The notes under the pieces were generated by a model. The model was not told where the DNA came from. It saw nothing but the letters and a program-made list of their open reading frames with translations, and did no database searches. Below, piece after piece: positions 1-64,000 of a stretch of DNA of 64,000 nucleotides. Origin of the DNA: a virus; IMG/VR virus record IMGVR_UViG_3300022751_000016, positions 64,001 to 128,000 of that record. One strand, given 5' to 3'. The position numbers were made by a program, and so were the translations under genes. Numbering within the stretch: the stretch's first letter is position 1; every line of letters begins with the position of its first letter.

Positions 1-17
1 AATGCGTGCAAGCCGAT

Positions 18-240
18 GTTAGCAGTAGTCTTTTTGTAAATACAGGAACATCAATGAAATTTATAACGCCTTTGGAAATGAGGTGGAAGCCAAAAGAAGA
101 TATAACAACTTACGAACTAACGAAATGCCTACCTTACTTAATTCGATATAGTTCAGTTATGCCTTATGAAATTGATAAATCTGAAAATCATTTTCGTCAT
201 TTTGAGATTATAGACCATAATAGGTAATATTACTGCTAAC
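18..240 (+). mobile_element. Integron-cassette-like unit bounded by inverted core sites GTTAGCAGTA (18-27) and TACTGCTAAC (231-240)
   Basis: Perfect 10-bp inverted repeat resembling integron GTT/AAC core and inverse-core sites, tightly flanking one ORF, 51 nt upstream of a tyrosine recombinase. Confidence 0.55.
54..227 (+). CDS. Hypothetical cassette-borne protein (ATG at 54 preferred over GTG at 6)
   Basis: ORF track; ATG lies inside the inverted core sites. Confidence 0.55.
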   Translation: MKFITPLEMRWKPKEDITTYELTKCLPYLIRYSSVMPYEIDKSENHFRHFEIIDHNR

Positions 241-291
241 TATTATTTGTACAAATCATGTGTAAACACTAATAAACTTAATACTTAACAA

Positions 292-1095
292 ATGGAAATT
301 CCTAAGCACCTTGAATTGTATCGGAGAGAATTAGTTTTAAAAAACTACTCTGAAAACACTATAAAAAATTATGTCTCGCAGGTTGATTTATTTTTAAGAT
401 ATTATAATAAAGCATTTACCGAACCTTCAAAAATAAACGAAGCATCTATTAAAGATTGGCTACTACAGTTTAAAACAAGAAACTCAATGTGTCACAGTAT
501 CTCGGCTTTAAAATTGTTTTATAAATTAGTAATAAAACAGCCAATGAAATTCAAATACATTGAGTATCCACGTTCTGAAAAGAAATTACCTAAGATTATT
601 GAAAAAGAATTTTTATTAGAGCAGTTGGATAAAATAATCAATAGTAAACACAAAGCACTTCTTACTTTAACTTATTCTACAGGTATGAGAGTTTCAGAAG
701 TAATTAATCTTTTGATTTCTGATATAGATAGTAAAAGAATGATTATTACAATTCGACAAAGTAAAGGAAGAAAAGACAGAATAGTTCCTCTTAGTCAAAA
801 AGTGTTAGAATTACTTCGTGTTTATTTTATGGAATACAAGCCTAAGGAATACTTATTCAATGGGCAGTTTTCTAATCAATATAGTGAAACGAGCTGCAAT
901 CAATTGGTTAAAAAATATATTGGAAAAGAATATCACATGCACTTACTTCGACATTCAAACGCAACGGCATTGCTAGAGGCAGGAACTGACCTCAGATATA
1001 TTCAAAAACATTTAGGACACAGTTCAAGTAAAACAACTGAAATATATTGTCATGTATCTACTGCAATGTTATCAAAATTAAATCTGCCAATATGA
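292..1095 (+). CDS. Tyrosine recombinase, integron-integrase-like (SAM-like N-terminus + phage integrase domain)
   Basis: YSENTIKNY N-terminal motif; catalytic R (TGMRVSE), K (KGRKDR), HLLRH, LGH, Y (TTEIY). Confidence 0.93.
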   Translation: MEIPKHLELYRRELVLKNYSENTIKNYVSQVDLFLRYYNKAFTEPSKINEASIKDWLLQFKTRNSMCHSISALKLFYKLVIKQPMKFKYIEYPRSEKKLPKIIEKEFLLEQLDKIINSKHKALLTLTYSTGMRVSEVINLLISDIDSKRMIITIRQSKGRKDRIVPLSQKVLELLRVYFMEYKPKEYLFNGQFSNQYSETSCNQLVKKYIGKEYHMHLLRHSNATALLEAGTDLRYIQKHLGHSSSKTTEIYCHVSTAMLSKLNLPI

Positions 1096-1118
1096 ATACT
1101 GTTTTTTCGCGAAATTAG

Positions 1119-1150
1119 TTAGGAAAATTAAAATTTTCTTTTTACATTTG
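1119..1150 (+). promoter_or_regulatory. Bacteroidota-type promoter (-33 TTAG, -7 TACATTTG)
   Basis: TAnnTTTG at 1143-1150, 20-nt spacer, upstream of ORF 1168. Confidence 0.7.
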
Positions 1151-1167
1151 TCAAACAAAAATAAGAT

Positions 1168-1413
1168 ATGAACATTACAGCATCAATTGCCAGTAAAATC
1201 GGCGGGAAAGAAGAAGAAATAATCAATAAAAACACAGAAATTCAGTTTTACGTTAATGATAACATAAATATGTATCAATGGAGAGACAGTAGATTCGATT
1301 GGAGTAGTAATGTATGGGAAAATAAACAATGTCAAACAAGAGAAGAATTAATTGAAGCATTTAAAGAACATTTAAAATCAACAGTATTCACAGTTAAGAA
1401 ATATAAACTATAA
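1168..1413 (+). CDS. Hypothetical protein
   Basis: ORF directly behind promoter. Confidence 0.75.
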   Translation: MNITASIASKIGGKEEEIINKNTEIQFYVNDNINMYQWRDSRFDWSSNVWENKQCQTREELIEAFKEHLKSTVFTVKKYKL

Positions 1414-1416
1414 TTT

Positions 1417-1623
1417 ATGAAAACACATACGATAGATTTAGAAGGATTAAGAGAGTGGCAACAAGAAGAAAAAGTAATTTTTGCAAGTAGTACAAAAGAA
1501 AACAAACAACTTTACTGTACCCTAAGAGGGAGTTATGAAGTTTGGCATGATAAAGAGAAGGTTTTAGAAACAATGCAACCGTTTACAGCAGTTGAAAAAT
1601 ATAATTCAATAGAAAAGAAGTAA
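1417..1623 (+). CDS. Hypothetical protein
   Basis: Tightly packed ORF. Confidence 0.75.
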   Translation: MKTHTIDLEGLREWQQEEKVIFASSTKENKQLYCTLRGSYEVWHDKEKVLETMQPFTAVEKYNSIEKK

Positions 1624-1626
1624 CAT

Positions 1627-1968
1627 ATGAAGTTTTTCAATAAAAAGAAATTAGAACCACAGGAAGAATTGTATTTATCAGTTGTTACAAAGATGGTGAA
1701 TCGAGAAGACTGTACAATCGAAGTGAACCCAGACGACCTTAGTTATTTATTGAGTTTAGAAAAGGAAAAATATTATATTTCTGTTGACAGTGTAGGTATT
1801 CAAATATCAAATCATGATTTTTTAATTTTGAGGAGATTTGAAGAAAATGTTTTAAATGCGGCAAAAAAAGTTATAAAAGAAGAGACTGTAAAACGTCGTG
1901 AGGCTAAAAAAGCAGAAATATTTCAAAATGAAGTTACATTGTTAAATAAGATAAAAGACAGTTTATGA
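1627..1968 (+). CDS. Hypothetical protein
   Basis: Tightly packed ORF. Confidence 0.75.
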   Translation: MKFFNKKKLEPQEELYLSVVTKMVNREDCTIEVNPDDLSYLLSLEKEKYYISVDSVGIQISNHDFLILRRFEENVLNAAKKVIKEETVKRREAKKAEIFQNEVTLLNKIKDSL

Positions 1969-2351
1969 GAGAATTATTCATTCCATATGACGAAGCATTA
2001 GCTTTAAAAGAATTAGGATTTGATGAACCTTGTTTATGCTATTATGAAGATGATAAATTAAGGATATTTGAACAGTCTGAGTATGATGAAATTTTAGCAT
2101 ATCGTGAAAGTGATTGTATTAAAGGTATTGCTAATTGTTTTGTACCACTTTACCAACAAGCTTTTAGATTTTTTAGAGAGAAATATAAATTATTTTCATC
2201 TTTTCATTGCCCCGAATATGATATAGATACTTATGAGTATAGGATTTATAAAATAGATAACTCCGAAATAACATCAAAAGAATTTAAAACTTACGAAGAA
2301 GCAGAATTAGCTTGTCTTAGAAAATTAATATTTAAAATATTTGGAAAATAA
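1965..2351 (+). CDS. Hypothetical protein of a common Bacteroidota-phage family (ALALKELGFDEPC ... TYEEAELACL)
   Basis: ATGA overlap; recognisable motif pattern. Confidence 0.8.
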   Translation: MRELFIPYDEALALKELGFDEPCLCYYEDDKLRIFEQSEYDEILAYRESDCIKGIANCFVPLYQQAFRFFREKYKLFSSFHCPEYDIDTYEYRIYKIDNSEITSKEFKTYEEAELACLRKLIFKIFGK

Positions 2352-2521
2352 TGACTTCCCATATTAATAAAATCGCGCAAAAAACAATAGAAGCAACAAA
2401 TTTAAAATGGAATGAAAAAACCAAAGAAATCTTATTAAAGAACAGAGGAAATTATACTTCAACTTTTTCTCTCGCATGCAAGATAAATAATGAGATAGTT
2501 AGAATACTAGAAAGTAAATAA
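2351..2521 (+). CDS. Small hypothetical protein (56 aa, MTSHINKIAQ...), below ORF-track cutoff
   Basis: Translated by hand; fills the gap exactly with a TAATG overlap. Confidence 0.6.
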   Translation: MTSHINKIAQKTIEATNLKWNEKTKEILLKNRGNYTSTFSLACKINNEIVRILESK

Positions 2522-2522
2522 T

Positions 2523-2798
2523 ATGGAAAAGGAATTTATATTATGTGCAGCATTAGATTATAATGGGACTATTATTTCGGCAGCAAGACATAAAGACTGT
2601 TATAAAATAATAGAAGAGTTATTTTTAAACCATTCAATGTGCGAAAGAAAAGACCAAGGATTTTTAACTAACACTAACAGATATGTTGACAGAAAAGAAG
2701 CTTGGAAAATCGCGAAAGAAAATAATCAAATAAAATACGGATTAGAAGTATCTGACAGAGGAGAAGACTCTGAACTAATAAGTGAAAATTTATATTAA
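2523..2798 (+). CDS. Conserved phage hypothetical protein (ILCAA...RH..C...QGFLT..RYVDRKEA...LISENLY)
   Basis: Recognisable phage family motif. Confidence 0.8.
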   Translation: MEKEFILCAALDYNGTIISAARHKDCYKIIEELFLNHSMCERKDQGFLTNTNRYVDRKEAWKIAKENNQIKYGLEVSDRGEDSELISENLY

Positions 2799-3104
2799 AT
2801 GAAAAAAAGTAAATATGTAGAGAGTTACTTTATAAACGAATACGAATGTGGAATATTCTGTGTAACTTTTAACTTAACAGAAAGATGGATTGGTTATCAT
2901 GCTTATTGTGAGACTCAATATATTTTTGGTGAAGACGTAGAAGACGAAACTCAAGAAGAGTGGGAATCTAGAATTCAAGATATAGAGACGTTTCTACCTA
3001 AAGAGAAAAGCTATTTACCAACTGTTATTCAGAACAAAGACCAAGTACAATTTTACTACCTTCCTTTTGAATTAATTTCTAGAGATAAAAAAGTTAAGAA
3101 ATGA
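2799..3104 (+). CDS. Hypothetical protein
   Basis: Tightly packed ORF. Confidence 0.75.
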   Translation: MKKSKYVESYFINEYECGIFCVTFNLTERWIGYHAYCETQYIFGEDVEDETQEEWESRIQDIETFLPKEKSYLPTVIQNKDQVQFYYLPFELISRDKKVKK

Positions 3105-4096
3105 ACCTAAAAACATTAAAGAAATACGAACAAGATGGTCTAATATACAGCCAAGTCCACCCTAACCTACCATTAACAATTTATAACTACACAGACAAGG
3201 TTCAATGGGAAAATATTTGGGATGAAATAACTTTACAGTGTCGTGGACTTGTAGTTGACGGTAAAGGAGATATTGTAGCAAGACCATTCAAAAAGTTCTT
3301 TAATTTATCTGAAGGTAAGACAAATACAACAGACGATTATATTATTTATGAGAAATTAGATGGAAGCTTAGGAATTCTCTTCTGCTATAATGATGAATGG
3401 ATACTAGCTTCTCGCGGCTCTTTTACTTCTGAACAAGCAATTCGCGGAAAAGAAATATTAGACAAAGAGTGTGATTATAATCTGTTAGATAAAGAAAACA
3501 CATATTGTTTTGAAATAATTTACCCTGAAAATAAAATAGTTTTAGAATACAATGGACTAGAAACCTGTATTTTAACGGGAGTGTTTAATACAGCTACAGG
3601 AGAAGAGCAATCTTTAGATGGATGGGGAATGTCGCCAGTTGAGAGTTATAGCTTTAAAACACCTTTAAATGAGCTTCACAGTATTATAGAAGATAATCAA
3701 GAGGGGTATGTAGTTAGGTTTTCAAACGGCGAAAGAGGTAAAATAAAAGGAGCTGAATATTTAAGACTTCATAAGATGATGTCAGAGATGTCAACTACAG
3801 CAGTTTGGGATTGTCTAAGAAATGGTGATAGTATATTAAATTTGATTAAGGATTTTCCAGATGAGTTTTATAATACGGTCAGAGAATATGAACGATTCTT
3901 AAAAGGTGAATTTGATTATAAAGAAGAGTACATACTAATAACTTACGAAAGATTTAAAAATATAGAAGGTACAAAAGAATTTGCCTTAAGAGTTAAGGAG
4001 CACGTATTTAAACACTACTTCTTTTCTCTAAGAAACGGTAAGGATATTAAAGACCAAATTTGGAGAGCCACTAAACCGAAATATGCGCGACTATGA
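3101..4096 (+). CDS. T4 Rnl1-like RNA ligase
   Basis: CRGL, RPFKKFFN, motif I EKLDGS, FEII, EGYVV, KIKG. Confidence 0.92.
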   Translation: MNLKTLKKYEQDGLIYSQVHPNLPLTIYNYTDKVQWENIWDEITLQCRGLVVDGKGDIVARPFKKFFNLSEGKTNTTDDYIIYEKLDGSLGILFCYNDEWILASRGSFTSEQAIRGKEILDKECDYNLLDKENTYCFEIIYPENKIVLEYNGLETCILTGVFNTATGEEQSLDGWGMSPVESYSFKTPLNELHSIIEDNQEGYVVRFSNGERGKIKGAEYLRLHKMMSEMSTTAVWDCLRNGDSILNLIKDFPDEFYNTVREYERFLKGEFDYKEEYILITYERFKNIEGTKEFALRVKEHVFKHYFFSLRNGKDIKDQIWRATKPKYARL

Positions 4097-4776
4097 ACAT
4101 TAAAATAACAAAAGAACAGCATGATTATCTTTGTGAATACAAATTTAAAGAGTATTTATTTGGTAGTCAATTACACGGTATAGCAACTAAGGATAGTGAT
4201 GAAGACTATATTAGAGTTATCCCTGATACTTTTTATTATAGATTTGATACATTAGCCGTCTATTTACCTAACATCCATTCTTGGCAACATGATTTAAATG
4301 AAAAGATGCAAGTTATTTGGATGACAGAAACTCAATTTTACAGAAATTTGTTTTCAGGTGATGGTAATATGATAGCTGATGTTGTACTATTAAGTGGAGA
4401 ATTTGAAAATCCTTTATTTTTATGTAGAACATACCGCATTATAAAAGGATTTATAGGTGTGGCAAAAAGAGATTTGAAACTTCATGGGAATGACAGAAAG
4501 AAAAAGTTTCATGCAATAAGAAGTATGATGATGGCTGAAAAATTAATGCAAAATATTTTACCTACCATTGAAGACATTCAATTCTATAAACAACATTATG
4601 ACAGTAATCCAGAGCCTTCAAAAGAGCAACTTGAGCACAAGGAACAAGAATTAAGATTTAAGTTGAACGAAATGCTAAATAAAGGAGAAGTATCAATGTA
4701 TCCTAAGTTTAAAGAAGAGAATCCATTGGTTCAAATTATGTGCGATACAAATAATATTACAGAGTTTAAATATTAG
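4093..4776 (+). CDS. Pol-beta superfamily nucleotidyltransferase (RlaP-like)
   Basis: LFGSQLHG...DSDEDY (GS + DxD) motif; adjacent to RNA ligase. Confidence 0.8.
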   Translation: MNIKITKEQHDYLCEYKFKEYLFGSQLHGIATKDSDEDYIRVIPDTFYYRFDTLAVYLPNIHSWQHDLNEKMQVIWMTETQFYRNLFSGDGNMIADVVLLSGEFENPLFLCRTYRIIKGFIGVAKRDLKLHGNDRKKKFHAIRSMMMAEKLMQNILPTIEDIQFYKQHYDSNPEPSKEQLEHKEQELRFKLNEMLNKGEVSMYPKFKEENPLVQIMCDTNNITEFKY

Positions 4777-4779
4777 AAT

Positions 4780-5388
4780 ATGAAAGTAAAAATATTAACA
4801 AGTTATCCTAAACAAACATTCAATGTTGATAATGTATTTTTCAGCAGTGATTTACACGAGGGGCACCAAGCAATGATAGATTTTGGACGTAATTTTAATA
4901 GTCTGGATGAAATGAATCTTCATATTGTTGATGAAATTAATAGAAAGGTAGGAGAAAAAGACTTACTTGTTGTGCTTGGTGATACGATGATGAGTGAAAA
5001 AGATTATAACGGATTTTTAAGGAAGTTAAATTGTAATAGTATTATCATGTTATATGGTAATCACTGTTCGCTTTCTAAAATGTTAAGTATAACCTCTGAT
5101 AAGTTATTATATCAAGGATATTATTTAGAACTTAGTGTTGATGGTCAAATTATTTGTTGTCAACACTATCCATCTTTTAATTGGAATTACCAAGACCAAA
5201 ATTCAATTTCTTTGCATGGACATTTACACGCTGATGAAAGTGATGTAGTAAAAGAAATTCATAAATATAAAAGCATGGATGTGGGAATTGATAATTATTA
5301 TAAAATGTTTAGAGAATATAATGTTTTCTCCTTCGCCGAAATAAAAGAAATATTAAAAGATAAATTAATTATAGGAAGACATGGCTAA
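4780..5388 (+). CDS. Calcineurin-like metallophosphoesterase
   Basis: SDLH-GH, LGD, GNH, HGHLH motifs. Confidence 0.9.
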   Translation: MKVKILTSYPKQTFNVDNVFFSSDLHEGHQAMIDFGRNFNSLDEMNLHIVDEINRKVGEKDLLVVLGDTMMSEKDYNGFLRKLNCNSIIMLYGNHCSLSKMLSITSDKLLYQGYYLELSVDGQIICCQHYPSFNWNYQDQNSISLHGHLHADESDVVKEIHKYKSMDVGIDNYYKMFREYNVFSFAEIKEILKDKLIIGRHG

Positions 5389-5842
5389 AATATTAATATT
5401 AAGTGGGATATCAAATTCAGGTAAGAGTAGCTATGCTTCAAAATTAGTGCAACAACATCCACAAGCCTTTGTAATAGTGAACAGAGATAAATTAAGAGAG
5501 GCTCACTATGGTTATACAGAAGAAACAGTTAAATACTATTACACGCATGTAGACTTTAATTATATGGAGTCTCAAATCACTGCTGTACAAGATAAACTTA
5601 TTGATTTTTGGCTAAAAAGAGGTAAAGATGTAATTATTGATAATACAAATCTTAAAAAATCGTACATAGAAGAGTTTAAAAAATTTGGAGTACTAACAGA
5701 AGTAAAATTCTTTGACATAACTCTAAAAGAAGCTTTAACTAGAAATATGTCAAGAAATAGGAAGGTTGATGAAGAAGTTATTGAAAGACAATATAGTCAA
5801 TATATAAATTTAAGAAAAAATTTCGCGGAAATAGAAAAATAA
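5381..5842 (+). CDS. Polynucleotide kinase (P-loop kinase domain of T4 Pnkp, no phosphatase domain)
   Basis: GISNSGKS, NRDKLR, DNTNL, RNxxR motifs. Confidence 0.88.
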   Translation: MAKILILSGISNSGKSSYASKLVQQHPQAFVIVNRDKLREAHYGYTEETVKYYYTHVDFNYMESQITAVQDKLIDFWLKRGKDVIIDNTNLKKSYIEEFKKFGVLTEVKFFDITLKEALTRNMSRNRKVDEEVIERQYSQYINLRKNFAEIEK

Positions 5843-5869
5843 TCCCTACATTTACAAAAAATATAAGAT

Positions 5870-6637
5870 ATGATATTAGAAAGACCAATAATTTTCTTTG
5901 ATATTGAGTCAACAGGAGTTGAAACAGAGACTGCAAGGATAGTAGAATTAGCTTGTATAAAATACAATCCTGACGGCACAAAAGAAGAGAAAACAATTAA
6001 AGTAAATCCAACTATTCCAATTCCACTTGAAGCAAGTGAGGTTCATGGAATCACAGACGAAGAAGTAAAAGATTTACCTACTTTTAAACAGTATGCTCAA
6101 GCTATTAGAAATTGGTTTGAGGGTTCTGATTTAGCAGGGTTTAATTCAAATAATTATGATGTCCCTCTTCTTTCTGCGGAATTTGAGAGAGCAGGGCTAG
6201 AGGGTATTAATTGGAACCCTACTTTATTTGATGTATTAACTCTTTATAGGGACTTGTTTCCCAATACATTGTCAGCCGTATATGAAAGACTTACAGGAGA
6301 AGAGTTAGAAGGAGCACACGGAGCTGTAGCGGATATATTAGCTACTAAACAGATTGCAGATATAATTTTTCCTTTATTAGTTGAGAAGTCAGAAACTCCA
6401 ATTGAAACGCCTAGAGATGTAGATGAGTATTTGCAGGGTGACAAGAAAAGATTTGACTTAAGTGGTAAGATGTATATAGATGTTGATGGAATTGTAAAAT
6501 GGAATTTTTCTAAGAATAAGGATAAAGCAGTATTAGCTGATGCGGGATTTGTAAATTGGTTTATGCAGCAAGGATTTCCGCAAGAAAGTAAGAATAAGAT
6601 AAAAGAATTACAAAATAATAATAAAAAAGAATCGTAG
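5870..6637 (+). CDS. dnaQ: DnaQ-like DEDDh 3'-5' exonuclease (Pol III epsilon family)
   Basis: FDIESTG, HGIT, FNSNNYD, AHGAVAD. Confidence 0.92.
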   Translation: MILERPIIFFDIESTGVETETARIVELACIKYNPDGTKEEKTIKVNPTIPIPLEASEVHGITDEEVKDLPTFKQYAQAIRNWFEGSDLAGFNSNNYDVPLLSAEFERAGLEGINWNPTLFDVLTLYRDLFPNTLSAVYERLTGEELEGAHGAVADILATKQIADIIFPLLVEKSETPIETPRDVDEYLQGDKKRFDLSGKMYIDVDGIVKWNFSKNKDKAVLADAGFVNWFMQQGFPQESKNKIKELQNNNKKES

Positions 6638-6639
6638 CT

Positions 6640-7584
6640 ATGAACAATATATACTGGAAGTTACAATCTGTAAATCAAACAGATGAATTAGAAATAGAAT
6701 CCAAAGAATACAACCTTTATAGAGAACACTATAAAAAGGATTATGCAACTAGAGAACTAATGTCAATGCAAGAAACTGTAGAACATTACAGAATTAATGC
6801 TTTTAAAAATCCACTATTCTCACGTATATTTTCTCTAACAGTCGCTATTGTAGAAGATGAAATAGTTAAAGTAATATATTACACTGGAAACGAAAAGGAC
6901 TTGATTCAAACATTCTTAAATACACTTAAAAAAGACCGTTTTAAAGACTTTACTGTCACTCACTTTGGTGCAGAGTATGTCCTGCCATATTTAGGCACTA
7001 GAATGGATAAAAATGGTGTTAAAACAACAATTCCTAGTGGACTTCAATATAAGGGATTGCGACCTTGGAACTTGCAAGGATTTTGTGTAAGAGATTATTA
7101 TTCAGGTGCAGGAAATTACAAAAACAATTTAAAAGAATTAGCTTGGATTTATGGACTAGATTCAAATTTTATTGAACCTGTAGATGAATTCACTTATTAT
7201 AAGTCAGGACAATTACAAGAACTTAAAGATTCAGCAGTTGATGAAATATACACTTTGGTGAATGTTCATAGGTCAATGGTGGGCGAAAATATAATTGAAG
7301 AATTTACATGTAATGAATTCTTAGTTGAAAATGTAGAAGAAGTTAAACCTGTGAATTTTCTATCCTTATTGTGGGAATGTCAAGCAATGACTCTAGAAAT
7401 CCGCGCAGGACTAGAAAAACAGTTAAAAAAGAAAAAATTAACTAAGAGAGATAGGGAAATTGTAAGAGAAATTATCTTAGGAGTCTATATTCAAAATGAT
7501 TTCATAAACGGAGCTCAGGATTCAAAAGCTACAATCGAGAAAAAAACAAAAGAAGTGGATAATTTTTTAGCAATAATAAAATAA
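6640..7584 (+). CDS. PolB-type 3'-5' exonuclease-like protein, probably catalytically dead
   Basis: Overall pattern of the family (P.FSRI, EKDLI..F, H.G..Y.LPYL, L..LA..YGL) with acidic catalytic residues replaced. Confidence 0.5.
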   Translation: MNNIYWKLQSVNQTDELEIESKEYNLYREHYKKDYATRELMSMQETVEHYRINAFKNPLFSRIFSLTVAIVEDEIVKVIYYTGNEKDLIQTFLNTLKKDRFKDFTVTHFGAEYVLPYLGTRMDKNGVKTTIPSGLQYKGLRPWNLQGFCVRDYYSGAGNYKNNLKELAWIYGLDSNFIEPVDEFTYYKSGQLQELKDSAVDEIYTLVNVHRSMVGENIIEEFTCNEFLVENVEEVKPVNFLSLLWECQAMTLEIRAGLEKQLKKKKLTKRDREIVREIILGVYIQNDFINGAQDSKATIEKKTKEVDNFLAIIK

Positions 7585-7585
7585 T

Positions 7586-8299
7586 ATGTCAAAATCAAAA
7601 ATAAACTTACCCTCAAAATTAGATAAAAGCAATTGGTTCTATGAAGGAAATGAAGAGTTAATAAATCCACATTTAAATAAATTTTACATATCTTATTCCA
7701 CTGTTTCATCTTGGGAAGACTATAGAACAGATTTCATTAAACAGAAGTTAGCAGGGATTAAATTACCAGATTCTATTTATGGCTCGTTCGGGACATGGGT
7801 GGGGACTAGCTTAGAGCACGGGCAAATTCAAAGTAATAATTATGGATTCACTGGAGGAGAGAATATCAGCTTAATTGAACGTAAAGAAAATGCTCAATAT
7901 GAAAGAATGATTCTTATTGACATGGGAGAATGGTGTATCATAGGATTTATTGACGTATTTGAAGAAATCGCACCAAAAGTTGTAAATTGCAAGGATTTGA
8001 AGACAGGAGGAGCAGGGAAAGAGTCAGGCTATACTAAGAAAGAATATATTCAATTAGTTTTATATGCATATGCCTTAGTGTTAGAAGGATACAGTATAAA
8101 TGAAATTGGAGTTTGGTTTTGTAGAAGAACAGGAAGTCATATTAAACCACCCTTACACTTATCTACAGAACAGTTTTACATACCTTTAGAATACAATGAT
8201 GAAAGAGTTAAATACGCAATAGATAAAGTAACTAGAGTGGTTGGAGAAATTAGTGAGTTTTTCACTTGTTTTGAGAAATATTTCGCGGAAAAGAAATAA
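7586..8299 (+). CDS. PD-(D/E)XK nuclease (Cas4/RecB-like exonuclease)
   Basis: ISYS, FGT, GFID, DLKTG, QLVLY. Confidence 0.85.
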   Translation: MSKSKINLPSKLDKSNWFYEGNEELINPHLNKFYISYSTVSSWEDYRTDFIKQKLAGIKLPDSIYGSFGTWVGTSLEHGQIQSNNYGFTGGENISLIERKENAQYERMILIDMGEWCIIGFIDVFEEIAPKVVNCKDLKTGGAGKESGYTKKEYIQLVLYAYALVLEGYSINEIGVWFCRRTGSHIKPPLHLSTEQFYIPLEYNDERVKYAIDKVTRVVGEISEFFTCFEKYFAEKK

Positions 8300-8434
8300 A
8301 AACAGAAAAAATGAAAGGAATTAAAATAACATACACAACAGATAGAGACTCTTGGACAGATGATGATAAGATTAAAACCTAAGATAGATTATCAAGAGGA
8401 AACACGTAACTGGCGGTGGTTTAATGTAGTTACT

Positions 8435-8465
8435 AAAGGAGAGGCGTAAAAAGTCTCTCTTTTTT
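8435..8465 (+). terminator. Intrinsic terminator
   Basis: GAGAGGC/GTCTCTC hairpin followed by T-run. Confidence 0.7.
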
Positions 8466-8499
8466 GTTTAAAATATTTTTTTATTCGGAAAATTATACT

Positions 8500-8507
8500 T
8501 ATATTTG
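8500..8507 (+). promoter_or_regulatory. -7 promoter element TATATTTG
   Basis: Consensus match between terminator and ORF 8534. Confidence 0.65.
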
Positions 8508-8533
8508 TCAAATAAATATTAAAACTAAAAATT

Positions 8534-9445
8534 ATGATATCATTATTCAAAAAACAAAAATCGGAAAAAGAAATTATAGAAGAAATTCATAATGAGTTCG
8601 ATACAGCACCTGACAGAATACTACAACAGGCTTTAAGAATTATTGAAGAGCAAACAAATGCTAAGATTGTTTTAGAAAGCGGTATAGAAAATAAAGCCGA
8701 AAGATTAAAGAAAATAGGTTTCATTAAGAATGGATTAGTTGCTAAAAAAGTAGAAATTGCAGAAAGAAATACAGCTAAAGATGAAGTGATTAATCTCACA
8801 AATAAAGAAGCTGAACTAGTTAAGTATTATAAAGATAATTATCCTTTCATTAAAACATTACCTATTTCTGAGTTAGATAGAATATGCGATAAATACGGAT
8901 TAATTTATGCTCCTGTACAAAATTATAAAATGCCAGTACCAGATAAAAACTTAGTAGAGATTGAAGATTCTCAAAGCTTAAAAAACTATGACAATTACGA
9001 AGGAGAAACTATACTAAGAGTCCCTCAAAATCAACAATGGAGGCATGATTTTCCTAGTGGTTTAGGTAGTATTTTGCACAAAGGTTTTGTCGTACCTAAT
9101 TCAGAAGTAGACACAAATTTTATAAGTGATGAGAGGATATTAACTCTAGCTAAAAAGTATGGAAATTATACAGGAAGTTATACAGGGTATCTTACCAAAC
9201 CCTACGGAGATGCCGAGATAAGTAAATTTAATAAAGAAGGTTTATTTATAGCTGCTCCTAAAAAACATTTTGATTTAAGTGGCTTAGAACATGATAAAAA
9301 GAGAGGATTTTTCACAATTACAAAAACAGTTGTTAAGTCTGACCCAATTGTATTCAGATACGTTAAGGGAAACATGGTTCAAGTTTTAACTAAATGGGGA
9401 TTAGAAGCAAACGATCCAGCGCTAGTCATAGAAATTTTAAATTAA
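8534..9445 (+). CDS. Conserved Bacteroidota-phage hypothetical protein (C-terminal DPIV...KWG.EA.DP)
   Basis: Long ORF behind promoter; family-like C-terminal motif. Confidence 0.85.
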   Translation: MISLFKKQKSEKEIIEEIHNEFDTAPDRILQQALRIIEEQTNAKIVLESGIENKAERLKKIGFIKNGLVAKKVEIAERNTAKDEVINLTNKEAELVKYYKDNYPFIKTLPISELDRICDKYGLIYAPVQNYKMPVPDKNLVEIEDSQSLKNYDNYEGETILRVPQNQQWRHDFPSGLGSILHKGFVVPNSEVDTNFISDERILTLAKKYGNYTGSYTGYLTKPYGDAEISKFNKEGLFIAAPKKHFDLSGLEHDKKRGFFTITKTVVKSDPIVFRYVKGNMVQVLTKWGLEANDPALVIEILN

Positions 9446-9449
9446 ATAT

Positions 9450-9665
9450 ATGAAAACAACATATAAAGTAATAGAAAATCCACCATACGACAGAGGTGCT
9501 CCAAGTACATTCTGGATTAGAAAAGAAACAGTGAGATTTGGAATATTTAAGTCTTATGAGACTATTGGTGATTATAAGTATGATGACACTTATGGAGAGC
9601 TTGGAGATTGTCCTTTCTTTAGTAGAACGGCGGCGAATAAAAGAGTGAAATTACTAAAACAATAA
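9450..9665 (+). CDS. Hypothetical protein
   Basis: Packed ORF. Confidence 0.7.
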   Translation: MKTTYKVIENPPYDRGAPSTFWIRKETVRFGIFKSYETIGDYKYDDTYGELGDCPFFSRTAANKRVKLLKQ

Positions 9666-9762
9666 TTATTATGAACTATAAAACGAAAAGAAATCTAATA
9701 ATCACTCTAGATGTATTATTATGGGCGGCATTATTATTTTTTGGATATAAATACTTTACAGG

Positions 9763-10848
9763 ATGTTAAAGAAAATTAAAGAGAAACGCATAGAACAGTT
9801 TAAAACTGATTTTCCAGGATTTAAGGTATCAGAAAAAACAGGTTCTATTTATTGTAGAATAGGAGTAGTTGAATCAACAAAGCAAACTAAACATACAGGA
9901 AGAGCTGTTACAAAAAATACGTTATCTAAAATAGGACAACTTCAAGAGTGGAAAGTTTCTGTGGCTCGTTATGTTTATTTATTAACGCCAGCAGGAAGGC
10001 TTATGGTGAGTAAAAGCGGAGGTAATTTTAAATCAGTTGGACTTAAACAAGTAAGATTAGAAAACCCAGAATTACAAAATACATTTTTTATAGGTAAGAA
10101 GTATGAATGGTTAAAAGATTATCCTAATTTATATCCTTATAGACTATTTCAAGGTTTTAATTCATTAGGAGAAGTTAAGAAGTTCTTAGGTTTTTCTTTT
10201 ATATCAGACGAAGAATTTACTAAACTTTTCACAGCAGATTGGTTTGATTTTTTAACTCCTATGATTTTAGCTAAAGACAAGAAAAATGTAGTTAGGTTGT
10301 ATAAGAATTTAGAAACAGATGATAAGGACTTACTTAATGACTACATTAATTTGTGCCAAGAGCATAATATGGAAATAGAAATTCCTGCGGGTAAAAACAG
10401 ATTGGAAGAGTTACATACTCAAGCAGTTTGGGAAGTTAATAAAAAAACTGCTGAAAATTATTCTAAAGAAAAGCGGTATGAAATAAAAGAAGAGTTTACT
10501 GAAGTTTGGAAAGAACGCGGACTAAAATTCAAAAGATTAGAAACTCCTTATGAAATGTACGCTCAAGGAATAAAACAGCAACACTGTATAGGCACTAATT
10601 ATGCTAAAACTTTAAATAGGTATGCGTTCTACAGTTTTGAAGATAATGGCGAAAATTACGAAATGCAAATCTATGAGAACGGTAGTATAGGTCAATTTTA
10701 CGGTAGAAAAAATAAACAAGTTCCAAATTTCCTTAGAGAGAAAGTCACAAAAGATGTAAATTTAAAATATTCATTAATAGACATACAACCAGATTTAAAA
10801 AACTATCCAATGCTAAAGGAAGTTGAAGAAAGTATTTGGGATTTCTAA
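9763..10848 (+). CDS. PcfJ-like domain protein
   Basis: C-terminal QG..QQHCIG..Y ... QFYGRKN motif. Confidence 0.7.
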   Translation: MLKKIKEKRIEQFKTDFPGFKVSEKTGSIYCRIGVVESTKQTKHTGRAVTKNTLSKIGQLQEWKVSVARYVYLLTPAGRLMVSKSGGNFKSVGLKQVRLENPELQNTFFIGKKYEWLKDYPNLYPYRLFQGFNSLGEVKKFLGFSFISDEEFTKLFTADWFDFLTPMILAKDKKNVVRLYKNLETDDKDLLNDYINLCQEHNMEIEIPAGKNRLEELHTQAVWEVNKKTAENYSKEKRYEIKEEFTEVWKERGLKFKRLETPYEMYAQGIKQQHCIGTNYAKTLNRYAFYSFEDNGENYEMQIYENGSIGQFYGRKNKQVPNFLREKVTKDVNLKYSLIDIQPDLKNYPMLKEVEESIWDF

Positions 10849-10879
10849 ATTTAGTAATGGTTACAGAAAAAATAACCAA

Positions 10880-10911
10880 TTTGGAAAATAGAATGATATT
10901 AAGTATATTTG
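10880..10911 (+). promoter_or_regulatory. Canonical Bacteroidota promoter TTTG-N20-TATATTTG
   Basis: TTTG 10880-10883, TATATTTG 10904-10911; faces a non-coding region. Confidence 0.8.
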
Positions 10912-10932
10912 CAGGACATAATAGAAATACAA

Positions 10933-11036
10933 GATTTAGACTCTCACCTCTAAAATCGTAAAGATAATAAGTATAAAAACTTAGGAAACTAACGGACAGG
11001 AAAGATGGGTGAGAGCTCTTTTCGTCCGTTTTTTGT
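10933..11036 (+). ncRNA. Kissing-loop RNA element, copy 1
   Basis: Hairpin loop CTCTCACC (10941-10948) is complementary to loop GGTGAGAG (11008-11015) of a terminator-like hairpin. Confidence 0.65.
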
Positions 11037-11040
11037 TTTA

Positions 11041-11650
11041 TATGGATTCTATTTCTGCCAATTATACGTGACTTGATGTTAATATCATCGTATATCCTTC
11101 TAATTATTTTAGTCGGCGTCAAAGGGAAGAGTGAGCTATTTAATAGTTATCTACGCCTGAGTATAGGGGAGTTTTACGCATTTATGTATACCTTTATCCT
11201 GTTGGCAATTTAATTGTTGATAGAGGTCAGTTTCTCCCCACTTCACAAAGCAGATAGTTACTAAATTAAAAAGGATTTCAGAAATTCACTTCATGCGATG
11301 GAGTAAACAAAATAACTGAGGATTCTCAAAAGGAGTCTAACTCTGAGGGCTTGGGGGCTTGCCCTATATTTATCTTAATTAATTATATCGCAATTAGTAA
11401 ATTGTTTTCACTGCAAAGCTTTAGTATGTCGCCAAAACTATAGTTCGGCGGGAAAATATATAGATAAGTAAAAGCTTATAAAAATGGCGACAGAATATAC
11501 TACTTGCAGTGGATAGGTAATTAACAGTTTTGAATGTATTACTTAGTAGTTTATGTTGTGGCGGATTTATAGATGAAGATAGGAACGTATAAAACTGAAA
11601 GTATTAATTCCGCGCCACAAAAGAATATAAGTAAACAATCACAAACTGTA
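11041..11650 (+). ncRNA. Putative large structured ncRNA (or structured origin)
   Basis: ORF-free; many nested long-range helices (see findings). Confidence 0.55.
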
Positions 11651-11712
11651 AAAAAACATTATATGAATTAGCGGGTATTTTAAGGGAAACTATGTTAAAT
11701 TTTAAAATTTCT

Positions 11713-11743
11713 CTTGTTTAATCATAAATAAGGTGTATATTTG
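11713..11743 (+). promoter_or_regulatory. Promoter CTTG-N19-TATATTTG
   Basis: Consensus match upstream of ORF 11767. Confidence 0.75.
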
Positions 11744-11766
11744 TAAAGAATTAAAAAAGTAAAATT

Positions 11767-11982
11767 ATGAAAATAGTAAATATATTGATTGCTTTTATAG
11801 TAACTGCTTCAATTTGCGCAATAGTAGATTTAATTATAAACTATGTAATGGCAAATACCGTTGAGTGGAAAGTCTTAAGTGAGCAATTGTGGAAAATACT
11901 AATAAGTATAGGTAGAATAAGTTTAGGCTATTTTTACGGAAGTATAATTTTTAAAGAGATTTTAAAACAGTTAGAGAACTGA
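11767..11982 (+). CDS. Small membrane protein
   Basis: Two hydrophobic segments. Confidence 0.7.
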   Translation: MKIVNILIAFIVTASICAIVDLIINYVMANTVEWKVLSEQLWKILISIGRISLGYFYGSIIFKEILKQLEN

Positions 11983-11984
11983 TT

Positions 11985-12203
11985 ATGAGTAACACAAAAA
12001 ACATTAATGTAATCACTATAAATAGTCCATTCTACTTCTTATTTGCAATAGGAACAGCAATGATAGGATATAATATTCATGACAGCATATTTTGGTCTTT
12101 TATTGACTTCTTTTTCGCGCCGTTAGTTTGGATTAAGTGGTTAATAATGCACCAAGTAAATTTATCAATAATAAAAGAGACGTTTAATTTTTTCTTAAAA
12201 TAA
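11985..12203 (+). CDS. Small membrane protein
   Basis: Hydrophobic and aromatic-rich. Confidence 0.7.
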   Translation: MSNTKNINVITINSPFYFLFAIGTAMIGYNIHDSIFWSFIDFFFAPLVWIKWLIMHQVNLSIIKETFNFFLK

Positions 12204-12359
12204 AATTATGAAATACTATTATTTAGCAGTCACTATAATTATAGTATCTGTATTAGCATCATTATGTTATTCGGACTATTTAAAATCGAGCAAAACAGAG
12301 AGAGAGAGAACAGGAAATAAAAAAGTTAGAATTATTAATTAAACTGAAAGAACAAAACA

Positions 12360-12665
12360 ATGAATAAATCTTTTAAAAATAAAAGTCAAATAGCGTTAGA
12401 CGATAAACACTTCTTAATTCCAGACTCAGATTCAGGAATCATCCTTGTATTCCACGAAATTCGCCAAAGAAAAAAGAAAGACAGTGAAGAACTAGAAGAC
12501 TACGAATTCACTGACCGTTGGTATTTCACAAGAATCGTACAAAGTCTAAGAAAATACACAGAATTAACAGAGAACAGTTGTAAGACTATTGATGAAATTC
12601 TAGAAAAAGTGAAGTATAATACAGAACTTTTAGATAGGTTAGATGTTGAATTTAAACAGTTTTAA
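12360..12665 (+). CDS. Hypothetical protein
   Basis: ORF track. Confidence 0.75.
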   Translation: MNKSFKNKSQIALDDKHFLIPDSDSGIILVFHEIRQRKKKDSEELEDYEFTDRWYFTRIVQSLRKYTELTENSCKTIDEILEKVKYNTELLDRLDVEFKQF

Positions 12666-12668
12666 TTT

Positions 12669-13064
12669 ATGTCTGCACCACATATACATGCAATATCCTC
12701 AGCTAAAAAGTTTGGAGGTGTTATGGAAGATTATATGAATATACATGCTAAGATGGATTGTTCTAAAGCTTACTTTCCAGATAATAGGCATAGAGTGCTA
12801 ACACATACAATGTTTTGGGTTAAAGAAGTGATGATTCCTTTGTTTGGAGAAATAATAACAAATTCTGATAATAAAATAGTAAGTGTAAAAGATGTTTGTG
12901 AACAACACATTTTAGAAGACTATAGACAGAAATTTATACCAACTCCACAGGATTTTATTGAAAATATGGAATTTAAAACTTGGATGCAAAATGGGAGAGG
13001 TGTGCCAAGTTCCTCAAAATTATTATATAAACAAAAAGATTATAAACAATTAATAGAGAATTAA
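12669..13064 (+). CDS. DUF6915-like His-rich protein
   Basis: P..HA.SSAKKFGG..EDY..IH..MD.SK...D.RHR..TH ... EQHILED. Confidence 0.75.
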   Translation: MSAPHIHAISSAKKFGGVMEDYMNIHAKMDCSKAYFPDNRHRVLTHTMFWVKEVMIPLFGEIITNSDNKIVSVKDVCEQHILEDYRQKFIPTPQDFIENMEFKTWMQNGRGVPSSSKLLYKQKDYKQLIEN

Positions 13065-13066
13065 AA

Positions 13067-13582
13067 ATGAGTGTACTAGAAGGAATTAAAGAAAAAATAG
13101 AAGCTATTAAAAAGCAAAAAGAAGAATTAACTTCACAGTTAAAAAAAGATTTTGCACCAATGTTACAACCGTTGTTTGAAAAATCAAATGGTAAAATTAC
13201 ATCTATTGGATGGACTCAATATACACCATATTTTATGGATGGAGACGAGTGTGTATTTTCTACAAATTTTGATATAGATTATGGATTAAGAATCAATGGA
13301 GAGACTCTAGAAGAAAGCGAAAATGTTTTTGGAAGTTCTTTATATGCTTTGAAAAAATATGGTACAGATGACTATGAATCTTGGATTAGTAAATATCCAG
13401 AGGACAAAATAAAAGAAGAAACGAGGGAATCGGATTTGGCTTTATATTCACTTATAACTGAATTTCAGGAACTTCTAATCTCTATTGAAGATGAATTTTA
13501 CAGAGATTTATTTGGAGACCACGTAGAAGTAACTGTAAAAGCAGATGGGACAGTAGAAACAGAAGAATATGACCACGATTAA
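13067..13582 (+). CDS. Hypothetical protein (WTQYTPYF.DG..C.F ... FGDH ... EEYDHD)
   Basis: Conserved-looking motif set. Confidence 0.8.
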   Translation: MSVLEGIKEKIEAIKKQKEELTSQLKKDFAPMLQPLFEKSNGKITSIGWTQYTPYFMDGDECVFSTNFDIDYGLRINGETLEESENVFGSSLYALKKYGTDDYESWISKYPEDKIKEETRESDLALYSLITEFQELLISIEDEFYRDLFGDHVEVTVKADGTVETEEYDHD

Positions 13583-13584
13583 TT

Positions 13585-13830
13585 ATGAAAATACTATACG
13601 ACAAATATAAGTTCAAGTCAGTGAAATATGACGGAGGAATAGAAGGAATTATTGTGGGTTTTTGCGACAATAATTTGATTGCCACATGTGAAGAAGGTTG
13701 TAACCCCTCATATTCATTTCGCCGCCTAGATAAAAACACATTCATTGACGAAAAATATCGTGACACTAAGTACAGATACTTCTATGTAACTGAATCAACA
13801 ATGCTTAAACAACACCCAAAGATTAAATGA
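13585..13830 (+). CDS. Hypothetical protein
   Basis: Packed ORF. Confidence 0.7.
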   Translation: MKILYDKYKFKSVKYDGGIEGIIVGFCDNNLIATCEEGCNPSYSFRRLDKNTFIDEKYRDTKYRYFYVTESTMLKQHPKIK

Positions 13831-14231
13831 AACTAACTCCTTACCAAGCACACCACCAAAAAAATCCTGAAAAAGAAACAAGAGTAGAATATTTTACTTT
13901 AAAAAAAGTAAGTAAGGAAACTGGAATTTCAATTTCGATTTTAAATAAGAGAGGTTGGAAATTAGGGTTGAAAGGGAAATGCTTGGGAAAAGGGAGTACT
14001 ATGTATTATACAAAAACTCAAATAAATAAGATGCTGGCTTACGTCAAAACTCCTAAATCCATAGATTCCTGCAAAATAACTATAATAGAATTATATCAGA
14101 AAAATCAAATAGGAAGGGATATTGCTAAGTACATGAAAATAAGTGTAAAAACTACCTATGATTGTATTAGAGAGTATAATGAAACAGGCTGTGTGACAGT
14201 AGAAAGTAAAATAAATAAATTATATGAATGA
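13827..14231 (+). CDS. Helix-turn-helix DNA-binding protein (two HTH-like segments)
   Basis: TLKKVSKETGISISIL and GRDIAKYMKISVKTTY. Confidence 0.6.
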   Translation: MKLTPYQAHHQKNPEKETRVEYFTLKKVSKETGISISILNKRGWKLGLKGKCLGKGSTMYYTKTQINKMLAYVKTPKSIDSCKITIIELYQKNQIGRDIAKYMKISVKTTYDCIREYNETGCVTVESKINKLYE

Positions 14232-14577
14232 CACAATGGCTCTGCTAGACACAGTAATTACACTTCAAATGTCGGCAGAGAATTTAGATAGGCTACAACG
14301 AACACCATTCAACAAACAAAAAATAAAAACATTAATAAAACAACTGTTAAAAGAAGTTGACCCAATAGTACAAAAGAATTACAATAAGATTTTCGGTATA
14401 GATGCGGAAACAACACTTTCAATTATTTCAGAATATGAGAGACATGTTAAATACTTGGCTCCTCTGGATATCCCTGATAAGATAGCAAATTGTCAATTCA
14501 CAGAAGCGTGGAATAAGGATAGAAAGACAATTGAAAGTACCATGCATAGGATTATTAATAAGCCCTCACAAAAATAG
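14224..14577 (+). CDS. Hypothetical protein
   Basis: Overlapping packed ORF. Confidence 0.75.
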   Translation: MNDTMALLDTVITLQMSAENLDRLQRTPFNKQKIKTLIKQLLKEVDPIVQKNYNKIFGIDAETTLSIISEYERHVKYLAPLDIPDKIANCQFTEAWNKDRKTIESTMHRIINKPSQK

Positions 14578-14612
14578 TTGAATATTTCCTTTTTTATTAC
14601 GTTTATTTGGTC

Positions 14613-14620
14613 TATCTTTG
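14613..14620 (+). promoter_or_regulatory. -7 promoter element TATCTTTG
   Basis: Consensus match in intergenic gap. Confidence 0.6.
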
Positions 14621-14654
14621 TCGGACAATAGAGCGAGAGCGTAAAATTAGAATT

Positions 14655-14828
14655 ATGATAACACACAAATACTTCATAGCTTGCATAAAAATAGCAGGTG
14701 TAGATTATTACAAATTAATGAGAGAAACTTTTTTCTGTGGATTTTATTTGTGGCAAAAAGAATTTAAAGAAGAGTACTCAACAGTAGAAGAGATAAGAAC
14801 AGAAATAGAGAGATTGGAGAATGATTAA
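14655..14828 (+). CDS. Hypothetical protein (start corrected to ATG 14655)
   Basis: TTG start at 14607 would overlap the promoter. Confidence 0.65.
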   Translation: MITHKYFIACIKIAGVDYYKLMRETFFCGFYLWQKEFKEEYSTVEEIRTEIERLEND

Positions 14829-14840
14829 AAAGCGTAACAC

Positions 14841-15101
14841 ATGAAAAACATAACAACATTTTTACTCGGAGGACTAGTATTTATATCCTTCGCAGCGGCA
14901 ACAACAAATATAATGACTGTTAAGCCTGCAACTCCTAAACAAACATTAGTTAAAGATTTCTGGGGTGCATACGGAATTGAAAAAGAAATGCAAAAGTATA
15001 TCACTTTACAAGTAAAAGGCGGATTTATAGTGAAAGGGTTTACTCTAGACTCAGAAGAGAATGGTTATCAAAGAGGATTAGTAGTAATGGAAAAATATTA
15101 A
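14841..15101 (+). CDS. Hypothetical protein with signal peptide
   Basis: MKNITTFLLGGLVFISFAAA. Confidence 0.7.
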   Translation: MKNITTFLLGGLVFISFAAATTNIMTVKPATPKQTLVKDFWGAYGIEKEMQKYITLQVKGGFIVKGFTLDSEENGYQRGLVVMEKY

Positions 15102-15103
15102 AA

Positions 15104-15301
15104 GTGGAAAATAAAAACTTAAACAAGAGACCCTTTAATTCAGAATCCGAAGCTCGTGCAGAACTAGAACGTATACTAACAACTCAGCACAAGCCATGGT
15201 CAAAAAATGATGTAAAACCTTGTCGATATTATCACGATAAAGAATTAGATAAATGGTTTTTAACAAGCAATATAACAATAGTAGAATACCCTAAAAAATA
15301 A
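15104..15301 (+). CDS. Hypothetical protein
   Basis: GTG-start packed ORF. Confidence 0.65.
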   Translation: MENKNLNKRPFNSESEARAELERILTTQHKPWSKNDVKPCRYYHDKELDKWFLTSNITIVEYPKK

Positions 15302-15321
15302 ACAATTAAATATAAAACAAC

Positions 15322-15597
15322 ATGAACAGAAAAGAGTTATTATCAGCGAATTTAAGTGAAGAGAAAAATGTAACAACAGTAGTTACTAACACATTAGCAA
15401 AAGATGCTAAATTTATTAAGAAAGCTAAAAGAGATTTAGAAGACCAAATCGAAGATGCAGAAGAAAAACTAGAGGAAAGACTATCTTCTAACACGCCTTT
15501 AGATAAATCTGTAGTAGAAGTACTTTATGATAGTTTAATAGGATTAAAAGCTACTTTAGCTTTATATGAAAAATTTGAGAAAGAAGTATTAGCCTAA
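15322..15597 (+). CDS. Coiled-coil hypothetical protein
   Basis: E/K-rich heptads. Confidence 0.75.
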   Translation: MNRKELLSANLSEEKNVTTVVTNTLAKDAKFIKKAKRDLEDQIEDAEEKLEERLSSNTPLDKSVVEVLYDSLIGLKATLALYEKFEKEVLA

Positions 15598-15601
15598 CAC
15601 T

Positions 15602-16378
15602 ATGAGTAGAAGAAAAACTCCATTATTAAGTATACCTTCCTTGGCAGAAATGCAACAGGGAGGAGTATATAAATTTACAAACTCTATTAATGATTTTACC
15701 TATATTGGGAGTTGTAAAAAGTTCTCAGATAGATTAGCGGGGCATATTTGCGATTCTAAACGAGGCAAAGCAAATAGATATTTAATAGAGTTTGTAAATG
15801 ATTTTGGATGGGAAACTATTTCTTTTGAAATATTGGAAGTAGTTGAAGATTTCTCTTTATTAAAAACGCGGGAGAATCATTGGATAGGACTTTTTGATTT
15901 TAATTTATTATGGAATTGTGCACCAAAAGCAGACACTTTAGTAGGGACTAAGATGCCTTTGACACATAAAATTAAGAGTTCTGAAAGAATGAAAGGTAAT
16001 ACACTTAGCGTAGGTTATGTTCACTCTAAGGAGAAGGGTATAAAATGCGCAAAGTATTGGGAAGAGCACCCAAAAGAGAAGGAAGAAATGATTTCTAAAA
16101 ATAAAGAATCGCAGTCTAAGGTAGATAGGAGTTCTTGGGAAAAAGGAAAGATTATAGAAGTTTATTATGAAAAAGTCTTGATTGATACAGTAGAGGGATT
16201 AAAAAATGTAGAGACAAAATACAATTTAGGACATACCTATGCGAGTAAAATGTTACAAGGTAAGAAACCACCATTGAGGGGTTACTTTTTAAAAACAATA
16301 GGTTCTTATTTTATATCTGATAAAGTCTATATCAGAAGATATTTAAATGGAAAAGAAATAATAGAAAATAAATTATGA
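15602..16378 (+). CDS. GIY-YIG homing endonuclease with NUMOD-type DNA-binding repeats
   Basis: GVYKFTN...YIGS...R..H, RE, N; H..KSSERMKG and HSKE repeats. Confidence 0.88.
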   Translation: MSRRKTPLLSIPSLAEMQQGGVYKFTNSINDFTYIGSCKKFSDRLAGHICDSKRGKANRYLIEFVNDFGWETISFEILEVVEDFSLLKTRENHWIGLFDFNLLWNCAPKADTLVGTKMPLTHKIKSSERMKGNTLSVGYVHSKEKGIKCAKYWEEHPKEKEEMISKNKESQSKVDRSSWEKGKIIEVYYEKVLIDTVEGLKNVETKYNLGHTYASKMLQGKKPPLRGYFLKTIGSYFISDKVYIRRYLNGKEIIENKL

Positions 16379-17724
16379 AATCAATACATTTTGTTACACC
16401 AACTTTACTTTCTCATTTGGATTTATTTTCTATGGGAGGTTCTGAAAAAGCTGAAGATACTAGTAAAATAGGAAGATACAATTCAGGACTATGTTATTCT
16501 ATGGCATTATCTTTAAGGAATAATATAGACATGTCTGTACGAGTGTTTGATACAGAATATGAGTCGGAAGGTCACGATAGAGCAAGGGAAACTTTATACA
16601 CTATTGACACCTACACTGAAATTTGTGAACAAACAGATAAAGAAAAAGAATTAATACAACTTAGTAAATCAGTTTCAAAACAATCTTTTTTCTCAGTTCA
16701 CTGTGATGATTACGGTGGTGGAGATTTCCCAGAAGAGATTATTCCAACAGGATTCTCAGTTAAAATGGGAATAGGATGGGATTTGTGGATGGTCTTGAGA
16801 GAAATCTTCTCTAATATGATTGATGAGAATGGAAATTACTATGAAGACACTTGTCCTGAAATTAAGTACGGAACAGTTTTTACATTAAGATTTGAAGATA
16901 GTTCAGAATTTGCAGAAATATGGAACAATCGTCATTTGTATATTAATGAAAAGCCACCTTTATACATCATTTCCGATACAGTTGAAGTATTAGAAAATGA
17001 AGAGGGATTTTTAAGAATTTACAAGCAAAACATATTAGTTTATAAAGATGAGAAAGTTCCAAGTAAGTTTGCGTATAATCTTAAATTCGGCGAAATAGAC
17101 GAAAAAAGAATTTTATCTAATATTTGGAGTGTTTCCAGTGATATTGTATATGCCATAAAAAATACAAAAAATGAAAATTACTTAAGAGAGATTATAACTG
17201 TTGATTTTGAAGATAAATTTCTTTCAGATAAAAGTGTCTATGGAACAGCTTCTGATTTAGCTCATAGCATAGCTTGTGAAATCTATAATAAATTCGGAGA
17301 AGTTAAAACATATCCTTGGTTGCTGAATTCTATTAAGGAAAGAAGTGATTGTGGAATTGGTGAGAAAAGAATCCAAAGCATAGGAGATAGTGTTTATAGT
17401 TATTCAAATACAGTAACTGTAACTTCTATTCCAGAGCCTTTTGCCGAACCATCTATTGAAGTTGAGGGAGAAGTATTTATAGACCCTTTTTCCGCGGAAA
17501 TAAAAAAACATTATAACTTTGAATTAGATGTAGAAGTTAGAAAAGCTAAATTACGTGGGAATAAGGTTATAGCAGATAAGTTTGAAAAGTGTCTGATTGT
17601 AGACGAAAGTTTTGATGTAGAAAAATACTTTGGAGAGTTCATAATTCAATATTTAGATTTAACTGTTGAAGGAAATGTAATTAAGAATTTAGGAGAGTAT
17701 ATTTGTAATTTATTGAAGAAATGA
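16375..17724 (+). CDS. GHKL (Hsp90/MutL-like) ATPase domain protein, motif order permuted
   Basis: GGSEK...KIGRYNSGL (G-box) precedes LREIFSNMIDE (N-box), then GTVFTL. Confidence 0.6.
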   Translation: MKSIHFVTPTLLSHLDLFSMGGSEKAEDTSKIGRYNSGLCYSMALSLRNNIDMSVRVFDTEYESEGHDRARETLYTIDTYTEICEQTDKEKELIQLSKSVSKQSFFSVHCDDYGGGDFPEEIIPTGFSVKMGIGWDLWMVLREIFSNMIDENGNYYEDTCPEIKYGTVFTLRFEDSSEFAEIWNNRHLYINEKPPLYIISDTVEVLENEEGFLRIYKQNILVYKDEKVPSKFAYNLKFGEIDEKRILSNIWSVSSDIVYAIKNTKNENYLREIITVDFEDKFLSDKSVYGTASDLAHSIACEIYNKFGEVKTYPWLLNSIKERSDCGIGEKRIQSIGDSVYSYSNTVTVTSIPEPFAEPSIEVEGEVFIDPFSAEIKKHYNFELDVEVRKAKLRGNKVIADKFEKCLIVDESFDVEKYFGEFIIQYLDLTVEGNVIKNLGEYICNLLKK

Positions 17725-17951
17725 AAAAAGAACTGTTTATAGAATGCGAATGTCACGGAGAGATTATTAAGCTAGATAAGTTTGATGACGAAGAAGAAAT
17801 CTATTTAACTATATACAAATATTATTTTCCTAAATCTTCTTTTTGGCGCAGAATAAAAGCCGCGATAAGAGTATTAAAAGGAGAAGGAGTAAGAACAGCA
17901 GATATAGTATTAAGTAAAGAGAGTTTTAATAAAATTAAGAAGTTTAAATGA
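17721..17951 (+). CDS. Hypothetical protein
   Basis: CxC motif; packed ORF. Confidence 0.75.
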   Translation: MKKELFIECECHGEIIKLDKFDDEEEIYLTIYKYYFPKSSFWRRIKAAIRVLKGEGVRTADIVLSKESFNKIKKFK

Positions 17952-17955
17952 GCTT

Positions 17956-18240
17956 ATGAAACAGAAGATAACAAAACTTTTAGGTACTATACACTGCGAT
18001 GAGTTAGATAAACTAACATTGGAAGAGGTAGTAGAAGTACTCACTAGAGTAATGCAACCTAATAGTAAATTAGATTATGACTATGATGGAACTTTCTATG
18101 TACAACTTAGTAGAGAAGAGACAGACGATGAATATAATCATAGAATTAATGCCGAAAATGTCGCGAAAGAAAGATTAAAACAGAAAGAATTAGAAACATT
18201 AAGACAGTTAAAAGAGAAGTATGAAGGAACAAATAAATAA
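17956..18240 (+). CDS. Hypothetical protein
   Basis: Packed ORF. Confidence 0.75.
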   Translation: MKQKITKLLGTIHCDELDKLTLEEVVEVLTRVMQPNSKLDYDYDGTFYVQLSREETDDEYNHRINAENVAKERLKQKELETLRQLKEKYEGTNK

Positions 18241-18604
18241 TCTAGTAAAAGATGTCCACACTAAAAATGTAGAAGCTGGATGGTGGAATGACCCTGAAAC
18301 AGGGGAAAGCCTACTAAACCATAAATTCACTCCTTATGTAATAGGAACTAAGTTAATGTTAACCGTAACAGAACTTGCAGAAGCAACAGAGGGTTATAGA
18401 AAAGATTTAATGGATGATAAACTTCCTCACAGAAAAATGATTGATGTAGAATTAGCAGATGCTGTTATTAGAATATTAGATTTAGCTGGAGCTGTCGGTT
18501 GTAATGACTTGGGCGATATTATTGAGGAAAAGAGGGAAATGAATAGAACAAGACCTGACCATCAAGTAGTTAACAGATTGAAAGTTGGCGGAAAAAAGTT
18601 CTAA
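18221..18604 (+). CDS. mazG: MazG-like nucleotide pyrophosphohydrolase
   Basis: ELAEATEGYRK ... VELADAVIRILD ... EEKREMN..R. Confidence 0.85.
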   Translation: MKEQINNLVKDVHTKNVEAGWWNDPETGESLLNHKFTPYVIGTKLMLTVTELAEATEGYRKDLMDDKLPHRKMIDVELADAVIRILDLAGAVGCNDLGDIIEEKREMNRTRPDHQVVNRLKVGGKKF

Positions 18605-18710
18605 AAATGAAACTAAAACTCATTGGTTTAATAGGGGTAGTTCCTTATTTATTTTTAGGATTAATTTGTTGGGGAGTTTTTAGAATAATTAACTATTTAA
18701 TTAGAATATT

Positions 18711-19220
18711 TTGGTAATAGATAGAGTATGGGCAATGCCAAGTAAGAATACATTTGATATAAAACCTATCAAAGAGTTAATAGAGAGGTATAATGCAGAC
18801 ATAAATAAACTAAGTGTAGACCCCTTTGCCAATAAAAATAGAATAGCAAACGTTACAAATGATTTAGACCCTCAATATGATACCACTTACAATATAGATG
18901 CTATAGATTTCTTAAAATTGTTTAAAGATAGTTCGGTCGATTTAATTCTTTTCGACCCGCCATATTCTCCAAGACAAGTTTCAGAGTCTTACAAGAAATT
19001 AGGAATGTCTGTTAATATGCAAACTACACAATCTAGTTTTTGGGGAAATCTTAAAAAAGAAGTTGGTAGAGTAACTAAGAAAGATGGAGTTGTCATATCA
19101 TTTGGTTGGAATTCAGGCGGAATGGGTAAATCAAACGGTTTTGAAATTATTGAAATATTATTAGTACCTCACGGCGGAAACCACAATGATACTATAGTAA
19201 CAGTAGAAAGAAAATTATAA
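18711..19220 (+). CDS. Small amino-DNA methyltransferase (N6-A/N4-C)
   Basis: VDPFA (motif I-like) and FDPPYS (motif IV). Confidence 0.82.
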   Translation: MVIDRVWAMPSKNTFDIKPIKELIERYNADINKLSVDPFANKNRIANVTNDLDPQYDTTYNIDAIDFLKLFKDSSVDLILFDPPYSPRQVSESYKKLGMSVNMQTTQSSFWGNLKKEVGRVTKKDGVVISFGWNSGGMGKSNGFEIIEILLVPHGGNHNDTIVTVERKL

Positions 19221-19222
19221 TT

Positions 19223-19477
19223 ATGGTAAAAGGAAAAATCACTTTCGACATGTCAGACCCAGATGACAGAAAAGCTTATTTAAGATGTTTTAAATCATTA
19301 GATATGGCTTTAGTACTTTGGAAATTTTCGCGGCAAACAAAGAAAGAAATAGAACAAGAGTTTGAAAATAACACTATGGCAAATGAAGATGCTTATAGTG
19401 GTGCTCAACAAGTTTTTAATAAATTTAATGAGTTGTTGGATGAATATGGGATAAATATTGAGGAACTTGTAGATTAA
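19223..19477 (+). CDS. Hypothetical protein
   Basis: Packed ORF. Confidence 0.75.
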   Translation: MVKGKITFDMSDPDDRKAYLRCFKSLDMALVLWKFSRQTKKEIEQEFENNTMANEDAYSGAQQVFNKFNELLDEYGINIEELVD

Positions 19478-19618
19478 AAAGCATGAAAAAAATTTCTAGA
19501 GTGGAAGTAATTGACCACAGTAAAGATGGTGAAGGAAGGGCTTATATTAAACGAGGTAATTTTGAAGTGGAGATACAAGTTCAAGATGATGGTAAAACTT
19601 TGAAAATTTTTTTGTCAG

Positions 19619-20206
19619 ATGGAGAACATTAACTTTGAGCTATATAAAAAGTATCAGTTAGAAGCATCTGATTTATTCTATCTTTTCGCCGCAAAACAAG
19701 TTAAAAAAGAGGTATTGGAGCATATACCACAAGATGTTTTAAAGCGTTTAGAGATATCATATCTAATAAAAAGTATAAAGGGTTCAGCAAAAGAAAATCC
19801 TCTCCATAAACTAAGAATAACAGATAAAGGAAAAAAACTACTAGTTGAGCCAATTGGAGGTGAAGATGAAGACAAGCTTTTTATGTGGTTAGCTAATTAC
19901 TACACGGAAAGAGGTAAGGAGATAGGAAATCCCAATAGAGTGAAGAAGCTTTTATTATGGTTCAAACAAGAAACAGGTATAGAGAAGAATGCGTTAGTAA
20001 AACTTTTTATGCATTTTTTAAATGATGATTATGTTAATGAAGAGTCTCGAGTATTGGAGTTTACACTGTTTTATCCTAAGAAATTTACAACAGACAAAGG
20101 AAAATCTATAGCTTATGAAGCAAAACCTGATATTTTTGACTCTTGGCTCTACAAACACTACCTTAAATATAAAGAGGAATTAGACCCCATATTAGAAATA
20201 GAATAA
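19619..20206 (+). CDS. Hypothetical protein, possible winged-helix replication factor
   Basis: LRITDKGKKLL wing motif; directly upstream of helicase. Confidence 0.5.
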   Translation: MENINFELYKKYQLEASDLFYLFAAKQVKKEVLEHIPQDVLKRLEISYLIKSIKGSAKENPLHKLRITDKGKKLLVEPIGGEDEDKLFMWLANYYTERGKEIGNPNRVKKLLLWFKQETGIEKNALVKLFMHFLNDDYVNEESRVLEFTLFYPKKFTTDKGKSIAYEAKPDIFDSWLYKHYLKYKEELDPILEIE

Positions 20207-20221
20207 CATATAAAACTTACA

Positions 20222-21343
20222 ATGCAAATACAGAAATTTAAAGACCTAACAGAACAAGCTTTTACAGAAATAAAAAAGTACCAGACAGGACAAAAAGGTA
20301 TAGTAAAAACAGGACTTCCGTATTTCGACGATTTGTTTCCAGTTGTAAATGGTTCAGTTATTGTGTATTCTGCGGGTTCTGGAATAGGTAAGAGTTTTCA
20401 GTTAGCTAAAATGACGGATAACATTTTAAATAAGGAGTTGAATCCTACGTGTGATGATTTTGTGGTTTTACATATTTCATTAGAAATGCGAGTCATGTCT
20501 CTGATTTTAAGAGGATTATCCAAAAATATTAAAGCTAAAACAAAAAAACAGATTCTTTTAGAAGAGTTTACAGAAGAAGAAAAAGAGCTTGCTAATAAAT
20601 ATTTCATTTCCCTGCAAGATGATAGAGTGAGTATTTCGCAAGTACCTACTACACCTAAAAAATTTTATGAAGGGTGTAAACAATATTTAGAAGATAACAA
20701 ACACCGAGCATCAGCTATCATAACTGTTGACCATTTAGCTCTCGTACAAGGGGATAATGGAGAACCAAAAAATAGTGTTATTGAACACTTTATTGAAAAG
20801 ATTGTAGACTTAAAAATGCAATATGAGAATGCTATATTTATACTCTTATCTCAAACTAATTCAGAAATGGCTAAAAGGGCGGCAGATAAGAATATAATGT
20901 CACAACCTACTGCCAGTGATATCTATTATTCACAGTTTACTTTTCAGGTTGCAGATTATGTAGCTATTATGATTAGTCCAATGAAACTCGGAATAAAGGA
21001 GTATTCAAAGATTGACCCTGAACGTTATCCTAATTTAAGTAAATACTTTTTAGAGGAAGATAAGAATGGTCGTGTTTCATTAGAGACGTATTCTGTTAAT
21101 TATGTACACTTACTAAAATGTCGCGAGGCGGAAGGTTTATATTTAGATATCTATGCAGAGGAGATGTATATACCAAACGCAGAAAAAGAACGAGAAGCAA
21201 GAAAAAAAGAAAACAAACCTAAATTCTCCACCTCAATACCAGTTTTTAACACCACTATAGAAATAGAAAAAATGCCTCCTGTAACTTTGAAAAGTTTAAA
21301 CGATGCTTTTGACATACCGAAAACTAAAGATGAGCCATTCTAA
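20222..21343 (+). CDS. dnaB: DnaB-like SF4 replicative helicase
   Basis: AGSGIGKS, SLEM, VDHL, LLSQ, KCRE. Confidence 0.88.
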   Translation: MQIQKFKDLTEQAFTEIKKYQTGQKGIVKTGLPYFDDLFPVVNGSVIVYSAGSGIGKSFQLAKMTDNILNKELNPTCDDFVVLHISLEMRVMSLILRGLSKNIKAKTKKQILLEEFTEEEKELANKYFISLQDDRVSISQVPTTPKKFYEGCKQYLEDNKHRASAIITVDHLALVQGDNGEPKNSVIEHFIEKIVDLKMQYENAIFILLSQTNSEMAKRAADKNIMSQPTASDIYYSQFTFQVADYVAIMISPMKLGIKEYSKIDPERYPNLSKYFLEEDKNGRVSLETYSVNYVHLLKCREAEGLYLDIYAEEMYIPNAEKEREARKKENKPKFSTSIPVFNTTIEIEKMPPVTLKSLNDAFDIPKTKDEPF

Positions 21344-21356
21344 ACCTACTAATATG

Positions 21357-21388
21357 TTCCCATTTGTTAATTCAGGTGGGAATTTTTT
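21357..21388 (+). terminator. Intrinsic terminator
   Basis: TTCCCATTT/AGGTGGGAA hairpin plus T6. Confidence 0.75.
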
Positions 21389-21429
21389 CTGCGAAAATAA
21401 GTGCAACGAGAAAATATTTGCAGAAAAGT

Positions 21430-21460
21430 TTTGTATAGTGGAAAATTAATGTTACATTTG
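21430..21460 (+). promoter_or_regulatory. Promoter TTTG-N19-TACATTTG
   Basis: Consensus match. Confidence 0.8.
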
Positions 21461-21486
21461 CCTTATAAATAATTAAAACATAGTGC

Positions 21487-22314
21487 ATGAAAAATATACA
21501 TTTATTAAAAACTGATAAACCAAGTAGGTTATTTATAATAGATAAAAGTAAAATGTTTAAATCAGAAGCTCCTTATTTATCTTTTTCGACTGTAGGTGGT
21601 AGAGTACATAAGGTAGAAGGTTCAGAACTGTATCAACCTCAAAATATGTATATCACGTCTGATGAGGATATTAAAGAGCCTTGTTGGTGCGTAAATACAA
21701 TAAAAAATACATGGACTAAAGACATAATATACTATCAAGGAGCAATGCCAGCTTATCATTTTGTGGGATTTAAGAAGATAGTATTAACAACAGATGAAGA
21801 TTTAATTAAGGATGGAATTCAGAAAATTGAAGATGAATTTTTAGAATGGTTTGTTAAAAATAGCGATTGTGAATTTGTAGATGTTGAAAAAATGTTACAA
21901 ACTAGACATGGAATAGATTGGTATGATTTGCCAAATCAAAAAGAAGGTAGAGAAGTTGATGGTATTTACCGTATAACTTACAAATTAAATATTCCTAAGA
22001 AAGACGAATGGATATCACCTATGCAAAAGTTTAAAAAGAAAAACATCATAGATACTTGGCTTGAAAAGAACGGCAACCCAGAAATAGAGAAGCAAGTTGA
22101 ACTACAAGCAGCATCTCTTCTATTTACCAGATTACCAAAAGTATCCACTGTTCGTGACGGATTTGTTGAAGGAGCAACTTGGATGGCTGAGAGGACGTAT
22201 TCGGAAGAGGAAGTTGTTAATTTGTTAGTGAAATGTTCAGAATGGCAATTACCACAAGCAGAAGAAGATATAGTGAAAATTAAGGAGTGGTTTGAAAATA
22301 ATAAAAAGAATTAA
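21487..22314 (+). CDS. Hypothetical protein, Flavobacterium-phage family (MKNIH..TDKPSRL ... KKI.LTTD..LI.DG.Q.I.DEFLEWFVKN)
   Basis: Recognisable motif. Confidence 0.8.
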   Translation: MKNIHLLKTDKPSRLFIIDKSKMFKSEAPYLSFSTVGGRVHKVEGSELYQPQNMYITSDEDIKEPCWCVNTIKNTWTKDIIYYQGAMPAYHFVGFKKIVLTTDEDLIKDGIQKIEDEFLEWFVKNSDCEFVDVEKMLQTRHGIDWYDLPNQKEGREVDGIYRITYKLNIPKKDEWISPMQKFKKKNIIDTWLEKNGNPEIEKQVELQAASLLFTRLPKVSTVRDGFVEGATWMAERTYSEEEVVNLLVKCSEWQLPQAEEDIVKIKEWFENNKKN

Positions 22315-22504
22315 CTTATGAAATATTTTATAGGACTATATTTAGTAATATTAGGAATGCATGGAATGATTCTAGTTATGTTTACAATGGTACTTAATTT
22401 AAGCATAGAAGAATTTATATTAAACTTAAAAGTTTCTTTACTTACTAGTTTATTTTTAACAATTCTATTATTTTTTCCTAGAAGTAAAAATTAAAAATAT
22501 TATT

Positions 22505-22780
22505 ATGTACAGAATGAAACACATACCAACAGGATTGTATTATCAACCTCACAAACACAGAGGAAGTCATTTATCTAAAACAGGAAAAGTTTATCAAAAT
22601 AATACGAATGGTATTGAGTCTGGAAATTACGGTTTAAAACACTTTTCTGTTTGGTGTGAAAAAGGTAGTAGAATACATAAACAAACTGAGTCTATTTTAG
22701 ATTGGCAAGAGGCTAGTTATCACAGAAATCAATTGAAAGCAGATACTAGATTTGAAGATTGGATAAGAGAAGAAATTTAA
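22505..22780 (+). CDS. Hypothetical protein
   Basis: ORF track. Confidence 0.75.
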   Translation: MYRMKHIPTGLYYQPHKHRGSHLSKTGKVYQNNTNGIESGNYGLKHFSVWCEKGSRIHKQTESILDWQEASYHRNQLKADTRFEDWIREEI

Positions 22781-22789
22781 AAATAAAAT

Positions 22790-23065
22790 ATGAGAAATAT
22801 TAAAGAATTATTGCAAATAATGTTAGACAATCAACAACTATTTGATGATGGTTTGTGCTTGTGGACTAAAATGTTATTTTTGAAAAGTAAAATTACACTG
22901 GATGAACAGATATTACTAAGAAAGTACATAAATAAAAATTCACCAAGCCCATTTTCAAGCTTAGACGCTATGATACATGCACCCTTATCCGCCTACTATT
23001 GGAAGAGAGATAGTATAAAACCACGCATAAAATGGATTGAAAAACATATAAAATGTAATTCTTAA
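22790..23065 (+). CDS. Hypothetical protein
   Basis: ORF track. Confidence 0.75.
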   Translation: MRNIKELLQIMLDNQQLFDDGLCLWTKMLFLKSKITLDEQILLRKYINKNSPSPFSSLDAMIHAPLSAYYWKRDSIKPRIKWIEKHIKCNS

Positions 23066-23069
23066 TGAT

Positions 23070-23303
23070 ATGGACGATATACAAATAATTCGGCTAAAAA
23101 AGTACAGAACAAGAAAACTATTCTCTATACTAGGAATAACATGGAACGGATATGATTTCTATATTACAGGAAAGTTCTTAGGATATGTAACAGTGATTGA
23201 AGAAAAGTTTAAATCTAGAGCAACATACTTAAATGAATATGATTATAGAATGTATTGGAGTGATTTTAAATTTTATTGGAAAGTAATTGAAATTGAAGAA
23301 TAA
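23070..23303 (+). CDS. Hypothetical protein
   Basis: ORF track. Confidence 0.65.
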   Translation: MDDIQIIRLKKYRTRKLFSILGITWNGYDFYITGKFLGYVTVIEEKFKSRATYLNEYDYRMYWSDFKFYWKVIEIEE

Positions 23304-23304
23304 T

Positions 23305-23478
23305 ATGTGGAAAGCAATAATAAATTACATAAATAGCAAGTCTTATAGATGTAAACATAATTGGGAATTAATAAATGAGGTACACGTATACGAATCTTCA
23401 GATAGTAAGTTTCCTCACACTACAAAGATGACTTACATGTGTTATAAATGTGGTAATCATAAAACTATAAAAATATAA
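23305..23478 (+). CDS. Small Zn-ribbon protein (CKHNW...CYKCG)
   Basis: C-x-H / CxxC motif; ATG 23305. Confidence 0.65.
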   Translation: MWKAIINYINSKSYRCKHNWELINEVHVYESSDSKFPHTTKMTYMCYKCGNHKTIKI

Positions 23479-23658
23479 TGTACAAATATTTAGTAACAAC
23501 AGAATTATGCACTCCTTGGTGGCTTAAACTTCTTAGATTTTTCCGTATAAAAAGTAAAAGACAAGAGTTTGAATTAGTCTTTGAAATTCCTTGGTTTGAC
23601 GTAGGAACAATCTTATTAACAAGTAGTGGTAAAGTATTAGTAATAAAAGAAATATAAT

Positions 23659-23898
23659 ATGAAAGAATATAAATTAAAAACATGGTATCCATCTTTACCA
23701 ACAGAATGGATTTTTGATGATAAAAAATTTGAATTTCCAATAATTGTAGTGGAGAGAGAAAATGCAGAAAAGTTTATTAGAGATAATAAAAAGATGTACA
23801 CTTTGAAAGATATGGTTAGGATTGCGAATCATTGGGCTTATATTAAATCAGTTACTCCAGAAGTGGCGAAAAAAGTTATAGACAAATGGAAACAGTAA
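23659..23898 (+). CDS. Hypothetical protein
   Basis: ORF track. Confidence 0.7.
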   Translation: MKEYKLKTWYPSLPTEWIFDDKKFEFPIIVVERENAEKFIRDNKKMYTLKDMVRIANHWAYIKSVTPEVAKKVIDKWKQ

Positions 23899-23917
23899 AA
23901 AAATTAAAGCGGAGCGC

Positions 23918-24157
23918 ATGAAGTTAGTAATCAACCCAGCAGAATTCGAGCATTTAGAAAATAAGTCTCACCGTAATCACAATTATTACAAAGATAAAAA
24001 CGGCATAGAAATATTAGAAATCTGTCACGAAGAATGGCATTTTTATGAATATAGGTTAATAGAAGGAGACGCTTGGACTTTCTTAGGTTCATCAGTTTAT
24101 TCTATAAGCGCAAAAGATTATGAAGTAGAGATAGATTTTAAACAGTTTTATACTTAA
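23918..24157 (+). CDS. Hypothetical protein
   Basis: ORF track. Confidence 0.7.
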   Translation: MKLVINPAEFEHLENKSHRNHNYYKDKNGIEILEICHEEWHFYEYRLIEGDAWTFLGSSVYSISAKDYEVEIDFKQFYT

Positions 24158-24161
24158 CACT

Positions 24162-25196
24162 ATGATAAATACGGTAGATAAATACAAAGATAGTTTGTAC
24201 ATTAGGTTTAATGAAAGTGGCGATATTTACAAGGGAATAACCAAAGTACCACACTATAAAACTTGGATAAAGTTATTAAATCATCTTAAGAAAAGAGGGT
24301 TCGCTATAAAAACGGCAAACTATTTTATTAGGAAAAATTGGGGATTAACATACCATAAAATAGCTATAAAAAATAATGTTGCCATATATGTAGAGTGTAT
24401 GGAGTCTCAAATACAAATTAAATTTGGAGATGTGAAAAATCTTTGGGACGATGAGCATAATTTCTGGTCTCTAACAGATAGAAGAAGTGAGCAATTGATT
24501 TACTTAGAAGCTAAGAGGGTAGAATTAGAGGTGAGTAAGCTATTGTCTTTATTTCCGAAAGATAAAATTAAGATAGAATCTACAAAAGAATTATCATCAA
24601 CAGAAAAAATTCTCAAAGATAAAAAAGAAAGTAGCCATAACAGAGATAAATCTAAGTTAGATGAATTAGGTTTGGACGGAATAGTGTATCAAATGAGTGA
24701 GTACGACCTTAATCAAAACTCAAATGACAGAGATAAGAAAAGGATTAATTGCGGAGAACTAAAATATTTTTACGATTATGATAAAAGGCTCAAATGTGGA
24801 AGAGTTTATCATCAGTTGAATAATAGATGGTATGTTTTAGCAGGTGGAGAGGTAGATTATGTTTCATCTTTTGATTTGTTTGACTATAGTAGTGAACCGC
24901 GCCGAAAACAATTAAAAACAGAAGAAAAAATAAATCGCTTGGAATCAGAGTTAAGAAAATATGAATCTAAGAAAAATTATCTACGATGCATGTCTATAAA
25001 TAAGCAAATAGATAAATTAAAATCAAATGAAAAACTTTACTATGTTTGGAGCTTAAAATGGGGTAAATGGTGGGGAGCAAATAATTCAGGATATACTTCA
25101 GATAAAAGAATGGCAGGAGTATATTTAGAGAGTAATATTTTAAGAAATCAGTCTTACTATAATGATGGAGTAAGTACAAAAGCAATTTTAGCATGA
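24162..25196 (+). CDS. Hypothetical protein
   Basis: Long ORF; C-terminal WWGANNSGYT..AGVY module. Confidence 0.85.
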   Translation: MINTVDKYKDSLYIRFNESGDIYKGITKVPHYKTWIKLLNHLKKRGFAIKTANYFIRKNWGLTYHKIAIKNNVAIYVECMESQIQIKFGDVKNLWDDEHNFWSLTDRRSEQLIYLEAKRVELEVSKLLSLFPKDKIKIESTKELSSTEKILKDKKESSHNRDKSKLDELGLDGIVYQMSEYDLNQNSNDRDKKRINCGELKYFYDYDKRLKCGRVYHQLNNRWYVLAGGEVDYVSSFDLFDYSSEPRRKQLKTEEKINRLESELRKYESKKNYLRCMSINKQIDKLKSNEKLYYVWSLKWGKWWGANNSGYTSDKRMAGVYLESNILRNQSYYNDGVSTKAILA

Positions 25197-25378
25197 CAAT
25201 AATTATTATTTACGCGATTATAGCATTAACTTGCATACTATATTTTAAGAAATATATTTTCACAGATAGTGGATTTTTCTTAAGTTTCATTACAGGACTT
25301 TTCTTCCCTGCGGCATTCTTTGTATCAATAGTTTTAATTTCAATTCATTTTTTAATAAGTTTAGTATATGAAAGATAG
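25193..25378 (+). CDS. Small membrane protein
   Basis: Two hydrophobic segments. Confidence 0.65.
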   Translation: MTIIIIYAIIALTCILYFKKYIFTDSGFFLSFITGLFFPAAFFVSIVLISIHFLISLVYER

Positions 25379-25742
25379 TAAATTAATATTTGACAAAAAA
25401 GGAGAATTTGCAATAAATTTTTCTTGGGAAAATGGTGATGATGCACATTGGATTGATTTTTCAGGTGTGGAGGTTTGTTCAGATTATATGGATGAGAATA
25501 ATCCTGAATTCATCACTTTTGATACAGGTTATGGTATATCAAGTGATTGTTTTGAATTTAAAGATGTGAAAGAAGAAGATTTATTTTTTACAGGTTTTAT
25601 AAAATGGGATGGTTGTATGGAAATACATGATTTAAACTACCATTTCTGTCATAACAATGATATTTTAAAAAGAGTTACTGATTTAATATATAAGTCGGGT
25701 AAAGAAATAATGATAAATAAAGCTGATTTTTATGAAAGATAA
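25368..25742 (+). CDS. Hypothetical protein (GFIKWDGC...HFC)
   Basis: ORF track. Confidence 0.75.
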   Translation: MKDSKLIFDKKGEFAINFSWENGDDAHWIDFSGVEVCSDYMDENNPEFITFDTGYGISSDCFEFKDVKEEDLFFTGFIKWDGCMEIHDLNYHFCHNNDILKRVTDLIYKSGKEIMINKADFYER

Positions 25743-26286
25743 TATTATTTTATGTTTGTGGATAGCTTATACTATCGGGTTTGGTTTATTTGGAGTGTAT
25801 ATTGACCAAAAGGCTGATGCTGTAGAAATGTTCGGTTTAAGCTGTCTTTTTGGTCAAATCTTATTGGGAATATATTTACTTTTAATTCTATTATTGAATA
25901 CAATGGTGGGTAAAATAAATTATAGATTTAAAATACCTCCACCTAAAAGGTTTAAAAACAAGGTAACACCTATTTACAAATTAAATGTTTATGAAGGAAC
26001 TAAAAACTGTTTCTCTATTAGTAAATATCAATTAGAGTGGGTAGATATCGACTTTTTAAATTATAGATTTTCATTAATTCCGTTTAGTGCTTTATTCCAG
26101 CGTTACAAATACGTTCCTGTAGACTTCTTCTATGAATTCGAAATGGATTTAGATGGTGTGACAGATATTGGTTTATTGTGGGAAAGTGAATACAGTAAAG
26201 AGTTGGAACTTAAATCGGCGGCACAAAAAGAAAAAGACAGAGTAAATAAACTTAATAAAGTGTTTTTAGAGAATTATGAACAATAA
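25732..26286 (+). CDS. Membrane protein (2 N-terminal TM)
   Basis: Hydrophobic N-terminus. Confidence 0.75.
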   Translation: MKDNIILCLWIAYTIGFGLFGVYIDQKADAVEMFGLSCLFGQILLGIYLLLILLLNTMVGKINYRFKIPPPKRFKNKVTPIYKLNVYEGTKNCFSISKYQLEWVDIDFLNYRFSLIPFSALFQRYKYVPVDFFYEFEMDLDGVTDIGLLWESEYSKELELKSAAQKEKDRVNKLNKVFLENYEQ

Positions 26287-26995
26287 CAACTTAGAGGTTT
26301 TTATAAAAGAATGGTTTCCTAAAACAGAAGAATGGAATAATATATCCAAGTTCATTTTAGAATCAGGGATACAAATAACAGATGATGTGAATCCTAAATG
26401 GTTAACAGGGTATACTAATATTGGTAAAAGTAGTAAGCCACATCATAAAGATGAATATACACGCTACATGGAAGAAGGCATGTTTATGCTTCACGATGTA
26501 GTTCATCAAATATTTACTTTAGATACCGAATGTTCAGAAGAGCAGTACGTTAAAAGACAAATTTATGGAGAATTATTCACTTTTTATTTAACAGAGTACG
26601 TTATTCCTAGCAGTTATGGTTTAGGAGATAAAAGAAAAGAATATATTGTTTATAATAGAGACTGTTATAATTTATTGGATTGGGTAGTATCAGAAAAACC
26701 TCGTGTTAAATACAATATTATAGATTGGATGTGGGAAGTTTTTATAGAAGATACAGATTTAAAATATATTAATAGGTTAGAAGAAGTTTATCTAGATAAA
26801 TATCGAAAAATGTTTAAAGAAGACTTGGAGAACTCAAGAAAAAATTATAAATTTGTACCTAATGGAATAAAGAATTATTGTATGGTTGGAGAGTCAAGTC
26901 AAAATCATATAGATTTCTTCTCTGCTGTTAAAAATGGCGCGATAAAAAATATAAAAAGAGATTTTAATTTAGAACTTCCTAATGAGTGGATTTAA
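26276..26995 (+). CDS. Hypothetical protein, possible metal-binding HDxxH...E
   Basis: LHDVVHQIF ... GE. Confidence 0.75.
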   Translation: MNNNNLEVFIKEWFPKTEEWNNISKFILESGIQITDDVNPKWLTGYTNIGKSSKPHHKDEYTRYMEEGMFMLHDVVHQIFTLDTECSEEQYVKRQIYGELFTFYLTEYVIPSSYGLGDKRKEYIVYNRDCYNLLDWVVSEKPRVKYNIIDWMWEVFIEDTDLKYINRLEEVYLDKYRKMFKEDLENSRKNYKFVPNGIKNYCMVGESSQNHIDFFSAVKNGAIKNIKRDFNLELPNEWI

Positions 26996-27018
26996 ATTAA
27001 AGATAAAAATAAAACAGA

Positions 27019-27354
27019 ATGGAAATAACAGAGCAATATTCATTTAATGAAGGAGAATACACAGATTACTCTCCTTACGAATGTGTCCAGTATATGATTG
27101 AACAAGATATGCCTAAAGAACATATTGTAGGGTGTAAACTAGAAATTTTAAAACTGGAACAATGTATACCATTAGGTAAAATTAAAGAAATTGTCTATGA
27201 TAATTATGATGACCGTTTTGATGAGCAAGACTATCTGAGTGATAAACTAGAAAACATCTGGAAACAGTTTGAAGAGATAAAAATGTTCTATGCCTCAGAT
27301 GAATATTACACAGTTACTGAGGAAGATTATAATGAAGTGATTAAAGATTTGTAG
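27019..27354 (+). CDS. Acidic hypothetical protein
   Basis: ORF track. Confidence 0.75.
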   Translation: MEITEQYSFNEGEYTDYSPYECVQYMIEQDMPKEHIVGCKLEILKLEQCIPLGKIKEIVYDNYDDRFDEQDYLSDKLENIWKQFEEIKMFYASDEYYTVTEEDYNEVIKDL

Positions 27355-27357
27355 GTT

Positions 27358-27750
27358 ATGGGATTTAACAATGATAAAGCATGTCAACAAATATCTGACC
27401 ACATAATATCAAAATATAATAAAATTGAAGTAAAAGCAGGAAAGTGTAAATGGAATTTCAGATGCTCATTTAACAGTGTTCACTACGCCAAGAAAAATAA
27501 ACATAAGAAAATAGCTATGTGTGTTTACATGGACGCAGATTATCCTATCATACACTTTGTAAATTACAAGAATAAAAAGTTTGTAGATAATACTTTAGGA
27601 GAATGGTCTAGCAGATATGATTACTATTTTATTCGATGGATAGAACAAGAAGACATGTGGGATGTAAATAACATTTTTCGGGCTTTTAGAAGAGAACTTA
27701 GAAATAATTTGAGTTGGTGGGTAAAATTAACGAGTGATTATGATGCGTAA
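27358..27750 (+). CDS. Possible transglutaminase/papain-like fold protein
   Basis: C (RCSFNSV), H (IIHFVN), D (FVDNT) triad spacing. Confidence 0.5.
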   Translation: MGFNNDKACQQISDHIISKYNKIEVKAGKCKWNFRCSFNSVHYAKKNKHKKIAMCVYMDADYPIIHFVNYKNKKFVDNTLGEWSSRYDYYFIRWIEQEDMWDVNNIFRAFRRELRNNLSWWVKLTSDYDA

Positions 27751-27753
27751 AAA

Positions 27754-28032
27754 ATGAGAATTCTAAAAATAACAACACTACCTCCAGCTAAAGAAGCATG
27801 GATAGATCGAGATATGATAATGCTACATGCCTGTTTTCAACTGTTAGCTGATTTTGTAGAGAAAGAAGATGGACTGAACCACTGTAATTATGAAGCTCAT
27901 AAAAAGGATATTGATGAATGTAAGGCTTTATATGATTGGTGGAAAAATGTTTATAGGATAGATATGGATTATACAATCCCTCAAGAGTATTTAGAGAGGC
28001 TGGTAAAAATCAGGTATTTTTTATGGACTTAA
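27754..28032 (+). CDS. Hypothetical protein
   Basis: ORF track. Confidence 0.75.
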   Translation: MRILKITTLPPAKEAWIDRDMIMLHACFQLLADFVEKEDGLNHCNYEAHKKDIDECKALYDWWKNVYRIDMDYTIPQEYLERLVKIRYFLWT

Positions 28033-28062
28033 TATTTTGGCGAAAAAATAAATAACAGAAGA

Positions 28063-28440
28063 ATGAAATTAATAGGCTACATAGATTACAGAGAGATATT
28101 TGAAATAGTTAAGAAAAATCACCTCAAAGAGTACCCAACAGTAGAAGAGTATATTGAAAATATGGAGGGAGTGTACCACGTAGAGGATAAGAATGCTAGA
28201 GAGATGTATGAAGCTTTCAAAATTGATTTCTCAGAGTACGACACACCAAGTTCAACAGATGACTTTGATGATTCTGTTATATTAGACTATCTTAAAAAAG
28301 ACCGTTTATTTTTAGAGTTTTCTATTGGCGGAAATGACTCTAATGAAAGTGGAGATAATTATTGGGGGTATGGGCATCAATTCACTATTAGTTTAGATGA
28401 TGAGTTATTTATTGACTATAATTTTGAGAATTATTCATAA
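28063..28440 (+). CDS. Acidic hypothetical protein
   Basis: ORF track. Confidence 0.75.
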   Translation: MKLIGYIDYREIFEIVKKNHLKEYPTVEEYIENMEGVYHVEDKNAREMYEAFKIDFSEYDTPSSTDDFDDSVILDYLKKDRLFLEFSIGGNDSNESGDNYWGYGHQFTISLDDELFIDYNFENYS

Positions 28441-28456
28441 AATCGCGCGAAAAAAG

Positions 28457-28642
28457 ATGAAAAAACAGAAATATATTCATTACAATAACAAAAAATCCTA
28501 CCTAGTCACAGATAAGTGTTTGATACAAGTGGACGATGAATGGAAGGAAGCTGTTTTATATAAGGAGGAGTTTGGCAGTCAATTATTTTGCCGAGAAGAA
28601 AAGGAGTTTTTAGAAAAATTTAAATTGGCTGAACATGAATAA
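28457..28642 (+). CDS. DUF1653-like small SH3-fold protein (start corrected to ATG 28457)
   Basis: Y.H....Y.V ... VLY ... FCR...EF.EKF. Confidence 0.65.
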   Translation: MKKQKYIHYNNKKSYLVTDKCLIQVDDEWKEAVLYKEEFGSQLFCREEKEFLEKFKLAEHE

Positions 28643-28731
28643 AGAAGAACTAGAAAGTCAAATTTCATGGATGGAGGAAGACTTAGAAAATTTAAAAGAA
28701 CAATTGAGGAAATTATTAGAGGAGTAGAGAT

Positions 28732-30756
28732 ATGGATTTAGATAATATTTACTGTGGTGATTTGGAATCTGATAATTTAGCAGAGGATGTTACTAAAATA
28801 CACGTACTAAGTATTGCTTGGAAAAGTGATGGAGTGTGGAAAATAAAATCTACACCTAACTATGATGATATGCGAAAATTATTATCTGACCCTACAAAAG
28901 TTATTGCAATACATAATGGAATTAGATTCGATGGTAGAGTTTTAGAGCAGATACTTGGTATAGAGATAAAAGCAACTATTATTGATACACTAGCTTTAGC
29001 TTGGTACATAGATTGTGCTAGAGGTAAGGAAGGTAAAAAGTATGGTTTAGCGTACTACGGGGAAGATACTTTTAATACTCCAAAGCCAAAGATTGATGAT
29101 TGGGAGAATCTAACCTATGAAGAGTATAAATTTCGTTGTGAGGAGGATACCAAAATAACCTATCAACTTTGGGAGTATCTACTCTTAAAATTAAGAGCTG
29201 TTTATGACAACGACGAAGATATTGTCAGAGTTATAAAATACCTTAATTTTATCATGCTTTGCGCCAGAAAACAAGAAGAACAAAAGATTCAAGTTGATTT
29301 AGAAAAATTAGAAAGTAATTTAAAATATTTTGAGGCATTAAAAGAAGAAAAAATTAAACAGCTTATTGAGGCAATGCCTAAAATTCCTAACAAAATAACA
29401 AAAAACAGACCTAGTACTTATCATAAAAAAGATGGTTCTCTTTCTAAAGCTGCCGAAGAGTGGGAAAATATGCTAACTTCTTGTAACTTACCAAAAGATT
29501 ATAGTGGAAGTATAGATGTCATAAAATCTTATGAATTAGGAAACCCAAACTCAGTGAAACAAAAAAAAGATTGGTTGTATAGCTTAGGTTGGATTCCTCA
29601 AACATTTGTGCACAATAGAGACAAGCAGACAGGAGATGTAAAGAAAGTGGAACAAATACTTACAGAAGAGAAAATGCTTTGCCCAAGCGTCTTAAAACTA
29701 GTTGAAAAAGAACCTGCAATTGAATTGCTAGATGGACTTTCAGTTCTTACCCATAGAATTGGAATATTTAAGGGATTGCAGAAAGCAGTTGATAAAAATG
29801 GATTTGTTATACAAGGTTTAATGCAGTTGGCGGTAAGTCTTCGCTGGCAACACGCCCTGATTGTAAACTATCCTCGCGTTACAGGTAAAGGAGACATCAG
29901 GGATGGTAAATGGATTAGGGAGTGTCTAATAGCTGGGAAAGGTTATAAATTTGTACAGAGTGACCTTAGTGGAATTGAATCAAGGACATCCGACCACTAC
30001 ACGTTCAATCTGAATAGAGAACTAATCGAAGAAACGCAGAGACCATTTTTTGACCCACACACAAAAATTTCTGTTGTTAGTAACTTAATGACGGAAGATG
30101 AAGAAATATGGTTTAAGTGGAAGAAGGAGAATAAAGAGAGGAAAGAAAAGGGGATAGAAGAGGACTTACCTCCTGAAGCTTTTGGGACACCCTCAGATAA
30201 TTTTTACATACTCCAAGATTTAGATAAGGATGAAAGTAAGAAGTTAATGAACAGATTAAAAGAGGCTAGGAGTAAAGGAAAGACTTGTAACTACGCATCA
30301 CTCTACTTAGTTGGCAGTCAGACACTTGCTAGAAATTTAAACATTTCTAAGAAAGAAGCACAAGGACTAATAGATGCATATTGGAAAATTCATTGGGCAG
30401 TAAAAAAAGCTACGGAAAGTTTTGACATAAAAAAAGTAGGGGATGAGCTCTGGATATTAAATCCTATATCGAGATTCAGACATAATTTGCGTTTTGAAAA
30501 GGACTCCTTCTCGGTTGTAAACCAGTCGAGTGCAGTTTATTGCTTTAACATGTGGCTATATAACATAACTAGACTTGGAGCTTTTCCCATATTGCAGACC
30601 CATGATGACGAATTACTAAGATGTAAGGAAGAAGAAGTTGATAAGTACGTAGCTATAACCAATAAGGCAATGGAAAACTTGAATAAGCAGTTAAAGTTAA
30701 ATGTAGAATTAGCTTGTGAGGTACAAGTTGGTGATAACTTTGCAGAGACACACTAA
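28732..30756 (+). CDS. polA: Family A DNA polymerase with 3'-5' exonuclease (T7-like, Tyr at E. coli 762 equivalent)
   Basis: DLE, HNGIRFD, IDTL exo motifs; motif A DLSGIESR, motif B RSKGKTCNY, motif C THDD. Confidence 0.95.
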   Translation: MDLDNIYCGDLESDNLAEDVTKIHVLSIAWKSDGVWKIKSTPNYDDMRKLLSDPTKVIAIHNGIRFDGRVLEQILGIEIKATIIDTLALAWYIDCARGKEGKKYGLAYYGEDTFNTPKPKIDDWENLTYEEYKFRCEEDTKITYQLWEYLLLKLRAVYDNDEDIVRVIKYLNFIMLCARKQEEQKIQVDLEKLESNLKYFEALKEEKIKQLIEAMPKIPNKITKNRPSTYHKKDGSLSKAAEEWENMLTSCNLPKDYSGSIDVIKSYELGNPNSVKQKKDWLYSLGWIPQTFVHNRDKQTGDVKKVEQILTEEKMLCPSVLKLVEKEPAIELLDGLSVLTHRIGIFKGLQKAVDKNGFVIQGLMQLAVSLRWQHALIVNYPRVTGKGDIRDGKWIRECLIAGKGYKFVQSDLSGIESRTSDHYTFNLNRELIEETQRPFFDPHTKISVVSNLMTEDEEIWFKWKKENKERKEKGIEEDLPPEAFGTPSDNFYILQDLDKDESKKLMNRLKEARSKGKTCNYASLYLVGSQTLARNLNISKKEAQGLIDAYWKIHWAVKKATESFDIKKVGDELWILNPISRFRHNLRFEKDSFSVVNQSSAVYCFNMWLYNITRLGAFPILQTHDDELLRCKEEEVDKYVAITNKAMENLNKQLKLNVELACEVQVGDNFAETH

Positions 30757-30779
30757 AAAGTTAAGAAAATCTTAAATGA

Positions 30780-30811
30780 TTAGGAAGTGTAAAAATAAAG
30801 TTGTATATTAG
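30780..30811 (+). promoter_or_regulatory. Variant promoter TTAG-N20-TATATTAG
   Basis: Near-consensus, ahead of kissing-loop copy 2. Confidence 0.55.
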
Positions 30812-30815
30812 CGTT

Positions 30816-30923
30816 TTAAATTTCTTGGCGGAGATTTTAATAGCAAAATTTTAAAATAAAAAACATAAATAAGAGACACCTGTATGATGCTACCGCCATA
30901 GCTGATTATAGGTGTTCTCGTTT
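30816..30923 (+). ncRNA. Kissing-loop RNA element, copy 2 (5' leader of LAGLIDADG gene)
   Basis: Loop TGGCGG (30826-30831) is complementary to loop CCGCCA (30893-30898). Confidence 0.65.
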
Positions 30924-30934
30924 ATAAAAATAAA

Positions 30935-31978
30935 ATGGAAATAACAAACCAACAAAAACAAGTATTACTAAGCGGTCTTTTAGGAGATGGAAGTATTAAA
31001 AGGTCACATGTGTCTTACAACTGTATGTATGAAGAATATATGCAATTTAAAAGAAGTTTACTAGGAAATTTAGCCAAATCAGAGGTTATTGAATCGGATA
31101 ATTTAGGTTACAAAAAAGGTTCTAAAATTTACACTTTTTCTGGTAAATTTAATTCATATGCAGATTCTCTAGTTAATAAAGATTTATCTGAAATGATTCA
31201 AGACTTAGATGAATTGGGACTGGCTCTCTGGGTTATGGATGATGGCTCACTTCACAAGAAGAATTATTTCTACAATATCAACACACATTCGTTTCCAAAA
31301 GAAGTTCAGGAAAAAGTATTAATTCCCGCCTTAAATAAATTTGGAATATATCCTAAAACAATGGTTGAAAATAAACCTGATGGAAGACAGTTTCATTATT
31401 TGTATATTTCAAAATGGAATGGTGCAATGATTATTTCTCGAATACTTAGAAACTATGCTGTAAATTGTTATAAATACAAACTCATACCTAAAGAAATTGA
31501 AGACGCTTACTTTAAACTAGATTTAGAAGTTTTCAATGCACTACCAACAGAGTATGCAAAAACAAGTTATTTATTAAAACAGAACGGAGTTCGACAAATG
31601 AGTGATTTACTAATGAATAATACAAAAGGTAAAGAGTACACTTACGAAGAATTAGACGAGTTATGGAATAAAACTTTTCCAAAAACAGATTGTGTCTTTT
31701 CTATATATGATTTTAAGAAAACAAAAGAAGGTGAGGATGAAAATGTCTTAATACCACAAGTTAATTTTTTAGATGAAAATCCTATTGTTAAGGGGTCTTT
31801 TAAATTGTCTTTTAACACTTGGAAATATGGTGAAACTTTTTATTCTATCGAGGGAAGGTCACTTACTTGGAAAACGCTTCTAGATATTATAGATAAACAT
31901 GGAGATGGACATCACATATTTTTAGAATTAATTGAAATTAAGAATAACAACGAAGTGTTTGTATTTTTAGGCAGTTAG
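30935..31978 (+). CDS. LAGLIDADG homing endonuclease with unrelated C-terminal extension
   Basis: LLSGLLGDGSI and GLALWVMDDGS. Confidence 0.88.
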   Translation: MEITNQQKQVLLSGLLGDGSIKRSHVSYNCMYEEYMQFKRSLLGNLAKSEVIESDNLGYKKGSKIYTFSGKFNSYADSLVNKDLSEMIQDLDELGLALWVMDDGSLHKKNYFYNINTHSFPKEVQEKVLIPALNKFGIYPKTMVENKPDGRQFHYLYISKWNGAMIISRILRNYAVNCYKYKLIPKEIEDAYFKLDLEVFNALPTEYAKTSYLLKQNGVRQMSDLLMNNTKGKEYTYEELDELWNKTFPKTDCVFSIYDFKKTKEGEDENVLIPQVNFLDENPIVKGSFKLSFNTWKYGETFYSIEGRSLTWKTLLDIIDKHGDGHHIFLELIEIKNNNEVFVFLGS

Positions 31979-31983
31979 TATAA

Positions 31984-32009
31984 AGAGTCCTCTTAACCGA
32001 GGATTTTTT
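31984..32009 (+). terminator. Intrinsic terminator
   Basis: AGTCCTC/GAGGATT hairpin plus T-run. Confidence 0.75.
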
Positions 32010-32033
32010 ATTTTTAAAATAATCACCCAATTC

Positions 32034-32065
32034 TTTGTTTATATCATATGTATTGCTTATCTTTG
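32034..32065 (+). promoter_or_regulatory. Promoter TTTG-N20-TATCTTTG
   Basis: Consensus match. Confidence 0.8.
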
Positions 32066-32109
32066 CAGTGTAAATCACTGTTTTTTAACCCTTTTACCGC
32101 GAAATTAAT

Positions 32110-32337
32110 ATGGAAAGACTATTTAGAACCGTTAAAATATCAGAAAGACTGCCTGACATGGGTAAACGAGTTATGTTTTTAGATGAGGGCTATAAAAATG
32201 AGATAATGCACGATTATCATCCTCACGAAAAAATAGAAATAAAGAAAAATAAATTTATACAAATGTTGGATTGTCATTTTGTAACAGAGTATTTAAAAAA
32301 TAATTATACTCATTGGCTTGAAGAAATTGAACAATAA
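32110..32337 (+). CDS. DUF551-like protein
   Basis: VKISERLP ... THWLE. Confidence 0.65.
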   Translation: MERLFRTVKISERLPDMGKRVMFLDEGYKNEIMHDYHPHEKIEIKKNKFIQMLDCHFVTEYLKNNYTHWLEEIEQ

Positions 32338-32341
32338 AAAT

Positions 32342-32683
32342 ATGAAAATAGAATTAAATCAAGAAGTAATAGTAGTAGGTATCGGAAATAATGCCAGATA
32401 TAAAACACCAATCCACGAAGGTAAAGTTAGTAAAATAGGAAGGAAATGGTTTGAGGTAGATACATTTGACAGAGAGAAATTCTCTTTGGAAGATGGAAGA
32501 AGTGATGGTAAAGGTTATATGCCTGAGTGGCAAGTTTTTAATTCCTTAGATGATTACAATGAATACTTAAATAAACCTAAACTAATTAATGAAATTACCA
32601 GAGATTTGAATAAGTTACTGAATTACAAACAGTTAGTTGAAGTTCAATTATTGATTAAATCTTTTAATGCGGAAAATAAATAA
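32342..32683 (+). CDS. Hypothetical beta-barrel protein (VSKIGRKWF)
   Basis: ATG 32342. Confidence 0.7.
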   Translation: MKIELNQEVIVVGIGNNARYKTPIHEGKVSKIGRKWFEVDTFDREKFSLEDGRSDGKGYMPEWQVFNSLDDYNEYLNKPKLINEITRDLNKLLNYKQLVEVQLLIKSFNAENK

Positions 32684-32688
32684 TAATT

Positions 32689-32919
32689 ATGACAGGAATT
32701 CAATGCCACCAAGGACACGTATTTAGTATGATTTCAGATGATTATATTGATGCAGAATGGAAATTACAAGAGTGTTATTATATGTCTCAGGAATGTGAGG
32801 TAGTTAAAGATGAGTTTTTATCTTTTTCTCCGGCTAGCGAAACTAAAGATTGTAGTCACTGTTCTATATTAGAACATAAGTTTGAAGAATTAATAGAAGA
32901 AATTAAAGGAGAATTATGA
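32689..32919 (+). CDS. Small Cys/His protein
   Basis: CxxGH ... CxxC. Confidence 0.7.
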   Translation: MTGIQCHQGHVFSMISDDYIDAEWKLQECYYMSQECEVVKDEFLSFSPASETKDCSHCSILEHKFEELIEEIKGEL

Positions 32920-33332
32920 AAGAATTAGAAAACAAAATCAGAGAAGTTTTACCTCACTTGCAAGTTATAGAAAAAGGACAACTGTTCCATTCCAAGTACT
33001 ATGGTAATATAACAGCCACTAAAGTAACATATCATGGAGGAGAAGCTTATTCTATTTATGGTTTTTGTGAAGAAGGATTGCCGAGAGATTGCTACTATCC
33101 TAAAGAGTTAGAATTAGTTGGAAAACCTATTATGTTAAATGATGTCTTACTATGGCATTCAACTAACGGAAGAGATTTATATTCTCATTTTGAAGTGAAT
33201 ATGGGACAAGGTGTATTTAGAATTTATGATTCAGAAGAGAGTTATTCAATTATTTGGGATTTATCTTATCTTTTTCTAGCCGACCAAAGTGAAGAACTTA
33301 TTGAATTTTTAAATGATATAGATTATGAATGA
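32916..33332 (+). CDS. Hypothetical protein
   Basis: Packed ORF. Confidence 0.75.
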   Translation: MKELENKIREVLPHLQVIEKGQLFHSKYYGNITATKVTYHGGEAYSIYGFCEEGLPRDCYYPKELELVGKPIMLNDVLLWHSTNGRDLYSHFEVNMGQGVFRIYDSEESYSIIWDLSYLFLADQSEELIEFLNDIDYE

Positions 33333-33469
33333 TAATTTAGAAGACTTTCAAGGATATATAGACTTAGACTTGATAACAGAAGAACGCTGGAGAATATGGG
33401 CAGAAATTTGCAAACATATTCCTAAAGGAACAGAACAATCAGATTTAATACATAAAATAATATTTGAAA

Positions 33470-33895
33470 ATGACTAAAGAAGAAAGAATAAAATCAGAAT
33501 GGGATAAATTTGGTATTTCAGAAAACATAGATGTTGATGGATGGGCGGATATGTATGTAGTTGCAGGCATAAATACTTTATCTGATAGATTTCATTATAA
33601 GGAGTATTCAGAACATAGTAATAATTTTGAAACTATTTTGTGTAGACCAAAATCTATTTCAGGAATAGAAAACAACAACGGCTGGATTAAAATTGAAAGT
33701 GAAGAGGATTTACCTAAACAAGATATTCGATGCGAATTTATAAAGGATAATGGTAAGCAATTATACGGCAGATTTGAAAATAGAATGGGTGGTTTGTTTA
33801 TAGATGAAAGTAGAAGATTTGAAAGTCCTGAATACCGTACAGAATCAGTAACCCACTACCAACCAATTGAAAAGTTACCATCTCCATTACACTAA
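33470..33895 (+). CDS. Hypothetical protein with C-terminal DUF551-like domain
   Basis: GWIKIESEEDLP ... VTHYQPIEKLP. Confidence 0.7.
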   Translation: MTKEERIKSEWDKFGISENIDVDGWADMYVVAGINTLSDRFHYKEYSEHSNNFETILCRPKSISGIENNNGWIKIESEEDLPKQDIRCEFIKDNGKQLYGRFENRMGGLFIDESRRFESPEYRTESVTHYQPIEKLPSPLH

Positions 33896-34036
33896 AACTT
33901 ATGAATAATGAAACTAAAAAGATAGCTATTAAATTTGCAAATTGGCTAAGAGAAGTTGACGTTCACGAAAGAGCTGAAGAATGGTTTGGATTTTCCGATG
34001 AAGATATGTTTGAATACTTTTTAAAAAACGTAAACT

Positions 34037-34252
34037 ATGACAACTAACATCACATATTTAGACACACCTCTAGTAGTAGACTATTATTTAGAGGGAACTT
34101 ATAGAGCAGCAACTTATTTAAATCCAGAGGAAGTGCCAGAAATTATCATCCGTACAATTTGTGCTGAAGATAGTAGTGTGGATTTGCAGAATATTTTAGA
34201 TTGGTTGGATATAGAGAGAATAATAGAAATGATTGAAGAGAAAGAGTTATGA
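34037..34252 (+). CDS. Hypothetical protein
   Basis: ORF track. Confidence 0.7.
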   Translation: MTTNITYLDTPLVVDYYLEGTYRAATYLNPEEVPEIIIRTICAEDSSVDLQNILDWLDIERIIEMIEEKEL

Positions 34253-34396
34253 CAACAGAATTAGAGAAATTAGAGATAATGAGAGACGTATTAGTTATTT
34301 TTTCTACGATACTTATTACAGCTTGCCTTATAATGGGAATTTCCTTAATATTTATAACACATAAAATAAGTAACACGTATAAAGAAAATCTAACAC

Positions 34397-34783
34397 ATGA
34401 AAAAATTAATCTATAATTCAGTGAAATGTTTATCTTGTGGAGAAACTTTAGTTAGTTATCACGTACATGATTATAAAGTTTGTGGCTGTGAGAATGAAGC
34501 TATGGTAGATGGTGGGAACAGTTACGGTAGATATGGAGGTAAGAATTTAGATTTAGTAGAAACTAATTACTTATATGATGACGCTCCTTTTGAAGTTATA
34601 AGAGAACATATCTTTAGGGGAAGTCGGGGCAAAGATGGTAAACAACCGTTAAAATATATTAAACTTAGTGAAATTGATGAGGATTATTTACAAGCTCTTA
34701 TTGAGTATGAAGAACTTTATCGTCCTAGGAACCCACAATTAACTTATTACAGGCAAGAACAGAAATATAGAATTAAATTATGA
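34397..34783 (+). CDS. Zn-binding phage protein (N..KC..CG...S..VHD...C.C....VDGG)
   Basis: Recognisable Cys/His motif. Confidence 0.8.
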   Translation: MKKLIYNSVKCLSCGETLVSYHVHDYKVCGCENEAMVDGGNSYGRYGGKNLDLVETNYLYDDAPFEVIREHIFRGSRGKDGKQPLKYIKLSEIDEDYLQALIEYEELYRPRNPQLTYYRQEQKYRIKL

Positions 34784-34998
34784 CAGCTATTATAACTCCT
34801 AAATTTAGTGTGTTCTACGATATAAGTAAAGAAGATAAATTTTTTGCCAATAGTAAGTGGGTATTTGATTTTCCTAAAAGTTGTTTTGGTCGAAATTTTG
34901 ATTCTTATTTATTAGCTTTTGGCGCGGAAAATATTAGAGATATAAATGATATAATAGACTATTTAGAAATGCATAATGTAAAAAGAATTTATGAATAA
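34780..34998 (+). CDS. Hypothetical protein
   Basis: Packed ORF. Confidence 0.65.
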   Translation: MTAIITPKFSVFYDISKEDKFFANSKWVFDFPKSCFGRNFDSYLLAFGAENIRDINDIIDYLEMHNVKRIYE

Positions 34999-35332
34999 AT
35001 ACTGTGAAGATTGTAAAAATAAGGCAGTAATGCATGCATTTTCATCAGGTTGGTGTGAGATATGTAGTGTTGAAGTTACTACTGGACACATTCCTGTGGA
35101 TAAGATTTGTTTAAACTGTGCCACAAGAGAAGATAAGTGTGAAAGTTGCGGAAAAGAAATGAAAACAGAAAAAGAAAGTTTAGATATTCCCGACATAAGA
35201 AATAAACTAACTCCTATAACTAATATGATTGAATTATTTGAGAGAGGTGAGTACACTTATATTAAAAATAAAGGTTTAGATGAAGTTAAAAAGAGTATTA
35301 ATTATTTAGCGCAAAGAGATGTCTATAAATAA
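34991..35332 (+). CDS. Four-CxxC Zn-finger protein with HisKA-like C-terminus
   Basis: CEDC, CEIC, CLNC, CESC; PDIRNKLTPI. Confidence 0.7.
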   Translation: MNKYCEDCKNKAVMHAFSSGWCEICSVEVTTGHIPVDKICLNCATREDKCESCGKEMKTEKESLDIPDIRNKLTPITNMIELFERGEYTYIKNKGLDEVKKSINYLAQRDVYK

Positions 35333-36245
35333 TTATATGGATTTACAATTTCAGTGGTATTCTAACGGGATAAAGACAATTCGTTCATCTGGAATGATAT
35401 CTCTTAGACAACTGATTAATGCAATTATATCGCCTAAACCTGAAATGATTGAGGCTTTTGGATTAATTAAAGAAGCTGGTTTGTCAGGTAATAAAGAGGA
35501 AAAAGACCGCCTGAAATCAGAAAAACTGTTCTTTACCACTCCTTCTGCAATATTTGACCCTATAAGAAATTATGACTCAGTGAAGGAGTTTCTTCCAATA
35601 GGCGTGTATGAATATGACGATATAGAGTATTGCGAAGAGCTTAGAGATTATATATTTGAAAAGAGAAAAGACTGTATTTTTGCTTTTTGTTCGCCGTCTT
35701 TCACTGGATGTAAATTCATTTTTTTATTTGGAGAAACTCCAACTAGTATAGCACATTATAAATCTTTATGGTTTGGAATAGCTCACGATTTAGATAAGTT
35801 TATCAATTTAGATTTAAGTAATGAACGGTGTACTCAACCTTTGTACAACAGCTACGACCCTAATGCAAAATTCAGAGCAGACGCTGTACCTGCCGAAATT
35901 AGAAGAGGCTATAAAGAAAACTCTTTTGTCCCTTTTGTTGGTGAAATTGAAATTCCAGAAGAAGTAAGTGAAGAAGATAAAGAACAATGTTTTAAACTAA
36001 TTTCTCATCTTATAGACAGGGTAGTAGACCAAGGGCACAATCAGGTAATTAGTAGTTCATTTCTGTCTGCTGGGCTATGTGCATTCTACGGAATAGAAGT
36101 GGATGATATGTGGAATTTACTTGAAGAAAGGATTAGAGAAAATAGTTATCTAGCAAAAGGAACTGATGGGTATTTAACTAGTGCTAAGACAATGTTTAAT
36201 AAGGGATTAAATTTTCCAAAAGAACTAAATAAAGATGGAAAGTAA
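35319..36245 (+). CDS. BT4734/VirE_N-type primase-polymerase
   Basis: K..L.F.TPS..F, Y.YDD, FCSPSFTGCK, D.S, SYDP; no other primase in window. Confidence 0.7.
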   Translation: MSINNYMDLQFQWYSNGIKTIRSSGMISLRQLINAIISPKPEMIEAFGLIKEAGLSGNKEEKDRLKSEKLFFTTPSAIFDPIRNYDSVKEFLPIGVYEYDDIEYCEELRDYIFEKRKDCIFAFCSPSFTGCKFIFLFGETPTSIAHYKSLWFGIAHDLDKFINLDLSNERCTQPLYNSYDPNAKFRADAVPAEIRRGYKENSFVPFVGEIEIPEEVSEEDKEQCFKLISHLIDRVVDQGHNQVISSSFLSAGLCAFYGIEVDDMWNLLEERIRENSYLAKGTDGYLTSAKTMFNKGLNFPKELNKDGK

Positions 36246-36336
36246 AGAACAAAAATTAGTTAGCTTGTTACAACCTAAAGACTATAAGAGCAAAATAAAA
36301 TTATATTGCTTAGATAGTAAATTTAATGTGCAAAAG

Positions 36337-36368
36337 TTTGGCAGTTTAATTATAAAACCTTATATTTG
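36337..36368 (+). promoter_or_regulatory. Promoter TTTG-N20-TATATTTG
   Basis: Consensus match. Confidence 0.8.
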
Positions 36369-36395
36369 TCAGGTAGAAATTAAAGAGAAACAATT

Positions 36396-36602
36396 ATGAC
36401 AAATTACGATATTACAATAGGGTATAAAGCAGTTATAACTGTAAATATCAATGCAAATTCAGAACAGGAAGCTAAAGAAAAAGCAATTAATGAATTCGTT
36501 AAAAATAGAAATAAAATGATTAGTGGTAAGTTAGTATTACAAGATGATACTTATCAAGTTAGTGGTGTTCTCAATATGGACGAAACATGGAAAATGTTAT
36601 GA
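36396..36602 (+). CDS. Hypothetical protein (V.I.A.SE.EA.EKA)
   Basis: First gene after promoter. Confidence 0.75.
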   Translation: MTNYDITIGYKAVITVNINANSEQEAKEKAINEFVKNRNKMISGKLVLQDDTYQVSGVLNMDETWKML

Positions 36603-36772
36603 AATACAGTTTATTTGCAATAGAAAAGAAGTTTGAAACAGCTTATAGTGTTATTGGAACATACCTTACTGAGAGTTGCTTTGAATACTTAGGCACGTTT
36701 GATACTTTAGAAGACGCACAAAAAGACCAAAAGGAATATGATATTGAAACATTAATTTTACCGAGTTATTAA
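36599..36772 (+). CDS. Hypothetical protein
   Basis: ATGA overlap. Confidence 0.65.
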   Translation: MKYSLFAIEKKFETAYSVIGTYLTESCFEYLGTFDTLEDAQKDQKEYDIETLILPSY

Positions 36773-36774
36773 TT

Positions 36775-37041
36775 ATGAGAGTATACGAAATAAAAGAAAG
36801 TGGAGAAACAACTCACGTAGCTTTTGATGGCACTAAGAAGGAGTGTAAAGATTGGTATGTAAGTGAAACAGATTGTGATGTAAATGAAATTGATTCTATT
36901 ACTGTTTTGCCGCGAAAAAAGTGGAAAGAAATAACTGTTAAATTTGAAGAGTGGGGAATAGAACCTTTCACTACAACAATAGAAGAACTGATGGTAGGAT
37001 GTAAGAATAATGAAATAATTTGTAGCACTTTATTTTTATGA
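36775..37041 (+). CDS. Hypothetical protein
   Basis: Packed ORF. Confidence 0.7.
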   Translation: MRVYEIKESGETTHVAFDGTKKECKDWYVSETDCDVNEIDSITVLPRKKWKEITVKFEEWGIEPFTTTIEELMVGCKNNEIICSTLFL

Positions 37042-37649
37042 AAGACAAATATTCAAAACTGTATTGGTTTGTCAAAGATTTAGAATGGATGCGAGTTTAT
37101 TTCTCTCCTTTTAAATTCTTTTTGCCAAAATTATATGTGGGTAAAACTAAGATAGGCGTGCCCTATTTCCTACCTCGTAAATTTATAAAAGCCACTCCTG
37201 AATTAGCGCATAAAGCCGCTTTAGAGTTTATAAAAGAAACAGAGTCTTTTAATGAAAGAAATCCTGATTACAAACGTAGAGTTAGAGACTATCAAGACGT
37301 TTACCAAGAAAAATTAAAATGCTCTTATCCAATACCTCTAAAAATAGGATTTAGTTCTTGTAGTCTCGGCTGGAAGACTAAGTATGACTCGTACAGGCAC
37401 GAATGGAATCCTGTGTGGAGTTTTGTTTGTTTCGGTTATCAAATAGCTTTGATATTCCGTCCTGAACATGATATGCACTATTGGGAATGTTGGCTTGCGT
37501 ATAATCTAGAAACAGATAAATCAAAATCGGCGAAAGAAAGAATAGAAGAAGCAAAAGAGAAATTTCCTTGTCGTTGGAGTTATTATTCAGGAGATGAAAA
37601 GATTACTACGAATTATTGGGATTTAATATTAAAATCAAGCTATAATTAA
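37038..37649 (+). CDS. Hypothetical protein (Trp/aromatic-rich)
   Basis: ORF track. Confidence 0.8.
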   Translation: MKDKYSKLYWFVKDLEWMRVYFSPFKFFLPKLYVGKTKIGVPYFLPRKFIKATPELAHKAALEFIKETESFNERNPDYKRRVRDYQDVYQEKLKCSYPIPLKIGFSSCSLGWKTKYDSYRHEWNPVWSFVCFGYQIALIFRPEHDMHYWECWLAYNLETDKSKSAKERIEEAKEKFPCRWSYYSGDEKITTNYWDLILKSSYN

Positions 37650-37944
37650 ATGGACGATAAAGCAATAAAATGGTGGTACACACTGCCAATAAAAGAAAGG
37701 ATTAAATTAGCTGATGAAGAGCATTGGACAACTTTAAAACTAATAACAGAGCATCAAATAAAAATGATTTATTTAGATAAATTTTACGGCTACTAATGAA
37801 AAAACCAGAAAGATTAATTGAAAAAACAGGTTCTAGTGAAAGTTATTCAGTAGAAAATCCTGATTTTTATGATGAAGATGGGAACTTTAGAAAATATAGA
37901 AATCCTATGAGTCATTTAAAACCTAAAAAGAAAAAACGTAAGAA

Positions 37945-38247
37945 ATGAAACAAAAATTAGCACAAAAAATGTTAGATGAGAAGTTGGACTTCTTACCTCT
38001 AAAAGAAAGTATAGAATTATATGATTCTGGAGTTAAATTAGAAACTAGATTTAGTTGGGTTGTACGCACAGAAGAATTAGAAAATAACGGCTATGATATG
38101 ACTACAGAAGAGTTGTTAGAGTCTATTGAGGAGCTTTACGGCTTAGATAATGATTACGCTTTAACTATAGGAGACCGTTATGATGAATTTGACGAGTTTA
38201 CTTTAGAACTTTGTCCTGCACCTACGTATATTGACTTAATTAAATAA
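37945..38247 (+). CDS. Acidic hypothetical protein
   Basis: ORF track. Confidence 0.75.
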   Translation: MKQKLAQKMLDEKLDFLPLKESIELYDSGVKLETRFSWVVRTEELENNGYDMTTEELLESIEELYGLDNDYALTIGDRYDEFDEFTLELCPAPTYIDLIK

Positions 38248-38253
38248 AAATAG

Positions 38254-39534
38254 ATGGAAATAAACAAAACAAGGTTATTAGAAATTTACGCTCACGAAGA
38301 AACTATTACTGCTGCGGCTAAAAAATTAGCAGAAGAAACAAATCAGGAGTTTAATGATTCTTTTCGAAGACGATGTAGTACTTTGATAAACAGAGAGAAC
38401 GTTGATAGTGATTTGGAGAATGAGGTTAAATCTGATAGCAACAACTATTCTAACGATAAAGAAAAATCCCCTAAAGGGTTTACAGCTATTGGTGATGATA
38501 ATAAGTTAATGAATATCGAACAGTACTGCCAACACTATGGTTTAGATGTAAATAAGATTAGGAGTTATAAATTAATTTCTCACAGTGGTATTCCCTTCTA
38601 TAATGTGGTTTTCTATACCGCAGAAGAGGAGGCTGTCTCTAATATAAATGAGCATTTAGATGAAATTATCTCTAAATACATACAACCTGTTAAGTCAGAA
38701 ATTACACAATATAGTTTCCATGCTTCGGATTGGTTTGACCGTTTAGTATTTTCTGATGTCCATATTGCTATGGATGTTAATGGTGGAGGCGACCCCCTTT
38801 ATGACGGAAAATGGGACAAAGCGGAATTATTCAGAAGATTGGAAATAATGATTCAACATACTAAAAATCATCAAAAATCAAACTTATTAGTCATAAGTAA
38901 TCTGGGGGATTATATGGATGGATTAGGTGGTGAGACAACTAGAAAAGGACATGAGTTACCTCAAAATATGAATGATAAAGAAGCTTTTGACTTAGGTATA
39001 GAATTTAGTTTAAAACTAGTTGATTCTCTAGTTGACGATTATGAAGAAATAAGATATAATTTTTTAGTAGAGGATAATCATTCGGGAATATTCAGTTATT
39101 TTGTGAGTCAAGCTATAAAAGGTATTTTAGAAGTAAGATATCCACAAAAAGTGTCTGTAAAAACCCAAAAGAAATTTATAGACCATTTCAAAATTGGTAA
39201 GCACACTATAGTAGAAACTCACGGTAAAGATTCAATAGCTTTAAAATTTGGCTTTCGCCCACATTTAGATGATAAACAAGCTAAAAAAATAGACCACTAC
39301 TTAAAAGAGAACGGCTTATATGATGGTAATTTTATAGAGTTTTCTAAGGGAGATTCACATTTGGCTCTTTTTGATGAGAGTACCAGTACAGATTTTCACT
39401 ATTATAATTATCCTGCTTTTTCACCTCCTTCAAATTGGGTAAAATCTAATTTCTCCAACACAAAATCAGGATTTAGATTTTTCAATATTAAAAAAGATGA
39501 AAATATAAAAAATCATTTTCCTTATTGGTTTTAA
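38254..39534 (+). CDS. Calcineurin-like metallophosphoesterase with N-terminal extension
   Basis: SDVH, LGDYMDG, DNH, THG, GDSH. Confidence 0.85.
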   Translation: MEINKTRLLEIYAHEETITAAAKKLAEETNQEFNDSFRRRCSTLINRENVDSDLENEVKSDSNNYSNDKEKSPKGFTAIGDDNKLMNIEQYCQHYGLDVNKIRSYKLISHSGIPFYNVVFYTAEEEAVSNINEHLDEIISKYIQPVKSEITQYSFHASDWFDRLVFSDVHIAMDVNGGGDPLYDGKWDKAELFRRLEIMIQHTKNHQKSNLLVISNLGDYMDGLGGETTRKGHELPQNMNDKEAFDLGIEFSLKLVDSLVDDYEEIRYNFLVEDNHSGIFSYFVSQAIKGILEVRYPQKVSVKTQKKFIDHFKIGKHTIVETHGKDSIALKFGFRPHLDDKQAKKIDHYLKENGLYDGNFIEFSKGDSHLALFDESTSTDFHYYNYPAFSPPSNWVKSNFSNTKSGFRFFNIKKDENIKNHFPYWF

Positions 39535-39554
39535 TTACACAAAAAGTAATCAAT

Positions 39555-39585
39555 TTTGTAGTGTGAAGATAGTGTTGTATATTGC
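39555..39585 (+). promoter_or_regulatory. Variant promoter TTTG-N19-TATATTGC
   Basis: Near-consensus, ahead of kissing-loop copy 3. Confidence 0.55.
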
Positions 39586-39590
39586 ACTTG

Positions 39591-39699
39591 TTAATTTCTT
39601 GCTGCGAACACTAAATTAATTTATAAAGTATTATTTTTTTTGAGAAGCTTCTTTCATTAACTATTCGCAGTAGTTTTTGTTAGAAGTTTTCTTATTTTT
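39591..39699 (+). ncRNA. Kissing-loop RNA element, copy 3
   Basis: Loop CTGCGAA (39602-39608) is complementary to loop TTCGCAG (39664-39670). Confidence 0.65.
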
Positions 39700-39707
39700 A
39701 AATAGTT

Positions 39708-39833
39708 ATGTGTCAAACAAAAGTATGTACAAAATGTGGGATAGATAAATCCACCTCAGAATTCAGTTACCATAATACAGCTAAGGATAACTTATATAAA
39801 AAATGTATCTACTTTATAAACAATGAGGACTGA
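39708..39833 (+). pseudogene. Truncated endonuclease remnant (Zn-finger N-terminus MCQTKVCTKCGIDKSTSEF...)
   Basis: 41-aa ORF translated by hand; K.C.KCG..K...EF pattern typical of phage HNH/endonuclease VII N-termini, no nuclease domain follows. Confidence 0.6.
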
Positions 39834-40023
39834 AAAAGCATTAGAAATATACCTAAACAAAGAATAATTATGAATCAAATTACAATAAACGGACAACTTT
39901 ACATAGTTCCAGAAGAAGTAGCAGAACACATAGAAGATTTAAGAAGTAGATTGGATACAGTTAAAGAAGGTACAGATAATATTATAAAAATATTGGAGAA
40001 ATATACAAAATAAAGCGAAGTAC

Positions 40024-40296
40024 ATGAAAATACAAGAAATTCTAATAGAAGGTGTACACGAATACACGTTAATAACAGAAGGCGAAACAGTTAAACTTTA
40101 TTATTCAACAGCAGAGCATTGGAGTGAACCTAACACTGAAGTTATGTCATTGGAGGACACTGGAGACTATTATAAAATATCGCCGCTAAGAAAGAAAAAT
40201 CAAATCGATTATCAAGAAGCTGAAATGCTTTATATTTTATTAGCTGTTCTAAAAGAAGTTAAGATTGAGGTGGTGGAGACTAAAAAAGAAATATAA
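40024..40296 (+). CDS. Hypothetical protein
   Basis: ORF track. Confidence 0.75.
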   Translation: MKIQEILIEGVHEYTLITEGETVKLYYSTAEHWSEPNTEVMSLEDTGDYYKISPLRKKNQIDYQEAEMLYILLAVLKEVKIEVVETKKEI

Positions 40297-40649
40297 TGAT
40301 TGAATTAATAGATGGAATTAATTTCCACAATTTCATGTTAGATAGTAAACCTAAATCTTGGTTTAAGAAAGGCAGAGAAGAAACTGTTGATAACTGGATT
40401 AAAAGAGTAGCTTACCAAGGTAAGTCTAATTTTCTTAGTGAGAGTAAATGGAGACAGAGTAATAAATATTGGATTAATAGTAGTGTTGAAATATCTCTTT
40501 CTGTTTTAACTTTTCTCGGCGAAAATAATATGGAAAAAGAAACTCTGGAAGATTTAGTAGGTTTTGAACTTAATCTAAAAGGGTCTTATGATTGGAAGCT
40601 AAGTGAGATTAGGAGATTAGAGTTGATATTAAATAAGAAGTTGTTATAG
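40296..40649 (+). CDS. Degenerate XRE/HigA-like protein
   Basis: W...S..I.L.VL..L....M....L ... LKG...W.LSEI..LE..L. Confidence 0.45.
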   Translation: MIELIDGINFHNFMLDSKPKSWFKKGREETVDNWIKRVAYQGKSNFLSESKWRQSNKYWINSSVEISLSVLTFLGENNMEKETLEDLVGFELNLKGSYDWKLSEIRRLELILNKKLL

Positions 40650-40653
40650 AAAG

Positions 40654-40684
40654 AAAGCTAGAGGAAATTAATCTTCTAGCTTTT
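40654..40684. terminator. Bidirectional terminator at the convergence of the two transcription blocks
   Basis: AAGCTAGAGG/CTTCTAGCTT hairpin flanked by A-run and T-run. Confidence 0.85.
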
Positions 40685-40690
40685 GTTGTT

Positions 40691-41014
40691 TTATTCAGGT
40701 ATTTCCATCCATCTCGTTACTATTTCATGTGTTTTTCTTCCTCCCCTACAATACCATTTTTCATTAAGGTACACTCCTAATTTACGTTCATACCATTCAA
40801 GATTATCTATGTCCTCTAAATAACAAAGGACTGTCATATCCTCTTCAGGGAGCTTATCTTTTGTATTATACCATCTAGGTTCAGCTGCTTTATATCCCGC
40901 TAAAAAATCACTCTTACTCTGTAATATATCTATAGCATATATTTCATCATCTATAACATCTCCATATAAATATTCTAAATATTCCTGAAATGCTTTCTCT
41001 TTATTTAAACTCAT
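40691..41014 (-). CDS. DUF551-like protein
   Basis: WYNTKDKLPE ... VTRWMEIPE. Confidence 0.7.
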   Translation of the reverse strand: MSLNKEKAFQEYLEYLYGDVIDDEIYAIDILQSKSDFLAGYKAAEPRWYNTKDKLPEEDMTVLCYLEDIDNLEWYERKLGVYLNEKWYCRGGRKTHEIVTRWMEIPE

Positions 41015-41255
41015 CTAACATCGTTTTTAATTTGTTTTCTACTTCTTGCCAAAAATGTATATTACCATTTGAATCTACATCCCACTTTAAATCGTTTATC
41101 AGAAAGTTTAGCATTTCCTCCACAACTATTAAAGAATTCTCTATTGCTTGTTCTAGCATCCAATCATCTGAATTAGGTTCGTCATTGTAACAATCCCAAT
41201 AATCCGTTTTATATGGTTTGTTTAGTAGCTCTTTTACTTTTTTATCTACGTTCAT
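41001..41255 (-). CDS. Hypothetical protein
   Basis: Packed ORF. Confidence 0.7.
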   Translation of the reverse strand: MNVDKKVKELLNKPYKTDYWDCYNDEPNSDDWMLEQAIENSLIVVEEMLNFLINDLKWDVDSNGNIHFWQEVENKLKTMLDEFK

Positions 41256-41629
41256 TACTTACTATAATTAAATTCAATATCTTTATTATACATTGCTTCA
41301 AATATTTTATCCGCAGTTTCTTCTCTAAGGCACACATTCATAGCATCATCGAACTGTTGGCTAATTTTAGTAATCTTACCTTTTGAATCTGTTACTCTTA
41401 ATGTAATGTTAGGTCTTGGGCTTATTAAAGTTGCGGGTTTACCTCTTTCATTTAATCCAAAGATTATCTGTTTTGTTTCATCTCCGTCTTTCATGTACCT
41501 TACATCTAATCCACCCTCAACCATAGTGCTATAATCATTTATATTATTTGGAACATATTTTCCATCTACATATCTGTATGACTTATATCCTAAATCTTCT
41601 ACTAAGTACTTTGTTAAATGTTTATTCAT
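41255..41629 (-). CDS. Hypothetical protein
   Basis: Packed ORF. Confidence 0.75.
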   Translation of the reverse strand: MNKHLTKYLVEDLGYKSYRYVDGKYVPNNINDYSTMVEGGLDVRYMKDGDETKQIIFGLNERGKPATLISPRPNITLRVTDSKGKITKISQQFDDAMNVCLREETADKIFEAMYNKDIEFNYSK

Positions 41630-41913
41630 TTCAATTTATTTTGTAATTCCTGTAATATGTAAATATAAGCTTTATAAGACGTTGTTTTTTCGTAATTAAC
41701 TGTCTTAGCTAATTTAGGAGTTTCTTCATTAGAAAGCTCTGAACGATACTTATTTAAAGTGTCTAAGATTAATTTGTTTACTAGTTTTTCTTTCGCTGCG
41801 AAACCAGCCTTAAAAGCATCTTCAATATGCATCTCTTCTGTCCAAGTTAAGTCTTCATAGCTTTTATTTCTTATGTATTCTTCTGCTAGATTATTTATAT
41901 CTGTCTTTTTCAT
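41626..41913 (-). CDS. Hypothetical protein
   Basis: Packed ORF. Confidence 0.7.
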   Translation of the reverse strand: MKKTDINNLAEEYIRNKSYEDLTWTEEMHIEDAFKAGFAAKEKLVNKLILDTLNKYRSELSNEETPKLAKTVNYEKTTSYKAYIYILQELQNKLK

Positions 41914-42202
41914 TCTTTATTTGGTTTTTCATCTCTTCTTGTAAAGCGTCATTATACATCTTACAAGGACTGCACTTTTCATTACCACAATTATAAAAAC
42001 TCATTATATCCACTGTACCAACTGTAACACATCCTCTAACACCTTTTATGATTCGTGGTGAAGGTAAGTCTTTAAAAACAGACTCCACTATAGAATTCCA
42101 ATTAAATACCCCTGCTTCATCTGACAACCATCCAATATGCTCTGCGTAACCTTCTTCTAATTTACTTTTCTTTTTCATATAGTCTATTTCTATTAATGCC
42201 AT
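41891..42202 (-). CDS. Hypothetical protein
   Basis: Packed ORF. Confidence 0.7.
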   Translation of the reverse strand: MALIEIDYMKKKSKLEEGYAEHIGWLSDEAGVFNWNSIVESVFKDLPSPRIIKGVRGCVTVGTVDIMSFYNCGNEKCSPCKMYNDALQEEMKNQIKNEKDRYK

Positions 42203-42371
42203 CTCTATTGCTTTTTTGTTTTTTACGCCGAAATGTTTAAAGTGATTAAGATTATGATAAGCAGGTACTTGTATAAATATCTCCCATCCATATTTATGGA
42301 GTAAATTTAGTACTTTATAAAATGGGATGCCTTTAAAATCTGCTTTTTACATCAGTTCCTTAATACCTTCG

Positions 42372-42779
42372 TTATTTTCTTTTGTCTTTTTCATTAATTC
42401 TTGGTTCTTCGCCTTCTAGGTGTGTTATAATGTAAGTTTTATCAGGTTGAATATTTCCCAATCTATAATAGCCAACATCTTCTCTTTTTATTGACGCGGC
42501 ATCTTTTTCACAAATTATGTAAAATTCAGGAAATACACTTTTATTCTCTTTGAAGAATTCTATACCTCTCTCATTATAACTGATTCTTAATCTTGATTTA
42601 GCTACTTTCTTATGATTTTTAATTACCTCAATTAATTCTTCTTTTATCGCACCAGAATTATTCTTAACTAAGTTATAATATTCCCAAAACACATTAGCTG
42701 AACTAAATGATAAGTTTTGATACAGAGTAAAATATTTAAACTTCTGTTCTGTATATTGTTTTTCGTAAGTTATTTTCAT
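42372..42779 (-). CDS. Hypothetical protein
   Basis: Packed ORF. Confidence 0.7.
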   Translation of the reverse strand: MKITYEKQYTEQKFKYFTLYQNLSFSSANVFWEYYNLVKNNSGAIKEELIEVIKNHKKVAKSRLRISYNERGIEFFKENKSVFPEFYIICEKDAASIKREDVGYYRLGNIQPDKTYIITHLEGEEPRINEKDKRK

Positions 42780-43258
42780 GGCTTTATAATTGTTATTTCT
42801 TTATTTTGTTTTCGCGCATATTTTACACAATTTCCTGTACCTCCGTCTGTTTCATCCCACACCGCGATAACATAGTCTGATTTATCAACCATCCAAATAT
42901 TTCTAACCTGCATAAGGTACGGCTTATAATCTTCATCAGTAACCAAAACTACTTCGTCACTCTTATCACAAACCTCTTGCCATAAATCTCTAGATTCTTT
43001 ATTCCACTTATTTGGATGATTTCTACAAGGTATAGCCGATATAAGTTTTATATGCGGATATTTTTCTTGTAGTTTTAAAACTATTTTGGCTGACCACAAG
43101 TCAATTCCTAAAGCTAATCCATTTATAAAGGTATCTACTTTGTGTTCTTCAATGTGTCTTACAATTTCTGTGTGTAATCTCCATAACAAATCTCTATTGT
43201 CTTCTGCATTATAACCTTTTAATTTATTTGGTCTGTGACCCGTGAAGCATGTTGTCAT
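42776..43258 (-). CDS. SLOG superfamily protein, YspA/DUF1273-like
   Basis: FTGHRP, GLALGIDLW, RNIWMVD, AVWD...GGT..CV.YA. Confidence 0.9.
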   Translation of the reverse strand: MTTCFTGHRPNKLKGYNAEDNRDLLWRLHTEIVRHIEEHKVDTFINGLALGIDLWSAKIVLKLQEKYPHIKLISAIPCRNHPNKWNKESRDLWQEVCDKSDEVVLVTDEDYKPYLMQVRNIWMVDKSDYVIAVWDETDGGTGNCVKYARKQNKEITIIKP

Positions 43259-43550
43259 TGTTGTATATTTCGTTAGCTTTTTCTATTGCGGCATTTATAG
43301 CATTAATTCTATTTTCTTGAAATTGACTACATTCAGTTCTAACATCATTTTGTAAAATATAGGAATCAAATGTTTCATCAATACATATTAAAACTCCTAT
43401 GTAAATCCCAACTGAATCAAAGAAATCAATTATTAAAGCATTTTTACAAGTATCTGATAAACTATGGTAATTTTTATACTCTTCTATTGGCGTATTTCTT
43501 TCAAAGAACCACATTCCAAAATCTTCATTACATTTACCTGTCAATTTCAT
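43224..43550 (-). CDS. Hypothetical protein
   Basis: First gene after promoter. Confidence 0.75.
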   Translation of the reverse strand: MKLTGKCNEDFGMWFFERNTPIEEYKNYHSLSDTCKNALIIDFFDSVGIYIGVLICIDETFDSYILQNDVRTECSQFQENRINAINAAIEKANEIYNNDNMLHGSQTK

Positions 43551-43569
43551 ATATTAAGTTTTTATCCCA

Positions 43570-43601
43570 CAAATATAATGAAAAAATTCCCAAATGACAA
43601 G
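43570..43601 (-). promoter_or_regulatory. Promoter CTTG-N20-TATATTTG (minus strand)
   Basis: CAAATATA 43570-43577, CAAG 43598-43601. Confidence 0.7.
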
Positions 43602-43619
43602 ACAAATGGGAATTAATTT

Positions 43620-44435
43620 TTAAAATAATTTTATAACTTCTAAATTCTCTGCTTTTGAAGCTCCTCCACCATCTTTATGAAGAATTGGGAAATACTCTTC
43701 ATATTTAGAATTAGTAGTAAATACTTTATCGAATAAAGTGAATAATTCAGGATTAGGATTAGGTACTGTTAAATGACTCACTGCTAAATATAATTTTCCA
43801 ATATTTCTTTCTCTAAGCATTTTTGCCAGTCCTACGAATGTTCCTCCATAAACTGAAATGTCATCAATAATTAAAATATCTTTACCTTCAAAATCTTGTC
43901 TGTCAATTACTTGGACTAACTTGGATTTTCCTTCTTCATATTTTCTACTTTTTGATGCTCCATAAACTTCTCCTCTCCATTTCAGTTTATCCGCTAATTT
44001 CATGAGAGGTTTAAAACCTCCTGCATCACTAGAAAATAATACTGTATCTTGTGTAAAAGTTTCAGTTCTTATTTGCTTGAAAACTTCTTGTATAAACTCA
44101 CTATTATCTATAATCTCTACATTATCCATCAAAGCTTCTACAACTTCTCCATTATGAGGATGAAAAATCTTAAAGTTAGCTTCTAGATTGTTTAAAAATT
44201 TCAACACTAACTTCAAACCGCTAGACTCTCCTTTATTAAATCTTCTATCTGCCTGTGCATCAATTAAATTAGGAATGATGATGTTCGGTCTGATTCCGTT
44301 ATGTTCACTACGAAAGGCATCAACAAATTGATTTAAGTGCCACAGGTCTTCATAACTGTTTATTCTAAAAACTTGTTCACCTAATTTCGTACTATTAATA
44401 CAACTTGTTCCGTCTGGGTATTTATTTAAGTGCAT
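43620..44435 (-). CDS. prs: Ribose-phosphate pyrophosphokinase-like protein (probable NARP1 Adps)
   Basis: YPDG, QADRRF, HPH, SDAGG, K.R, IIDDISVYGGT, LAVSH. Confidence 0.88.
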   Translation of the reverse strand: MHLNKYPDGTSCINSTKLGEQVFRINSYEDLWHLNQFVDAFRSEHNGIRPNIIIPNLIDAQADRRFNKGESSGLKLVLKFLNNLEANFKIFHPHNGEVVEALMDNVEIIDNSEFIQEVFKQIRTETFTQDTVLFSSDAGGFKPLMKLADKLKWRGEVYGASKSRKYEEGKSKLVQVIDRQDFEGKDILIIDDISVYGGTFVGLAKMLRERNIGKLYLAVSHLTVPNPNPELFTLFDKVFTTNSKYEEYFPILHKDGGGASKAENLEVIKLF

Positions 44436-44886
44436 CTTTCAAATCTTTTTTTAATTCTGTTAAATTTTTATATAAGGGTATTCTATATTTATCACAAACA
44501 ATTTGGATATTTCCACTTCTGTAGAATTTATCAGGACAGCAAACTAATAATTTACCGCTTTTTGCGAAAAGCCCTAACTCCAATAAAGTTATTGGTGATT
44601 TACTATCAGGTAATAAATTCAAAACAATATAATCAGCTCTTTCTAAAGCATCTAATTCCCAATTTACTTGTTGATAAAATTGCGGATTCTCGTACTTTTG
44701 TTCCCAACTACTATCCCAAGACTCTCTCCTTGGATTATAAAAAGAAAGTCTAGTATATTCGCTGAAATATTTAGTAAATTCTGTTTGCCAATCTTCACTA
44801 TTTCCCATATCAATAGTTCCTGCTAAAAATATGGAAAGTTGTACCTTTCGCTCTTCTATTTGATTTGGCGGTGTAAATACTCTCAT
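44422..44886 (-). CDS. Nucleoside 2-deoxyribosyltransferase-like protein
   Basis: IFLAGTI...WQ, NPRR, QVNWE, SPITLLELG, RSGN. Confidence 0.85.
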   Translation of the reverse strand: MRVFTPPNQIEERKVQLSIFLAGTIDMGNSEDWQTEFTKYFSEYTRLSFYNPRRESWDSSWEQKYENPQFYQQVNWELDALERADYIVLNLLPDSKSPITLLELGLFAKSGKLLVCCPDKFYRSGNIQIVCDKYRIPLYKNLTELKKDLKDALK

Positions 44887-45605
44887 AACTCTATTTTTCT
44901 TATTACTTTACTTGTATCTTGTTTTATCACTAAATGTTGAAATCTGTCATAGAATTTAGAATCTTCTGCCCTATATTCATAAATAAACCAACCGTGTTTT
45001 TGTAACTCTTTTATATCTTCCTTAGTAAACCACTGATATAAATCTTCTAATGTCGGAACTGCCGATAACCACCCTACTAACTCTTGGTCAAAATCCATTT
45101 TAAGCTCCGCATTAGCACAAAAATTAAACCTATCGTGAATTAATCCTGTAAAATTTCCATCAAATTGATACCATAAACCCTGCTTAGTTTCTTCATTACA
45201 AACTCTGTAAAATGTATTTTTCTTTACTTCTGAAACTAGTTTTGTTAAAGTGTAATACGTTTCTCGAATCGAACTCCTGTCATCAATGTATATATTCGCG
45301 TATAACTTTCTATTTCCTCTAACACCGTAAGGAGCATCTTCATTTATTGAATGATAGGGTATATTATTTTCCGCCAAAAAAGATTTAATAAAAACTGTAT
45401 CTTGATTGCCTGTCCACATAATAATGTAGCAACCAATATCATATAAATCTCTTACTAGTTGTCTAACCATTTCATACGATTCTCCTGTTCCATGAAAGTC
45501 GAAAACAGTGTCGTCTACATCGACTGCGACGATTAAGCTTCCGTATTTATTGTATTCCGCCCAGAGTCTTTCATAGGCTGAATTTTCTTTTAAATATTTA
45601 TCCAT
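44883..45605 (-). CDS. HAD-family phosphatase fused to an unknown C-terminal domain
   Basis: AVDVDDT, WT, K.YANIYIDDR; second domain FYRV...GLWY...WLS...WF. Confidence 0.75.
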   Translation of the reverse strand: MDKYLKENSAYERLWAEYNKYGSLIVAVDVDDTVFDFHGTGESYEMVRQLVRDLYDIGCYIIMWTGNQDTVFIKSFLAENNIPYHSINEDAPYGVRGNRKLYANIYIDDRSSIRETYYTLTKLVSEVKKNTFYRVCNEETKQGLWYQFDGNFTGLIHDRFNFCANAELKMDFDQELVGWLSAVPTLEDLYQWFTKEDIKELQKHGWFIYEYRAEDSKFYDRFQHLVIKQDTSKVIRKIEL

Positions 45606-46345
45606 TAGTCTGTGATTTCTATTTTATAGTTATACATTGCGTGATGACATTCTATGGAAATTAAAGTTTTCCACTCGTCCGCTACTTCTTTTATATACTT
45701 TTCTTTTGCTGTTTTATAAGCTTGAAATGCCTCCTCTGGGGTGTTAAAACGTCCTAAATCTACATATTCTTCTTTCTTATGAAACCTCGCTTTGTATTTT
45801 TTATCTGCCTTAGTAACTCCAATTGGGTATTTTCCTCGAACCTTGTTACTTTTTACAAACAAAGAGTTTATTTCGTGAGGTACAAAGCAACATGTTTCCT
45901 GAGAATAAAAAATATTCCCTTTGACAAAAATGTCTTTATCTAATTCCCATCCTTGCATATAAGGTTTCCAATTATCTTCATACCACTTAGCAAAATTCTG
46001 AAAACATTTCCAGTCTTCAATAACAAAACAATTTTTATAAGTTTGGTAATTTTTCTGATACTTGTCACTATAACTCCTTTGTAATATGCCAGCCCACTTT
46101 TTGTATATTTCAGGATGTGTTTTGTTTGTATATTTACCAACCCCTAAATAACCAACTCCGTACACAGAAGGATGATTGGGATTTTTTACAACTCCCTCTT
46201 TAATGTGCCCATATTGAATATTTTTTAATATTACTCCATCTTCAAATTGTACAGCACAGTTGTTGCATCCAAAGTATTCAATGATTTCCATTTTGAGACC
46301 TTGCTTGTTAATATACACCTTTCCTACTTTGTTGTTATATCTCAT
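45605..46345 (-). CDS. HNH-type homing endonuclease with C-terminal AP2-like domain
   Basis: W..FQNF..W, LDKD...GN..YS..TCCFVP..IN; LGRFNTPEEA..AY. Confidence 0.85.
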   Translation of the reverse strand: MRYNNKVGKVYINKQGLKMEIIEYFGCNNCAVQFEDGVILKNIQYGHIKEGVVKNPNHPSVYGVGYLGVGKYTNKTHPEIYKKWAGILQRSYSDKYQKNYQTYKNCFVIEDWKCFQNFAKWYEDNWKPYMQGWELDKDIFVKGNIFYSQETCCFVPHEINSLFVKSNKVRGKYPIGVTKADKKYKARFHKKEEYVDLGRFNTPEEAFQAYKTAKEKYIKEVADEWKTLISIECHHAMYNYKIEITD

Positions 46346-47831
46346 TGATTCTTTGTCTTATTAAACTGAGTGTTGTTTGATTGTAGTAGTTGCCGTCCTT
46401 AAATCTAACTTTTAGTTGGTTTTCTTCTGATGATAATTCTTCTAAACTCGCTTGGTCTTTCAAATAATACTCCCCATTTTCATCTTTAAACACTACTGTT
46501 AAACCTTTTGCTGATTTTTTAATTCCGTCGTCAGTTACGGGGTCTTTCATAATTTCAACTAATTCTCCATTTCTTTGTTGTGCAATACATTTCAAAGCCA
46601 TTCCCCAAGTATCTCTTGTTACCATTTGCATAGAGAAACTACCTTGACCGAAGAAGCAGTTACTTGCTGCAAAACTTTTAGCTTCTAGGCGCGAAAAGAT
46701 TTCTTTAATATTATTTTGGTTAATTGCCTCACCATAAATCATTCCTATGTGAGAATCTAAAACTTTAAAACCTTCTTCGTTAACTGTTCCGCCGAAAACG
46801 TCCCAAAGAAGTTCAATTACACCTTTGTTTTTTGGCGAAATGGTTACAGGTTGTGAATAAGCTTTATTTGTTTTATAATTAATAGGTTCTCCACAAATAA
46901 TATCTACAGGATTTCCTGAATCAGGTCGAATAACTAATTTACCATCACGAGCCATAATAATATCTTTCAATTTAGGCAAGTAATCTGTTAAAACTCTCCA
47001 CAAATCAAAACTGTCTGATACTAGTGACATGATTCCTGTTGGAAACTTAGTAAGCAGATTTTCATATATTTCAAATTCTCCTTCGATTCCACCCGCTGTC
47101 ATTTGGCTGTGCTCTGAAGCTCTCACACTAAATACAGGCGTAGATGTTTCATCATAATAATGCTGAGAAGCTTTTATTACTGGTAAACTGTCAGAACCCA
47201 TAGATACAGAAGCAAAAGCTAATCCTGAACCAATCGCCGCATCTAAGCCTGTTAAACCACGCATAGAGAAATCATGTAACATAAAATCAACAGCTCCAAC
47301 ATTATCTTTATCTGTTTTTAACACTGCCTCTTTAACTATTCTCTTCATTAAGAGTACATTAGTTGCTGTTGTTAATGGTTGCCACAGTAAATTACTTAGA
47401 ATAGTTTCAATGTAATTAGTAACCCAAGCAAATCTAATGTCAGTGTTGTATAAAAATAACACAGGAATTTTAATAGCAGATTCTGTCCCTTCATCTAAAG
47501 TTCTAATCTCTAAAGGTAAATATCCTAAATCATGCAGTTCTTCAATATGTTTTGTATCGTAATCTACGTCCAAATAAGCTGAAAAATTAGTTTTTACATC
47601 ATTAATAATATCTTCTTTTCGAATGTTAAAAAAGTTTTCATTAAAATGCTCCACTATAAAACGGATTGCATATTGGTGTCCAAAATTTAATACTTTACCA
47701 TTATTACCTTTTGGTGCGTATTTATTACTTCGCGGAGTAAAATTACTGTACACGATTTCTGTACCGTCTTGATACATTTCAAAGTGGGAAATTTTATATC
47801 CATCTACTAAAAACATACTATTCATTCTCAT
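46335..47831 (-). CDS. nadV: Nicotinamide phosphoribosyltransferase-like protein (probable NARP1 Namat)
   Basis: DGYK.SH, YSNFTPR, HDFSMRG, SEHS, VSDSFD, RPDSG, KDPVTD...KKSAKG. Confidence 0.93.
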   Translation of the reverse strand: MRMNSMFLVDGYKISHFEMYQDGTEIVYSNFTPRSNKYAPKGNNGKVLNFGHQYAIRFIVEHFNENFFNIRKEDIINDVKTNFSAYLDVDYDTKHIEELHDLGYLPLEIRTLDEGTESAIKIPVLFLYNTDIRFAWVTNYIETILSNLLWQPLTTATNVLLMKRIVKEAVLKTDKDNVGAVDFMLHDFSMRGLTGLDAAIGSGLAFASVSMGSDSLPVIKASQHYYDETSTPVFSVRASEHSQMTAGGIEGEFEIYENLLTKFPTGIMSLVSDSFDLWRVLTDYLPKLKDIIMARDGKLVIRPDSGNPVDIICGEPINYKTNKAYSQPVTISPKNKGVIELLWDVFGGTVNEEGFKVLDSHIGMIYGEAINQNNIKEIFSRLEAKSFAASNCFFGQGSFSMQMVTRDTWGMALKCIAQQRNGELVEIMKDPVTDDGIKKSAKGLTVVFKDENGEYYLKDQASLEELSSEENQLKVRFKDGNYYNQTTLSLIRQRINEI

Positions 47832-47858
47832 ATTTTATCTTTTTAAAGTTTTACATGG

Positions 47859-47889
47859 CAAATATAATACTTTTAATTGGTTCTGCAAA
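47859..47889 (-). promoter_or_regulatory. Promoter TTTG-N19-TATATTTG driving the NAD operon
   Basis: CAAATATA 47859-47866, CAAA 47886-47889. Confidence 0.8.
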
Positions 47890-47917
47890 AGAAAACAAGG
47901 AAATTCTTCCACAAAAT

Positions 47918-47939
47918 AAAAAACCCTCTTAATAGAGGG
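47918..47939 (-). terminator. Intrinsic terminator (minus strand)
   Basis: CCCTCT/AGAGGG hairpin followed on the minus strand by T6. Confidence 0.75.
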
Positions 47940-48116
47940 CTAGTTTGTTGGTTTTTTAAGTCTTTGTAATTCAATTCGAAGACGGTCTTCTTCTTTGACA
48001 CTGAGCTCATCGAACAAGTATTCTGCTAGGTCTAAAACATTTGCAAAGATGTCAATTGTCGATTGTTCTAAATTCACTCCTAATTTCTCTAACTGCCATA
48101 ATTGTTTTGCATCCAT
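47940..48116 (-). CDS. Small hypothetical protein (start corrected to ATG 48116, MDAKQLWQ)
   Basis: The longer TTG start overlaps a promoter. Confidence 0.65.
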   Translation of the reverse strand: MDAKQLWQLEKLGVNLEQSTIDIFANVLDLAEYLFDELSVKEEDRLRIELQRLKKPTN

Positions 48117-48133
48117 AATTATATAATTTATAA

Positions 48134-48165
48134 CAAATATAGTATAAAAAAGTAAATACGCCAAA
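48134..48165 (-). promoter_or_regulatory. Promoter TTTG-N20-TATATTTG (minus strand)
   Basis: CAAATATA 48134-48141, CAAA 48162-48165. Confidence 0.75.
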
Positions 48166-48179
48166 TAAATAACAAAAAT

Positions 48180-51100
48180 TTATTCTTTATCTCTAGCTAT
48201 GTACATTAAAGGGCTAAGTTTAAATACGTCGTTTCTCACTTCTGTTTGATATCTCAGATTTTCAAATTGTTGTGCTGGGTCTCTCAATTTAATGAAACTA
48301 TTTAAGATTGGTGTATTTTTTCTCAAAGTTTCTACTCCTTTACTTTCATCAAACATATTGGACATCTGAACCATTGTATCATAAGCTAAGACAGGTGATT
48401 CCATTATTTGTTGGTAATTTGAATAAATACCTAAATTCGACTGATAAACCTCACTATTTAATCTAGCTAAGATTAGATTTGTAAATTGTAAGCTATAAAC
48501 ATCTTTTTTGTCAGGGTCATCTGCAATTCCGCGAACTAAGAGTGATAAAAGCATTAGAGTATTGGCAATTACTACATCCTTCATTACTCTTTTTAAATTA
48601 GCTTGTCTTAAATCAACTTCTTCCCAATTTTCAGCATCTTTATTTGTGCCGTTATACTCATCTTTAAATGCTTTCAAAATATTACCGCCATTCTGTTTCC
48701 ACTCATTTATTACACCACCTAAAAACTTATAAGTAGAGTTATAACTTCCTTCTTCTAAAGACCTTGTTAATGAGTTAAACTGTTGTGTTTTAAATCTAGA
48801 TTCTGTTAGTGGGATAATGAAAGATTTGTGTGTAAGTAATAAATTCCACAAGAAATGTCTTTGTATCCCTACTTTTTCTTCCTGTGGGAGTTGCATATCA
48901 ATCTTTACATTTAAATTCTTTGTTTGTGCGCGAATATCATTACTGATACTTAGTATTTCTTCATCTAATCGAGTTCCTTCTAGATTTATAGCTTGTCCTA
49001 GCTGTTCTCTATTAAAACTCACTTCTCCATCTTTAGTTTCTATATAGTTGTAAATAGGATTGTTATCATATTCTTTCCACATTTCTTCCACTTGCTTCAG
49101 AGATTTTCCCTGTCTTCTATGCACTTGTCTGAAAGACTGGAAATTATGTATTCTTCCATCTGCAATTCTGTAGTCGTGCAAAGTAGTTAACAAGTTCTTA
49201 GCAAATATAGGATAAGCCACTGCTTGATAAAGTCCCATTGCTGTTCTTGGAGCAGCTCTGGCTAACCACCCATATTGTGAATTTCTAAGACCTACTTCTA
49301 AATCAAAGGCTTGAAAAAATTGACCCAAGACATTTAATTTAGCTTCGGTGTTTACTTGTCCAAATTCTAATAACGAATCTTTAACCAGCTTGTCAAATTC
49401 CTTAGAGCCTTTTTTATAAGTGTTGTTTTGCATATATTGTCCTGCCCATCTTTCTTGAAGTTGTGCCACTTTCATAGTGCCATACCCCGTCAAAGAGATA
49501 ATAGGAGAGAATCCTAAGTTTTTTAAACTAATGAATTTCATTCCACTTTTAACAATTTTAGCTCCTGACAATGTTCCAAATGCTGTTTCAAAGGGTAATG
49601 TTACTTCCTCTTTAATTCCATAGTATTGATAGTCAATAACAGCTTTAACTTGTTTGTAAGCATTTGTTGATTCAACAGCTTTTCCATTATATTGTCTTAA
49701 ATTAATAGAATCTGAAATACTATTAATATCTCCATAAGCATTAACTTTAGCTTTTCTTAGGAATCCTTCTTTTCCGCGCATAAATAAAGTGTAGAATAAG
49801 TCTTCTGTTGCTAAATCTTTACTGTCTCTTAATTTCTGTACATACGGCTGTGGAATTACATTTATACCATTATATCTTTCTCCTTCTACTTGTTCTTCCT
49901 GAGTGTATGCAAAGGTGTCCTTCAAAGCAGCTACAACTGTGGAAATAGATGGGTTTGCAACTAAACTTTTAGTTCTTTCTAATCCGTTTTTTCTCACTTG
50001 CGGCATTGTAAAATAATTATATCCTGTATCAGCCATACCTTCTGCATCTAAACTAGCTTCGTTATAATCTAAAACGGCATTATATACTTTAGCTAATTTT
50101 TGATTTGAAGAGGAATCAACTATAATTCTATCATTCTCCACTTTTACATTTTGTCCGAATTTATCATAGAATGCTTTATTTTTAAACTTTGCTACATTTG
50201 GTTGTAAATACCCTACTCTTGAAGTTCTATCATAATTAGGGTTTATACTTCCATCTTCCTGTGCATCATAGAATGAGTAGTTAGGATTTATATTTATGAA
50301 ATTAGTGGGGTCATTTACAGTGTCTTGCAATAACTCAGTTAAATTTTCCGTTGTTTGTAATTCTTGTCTAAACTGTGAATAGCTCGCTGGAGCGAATCTT
50401 TTATAGTATGGTAGTAATTTAGTCTTACCATATTCTTGCATGAAATAAATATACTCCTCCGTATTATTTAAATCTAATTCTCTTTCATTAGCCAGTCTCT
50501 CTATACTTAGAGGTAATGTAGCTCTTTTACCTAGTCTAAATTGCTCAATTTGATATTTATCATTTAAAAGCTTATTTTTATTTCTTGTTGTTGAATTTTG
50601 CCCAATAAAATCTATCAGTTTATCTAATTGTTTCAATTGCTCTTCTTCTGAGGTAGATGGGTCTATATTCAGTCCTAAATCTGCCACTTCTTTATTGAAA
50701 GATTCATTTGACTCACTAATTCCTATTGAAACCTCTCTTTCTTCAAATGTAGATTTAATGTATTTTGAAGCTTTCTCATAATTAGCTTCCAAACGTTCTT
50801 GTACATTTCTAATACTATCTTTTGAAGTTTGAGATATGTCTTCACTTATTTCAGAAGGACTCCCTTTTTTTGCCCAAGTTTTTAAAATACCACGAACTCT
50901 TATTCTATCTTCTTCGATGCTTTGAATAAGTTCTTGTACTTCTGGATTAGCTTGTTTAACTGTTTCTAATTTATCTAAAATATCTTGACTTTCGGCATCA
51001 CCCATACTAGACCAGAAAGCTTCACTAAATCCTATGAAGGAATTTAAGTTTATAGCTTTAATAGCCGCTTCTCTTCCTTTTGTATTGTCTATATTTGTAA

Positions 51101-54100
51101 TTAAATCTAGATATGTTTGAGGTAAGGTTTCTATAGTGAATAAGTCTTCTCTTTGCTCTTCCGTTAAAGCTAATTTATTATCTTTTCTGTTTTGAATTAT
51201 CGTTTTATCCGCCGTTTGTGTATCTCCTGTAATTTGTCTGTACTTTTCTATAAACTTTACATCAGAACTAAAAACATTCAAACTGTCCAATTTATTCAAA
51301 TCTAAGGCTATTCTAGCATCTACAGAAATTTCATTTGAAGAAGCTTTAATAATCACTTTACCTGTTTCGTCTCTAACAAGTCTTCCATTAGAATCTCTTT
51401 CGTATTCCAATCCCTTTTTTAGCTCACCACTTTCTGTATAATAGTTTTTAGCCGTTAATCTCCCTCTTTCAAGTATTTCCAAAGCATCTAAATCTGGCAA
51501 TCTTAAACTAGACCTATCTAAAATACCCTCAGCAGTTCTTGCATGCTTCATTATTTGCCCTACACTAGATAAGTATGCGCTGTTCCAAAAAATAGTGTCT
51601 TCTGAAATACCTGCTTCCTGATATTTCTTATTTTGAGCATCATAATACTCCTTAGTTCTTGGTTTTTCATCCAAATCTTGTTCGATACTTAAATCTCTTT
51701 CTATTCTTAGAATATTGTCATTATCAACAGGATTTAAATTCAAAGAATTCTCATCTCTTTGCTGAATAATTTCCTCATCTGTTAGAGTGGAATCTGTAAT
51801 CACTTGTTTGAAAGCTGTTATAAAGTTTTTATTGTGTGCCTCTGTATTAGCTTTAAAATCAAATCTACTTAAAATAAATCCATCTTTTGAACCAAATTCA
51901 GATATTACTTTCTCTGTATAACCCTCATCCTTAATAGCTTTCTGTAATCTCTTTACATTATTTTGATTTTCTTGATGTCCAACATTGTGCATATTAGTTA
52001 TTAAAACTGATAATAGCCCTAAAGTTGGGTCTTTTGAATTAATTAAAGTACCTACATTTGCAGCCAAAGCACTAACATCTTGGTCATTTCTATTCATGTA
52101 GTTTTCAAAATATTGTCGCATAGATTCAGGATAGCCTCCTCTTCTTAATACTTCGTCAATTAGTCTTCTCAGTGTTTGGTCAGTTACTAGACTCTTTGTT
52201 GCAATAACTCTTAAAACTGTATCTTGCGTTTCTTTAATTCTAGATTTTAAAATATCCCAATCATCACCTTTATTGTCTTTGATTAATTCTCCCAATTCTC
52301 CAATAGAAGGTAAGGCTTGTTTAGAAACAAACTCAAATAGTACCACTTCTTCTTGCGATAAAGCATAGTTTTTATTGTTTATAGAGGAATCTTCTAAAGC
52401 TTTTTCTAAATACTTAGAGATGTTGTTAGTTATACCCACTAAAGTAGCAATAGCCTCTACTTCCGCTGTATCTTGTACTTGCAAGTCTAAATTTTTAAGT
52501 TTTAATAAGTCTACACTGCTTATAGGACTTACACCTCTTGTTTTTCTTAAAGACTTTGCCGCACTTTCTAATTGACTTGCTGTTTTTCTTGCTGCTACGA
52601 TTAACTTATTTTCAGGAGTTCCTGCTTCTAGAGAATAAAATCTGAAAGGATTGTCACTTAAATCTCTATTTGCAAAAAATACACTGTCTTTCAGTAATAA
52701 GCTATTAACATCTTCTAAGTATTTACTTAGTTCTTGCGCGTATTCAGGCTTGAAATAATTTGCTATTCTATCCACAAATGTTTGTATAAATTCCAGAGCT
52801 TTTGAAATGAAGTTATTAGATGGAGCAATATTTCTATTCAAAACAGCTTTTCCAACTATTTTACCTAATATCTCTTTTCTTACAGCCGTTTCTAATAATT
52901 CTGGCGTATATTCCTCCGCATACTTTTTTTTATAAATGTCAGCAAACTGCAACCATTCCTCCGACCTATCAATGTTTCTAAGAATGTCTGCTGTATCTGC
53001 ATCAGGCATAAATTCTACAATGAAATGTCCTAATTCCTCTGCTAACTCATCCTCGCTAATATCTACGCCATCTTTTAGAGCAATTGTTCTCATAGCTATG
53101 TCAGCTAAAGCTCTTGCACTAGGGTCTACACCGTTTCTATTTCTATAGTCTGATACATAATTAGATAGAGAAGTTATTTTAACTCCCATTTTATTCAATA
53201 GATTTAAAATACCTAATTGCGCTTCTTTTTCTGTTTTTAATATAGTTGGTTGTATTATTTGTGTATCTCTTTGAGCTGGGCGATTTTGTGTATAGTATTT
53301 TCCTGCTATAAGTTGGTCTGCATTTTCACTGTACTTTGCTTGTATTTGTTGGTCAGATAATGCGTCAAATTCTTGTTCTGTAATATATGTATCCTCACTT
53401 ACCAAGATTTTATCTTTAACCTTCACTATGTCAAAAACATTTTCATCTCTAATAACTCCACCAAATCCTACATAATTAACAGCATCTTCAGATAAAAGTT
53501 CTGCATTTACATTCTTTTTAAGTTCAGTTTCTCCTTCTGTTATGAATTTATAATCATCGCCAATTCTTATCTTTTCTCCTGATAACAGTCCTTGTTCTAT
53601 TGCTGAATTTATATACCCTACTTCAGAATCTCTATTTACAGACTTAGTTGTTGAAAGTAGTTTTGTAAACTCTCCATTCTGTAAAAATCCTGCTTTTATT
53701 TCATCACTGTTTTTTAAAGCTTCTTTGTAAGAGTTTGTGTAACTTCCATCTGCTGTTTGATAAACAAAGCTTACATTATCTTTTTTTGATATGCTTTGCT
53801 TAAATAACTTTCCTTTTTCGGTTTGAATATCTGAATCTTTAACAGGGATATTATTATTTGCTAAAAATTCATATAAAGAAGTTGCGATTCCTTTTCTTTG
53901 TTGATTTTCATTTACTTTTATGATGTTTGCAAAAAACTGACCATCAGAATCTTTTTTAAGTCCCATAGTGGCTACTTTTTCACCATTACTATTAATAACA
54001 CTTAATCCTATTTTTTCAGTTTCTTTCCTATTTTCTAACGAAGATATTTTACCGTTTATGCCATCATAAATCTCAATGTAAAATTTTTCTCCGTCTTTTG

Positions 54101-54308
54101 AAGTGTAAATATTATCTTCTAATTTGGATGAACTCCTATCCCCATTAAAGTTCTCGCTGTAAACGTTTTTATAAATATTTAAAGCTTCTTCTGTATCTTT
54201 TACTAAGGGAGATTTAGCTATATTAATAAAAAGTTGACTTTCTTCACCAACTTCGTTTAAAACTTTTGTTATTTTGTTTTCTTCGTTTCTAATTATAGAA
54301 CAATCCAT
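48180..54308 (-). CDS. Giant putative virion ejection/polyvalent protein with GNAT-like and degenerate zincin-like segments
   Basis: 2042 aa; VNENQQRKGIATSLY; ELAEELGHF; hydrophobic C-terminal helices. Confidence 0.7.
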   Translation of the reverse strand: MDCSIIRNEENKITKVLNEVGEESQLFINIAKSPLVKDTEEALNIYKNVYSENFNGDRSSSKLEDNIYTSKDGEKFYIEIYDGINGKISSLENRKETEKIGLSVINSNGEKVATMGLKKDSDGQFFANIIKVNENQQRKGIATSLYEFLANNNIPVKDSDIQTEKGKLFKQSISKKDNVSFVYQTADGSYTNSYKEALKNSDEIKAGFLQNGEFTKLLSTTKSVNRDSEVGYINSAIEQGLLSGEKIRIGDDYKFITEGETELKKNVNAELLSEDAVNYVGFGGVIRDENVFDIVKVKDKILVSEDTYITEQEFDALSDQQIQAKYSENADQLIAGKYYTQNRPAQRDTQIIQPTILKTEKEAQLGILNLLNKMGVKITSLSNYVSDYRNRNGVDPSARALADIAMRTIALKDGVDISEDELAEELGHFIVEFMPDADTADILRNIDRSEEWLQFADIYKKKYAEEYTPELLETAVRKEILGKIVGKAVLNRNIAPSNNFISKALEFIQTFVDRIANYFKPEYAQELSKYLEDVNSLLLKDSVFFANRDLSDNPFRFYSLEAGTPENKLIVAARKTASQLESAAKSLRKTRGVSPISSVDLLKLKNLDLQVQDTAEVEAIATLVGITNNISKYLEKALEDSSINNKNYALSQEEVVLFEFVSKQALPSIGELGELIKDNKGDDWDILKSRIKETQDTVLRVIATKSLVTDQTLRRLIDEVLRRGGYPESMRQYFENYMNRNDQDVSALAANVGTLINSKDPTLGLLSVLITNMHNVGHQENQNNVKRLQKAIKDEGYTEKVISEFGSKDGFILSRFDFKANTEAHNKNFITAFKQVITDSTLTDEEIIQQRDENSLNLNPVDNDNILRIERDLSIEQDLDEKPRTKEYYDAQNKKYQEAGISEDTIFWNSAYLSSVGQIMKHARTAEGILDRSSLRLPDLDALEILERGRLTAKNYYTESGELKKGLEYERDSNGRLVRDETGKVIIKASSNEISVDARIALDLNKLDSLNVFSSDVKFIEKYRQITGDTQTADKTIIQNRKDNKLALTEEQREDLFTIETLPQTYLDLITNIDNTKGREAAIKAINLNSFIGFSEAFWSSMGDAESQDILDKLETVKQANPEVQELIQSIEEDRIRVRGILKTWAKKGSPSEISEDISQTSKDSIRNVQERLEANYEKASKYIKSTFEEREVSIGISESNESFNKEVADLGLNIDPSTSEEEQLKQLDKLIDFIGQNSTTRNKNKLLNDKYQIEQFRLGKRATLPLSIERLANERELDLNNTEEYIYFMQEYGKTKLLPYYKRFAPASYSQFRQELQTTENLTELLQDTVNDPTNFININPNYSFYDAQEDGSINPNYDRTSRVGYLQPNVAKFKNKAFYDKFGQNVKVENDRIIVDSSSNQKLAKVYNAVLDYNEASLDAEGMADTGYNYFTMPQVRKNGLERTKSLVANPSISTVVAALKDTFAYTQEEQVEGERYNGINVIPQPYVQKLRDSKDLATEDLFYTLFMRGKEGFLRKAKVNAYGDINSISDSINLRQYNGKAVESTNAYKQVKAVIDYQYYGIKEEVTLPFETAFGTLSGAKIVKSGMKFISLKNLGFSPIISLTGYGTMKVAQLQERWAGQYMQNNTYKKGSKEFDKLVKDSLLEFGQVNTEAKLNVLGQFFQAFDLEVGLRNSQYGWLARAAPRTAMGLYQAVAYPIFAKNLLTTLHDYRIADGRIHNFQSFRQVHRRQGKSLKQVEEMWKEYDNNPIYNYIETKDGEVSFNREQLGQAINLEGTRLDEEILSISNDIRAQTKNLNVKIDMQLPQEEKVGIQRHFLWNLLLTHKSFIIPLTESRFKTQQFNSLTRSLEEGSYNSTYKFLGGVINEWKQNGGNILKAFKDEYNGTNKDAENWEEVDLRQANLKRVMKDVVIANTLMLLSLLVRGIADDPDKKDVYSLQFTNLILARLNSEVYQSNLGIYSNYQQIMESPVLAYDTMVQMSNMFDESKGVETLRKNTPILNSFIKLRDPAQQFENLRYQTEVRNDVFKLSPLMYIARDKE

Positions 54309-54327
54309 TTATTTATGTTTTTATTTG

Positions 54328-54359
54328 CAAATATAAGTGTAAAATTATTTATTTACAAG
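54328..54359 (-). promoter_or_regulatory. Internal promoter CTTG-N20-TATATTTG
   Basis: CAAATATA 54328-54335, CAAG 54356-54359. Confidence 0.65.
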
Positions 54360-56346
54360 CTAATTCTTCATTTATTTTTTCTTCCTGTGCCTTATTGTAA
54401 GTGTTTGTTACATTTAATTCAGGATTAGTTTGTGGTATAGCTGTGTATGAGGGCAGTATATCAGGAGCAATATTCAACCCGTAAACCTTGTATTCCCCTG
54501 TATTTGGAATCATTTTTTCATATATGTTAACATCAGACCTTTGATAAATACCATCACTAATTCTTAAAAACGGCTCTTGCGATTGAGCTCCTATTTTACC
54601 GTCTTCCATTCTCTGATAATCTTCTTGAAAAATAGGTAATGCTTGCGGATAATTTGTATAATAGTCTCTAATGTTTTGTTCATCTGAATCTACGTATTCT
54701 CCCTCATTAGGAAAAGTTATCTCAGAATTTATTTTGGCATTGAAGTAATTTTTAAGCTTAGAATTGTTCTCTATCTCTACCCTAATTGCCTGTAAAGTAA
54801 TTGGGTCTAAACTTATTGGTTCTATTCCATTCTCTGTTATTTTAAATAACTCACTATTCATATTTGCAATGTAGAATTCAGAAACATATTCGTCCGACAC
54901 TTCTTTCACATCAATGACAAGGTTTTCTTCATAGGTTGATAACTCTATTTCATTATCTAGCTTTCCGCTCAATAATTCTTTGTAAATTACCATTTTTTGC
55001 AGAACTTCTGAATCTATGCTTTCTTGCTCAACTTTTGATAAATCAATTAACTTCACTTCACTCTGAATACGTCTTTTTAGCTCTTCTAAGGGTGTGTTTA
55101 ATCTTTGTGATGCAATATCATATAAACTATCTAAATCTTGTCTTAGAGCGTCTGTTCTTTGATATAAATTATTTCCTAAAGGTAAAAGTCCTTCATTTTG
55201 GAATAGAGTATATGCACTGTCTTTAGTAATTACATTGTACATACTTTTATTTCCTTGGATATTTTGAACAATCACTTTAGGAGAAATGTCTACACCAAAG
55301 AAATCATCATAAACACTTGCGAATTCATCTATGTTTCCTAAATTAAATAAGTTGTTAACACTAACTAGAAAATCTTTCATTTCTTCCTGACTTTTGTTGT
55401 CATAGAAAGTACCTAAGTTTTTCAAGTCCAATCCTAATTTAGCAGCTTTTTTATTTATTGTAGACAACATTGTTTGCACTTCCTGTGGAGAATTGTCATA
55501 AACGAATGGGTGTACGACTAATAGTTTACTAACTGTATCTCTTAAACTTCCATTTACATCTTCTTGCAACACCTTGTCTAGCAGATTTTTTGTATCCGTT
55601 TGTGGCTTGTCTCTTAATATTCCATTCTCATAAACCTTCTGTCTTATTCTTTTAAACTTGCTGAAAAAATCATACTTCCCTTTTAGAAATTCTAATTCGG
55701 GGTCTTGTATAGCTACGTTGAATTCTTCTTCTTTTAACCCGCCTAATTTTTGAATAGCATCCTGTTCTACAATGTAGGGATTTTTTATTTGTGTTTTACC
55801 AAACTGATTAGGAGTTAAACCATCAGAAACTATGAAATCTTTATTTAAAAAAGCGTCATTTACAACTGTCTCTTCTGTGTTTGAAAGTTTTATTATAAAC
55901 TCTTGAATACTGTTTTGCAACTCTAAGTCTCTCAGAATATTTTCTCTTTCGTAGGAAGTATAGATGTCTAAATTATTTAAACTGTTTCTTGTAGGTTCAG
56001 GAAAAAATGCATCTCTCAATTCTTCTTTTAATTGGTCAGAGTTTTCAAATCTAGTGTCAGCTAAATTTACTTTCAATTGAGTTAATTCCTGCTCAGACAG
56101 AGGCTCTTTAATATTTTCTCTTTCTATGAAATAGACAACATCTTTTAAAATAGGTTCTCCATTTTTATCTGTTTCTGTGATTAGAGCGTTGTCTAAAAAA
56201 CTTTCTGTTTGTGAAACTGCCCAAATATCTGAGGCTTGCTCTTGATTCCCTGTGAATGTTTTAGCGTTAGCAAATAATATACTAGGTTTTCCATTGTTGG
56301 CTTCTATTTTTATAGTGCCATTATCTATAGTTATGTTACAACTCAT
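54349..56346 (-). CDS. Putative virion internal protein
   Basis: 665 aa; N-terminal C.I...A.NG..S.LF and DKNGEP motifs like crAss-type large proteins. Confidence 0.65.
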   Translation of the reverse strand: MSCNITIDNGTIKIEANNGKPSILFANAKTFTGNQEQASDIWAVSQTESFLDNALITETDKNGEPILKDVVYFIERENIKEPLSEQELTQLKVNLADTRFENSDQLKEELRDAFFPEPTRNSLNNLDIYTSYERENILRDLELQNSIQEFIIKLSNTEETVVNDAFLNKDFIVSDGLTPNQFGKTQIKNPYIVEQDAIQKLGGLKEEEFNVAIQDPELEFLKGKYDFFSKFKRIRQKVYENGILRDKPQTDTKNLLDKVLQEDVNGSLRDTVSKLLVVHPFVYDNSPQEVQTMLSTINKKAAKLGLDLKNLGTFYDNKSQEEMKDFLVSVNNLFNLGNIDEFASVYDDFFGVDISPKVIVQNIQGNKSMYNVITKDSAYTLFQNEGLLPLGNNLYQRTDALRQDLDSLYDIASQRLNTPLEELKRRIQSEVKLIDLSKVEQESIDSEVLQKMVIYKELLSGKLDNEIELSTYEENLVIDVKEVSDEYVSEFYIANMNSELFKITENGIEPISLDPITLQAIRVEIENNSKLKNYFNAKINSEITFPNEGEYVDSDEQNIRDYYTNYPQALPIFQEDYQRMEDGKIGAQSQEPFLRISDGIYQRSDVNIYEKMIPNTGEYKVYGLNIAPDILPSYTAIPQTNPELNVTNTYNKAQEEKINEELACK

Positions 56347-56347
56347 T

Positions 56348-59300
56348 TTAACATTCTTTTACTTTTTGTACTTCTTTTCTAAGATTTGCTTGTATTTTAG
56401 CTTCATTCATTAATTCTTTCAATTCCGCTATTTTTTCAAACTTGTTTTTAATACTATCAATTTTATCTTTACCTACAATATCTAAAACTTTTTTAGGAAT
56501 ACTTTCTGATATTGCTTCTCTAAGAATGTTTATATTCACTTGTTGAGATATATTTGGAAGATTTTCACTACCTACAGATATAACAGCGTTCTCACTGAAA
56601 GCTTGAATAAAAGTATTATCTTCTGGAAAAGTTAAATCTAAATTTGAAGCTATTTGTGCTGCTTCATTTATTTGCCTATTTATCTGAATTGCTTCATCGC
56701 TCAATTCTGCCTCCAAAGATACAACATTATCTTGTAATTCGCTTCTTTTTTGTACAGGACTTTGATATTCTACATTTCCTAAATTAATAAGGAGTTTTCC
56801 TGTACTGAAAGGATTGTTTGTTATATCTACAGCTATTTCTGCGGAAGACAGTAATTGATTTTTATCGAAAGATTTGTCAGCTAATTCATCAGCGGATAAG
56901 TATAATTCCAATTCGCTTAAAGCGTCTGATAAGTTATTCAATTCATCAGAGGTTTGCCAATCTGTATTTGCGAAATTTATATTATATGTTTCTGGACTTA
57001 TACCTGAACCTTGCATGAGTCTAATAACTTGTACAGCTTTTTCATCTGCTGAAATTTCTGTATTCATTATTCTACTTAAATCCTCACTTTTTGATATTTG
57101 TGTGACATTCATTTTAATAGGGAACGCTACATTTTTATCTTGATATCTTATAACAACAAATGGTATTTTAAATTGTGCGTTTCTTTTAGTGATTCCTTTT
57201 ACACTTGTTAAGTTTACATCATTTACAGATTTACTGTAAACTACATCATCTCCTTGCATATATCCTGTAGAAACTATGTTTTCCAAAGCTTTTTCAGTGA
57301 ATGGTATAGTTGTAGGTTGTGCATTTCCATTTTCATCTAGTTGTGCTTGTAAATTAGGACTCCCTAACAACACTGTATTAACTGTTGCTGTTTGTCCCGT
57401 GCCTACAATTCTATCGGGAGAAAATAGCATTCTTTCTACAGTTTCTTTTCTTATAGATTTATTTTTTTCAAATGCTGGCGTAATTGCACTATTTCCTGTA
57501 GTGGCTGATAATTGACCTAAAACTTCATTACTGCCTTGTCCGTAAATATATATGTTTAAACTATTCTCTAACTCTTCTAAGGCTTGGTCTGTTGGATTAG
57601 AATTGTATTTTTGAATTAATTGTGCATTATAAGAATCCTCTTTATCTACTCTTAATTCTAAAACATCTCCTTTTTTCTTAGAATTTACTAATTCAGGAAC
57701 AGCTTGTACTTTATTACCTTTAGTGTCTTCTGTTATGAAATCTGATTTTACAGGAATTAATTCACCATTAGCTAATTCTTCAAAAAGTATATTTTGATTA
57801 CTTACACCTGTACTTAATATGTGTAGAGTGGATGGAATATTATTTAAAGAATTTTCTAAAACTACTAGTCTAGAATTAGTTCCCACTTCTACTTCTATCT
57901 CTTTATCTTCCTGTATAATTACAAACTTACTTCCTTCTTTCTTACTAGGTTTAAATTCTTTAAGTCCCGTTCTTGTTTTAGAGAAGATTTCTGAATTAGG
58001 GAAGAATCTTGCAAAACCTTCAATAGATAAAAAACTGATATTTTGTTTTCTAATTCCATCTCTTTCTGAAACGAATGTCAAAGCATTGTCAGGAGATTTA
58101 ACTACAGAGGAATTAGTTAAAAAAGGTGTATCAGCTGTATTTATTTCTGCTGTTAAGAAATCGTAGTCCGTATTGGAATACTCCACTTTAGTTTCAGCTC
58201 TCAAAACATTATCTTGTAAAGCTTTTCTAATTCTCAATAAATCTGCAATAGAACTGTCATACTCATCTACAGAACCTTCTAATATTGTCCAATCTGTTAA
58301 TTTTTTAGTCAGATTTTGGAATTCTTCTGTATTCTCATTGTTATATAATAGTTCTTGATATCTGTTAATCTCTTCTTGTGTAGGCTCTTCTGCTGTCAAT
58401 ACCTCTTCACCAATATATTGTAGTGTATAGAGATTCTTATTTAGAATATCATTTATCTTTTGGTCTATCTGAGACTTTGGTTTCTCTACTGTTTCTTCTA
58501 TTTCTATGGTGTCTACATTAAGCTCCTCTGCTCTTTCTGAATTTGCATTTAATATTTCTTGCTGTTGTATTGTTAGAGTGTTTCCTTTTTTAATTTCCGA
58601 GTTTAACTTTTCTAAATAACTATTCTCAACAACCTCTCCTTTTTTAAAGCTAACATAAGCTTCATTATCTTCTTTTTGTCCTCTTACAATAATTTCTATC
58701 TCCGCTTTATTTTCAGCATAACTTTCTAAAGTTGATTTAAAATATTCAAATTCATTTTCTTTATAATCACGAGCTTTAAGTATTGAAGACAACCATCCAT
58801 TCAACAAAGTAAATCTTGTTTCTGGATTCATAAGAGTTTGTGTAGTCTCATTAAATCCCTTAACATTTCTTATGGCTCTACTTTGCTCTTGAATTAATTT
58901 TTGTACAATTGCATATTTTTGCGGGTCAACTTGTTTTAAAGCTTGTATAGATTCACTAAGTTTTCCTATATTCTCTTTTTGGTTGTCCAGCATTTCAATT
59001 GTTATGTTAGTACCTGTTAAATTTTTAACATTTATGGCATCAACAATAACTTGTTTTTGATTATAAATTTCTGCTTTTTCTTGTTGTACATCTAAAAGCT
59101 TTTTAGCATTATCATTTAAAAGTCTAGTTTTTTCTGTGTTATCCTCTTTATTAGAGATAGTTTGTAAATCTAAAGTTTTTCTAAGTAGGTCTTGCTCTGT
59201 TTTAGCTAAGTATTTTGACTTTCTATCTAATATATTATACTGTTTCTTTTTATTAGCTTCTGTTTGGTCTAATACAAAATCTGTATCTATAGCTTGCTCT

Positions 59301-61294
59301 GCGGAATTACTAGTTGTAATGTCAGACGCTATAAATCTTTTAATAGTGTTCGTAATATCTTGAGAATCTTTTAAGGCGTGTTTACCCAACACCATATTTG
59401 AAGTGATGGCTCTACCTAATTTAATTCTGTCATCATTGGACATCCCTGCTATTTTAACATCTCCCAATAAAGAATTAGAGAAATTATTGTAAGCTTCATA
59501 GTCTGAGGCTAATTCTTTAAACTCCGAAATTCTAATTTGTTTGTATTGAGCTGCTTCTTCTACACTTACACCTAACTGTTGTGCTAAATCTGCATCAGGT
59601 GTAGCATTCATAGCTGTTTGAAACTGTTCTATTCCATAATCCACTCCACCTAAAGAATCTAAATTCTCTAGTACAGCAATCATGCTCTCTCTATTAGCTT
59701 GTATTTCACCTGTACTGTCGTCTTTTTTATTGGCAGCATCACTTTTTTCAATAGCTCTTGAAATTTTATTATTAGCTATTTGATTATTAATTAACATTCC
59801 TACGTGGAAATTGTTATAATTATTTACATTAGCTTCTATATTCTGTCTTTCTATTGCTGAGTCGTTAAACAATCCTTGTCCTGAAGCTACGCTAGAAAAT
59901 CCACCGCCAAATGCTCCAATTAACATTCCTAGTCCTACTTCTTTCCACCCTTCTTTTGTACCATATGTACTAGATAAAGCTTCATATAAAGCTTCTTGCA
60001 TTCCATAGCTAGTTCTAGTGGCATTTTTATCATAACCACTCAACATAAAGTTTTTAGCTGTTTCTGACGCTACTTTTTGACCTCCTTCTTCATACAGTCC
60101 TTCCGTCACTGCATGTTTACCTATTCCATAAACTCGTGAAAATGCTTTTTGTGCAGTTGTAGCTTGTATAGCTTCTAAAGTTCCTCTTTCTGTACCTTCT
60201 TTAAACCCTACTCCCAATAAATTTTTACTGAACCAAGAATTTGATAATTCAGGTTTAATAGTTTTACCCATAGCAAGTTTACCGAAGGTTGCCATGTTGG
60301 AGCTTCCTACTAAAACCATGTTAGCTGTAAAAACAGCATTTGCAGTGTTTGTCAGATTATTTTTAAAGTCTTGATACTCTGTTCCATCAGGTGTTCGTCC
60401 ATTTTGGTTTTCAAAGTTTTTTAACCACTCATCTTCAGTGTTTTTCATATATTGTCTAGCCTCCATAGCCGACTCATATCCTGCCGAAGTCATAGTAAAT
60501 CTCAAAGCATCTAAAGCCTTAACTGTTTGATTTGCTCTTGTTGCTTGAACTACAGAGCCTAAAGACAATGGTGCATTTACAGCATTTCTCATTGGTTGAG
60601 TAGCTATTCTTTTACCAAATATCCCTGCTGTCTTTAACTCTGCATTTGTTAAGTTTCTCGTTAAAGCTCCTGCGCCTCCTCTGGCTAATAGTGAAGTTCC
60701 TCCTGTAGCATAAGCCCAAATACCTTCAGAAACAATCGCCCCTGCTGTAAAGCTCAATCCTCCTAGAAAATCATTTGCCCAGAAATTAGCTGAACCTATA
60801 CTTCCTCCAAATCCTGCTTCTTTTTCTTGTTCTGTATAATAGTTTGGTAGCTTATAATCTAATTTTGTATTTAAGTCGTCTAACCATTTATCAAAGTCTG
60901 AGTTATATGCTGCTGAGAGAGAACCTTCTTTTACACCAACTATTAAATCATTTACAATACCGTAAGTGCCGCCTAAAACTGCTGTTCCTGTTTTTGCAAA
61001 GAATTTACTAGCTCCGTTTATCCATTTTTCAGAAGTTGATTGTTGTTCTGCTAAACGTTGTTCATTATTAATTCCTGGAATAAAACTTTCATACTTAGAA
61101 ACTTTAGTACCATCATTCATTGTCTGGTAAATAGTTTCTTCTTTGTAAGGTGTAATACTTTCAAATCTAGGTTTAGTGTCTTCCTGAATATTCCATATTG
61201 GACTTAAAGAGGTTTGACTGTCTTGTGTCTCTGGCTTGTAGCTTCCTTTAATTCTTTCGTTTAAATAAACTATCTTATTAAAATTATTGTCCAT
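56348..61294 (-). CDS. Giant putative virion ejection protein with Gly/Ala-rich membrane-inserting region
   Basis: 1648 aa; FLGGLSFTAGAIV, GYESAMEAR, EGLYEEGGQ, KEVGLGMLIGAFGGG. Confidence 0.7.
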   Translation of the reverse strand: MDNNFNKIVYLNERIKGSYKPETQDSQTSLSPIWNIQEDTKPRFESITPYKEETIYQTMNDGTKVSKYESFIPGINNEQRLAEQQSTSEKWINGASKFFAKTGTAVLGGTYGIVNDLIVGVKEGSLSAAYNSDFDKWLDDLNTKLDYKLPNYYTEQEKEAGFGGSIGSANFWANDFLGGLSFTAGAIVSEGIWAYATGGTSLLARGGAGALTRNLTNAELKTAGIFGKRIATQPMRNAVNAPLSLGSVVQATRANQTVKALDALRFTMTSAGYESAMEARQYMKNTEDEWLKNFENQNGRTPDGTEYQDFKNNLTNTANAVFTANMVLVGSSNMATFGKLAMGKTIKPELSNSWFSKNLLGVGFKEGTERGTLEAIQATTAQKAFSRVYGIGKHAVTEGLYEEGGQKVASETAKNFMLSGYDKNATRTSYGMQEALYEALSSTYGTKEGWKEVGLGMLIGAFGGGFSSVASGQGLFNDSAIERQNIEANVNNYNNFHVGMLINNQIANNKISRAIEKSDAANKKDDSTGEIQANRESMIAVLENLDSLGGVDYGIEQFQTAMNATPDADLAQQLGVSVEEAAQYKQIRISEFKELASDYEAYNNFSNSLLGDVKIAGMSNDDRIKLGRAITSNMVLGKHALKDSQDITNTIKRFIASDITTSNSAEQAIDTDFVLDQTEANKKKQYNILDRKSKYLAKTEQDLLRKTLDLQTISNKEDNTEKTRLLNDNAKKLLDVQQEKAEIYNQKQVIVDAINVKNLTGTNITIEMLDNQKENIGKLSESIQALKQVDPQKYAIVQKLIQEQSRAIRNVKGFNETTQTLMNPETRFTLLNGWLSSILKARDYKENEFEYFKSTLESYAENKAEIEIIVRGQKEDNEAYVSFKKGEVVENSYLEKLNSEIKKGNTLTIQQQEILNANSERAEELNVDTIEIEETVEKPKSQIDQKINDILNKNLYTLQYIGEEVLTAEEPTQEEINRYQELLYNNENTEEFQNLTKKLTDWTILEGSVDEYDSSIADLLRIRKALQDNVLRAETKVEYSNTDYDFLTAEINTADTPFLTNSSVVKSPDNALTFVSERDGIRKQNISFLSIEGFARFFPNSEIFSKTRTGLKEFKPSKKEGSKFVIIQEDKEIEVEVGTNSRLVVLENSLNNIPSTLHILSTGVSNQNILFEELANGELIPVKSDFITEDTKGNKVQAVPELVNSKKKGDVLELRVDKEDSYNAQLIQKYNSNPTDQALEELENSLNIYIYGQGSNEVLGQLSATTGNSAITPAFEKNKSIRKETVERMLFSPDRIVGTGQTATVNTVLLGSPNLQAQLDENGNAQPTTIPFTEKALENIVSTGYMQGDDVVYSKSVNDVNLTSVKGITKRNAQFKIPFVVIRYQDKNVAFPIKMNVTQISKSEDLSRIMNTEISADEKAVQVIRLMQGSGISPETYNINFANTDWQTSDELNNLSDALSELELYLSADELADKSFDKNQLLSSAEIAVDITNNPFSTGKLLINLGNVEYQSPVQKRSELQDNVVSLEAELSDEAIQINRQINEAAQIASNLDLTFPEDNTFIQAFSENAVISVGSENLPNISQQVNINILREAISESIPKKVLDIVGKDKIDSIKNKFEKIAELKELMNEAKIQANLRKEVQKVKEC

Positions 61295-63998
61295 TCAAGT
61301 TATTTATCAGATTTTCTTTCAAATTATTTATCATTATACTGTATTGTAAATAAAAAGAACTGTTATTTTTTTCTCTTCCTGTTAAAGGTTGTGAACTTAC
61401 TACTTCTTGTCCTGTTGTTGGGTCTGTGTAATATATATCTACCCAGAAAGGATTATTAGGGTCAGATGTAACTTTTGGCGCAGCTGTAAACTTACTGTTT
61501 AAAATAGTATTTATTGGCTGTTGATTTCTTTGGAAGAAGTCCGCACCTCTGTCTTGTATTATTTGATTTGCAAATTCTATTGTTGTTTTGAATGGAGACT
61601 TTGAAGGGTCAGTTTGTAATTGTGCAATCATTTGTTGACTCATCACGTCTGTTAGGTTTTCTGCTATATTCCTCACCTCTACATTTCTTTTTGCAGCACT
61701 AGTTTCAGGTAAAAATGCTTGAGGTGTTAATTTAATATCAGGATTAAAAGGGCTATTTTTCCAATCTTGTTGTGTTTCATTAAATGTGTCAGAAACTGTT
61801 GTTGGTAATGTGTCTACATATATTGATGAACGTTCTTGTCCTAATTTTGTTTTTTTAGTAAATCCAATTCTATATCCTTCTCCTTCTCGTTGTACTGTAT
61901 AATCATTACTTCCTTCTGGAACTTCTGGTGCGTCTGAAGAATTTAAAACTGCTGCTCTTAAAGCTCTTGCTGTAGGTGCTTGCCCTTTATCCAGAGTAGA
62001 AAATGTATATGCTTTCTTATCACTTAGATTTTTACTATACCCTGCTGATTTTTCTTCTATTAGTTTTTTAATTCTTTCATTTTCTACATCAAATTGAGTT
62101 TTAGCAGCTATTCCTCCTGATAAGTCTCTACCTTGAATTTCTGTAATATTAGAATCTGTGTAAAATAAATCTCTATTAACTTCCCTCACATCTTCAAAAC
62201 TTCTACTTAAGTCTTGAGCCACTAATGCATCCGTAGCTTGTCTTTCTCTTAATCTAGTATCTGCTATTTCTTGATTATTAAATACTCTATTGAATCCATA
62301 TTCTAAAGCGTTTGCAACTGGCGCGATTACTTTTTTCTCTAAAGCTAGTGCACCTGTTAAAATATTTCCTGCATAAATTGAAGCTACTCCAGACCTTTCT
62401 TGTGTTGAAGTACTTCCTTTTATAGTGTTTAGAATTACCTTAGAATCTGTAGTTTTTAAACCTTCTAATTTTGCTTTTAATCCTGTTACAGACCTTTCAT
62501 ATGCAGCTCTTACATCACCTGTTAATTTATTATTATATTGTAAATTACTACTTGCAAATTCTGCCATAACTCCATATTTTTGAGCAGTACTTAAATTGTT
62601 GAAAGAAGTTATATCTTTTCTCCCTAACATTGTAGCAGTTAATGGCATTGTAGTGGATAGATTTCTAGTATTTAAGTCGGAAGTTCCTTTACCTTGTAAC
62701 ATTTGATTAAAGATATCTGTTGTGGTAGATTGAATCCCGTCTGTTGTGGTAGATACTATATTTGCATATTGTTTTTGTGAGGCTTGGAAATCTTCCACTA
62801 AATTTCTATACTCTGCTGTATTTCCTTTTATCTTAGGGTTTTCTGCATCAAGATATAATTTATAATTCCACTTTTCTTTCTCATCTAACAATTTATAATT
62901 AGGGTCATTTTTAGCTAGATACAAATCTAAAGCTGCTGCCGAACGATGTGTAGCTTGTCTAATATTTGTAAAATCAGACTGTTCTTTGTCACCCTCTACT
63001 TGCACTACGTCTGTAGTTATTCCTAATGCTGCCTTTCTAGCTACATCCACTTTTTCTTGACTCTCTGATAAAGACTTTTGTTTTTGAAAGTTAAATTTCT
63101 CTACTTCCAATGCATAATTTCTATCATCTTTGGCTATCTCATAAGCCATTTTATCAACATCAAACTTAGTTATAATATCTCTATCGTATTCTCCCGCAAC
63201 ATCTCTAGTAACTCTATTAGCATAAGTTTGATACGCATCATTAATAGAAAAATTTCCTGTTTTTATCTTTATATCATTATCGGAAATTGCTTTTTTAAGT
63301 GCAGTTATTTGCGGTTCGTATTGAGCAGCTTCTTCTGCTGACATTCCTTTCATTTCAGCTAATCCTTGCGCTAAAAAATTTTTATTTTTAGAGTTTTCAT
63401 CAGAAAGTTGTTCAATCATATAGGCATTAGAATCTGTTCCTATAGTACGCCTAGCGTTTATTTGCATTTGCGCCATAGCTTTAGAATCTAAAGAGTTAAT
63501 CAAATGACTTTGAATATCATCTGTTGAAACTCGTATACCAAATTTCTGTATGTCATATGGATGTGCTAAGTCTCCTGCTCTCTGTGTACCTAAATATTGT
63601 TCCTTACCGTTTTTATCTATGTATGTTTGTGCGTTCTTGTTTAGTAATTCAGGAACATTTACATAATCATGGTATACCAAATTTCCCACTTTATCTGTTT
63701 CTCCACTCATAAAGCTTTGAACTCCTGCCATATTTAAAGCATCTTGATAATTACCTTCGTCAAACCTGTCAGGACTTTTTTCTTTTAGTCTTTCAACATC
63801 TTTTGAAAAAGCTTGTATCTTTTGACTTTGGTTTATTTCATTCAAAACTGTTGGGTCTTGAACTATATTTTTTATTTGACTGTTAATTGCTCTGGCTACT
63901 CCTGATTTAGATAAATCTCTATCTCCTGAGTTATTTACAAGCTGTGTAACAGCATCTAACTTACCTGCCAAGTATTCTTTACCTTTTTGACGTAAGTT
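61284..63998 (-). CDS. Putative virion internal protein, N-terminus beyond the window
   Basis: Frame stays open upstream of the TTG at 63971 to the window edge (NLRQKGKEYLAGK). Confidence 0.7.
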   Translation of the reverse strand, partial: NLRQKGKEYLAGKLDAVTQLVNNSGDRDLSKSGVARAINSQIKNIVQDPTVLNEINQSQKIQAFSKDVERLKEKSPDRFDEGNYQDALNMAGVQSFMSGETDKVGNLVYHDYVNVPELLNKNAQTYIDKNGKEQYLGTQRAGDLAHPYDIQKFGIRVSTDDIQSHLINSLDSKAMAQMQINARRTIGTDSNAYMIEQLSDENSKNKNFLAQGLAEMKGMSAEEAAQYEPQITALKKAISDNDIKIKTGNFSINDAYQTYANRVTRDVAGEYDRDIITKFDVDKMAYEIAKDDRNYALEVEKFNFQKQKSLSESQEKVDVARKAALGITTDVVQVEGDKEQSDFTNIRQATHRSAAALDLYLAKNDPNYKLLDEKEKWNYKLYLDAENPKIKGNTAEYRNLVEDFQASQKQYANIVSTTTDGIQSTTTDIFNQMLQGKGTSDLNTRNLSTTMPLTATMLGRKDITSFNNLSTAQKYGVMAEFASSNLQYNNKLTGDVRAAYERSVTGLKAKLEGLKTTDSKVILNTIKGSTSTQERSGVASIYAGNILTGALALEKKVIAPVANALEYGFNRVFNNQEIADTRLRERQATDALVAQDLSRSFEDVREVNRDLFYTDSNITEIQGRDLSGGIAAKTQFDVENERIKKLIEEKSAGYSKNLSDKKAYTFSTLDKGQAPTARALRAAVLNSSDAPEVPEGSNDYTVQREGEGYRIGFTKKTKLGQERSSIYVDTLPTTVSDTFNETQQDWKNSPFNPDIKLTPQAFLPETSAAKRNVEVRNIAENLTDVMSQQMIAQLQTDPSKSPFKTTIEFANQIIQDRGADFFQRNQQPINTILNSKFTAAPKVTSDPNNPFWVDIYYTDPTTGQEVVSSQPLTGREKNNSSFYLQYSIMINNLKENLINNLNGQ

Positions 63999-64000
63999 TT

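Follow-up and report, generated by a model that had tools for sequence, protein, structure and literature searches.

Structured RNA leaders of a single family precede free-standing nuclease genes in the 142-kb genome of an uncultured phage and in related phages; the leaders have two hairpins with complementary, covarying loops, lie on the gene strand, and take part in modular exchange between relatives. We count 15 instances, among which 12 loop pairs are independent; the 142-kb genome has five of these instances, two related phages from IMG/VR have another five, and the remaining five are in metagenome contigs. Judged from their sequences, the leaders probably limit expression of the nuclease genes behind them, and we give even odds to their acting as promoter-proximal, terminator-type attenuators clamped by kissing loops.

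Leader architecture

The leader is a structured 5' RNA of about 105-130 nt, transcribed from a host-type Bacteroidota -33/-7 promoter. All copies have this promoter class together with a common upstream element (TTACAGAAAAAATAACCAA, preceding the copy 1 promoter). An AU-rich 5' hairpin (H1) starts a few bases from the -7 box in most copies. It is followed by a single-stranded, A/U-rich linker of 20-33 nt, the sequence of which varies between copies without conservation. The second hairpin (H2) is long and two-tiered, stands between an A-tract and a U-rich tail, and has an apical loop, often of exactly 6-7 nt, that is fully complementary to the H1 loop. An unpaired AUG follows 11-25 nt after the end of H2. 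The order promoter box, H1, H2, ATG is found in 14 of the 15 instances.

Three copies occur in the window, the whole 64,000-nt stretch of DNA that was analysed (Table 1). An earlier note had described these from the sequence, and all three were confirmed with their loops at the stated positions; each has a -7 box upstream, and the start codons are at 11042, 30935 and 39708. The architecture that it gave for three copies extends to the 15 instances. Its spacing of 11-15 nt between H2 and the ATG is exceeded in other copies, where up to about 25 nt is reached. The statement that the copies have almost no primary sequence in common did not stand: five leaders align with a mean column identity of 66%, and are therefore homologous.

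Table 1. Parts of the three leader copies and adjoining genes in the 64,000-nt window
Feature	Positions	Strand	Details
Copy 1 promoter region	10880..10911	+	TTTG 10880-10883; -7 box TATATTTG 10904-10911
Copy 1 hairpin 1	10933..10957	+	stem GATTTAGA / TCTAAAATC; 8-nt loop CTCTCACC 10941-10948
Copy 1 hairpin 2	10992..11039	+	stem ACGGACAGGAAAGA / TCTTTTCGTCCGT; 11-nt loop containing GGTGAGAG 11008-11015; then T-run 11030-11039
Copy 1 ORF MDSISANYT, 9 codons	11042..11071	+	ATG at 11042
Family A DNA polymerase gene	28732..30756	+	just upstream of copy 2 site
Copy 2 promoter region	30775..30811	+	-7 box TATATTAG 30804-30811
Copy 2 hairpin 1	30818..30839	+	loop TGGCGG 30826-30831
Copy 2 hairpin 2	30873..30925	+	outer stem GAGACACCTGTA / TATAGGTGTTCTC, inner GCTA / TAGC; 6-nt apical loop CCGCCA 30893-30898
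LAGLIDADG homing-endonuclease gene behind copy 2	30935..31978	+	PF03161, E = 1e-9
Copy 3 promoter	39555..39585	+	TTTG 39555-39558; -7 box TATATTGC 39578-39585
Copy 3 hairpin 1	39591..39619	+	TTAATTT / AAATTAA; 15-nt loop with CTGCGAA 39602-39608
Copy 3 hairpin 2	39642..39703	+	outer stem GAGAAGCTTCT / AGAAGTTTTCTT, inner AACTA / TAGTT; 7-nt apical loop TTCGCAG 39664-39670
41-aa ORF behind copy 3	39708..39833	+	phrog_2255, E = 5e-4, weak match

RNAfold gives H1 and a long composite H2 in each of the three copies, with z scores of -1.3, -3.6 and -2.5 for copies 1, 2 and 3. In copies 2 and 3 the 3' loop arm is exactly the entire apical loop of H2. Copies 1 and 3 have kept the structure, with the cargo gene missing or truncated. 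Behind the short ORF of copy 1 there are about 700 nt without a long ORF, and this gap resembles neither the HTH cargo nor the endonucleases with which it was compared; its stability is not above that of shuffles (z = -0.99), contrary to the large structured region reported there. The copy 3 ORF, called an endonuclease remnant in the earlier note, is possibly the N-terminal fragment of an HNH endonuclease, the one basis for this being the weak PHROG match in Table 1. The LAGLIDADG product of copy 2 has 51% identity to its orthologue in L006. A ProQ C-terminal-like protein is encoded close by, at 32318-32683.

Loop-loop covariation

Exact, contiguous Watson-Crick complementarity of 6-8 GC-rich nucleotides joins the two loops in 15 of 15 instances, and in each of these the loop pair is the strongest perfect inverted repeat of the leader. 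Loop sequences differ among the 12 independent pairs and complementarity is kept, the hallmark of kissing loops maintained by covariation. RNAalifold, applied to a plain MAFFT alignment, selects the loop-loop helix unaided. In that alignment the helix is 94% paired (slid controls, 26-50%), six of its seven pairs show compensatory changes, and none of 500 shuffles equals it. Pairing in the stems of H1 and H2 reaches 79%, compared with 38-54% for slid versions, and compensatory changes mark 20 of 26 pairs.

Several instances were retrieved blind to the loops, either by synteny or by a covariance model without loop encoding. The earlier note had proposed a covariance-model search of Bacteroidota phage genomes, and searches of this kind brought in further copies: two models lacking loop information retrieved copy 2 (c2), G002 at 55.8 kb, G004 at 33.8 kb, the 28.9-kb copy, L136, L138 and L178, every instance with a new complementary loop pair. 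Weak model matches outside a promoter/AUG context had no such pair. Fisher combination gives p = 1e-5 for the six loop-blind instances and 5e-9 when all 12 independent pairs are taken. When the genome was scanned with a naive descriptor of hairpin pairs whose loops are complementary, there was no enrichment over control transformations, so three copies picked by eye are weak evidence by themselves. On the sequences collected here, the decisive support for the motif is comparative, and the proposal of selection on a loop-loop pseudoknot is supported by it.

In most copies the fold of the sense strand is more stable than that of the antisense by 5-13 kcal/mol, and two H2 columns have G-U as their most frequent pair. 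The fold with H1 and H2 beats a nested loop-loop fold by 7-13 kcal/mol in 9 of 11 copies, and the GC-rich loop-loop helix is worth about -9 to -14 kcal/mol. The A/U-rich stretch next to the AUG is unpaired in all folds. Distinct loops had been expected to keep the copies orthogonal. This is incomplete: the H1 loop of copy 3 (c3) would pair with the H2 loop of the 49.7-kb copy at -9.2 kcal/mol, compared with -9.4 for its cognate.

Downstream genes and modular exchange

When the genes behind all 15 instances are classed, nuclease genes prevail, and they belong to unrelated families of free-standing homing endonucleases, as the earlier note had claimed. LAGLIDADG genes follow five leaders, HNH genes three (plus one possible remnant), and GIY-YIG and MUG113 genes two. 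The association is not exclusive to endonucleases as had been thought, since a phage HTH protein is found twice and an unknown 395-aa gene once; copy 1 has nothing recognisable behind it. The observation that endonucleases embedded in operons lack the leader was borne out at 15602 and 46345 in the window and likewise at 51.3 kb in G002, in L130 and in L187. A GIY-YIG-like gene at 129.1 kb has a simpler related design, in which a promoter is followed by a plain terminator hairpin and the ATG.

The site just 3' of the family A DNA polymerase gene is a hot spot where leader-nuclease cassettes have been gained, lost and swapped among relatives. The leader does not simply travel with its nuclease: at this site, leader type and nuclease ORF are shuffled independently of each other, so that one leader type is found with different nucleases and one nuclease with different leader types. 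The X2 contig has 1305 other letters in place of 30810-32015, and its breakpoint coincides with the end of GTTGTATATT. The recombination breakpoint in related contigs, 30809/30810, falls at the promoter box of copy 2. Relatives free of the insertion (L003, L005, L126) lack the leader as well. Homology for swaps of the cargo gene could come from the promoter box and from the sequence immediately 5' of the AUG, both of which are conserved.

Relation to known elements

The leader lies outside the named Rfam families, as had been suspected. Rfam release 15 (4227 families) gave no gathering-score match in the window or in two additional 8-kb regions of the genome, and E-value scans of the leaders gave chance-level matches only (12-21 bits, where the cut-offs are 42-100 bits). 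A literature search found no paper on such a leader.

In the PR'-6S RNA-tR' unit of phage lambda, a terminator stands about 100-200 nt after the promoter; a short RNA is made by default and the downstream genes need read-through. The leader would similarly be a promoter-proximal terminator unit. Lambda, however, needs protein Q at a DNA site, whereas no antiterminator or qut-like site was identified here, and 6S is without kissing loops. Fully paired kissing loops of 6-7 nt are found in ColE1 RNA I/RNA II, TAR/TAR* and the X-Y domain of the enterovirus 3' UTR. These share with the leader two hairpins with wholly complementary apical loops of 6-8 nt, and the enterovirus pair is also intramolecular and covarying. 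However, they serve plasmid copy control or RNA-virus replication and are not leaders of phage genes, and there is no sequence relationship.

RNA structures are associated with homing-endonuclease genes of the T4 family, including I-TevI/II/III, segB and Aeh1 mobE (Edgell, Gibb and Belfort 2010, PMC2988022). Such genes are held down by terminators and by hairpins adjacent to the ribosome-binding site (RBS); a terminator lies inside T4 mobE, and the seg43(25) hairpin adjoins the RBS without covering it (PMC2988022). As in the present leader, structured RNA stands directly 5' of selfish nuclease genes; in the T4 family this holds expression low or late, and the position of the seg43(25) hairpin resembles that of H2. 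In contrast, T4 hairpins sequester the RBS and have a late promoter inside, whereas here the AUG is free and the only recognisable promoter, of -33/-7 type, is 5' of both hairpins. The linker has no TAnnTTTG box, though a phage-specific late promoter with another consensus may lie inside the structure. A covarying contact between two hairpin loops has not been described for the T4 cases (PMC2988022). An RBS-sequestering hairpin of T4 type was considered for the leader and rejected, H2 ending well 5' of the AUG with unpaired sequence between.

PeSLs are composite promoter/stem-loop cassettes mediating modular shuffling in T4-like phages (PMC2839356, PMC4122927). Their stem-loops are short GN-loop-CN or A3-4G3-loop-C3T3-4 elements. 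Both PeSLs and the leader place a conserved promoter and stem-loop at the borders of variable genes, and in both close relatives differ by replacement of the adjacent gene. PeSLs differ in that they combine promoter and terminator in a short element, have neither a second hairpin nor loop-loop pairing, and belong to another phage group with another promoter type. The leader, with its Bacteroidota promoter and two hairpins, is not a member of the T4-like PeSL sequence consensus.

Possible functions

In the attenuator that we favour, the H2 apical loop would pair with the H1 loop in an intramolecular kissing complex, and H2 would be an intrinsic terminator between promoter and ORF. It might also terminate transcripts of upstream genes, e.g., that of the polymerase, and the nuclease would be encoded by read-through transcripts only. 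The GC-rich loop-loop helix would act as a clamp on a structure that is otherwise AU-rich and weak, and would thereby set how efficiently transcription terminates, how stable the short RNA is, or both. The position of the leader between transcription start and ORF is that of an attenuator, and the A-tract and U-rich tail around H2 are terminator-like. Because the start codon is not sequestered, control would be exercised at the transcript level and not through a hidden ribosome-binding region. All copies have U-rich tails, of uneven quality: TTTTTTGTTTT for copy 1, ATTTTTAAAT for copy 3 and only GTTTAT for copy 2. Several, among them those of copy 2 and L004 (GUUUAU) and of L138 (GUAUUUGU), are short, and termination could therefore be weak or absent; in a genome of 31% GC, U-richness is to some degree expected. 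It is not obvious that terminator action would need the kissing contact. A search for RNA runs containing this phage found none.

A post-transcriptional element acting without termination, as a 5' stabiliser, a processing site or a translation tuner, is a less probable reading, held at about one chance in five. Stacked quasi-continuously, H1, the kissing helix and H2 might form a substrate of RNase III type; alternatively, the leader could tune ribosome access to its A/U-rich stretch. H1 starts at or near the expected 5' end of the transcript, some U-tails are weak, and H2 ends 11-25 nt 5' of the AUG, comparable to the seg43(25) hairpin (PMC2988022). On the other hand, none of the folds pairs the region next to the AUG, the A-tract/U-tract symmetry around H2 is typical of terminators, and cleavage is without evidence.

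Somewhat less probable again is that the leader yields a stable small RNA, about 110 nt long and made compact by its kissing loops, whose linker or loops act in trans, e.g., on RNAs or proteins of the host or the phage. Lambda 6S and the P4 CI RNA, which also derive from leaders, offer a likeness. Promoter, 5' hairpin, single-stranded linker and terminator hairpin are the layout of many small RNAs; copies 1 and 3 persist without intact cargo, and the ProQ-like protein is encoded nearby. However, the linker is unconserved, the element is always directly 5' of a start codon, and the loops are already occupied by each other.

A switch, in which a factor of phage or host (an antiterminator, an RNA chaperone or an RNA) opens or locks the kissing complex and so times expression, seems unlikely. 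Q at lambda PR'-tR' and the L5-L13 kissing loop of cobalamin riboswitches are possible models. The promoter-proximal terminator architecture and the single promoter class with its common upstream element would suit such control, but no single-stranded sequence or pocket is conserved among the copies, and with loops that change from copy to copy it is improbable that all respond to one sequence-specific ligand.

Chance complementarity, or a DNA-level inverted repeat serving as a recombination or nuclease site, is already disfavoured and very improbable: generic scans of control transformations yield as many 'kissing' hairpin pairs and cassette edges coincide with recombination breakpoints, but compensatory changes in the loops and both stems across 12 lineages, the strand asymmetry in energy and the G-U pairs all speak against it.

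Returning to the attenuator, limiting a toxic nuclease cannot be its sole purpose, because the leader also precedes non-nuclease genes. A broader version, which we hold tentatively and think less likely than not to be right in full, is a portable dosing module. Promoter, 5' hairpin and kissing-clamped terminator, with a loop 'address' for each copy, would give low, context-independent expression of any gene behind them, the loop-loop contact deciding between termination and read-through. The conserved ends would be a recombination landing pad at which selfish nuclease genes of unrelated families displace each other in Bacteroidota phages.

Significance

To our knowledge, the means of keeping free-standing homing-endonuclease genes harmless and timed have been worked out in T4-type coliphages alone; there, the RBS is hidden by single hairpins. 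Bacteroidota are a phylum without Shine-Dalgarno-based initiation. The leader is a different solution, a strongly covarying intramolecular kissing-loop RNA that matches no catalogued family. It offers a clean, small test case for a tertiary loop-loop contact that tunes a terminator or RNA lifetime, and a marker for mobile nuclease cassettes in metagenomic phages. As a compact module of promoter and leader, with loop pairs that can be programmed, it could serve as an expression part for Bacteroidota. The mosaics of leader and ORF at one locus are direct evidence of a route by which cassettes are exchanged.

Leader anatomy and genome setting

The source record is an IMG/VR virus of 142,450 bp with 30.8% GC and an estimated completeness of 100%. 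Genes in the window are short and tightly packed, and the promoters between them are of the Bacteroidota type (TTTG-N19-21-TAnnTTTG); terminator-like hairpins close to promoters appear to be common in the group to which this phage belongs. No tRNAs were found in the window, and a sigma-70 promoter/terminator scan was uninformative for this organism. Several cassette promoters are preceded by an upstream element, TTACAGAAAAAATAACCAATTTG or near variants. At window 32058-32109, 3' of the LAGLIDADG gene, promoter TATCTTTG is directly followed by a small hairpin with a T-run (CAGTGTAAATCACTG TTTTTT) and then an ATG; a similar layout of promoter and hairpin follows the polymerase gene in the related loci L126 and L003.

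The three leaders of the window (copies 1 to 3, predicted RNAs of about 105-130 nt) are exactly as an earlier note had described them. Folded copy by copy, each has a short, AU-rich first hairpin (H1) and a long, two-tier second hairpin (H2). The words that complement each other sit in the H1 loop and in the apical loop of H2; copies 2 and 3 have an apical loop of 6 or 7 nt that consists of the 3' word and nothing else. Domain matches bear out the LAGLIDADG, GIY-YIG and HNH/AP2 genes named at the same time. The "endonuclease remnant" behind copy 3 is a 41-aa ORF that does match an HNH PHROG, but only weakly (E = 5e-4). A phage ProQ C-terminal-like domain occurs in a protein encoded two genes past the LAGLIDADG cassette; structured RNAs are the targets of ProQ/FinO-type proteins.

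Positions, loop pairs and neighboring genes of the leaders and related features
Feature	Position	Strand	Loop pair (H1/H2)	Gene or match	Retrieved by
Copy 1	window, promoter 10880			nothing recognisable	
Copy 2	window, promoter 30775			LAGLIDADG	
Copy 3	window, promoter 39555			41-aa ORF	
49.7-kb copy	genome 49.7 kb		GTACGAAC/GTTCGTAC	365-aa HNH endonuclease, phrog_374, E = 1e-48	motif scan
28.9-kb copy	genome 28.9 kb		GTGGAAAG/CTTTCCAC	300-aa protein, phage HTH family	motif scan
L006	polymerase-downstream site		ACGCAAC/GTTGCGT	LAGLIDADG, 51% identical to that of window	
L004	polymerase-downstream site		GTGCGAG/CTCGCAC	HNH, phrog_953, E = 6e-60	
G002 site	55.8 kb	minus	GGTAGGA/TCCTACC	NUMOD4+HNH_3	first covariance model (new)
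G004 site (L095)	33.8 kb (33.6-33.85 kb)	minus	GTAGCTGC/GCAGCTAC	395-aa gene	first covariance model
L136			TGGCGG/CCGCCA	GIY-YIG	second covariance model
L138			ATACGAGC/GCTCGTAT	MUG113/T5orf172-like	second covariance model
L178			GGTCGGA/TCCGACC	LAGLIDADG	second covariance model
G004 copy-1-like leader			CCACCAC/GTGGTGG	homologue of 28.9-kb HTH protein (27% identity, E = 2e-27)	
Family A DNA polymerase gene	window 28732-30756			directly before copy 2 site	
LAGLIDADG gene	window 30935			behind copy 2; PF03161, E = 1e-9	
GIY-YIG gene	window 15602			E = 3e-10	
HNH/AP2-type gene	window 45605-46345	minus		weak AP2 match; phrog_374, E = 3e-38 over region	
ProQ C-terminal-like domain	window 32318-32683			PF24203, E = 2e-10	
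TTACAGAAAAAATAACCAATTTG-like element	window 10861-10883			copy 1 promoter	
TTACAGAAAAAATAACCAATTTG-like element	window 39535-39558			copy 3 promoter	
TTACAGAAAAAATAACCAATTTG-like element	genome 28481				
TTACAGAAAAAATAACCAATTTG-like element	genome 49644			49.7-kb copy	
TTACAGAAAAAATAACCAATTTG-like element	genome 129128	minus		GIY-YIG-like gene at 129.1 kb	
TTACAGAAAAAATAACCAATTTG-like element	genome 430	minus			

Occurrence in related phages

Fifteen instances with 12 independent loop pairs have been collected. Motif scans detected two further copies in the same genome, beyond the window. Phages with a related polymerase were compared at the site 3' of the polymerase gene, which is empty in L003 and L005 and carries the same leader architecture in L006. 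The search of relatives with covariance models, proposed earlier, retrieved new leaders, each with its own complementary loop pair. The first model contained H1 and H2 only, with loop information excluded, and it retrieved copy 2, which was absent from its seed, as well as sites in two related phages, G002 and G004. The G004 leader at 33.8 kb has a terminator hairpin upstream instead of a recognisable -33/-7 promoter, and about 110 nt of further non-coding sequence separates it from a gene without assigned function. A second model, also run on metagenome polymerase loci, recovered the 28.9-kb copy.

Weak matches to the models within coding regions lack loop complementarity and serve as a negative control. 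When the models were run on more distant relatives, 76 polymerase loci and six phage records, only chance-level matches were obtained, with unpaired loops. Megablast and blastn against the phage GenBank collection gave no match, and related-locus searches with the LAGLIDADG protein or alignment, or with the alignment of the HTH protein, returned only the G004 contig, already known. No Rfam family matches the leaders, and nothing in the window reaches gathering scores, in keeping with the earlier impression that this is not a named family. Full-text literature searches that combined homing endonucleases with kissing or loop-loop contacts gave no relevant paper.

Covariation of the loops

The copies had been thought to share almost no primary sequence. 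That view has to be given up: five leaders align in a plain MAFFT alignment with a mean column identity of 66%, and they are therefore homologous. From this alignment alone, RNAalifold predicts the loop-loop helix, in which 94% of cells are paired and six of the seven pairs show changes on both sides. None of 500 shuffles scored as high, and sliding the partner by 1-3 columns lowers pairing to 26-50%. The proposed selection on a pseudoknot, with loops that differ and stay complementary, is upheld by these values. In the H1 and H2 stems of 11 leaders, 79% of cells are paired versus 38-54% when slid, with compensatory changes in 20 of 26 pairs, values that lean towards the model structure since the alignment was fitted to it.

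The loop pair is the strongest perfect inverted repeat at 35-95 nt separation in all 15 instances. Shuffle p-values for single instances range from 0.009 to 0.11; combined by Fisher's method they come to p = 1e-5 for the six instances retrieved blind to the loops and p = 5e-9 for all 12 independent loop pairs. Generic descriptor scans of five phage genomes for hairpin pairs with complementary loops matched control transformations as often as true reverse complements. The three window copies alone thus prove nothing, and the motif can be neither found nor validated by such scans.

Strand and topology

In most copies the sense strand folds better than its reverse complement by 5-13 kcal/mol, and at two H2 columns G-U is the commonest pair. 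Both features favour a gene-strand RNA over a DNA cruciform. A nested, switch-like helix forced from the loop words is 7-13 kcal/mol worse than H1 plus H2 in 9 of 11 copies and was rejected; loop pairing is accordingly read as a kissing complex added on top of both hairpins, not as an alternative to them. Cognate loop duplexes are predicted at -9.4 to -14 kcal/mol. The distinct loops had been expected to keep the copies orthogonal, and most non-cognate combinations are indeed weaker than -6 kcal/mol, but orthogonality is only partial because the H1 loop of copy 3 with the H2 loop of the 49.7-kb copy reaches -9.2 kcal/mol.

Association with nuclease genes

The gene behind the leader encodes a LAGLIDADG protein in 5 of the 15 instances, an HNH protein in three (the copy 3 fragment adds to these), a phage HTH protein in two, and GIY-YIG, MUG113 and the 395-aa protein in one each; behind copy 1 nothing is recognisable. 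Endonucleases embedded in operons lack the leader, as had been noted for the window genes at 15602 and 46345, and this extends to G002 (51.3 kb), L130 and L187. One G004 HNH gene has a plain terminator-promoter in front. At genome 128.7-129.2 kb, on the minus strand, a promoter and a simple GC-rich hairpin of 7 bp with a TTTTT run lead a GIY-YIG-like gene, whose ATG comes 20 nt further on; this leader, at 129.1 kb, is a one-hairpin version without the H1 kissing partner.

Leader types are variously combined with nuclease ORFs at the polymerase-downstream site. The copy 2 type of leader is found with LAGLIDADG (window, L209) and with GIY-YIG (L136), and the L004 type with HNH (G002) and with LAGLIDADG (L206-L208). 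The last protein belongs to the 90%-identity cluster of the window LAGLIDADG, and in X3, a contig of a public run, the DNA is 96% identical. For such contigs only joints were interpreted, and parts without cover were set aside. A soil relative (X2) has a near-identical polymerase gene and 1305 other letters instead of 30810-32015, the leader plus LAGLIDADG cassette; its left joint falls at the end of GTTGTATATT, within the -7 box. A freshwater contig matches in the promoter and the LAGLIDADG ORF but has other sequence in place of the intervening 117-nt leader. L126, with a polymerase 90% identical, has neither leader nor nuclease. This exchange resembles the PeSLs of T4-like phages, promoter/stem-loop cassettes that mediate shuffling.

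The region behind copy 1

At 10849-11766, between two promoters, the window has its longest ORF-free gap (918 nt). About 700 nt behind the copy 1 leader contain locally GC-richer patches, no frame longer than 66 aa and only short stop-to-stop frames. Searched for as a decayed gene, by tblastn with the HTH protein and 12 nuclease or other cargo proteins, it gave no match to any of these. The "large structured region" suggested for this gap was rejected: its fold is no more stable than shuffles (z = -0.99), and no Rfam match rises above chance. Homologues were found neither in four related phages nor in GenBank phages. Another ORF-free stretch, about 370 nt long (genome 28536-28900), follows a strong promoter, AAAGTTGTATATTTG, and ends directly 5' of the 28.9-kb leader; no relative of it occurs in the four related phages.

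Possible function

H2 is flanked by an A-tract on one side and a U-rich tail of varying quality on the other, and stands between the promoter and an unpaired AUG; no terminator was found between the upstream gene and the leader. Terminators and hairpins near the RBS are known to hold down the endonuclease genes of the T4 family (PMC2988022). Those hairpins conceal the RBS and carry a late promoter inside; in the window leaders the stretch before the AUG stays unpaired, and the one promoter that could be recognised precedes H1.

A role of the leader as a stability or processing element is unlikely though worth keeping in mind, and a trans-acting small RNA as the product that matters is somewhat less probable still. 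A switch responding to a factor is improbable. The simplest reading is that H2 would be the terminator of the leader, ending transcripts of the upstream gene and most of those started locally, and the nuclease would then be made from read-through transcripts only. The kissing helix may lend stability to the AU-rich fold or to the short RNA.

Follow-up and report, generated by a model that had tools for sequence, protein, structure and literature searches.

The gap at 10849-11766 of the window (the whole stretch of DNA analysed, 64,000 nucleotides long and covering bases 64001-128000 of an IMG/VR virus record that has 142,450 bp and is rated complete) is real and non-coding, and it contains a conserved promoter and leader whose cargo gene has been lost, followed by two tandem long hairpins in DNA that we found nowhere else. 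We tentatively read this DNA as an orphan untranslated RNA, made by read-through of the leader, or as a long untranslated spacer, that may have replaced the leader's cargo gene, and we give this reading somewhat less than even confidence. For the window the result is mainly a correction. A preliminary description had proposed a multi-domain RNA of about 700 nt in the class of GOLLD and ROOL, and the proposal does not hold in that form: one of the three domains, a third of the proposed fold, is what chance would give, Rfam contains no match, and no homolog lends the orphan stretch comparative support.

The genome belongs to a phage with 30% GC, tightly packed genes and no tRNAs, whose DNA polymerase shares no more than 38% identity with those of named phages and from which all cultured phages are distant. 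The gap begins after the stop codon (10848) of a PcfJ-like gene (9763-10848, + strand; Pfam PF14284, E 3.5e-10), which has relatives at 61-86% identity and was used as the left synteny anchor, and it ends where coding potential resumes, at the start codon (11767) of a gene for a membrane-like protein of 71 aa (11767-11982, + strand), for which no relatives were present in the word-indexed protein database. In one relative, the Logan contig L173, the PcfJ-like gene is followed, about 5 kb downstream, by a TnpB/OrfB_IS605-type gene at 11946-13044.

Among ORF-free stretches the gap ranks first in the window and second in the genome. Under code 11 no ORF of at least 50 aa lies wholly within it, the single listed ORF that touches it being a minus-strand frame of 125 aa (10745-11122) that overlaps the end of the PcfJ-like gene and the first promoter, and no hidden gene appeared in the gap under alternative codes (table 4, TAG=Q, TAA=Q). 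We also calculated a frame-wise coding score with a three-periodic Markov model trained on the phage's own genes, which was below zero in all six frames across the gap and steadily above zero in the flanking genes. The earlier claim that this is the largest non-coding gap of the window is borne out. Outside the window, another gap of this genome (G000), 675 nt long and located at 50922-51596, includes a 73-nt block (G000:C1:51307-51379) that is 92% identical to positions 43308-43380 of G002, where the block sits in the largest ORF-free gap of that genome; the gap of G000 is also partly common to a gap of G003. This is a non-coding element under conservation.

The gap had been described as flanked by two promoters, and this was confirmed. 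A motif scan located the first one, P1, of Bacteroidota type, at 10879-10911 on the + strand (TTTG at 10879-10882 and TATATTTG at 10904-10911), and the second one, P2, which would serve the next genes, at 11714-11743 on the same strand, with TATATTTG again at 11736-11743. Both match the Bacteroidota consensus (TTTG ... TAnnTTTG) and both are kept in the relative L172, at 5078-5135 and 6173-6224, respectively; searches with nhmmer also recovered P1 in L216, G002, G005 and G004. P1 and P2 are the only credible promoters of the gap region and both point along the + strand. Read-through of the leader behind P1, which the preliminary description had suggested as the way in which the RNA is released, is the only visible route to expression of the insert.

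This leader consists of 2 hairpins. The first one (10935-10954, + strand), found by reading and folding the sequence, exposes the loop CTCTCACC at 10941-10948, and the second one (10992-11039, + strand), found by a terminator scan, has an intrinsic-terminator-like stem followed by a T-run and exposes the loop GGTGAGAG at 11008-11015, which is complementary to the first loop over 8 nt. A leader profile matched G002 (8.4e-40), G005 (4.8e-31), G004 (2.2e-10) and L216 (2.6e-13) in nhmmer searches, the last of which had been added by a 16-mer scan and has the same kissing loops, including an identical loop in hairpin 1, as well as one compensatory difference (C-G to T-A) in the stem of hairpin 2. 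The leader is about 78% identical to those of the relatives and it is intact here, with the 8-nt loop complementarity preserved and the terminator stem complete. By sequence homology we assign 10879-11039 to a kissing-hairpin and terminator leader cassette, a membership that excludes the insert. The terminator looks strong, which counts against transcription of the DNA beyond it.

What such a leader carries can be seen in the relatives. In L172, whose PcfJ is 77% identical, PcfJ is followed in order by a P1-like box, a leader with a T-run and two hairpins of complementary loops, a gene of 281 aa, a P2-like box and further genes. In each of L216, L172 and G004, the cargo behind the leader is a homologous protein of 281-313 aa, which we call X, 52-63% identical between them. 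No Pfam, PHROG or PDB sequence match was obtained for X, and its neighbours in a protein language model are viral proteins, some of them with HTH_36 or HTH_24 domains. A distant paralog (28-31% identity) is encoded elsewhere in the same genome, at G000 29011-29928. This paralog, outside the window, directly follows a 567-nt ORF-free gap with a strong hairpin at 28859-28978 (gap and gene together at G000:C1:28474-29928), and the same arrangement of gene plus gap was found in G003 and G005.

In the window, alignment with L216 and L172 revealed a degenerate 5' remnant of gene X at 11042-11100 on the + strand, comprising about 18 degenerate codons from an ATG at 11042, with an in-frame TGA (11069-11071) at codon 10; read from the sequence, it begins MDSISANYT* against MRDILQNYTN in L172. 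Similarity to L216 and L172 covers the leader and about 55 nt of X, becoming faint towards about 11100, and then stops sharply. Beyond the remnant, the six-frame translation searched with an HMM of X gave E of 0.77 or worse, and collinear tblastn chains of X scored at the level of shuffles (115.6 vs 104.8 +/- 11). On the question of a decayed protein gene the outcome is divided, with a remnant of X at 11042-11100 and nothing beyond about 11100. Because the sharp boundary stands beside a leader that is about 78% identical, replacement explains it better than slow decay. X has been lost, and as judged from these alignments it was probably cut after about 18 codons, with about 600 bp of unrelated DNA now occupying the slot up to P2. 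The in-frame stop in the shortened start of X resembles the scar of a destroyed gene, which weighs against the RNA reading.

The non-coding insert (11100-11700, either strand) is unique, with no homolog in anything searched. Its core (11040-11700) has no second copy in its own genome, no blastn match in the phage collection, and no match in 14 related virus records (5 of them rated at least 92% complete) or in the contigs carrying the closest PcfJ relatives, where tblastx was likewise empty; homologous intergenic regions in related phages, from which covariation might have been read, were thus not found for the core. Tight structural patterns of the second and third proposed domains, run against viral, metagenome and genome collections, returned either two chance matches in contigs of 65% GC or none, and a looser first pattern scan of the viral collection returned chance matches only. 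At the gathering score, cmscan of the whole window against Rfam 15 gave 0 matches, in keeping with the earlier remark that the region is not recognisably GOLLD or ROOL, and at E up to 10 the interval 10700-11900 produced a single chance snoRNA match outside the gap. Motif enrichment (AACAGTT, TGGCG and the 8-mers of the stem boxes) was not informative.

Next, we compared the folding of the region with dinucleotide shuffles. All 11 helix pairs that had been listed are present at their coordinates and are complementary; the domains that they were taken to build behave differently from each other. Domain I (11045-11292) gave z-scores of -0.09 on the + strand and -1.28 on the minus strand, and the nesting depth and number of its 6-bp helices are also those of shuffles (P 0.13 and P 0.43, respectively), so the claim of structure fails for this domain. 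Since similarity to X reaches about 11100, two Domain I helices have their 5' arms (11051-57 and 11094-99) in what is left of the gene. The proposed small G-rich hairpin fares no better, the stretch around it (11295-11400) scoring -0.85 (+) and -2.14 (-). This GC-rich hairpin (11346-11365, + strand), with its weak T-rich tail, forms a weak terminator-like site (11346-11375) upstream of the two long hairpins, which may as a result be poorly transcribed.

Domains II and III exceed shuffles on both strands, confirming the long hairpins that had been described. Hairpin II (11407-11513) has outer stems CACTGCAA/TTGCAGTG, inner stems TGTCGCCA/TGGCGACA and two small apical hairpins, with z-scores of -4.34 (+) and -3.67 (-). 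Hairpin III (11524-11649) is built from ACAGTTT/AAACTGT, TTACTTA/TAAGTAA and TTGTGGCG/CGCCACAA below a 49-nt apical part, and scored -3.44 (+) and -4.32 (-). Together (11400-11655) they reached -3.97 (+) and -4.95 (-), and with DNA parameters the hairpins gave values from -4.05 to -4.44 on both strands. The whole 621 nt scored -1.55 on the + strand and -4.05 on the minus strand; the folding comparison thus favours Domains II and III, equally on both strands, and fails Domain I and the + strand as a whole. The preliminary description had also taken G-U pairs as favouring the + strand, and this argument was not sustained: 7 such pairs on the + strand against 2 on the minus strand are not significant given the composition, and the z-scores are equal.

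Over the genome's first 120 kb, the 256-nt segment at 11393 ranked first of 1874 in two-strand, GC-adjusted energy, at the end of a distribution with a smooth tail. Exact inverted 6-mers numbered 30, compared with 13 in shuffles (P 0.007). No hairpin of the genome has a higher chained exact-seed score than hairpin III; the scores, 18.7 and 16.0, are matched by shuffled genomes, which reach 20-22, and significance therefore rests on the folding energies and the excess of inverted 6-mers. We conclude that two tandem long hairpins are real and the remainder is indistinguishable from chance, and that these hairpins are equally good on both strands and as DNA, with no strand preference. Elsewhere in the window, a homing-endonuclease-like gene (15602-16378) contains in its 5' part an 18-bp perfect inverted repeat that closes a 127-nt hairpin at 15673-15799, with z-scores of -4.70 and -4.48 on the two strands.

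Sister phages carry a different cargo behind a homologous leader. In G001, G002, G005, G007 and L207 this leader lies just downstream of a helicase gene, and the 680-900 nt that come after it contain no ORF; the element was located at L208:4044-4614 (-), L207:1173-1701, L209:5755-6384, L210:2402-2962 (-) and L211:2094-2723 (-). Its 3' 190 nt have a mean column identity of 97%, compared with 66-84% in the flanks. In the variable 5' part, 18 of 47 pairs are changed on both sides, compared with 1-5 when the partners are slid, and 92% of the cells are paired, compared with about 40% for slid partners, values that none of 500 shuffles reached. Where the promoter strand has G-U pairs, its complement has C-A. 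Covariation and this strand sign together indicate that RNA is made behind such leaders, whose terminator must then be read through. The element had no Rfam match. With its compensatory changes and ultra-conserved 3' block, it makes a strong candidate for a previously undescribed large phage RNA, and a stronger candidate for a new RNA class than the insert of the window.

The sister RNA and the insert are alike in layout. In each case a homologous promoter and leader precede the element and a P2-type promoter comes after it, the lengths are similar, and the 3' part of the sister RNA also consists of two tandem hairpins, one of them with outer and inner stems and two apical hairpins. They differ in genomic place, the sister RNA lying just downstream of the helicase gene, and they share no sequence: by blastn, nhmmer and Smith-Waterman alignment with shuffles, only promoter and leader are alike. 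We built 2 covariance models, R1 from the ultra-conserved 3' two-hairpin block of the sister RNA and R2 from its covarying 5' domain. With filters off, R1 had no + strand match on the insert, its best minus-strand matches, on the two hairpins, reaching 11.9 and 11.3 bits at E about 1, which indicates no more than the presence of long hairpins whose inner stems are GC-rich; R2, at E up to 10, matched nothing within 11040-11700. The architectural likeness, including a common 12-mer (TTAACAGTTTTG) after the first hairpin, was considered as a sign of kinship and rejected, having failed the Smith-Waterman shuffles, R1 and R2. Elsewhere in the window, R2 matched 49557-49684 on the minus strand, inside a gene of 2042 aa, at 21.2 bits (rough E 0.024) with several non-canonical pairs, which is probably chance.

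These observations can be arranged in the following sequence of events. The ancestral order would have been a PcfJ-like gene, P1, the two-hairpin leader with the terminator as its second hairpin, X as the gene of a viral HTH protein of about 285 aa, and P2, an order that still appears in L172. About 600 bp of unrelated DNA would then have taken the place of X within the conserved expression slot. From the way in which X in the relatives and the sister RNA must be expressed, we infer + strand transcription of the insert upon read-through of the leader terminator. Such transcription would yield an untranslated RNA about 0.8 kb long, or else a lengthy untranslated spacer continuing into the genes that follow, and the hairpins near the 3' end would likely bind protein, or serve to process or stabilise the transcript. 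By analogy this RNA reading seems reasonable, given that sister phages place a covarying RNA of 0.7-0.9 kb behind a homologous leader; two tandem hairpins do not amount to a multi-domain fold like that of GOLLD or ROOL.

In different relatives, one conserved promoter and kissing-hairpin leader carries a protein gene, an uncatalogued covarying RNA or the present insert, and these natural variants of the slot form a set with which the roles of large phage RNAs and the control of terminator read-through can be asked about. It is a doubtful proposition that the insert is a lineage-specific large ncRNA with the same job as the unrelated sister RNA, and that the slot is a general site for interchangeable large RNAs. 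If it were true, the leader slot of Bacteroidota-type phages would host large RNAs that can be exchanged for one another and that are able to displace the gene of an HTH protein.

The insert could instead be a non-functional recombination scar, an explanation that we consider possible though rather unlikely. Here the accessory gene X would have been lost to an illegitimate exchange, and the roughly 600 bp of foreign or scrambled DNA that came to lie in its place would so far have escaped purging; the hairpins would have come along from the donor, where they may have been terminators or palindromes, for instance. The remnant of X with its in-frame TGA and the abrupt loss of similarity fit such an event, as do the restriction of the insert to this genome, according to the related records and pattern scans, and the chance-level fold of two thirds of its length, and the paralog of X at 29011-29928 may make the loss of X tolerable. 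However, a dead stretch of 600 bp is unusual in a genome so tightly packed, two adjacent hairpins with z-scores of about -4 each are not expected of junk, promoter and leader are still intact, and sister phages put a selected RNA at the equivalent place behind a homologous leader.

An element that acts at the level of DNA is an improbable explanation. The two imperfect palindromes would work as duplex or extruded DNA, in an origin of replication (for which the P1 transcript might supply the primer), as binding sites of dimeric proteins or as recombination sites. Such a role would account for the equal significance of the hairpins on both strands and with DNA parameters, and it would suit their GC-rich 8-bp boxes, which form inverted pairs at a similar spacing of 57-58 nt, as well as the adjoining AT-rich stretch (GC 0.23-0.24), the position in the early/replication arm, 9 kb upstream of a DnaB-like helicase gene, and the HTH DNA-binding protein that the slot normally houses. 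Nevertheless, TRF and a repeat search found neither iterons nor tandem repeats, the stem boxes are not repeated elsewhere in the genome, GC skew tracks gene direction only, and an essential origin should be conserved, while this DNA is absent from the relatives. An iteron-type origin was accordingly rejected, the AT-rich stretch being present and the direct repeats absent. The folded ssDNA origin that the preliminary description had offered as an alternative finds neither support nor contradiction in these results, the hairpins folding just as well with DNA parameters and iterons being absent. An integron attC site was rejected as well, given that on reading the sequence the R''/R' cores RYYYAAC ... 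GTTRRRY are missing from both hairpins; the hairpins also showed no similarity to an attC-like palindrome near the recombinase gene at the start of the window.

Two further explanations are very improbable. According to the first one, the leader drives a hydrophobic ORF of 45 aa (11076-11213), similar to a type I toxin or membrane peptide, and the rest is 3' UTR; this ORF does begin 40 nt past the T-run of the leader and has two predicted hydrophobic segments, but it has no homolog among 1.84 billion representative proteins and a negative coding potential, a similar ORF in the RNA of sister phages is not kept in frame, and hydrophobic ORFs arise by chance in T-rich, AT-rich DNA, so that it is probably a chance ORF of this kind. 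According to the second one, the slot holds a pseudogene of X decayed over its whole length, for which the first 18 or so codons stand at the right place and the slot, of about 680 bp, is near the length of X (about 860 bp), but the HMM and tblastn results reported above speak against it, and uniform decay cannot explain a total loss beside so well preserved a leader.

The untranslated RNA or spacer that we favour can be compared with several known systems. GOLLD and ROOL are large ornate RNAs that constitute Rfam families and have been resolved by cryo-EM (PMC12286853). They resemble the insert in being phage-borne, ORF-free and several hundred nucleotides long, and the insert differs from them in having no Rfam match, no homologs or covariation, and support for no more than two simple long hairpins in place of a multi-domain fold. 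Early transcripts of phage T7 contain hairpins at which RNase III processes them. Hairpins II and III share with those hairpins a long, irregular shape with upper and lower stems split by internal loops and, if our reading is right, a place in the untranslated part of an early polycistronic transcript; they are about twice as long. In T4-type phages, PeSL are promoter and stem-loop cassettes that flank shuffled early genes. Unlike PeSL, the present cassette uses Bacteroidota-type promoters and a two-hairpin leader with complementary loops, and the left breakpoint of the insert falls inside the cargo gene and not at the cassette. The likeness to PeSL lies in repeated modules of promoter and hairpin that border a slot whose cargo varies among related phages, this cargo being gene X, the sister RNA or the insert.
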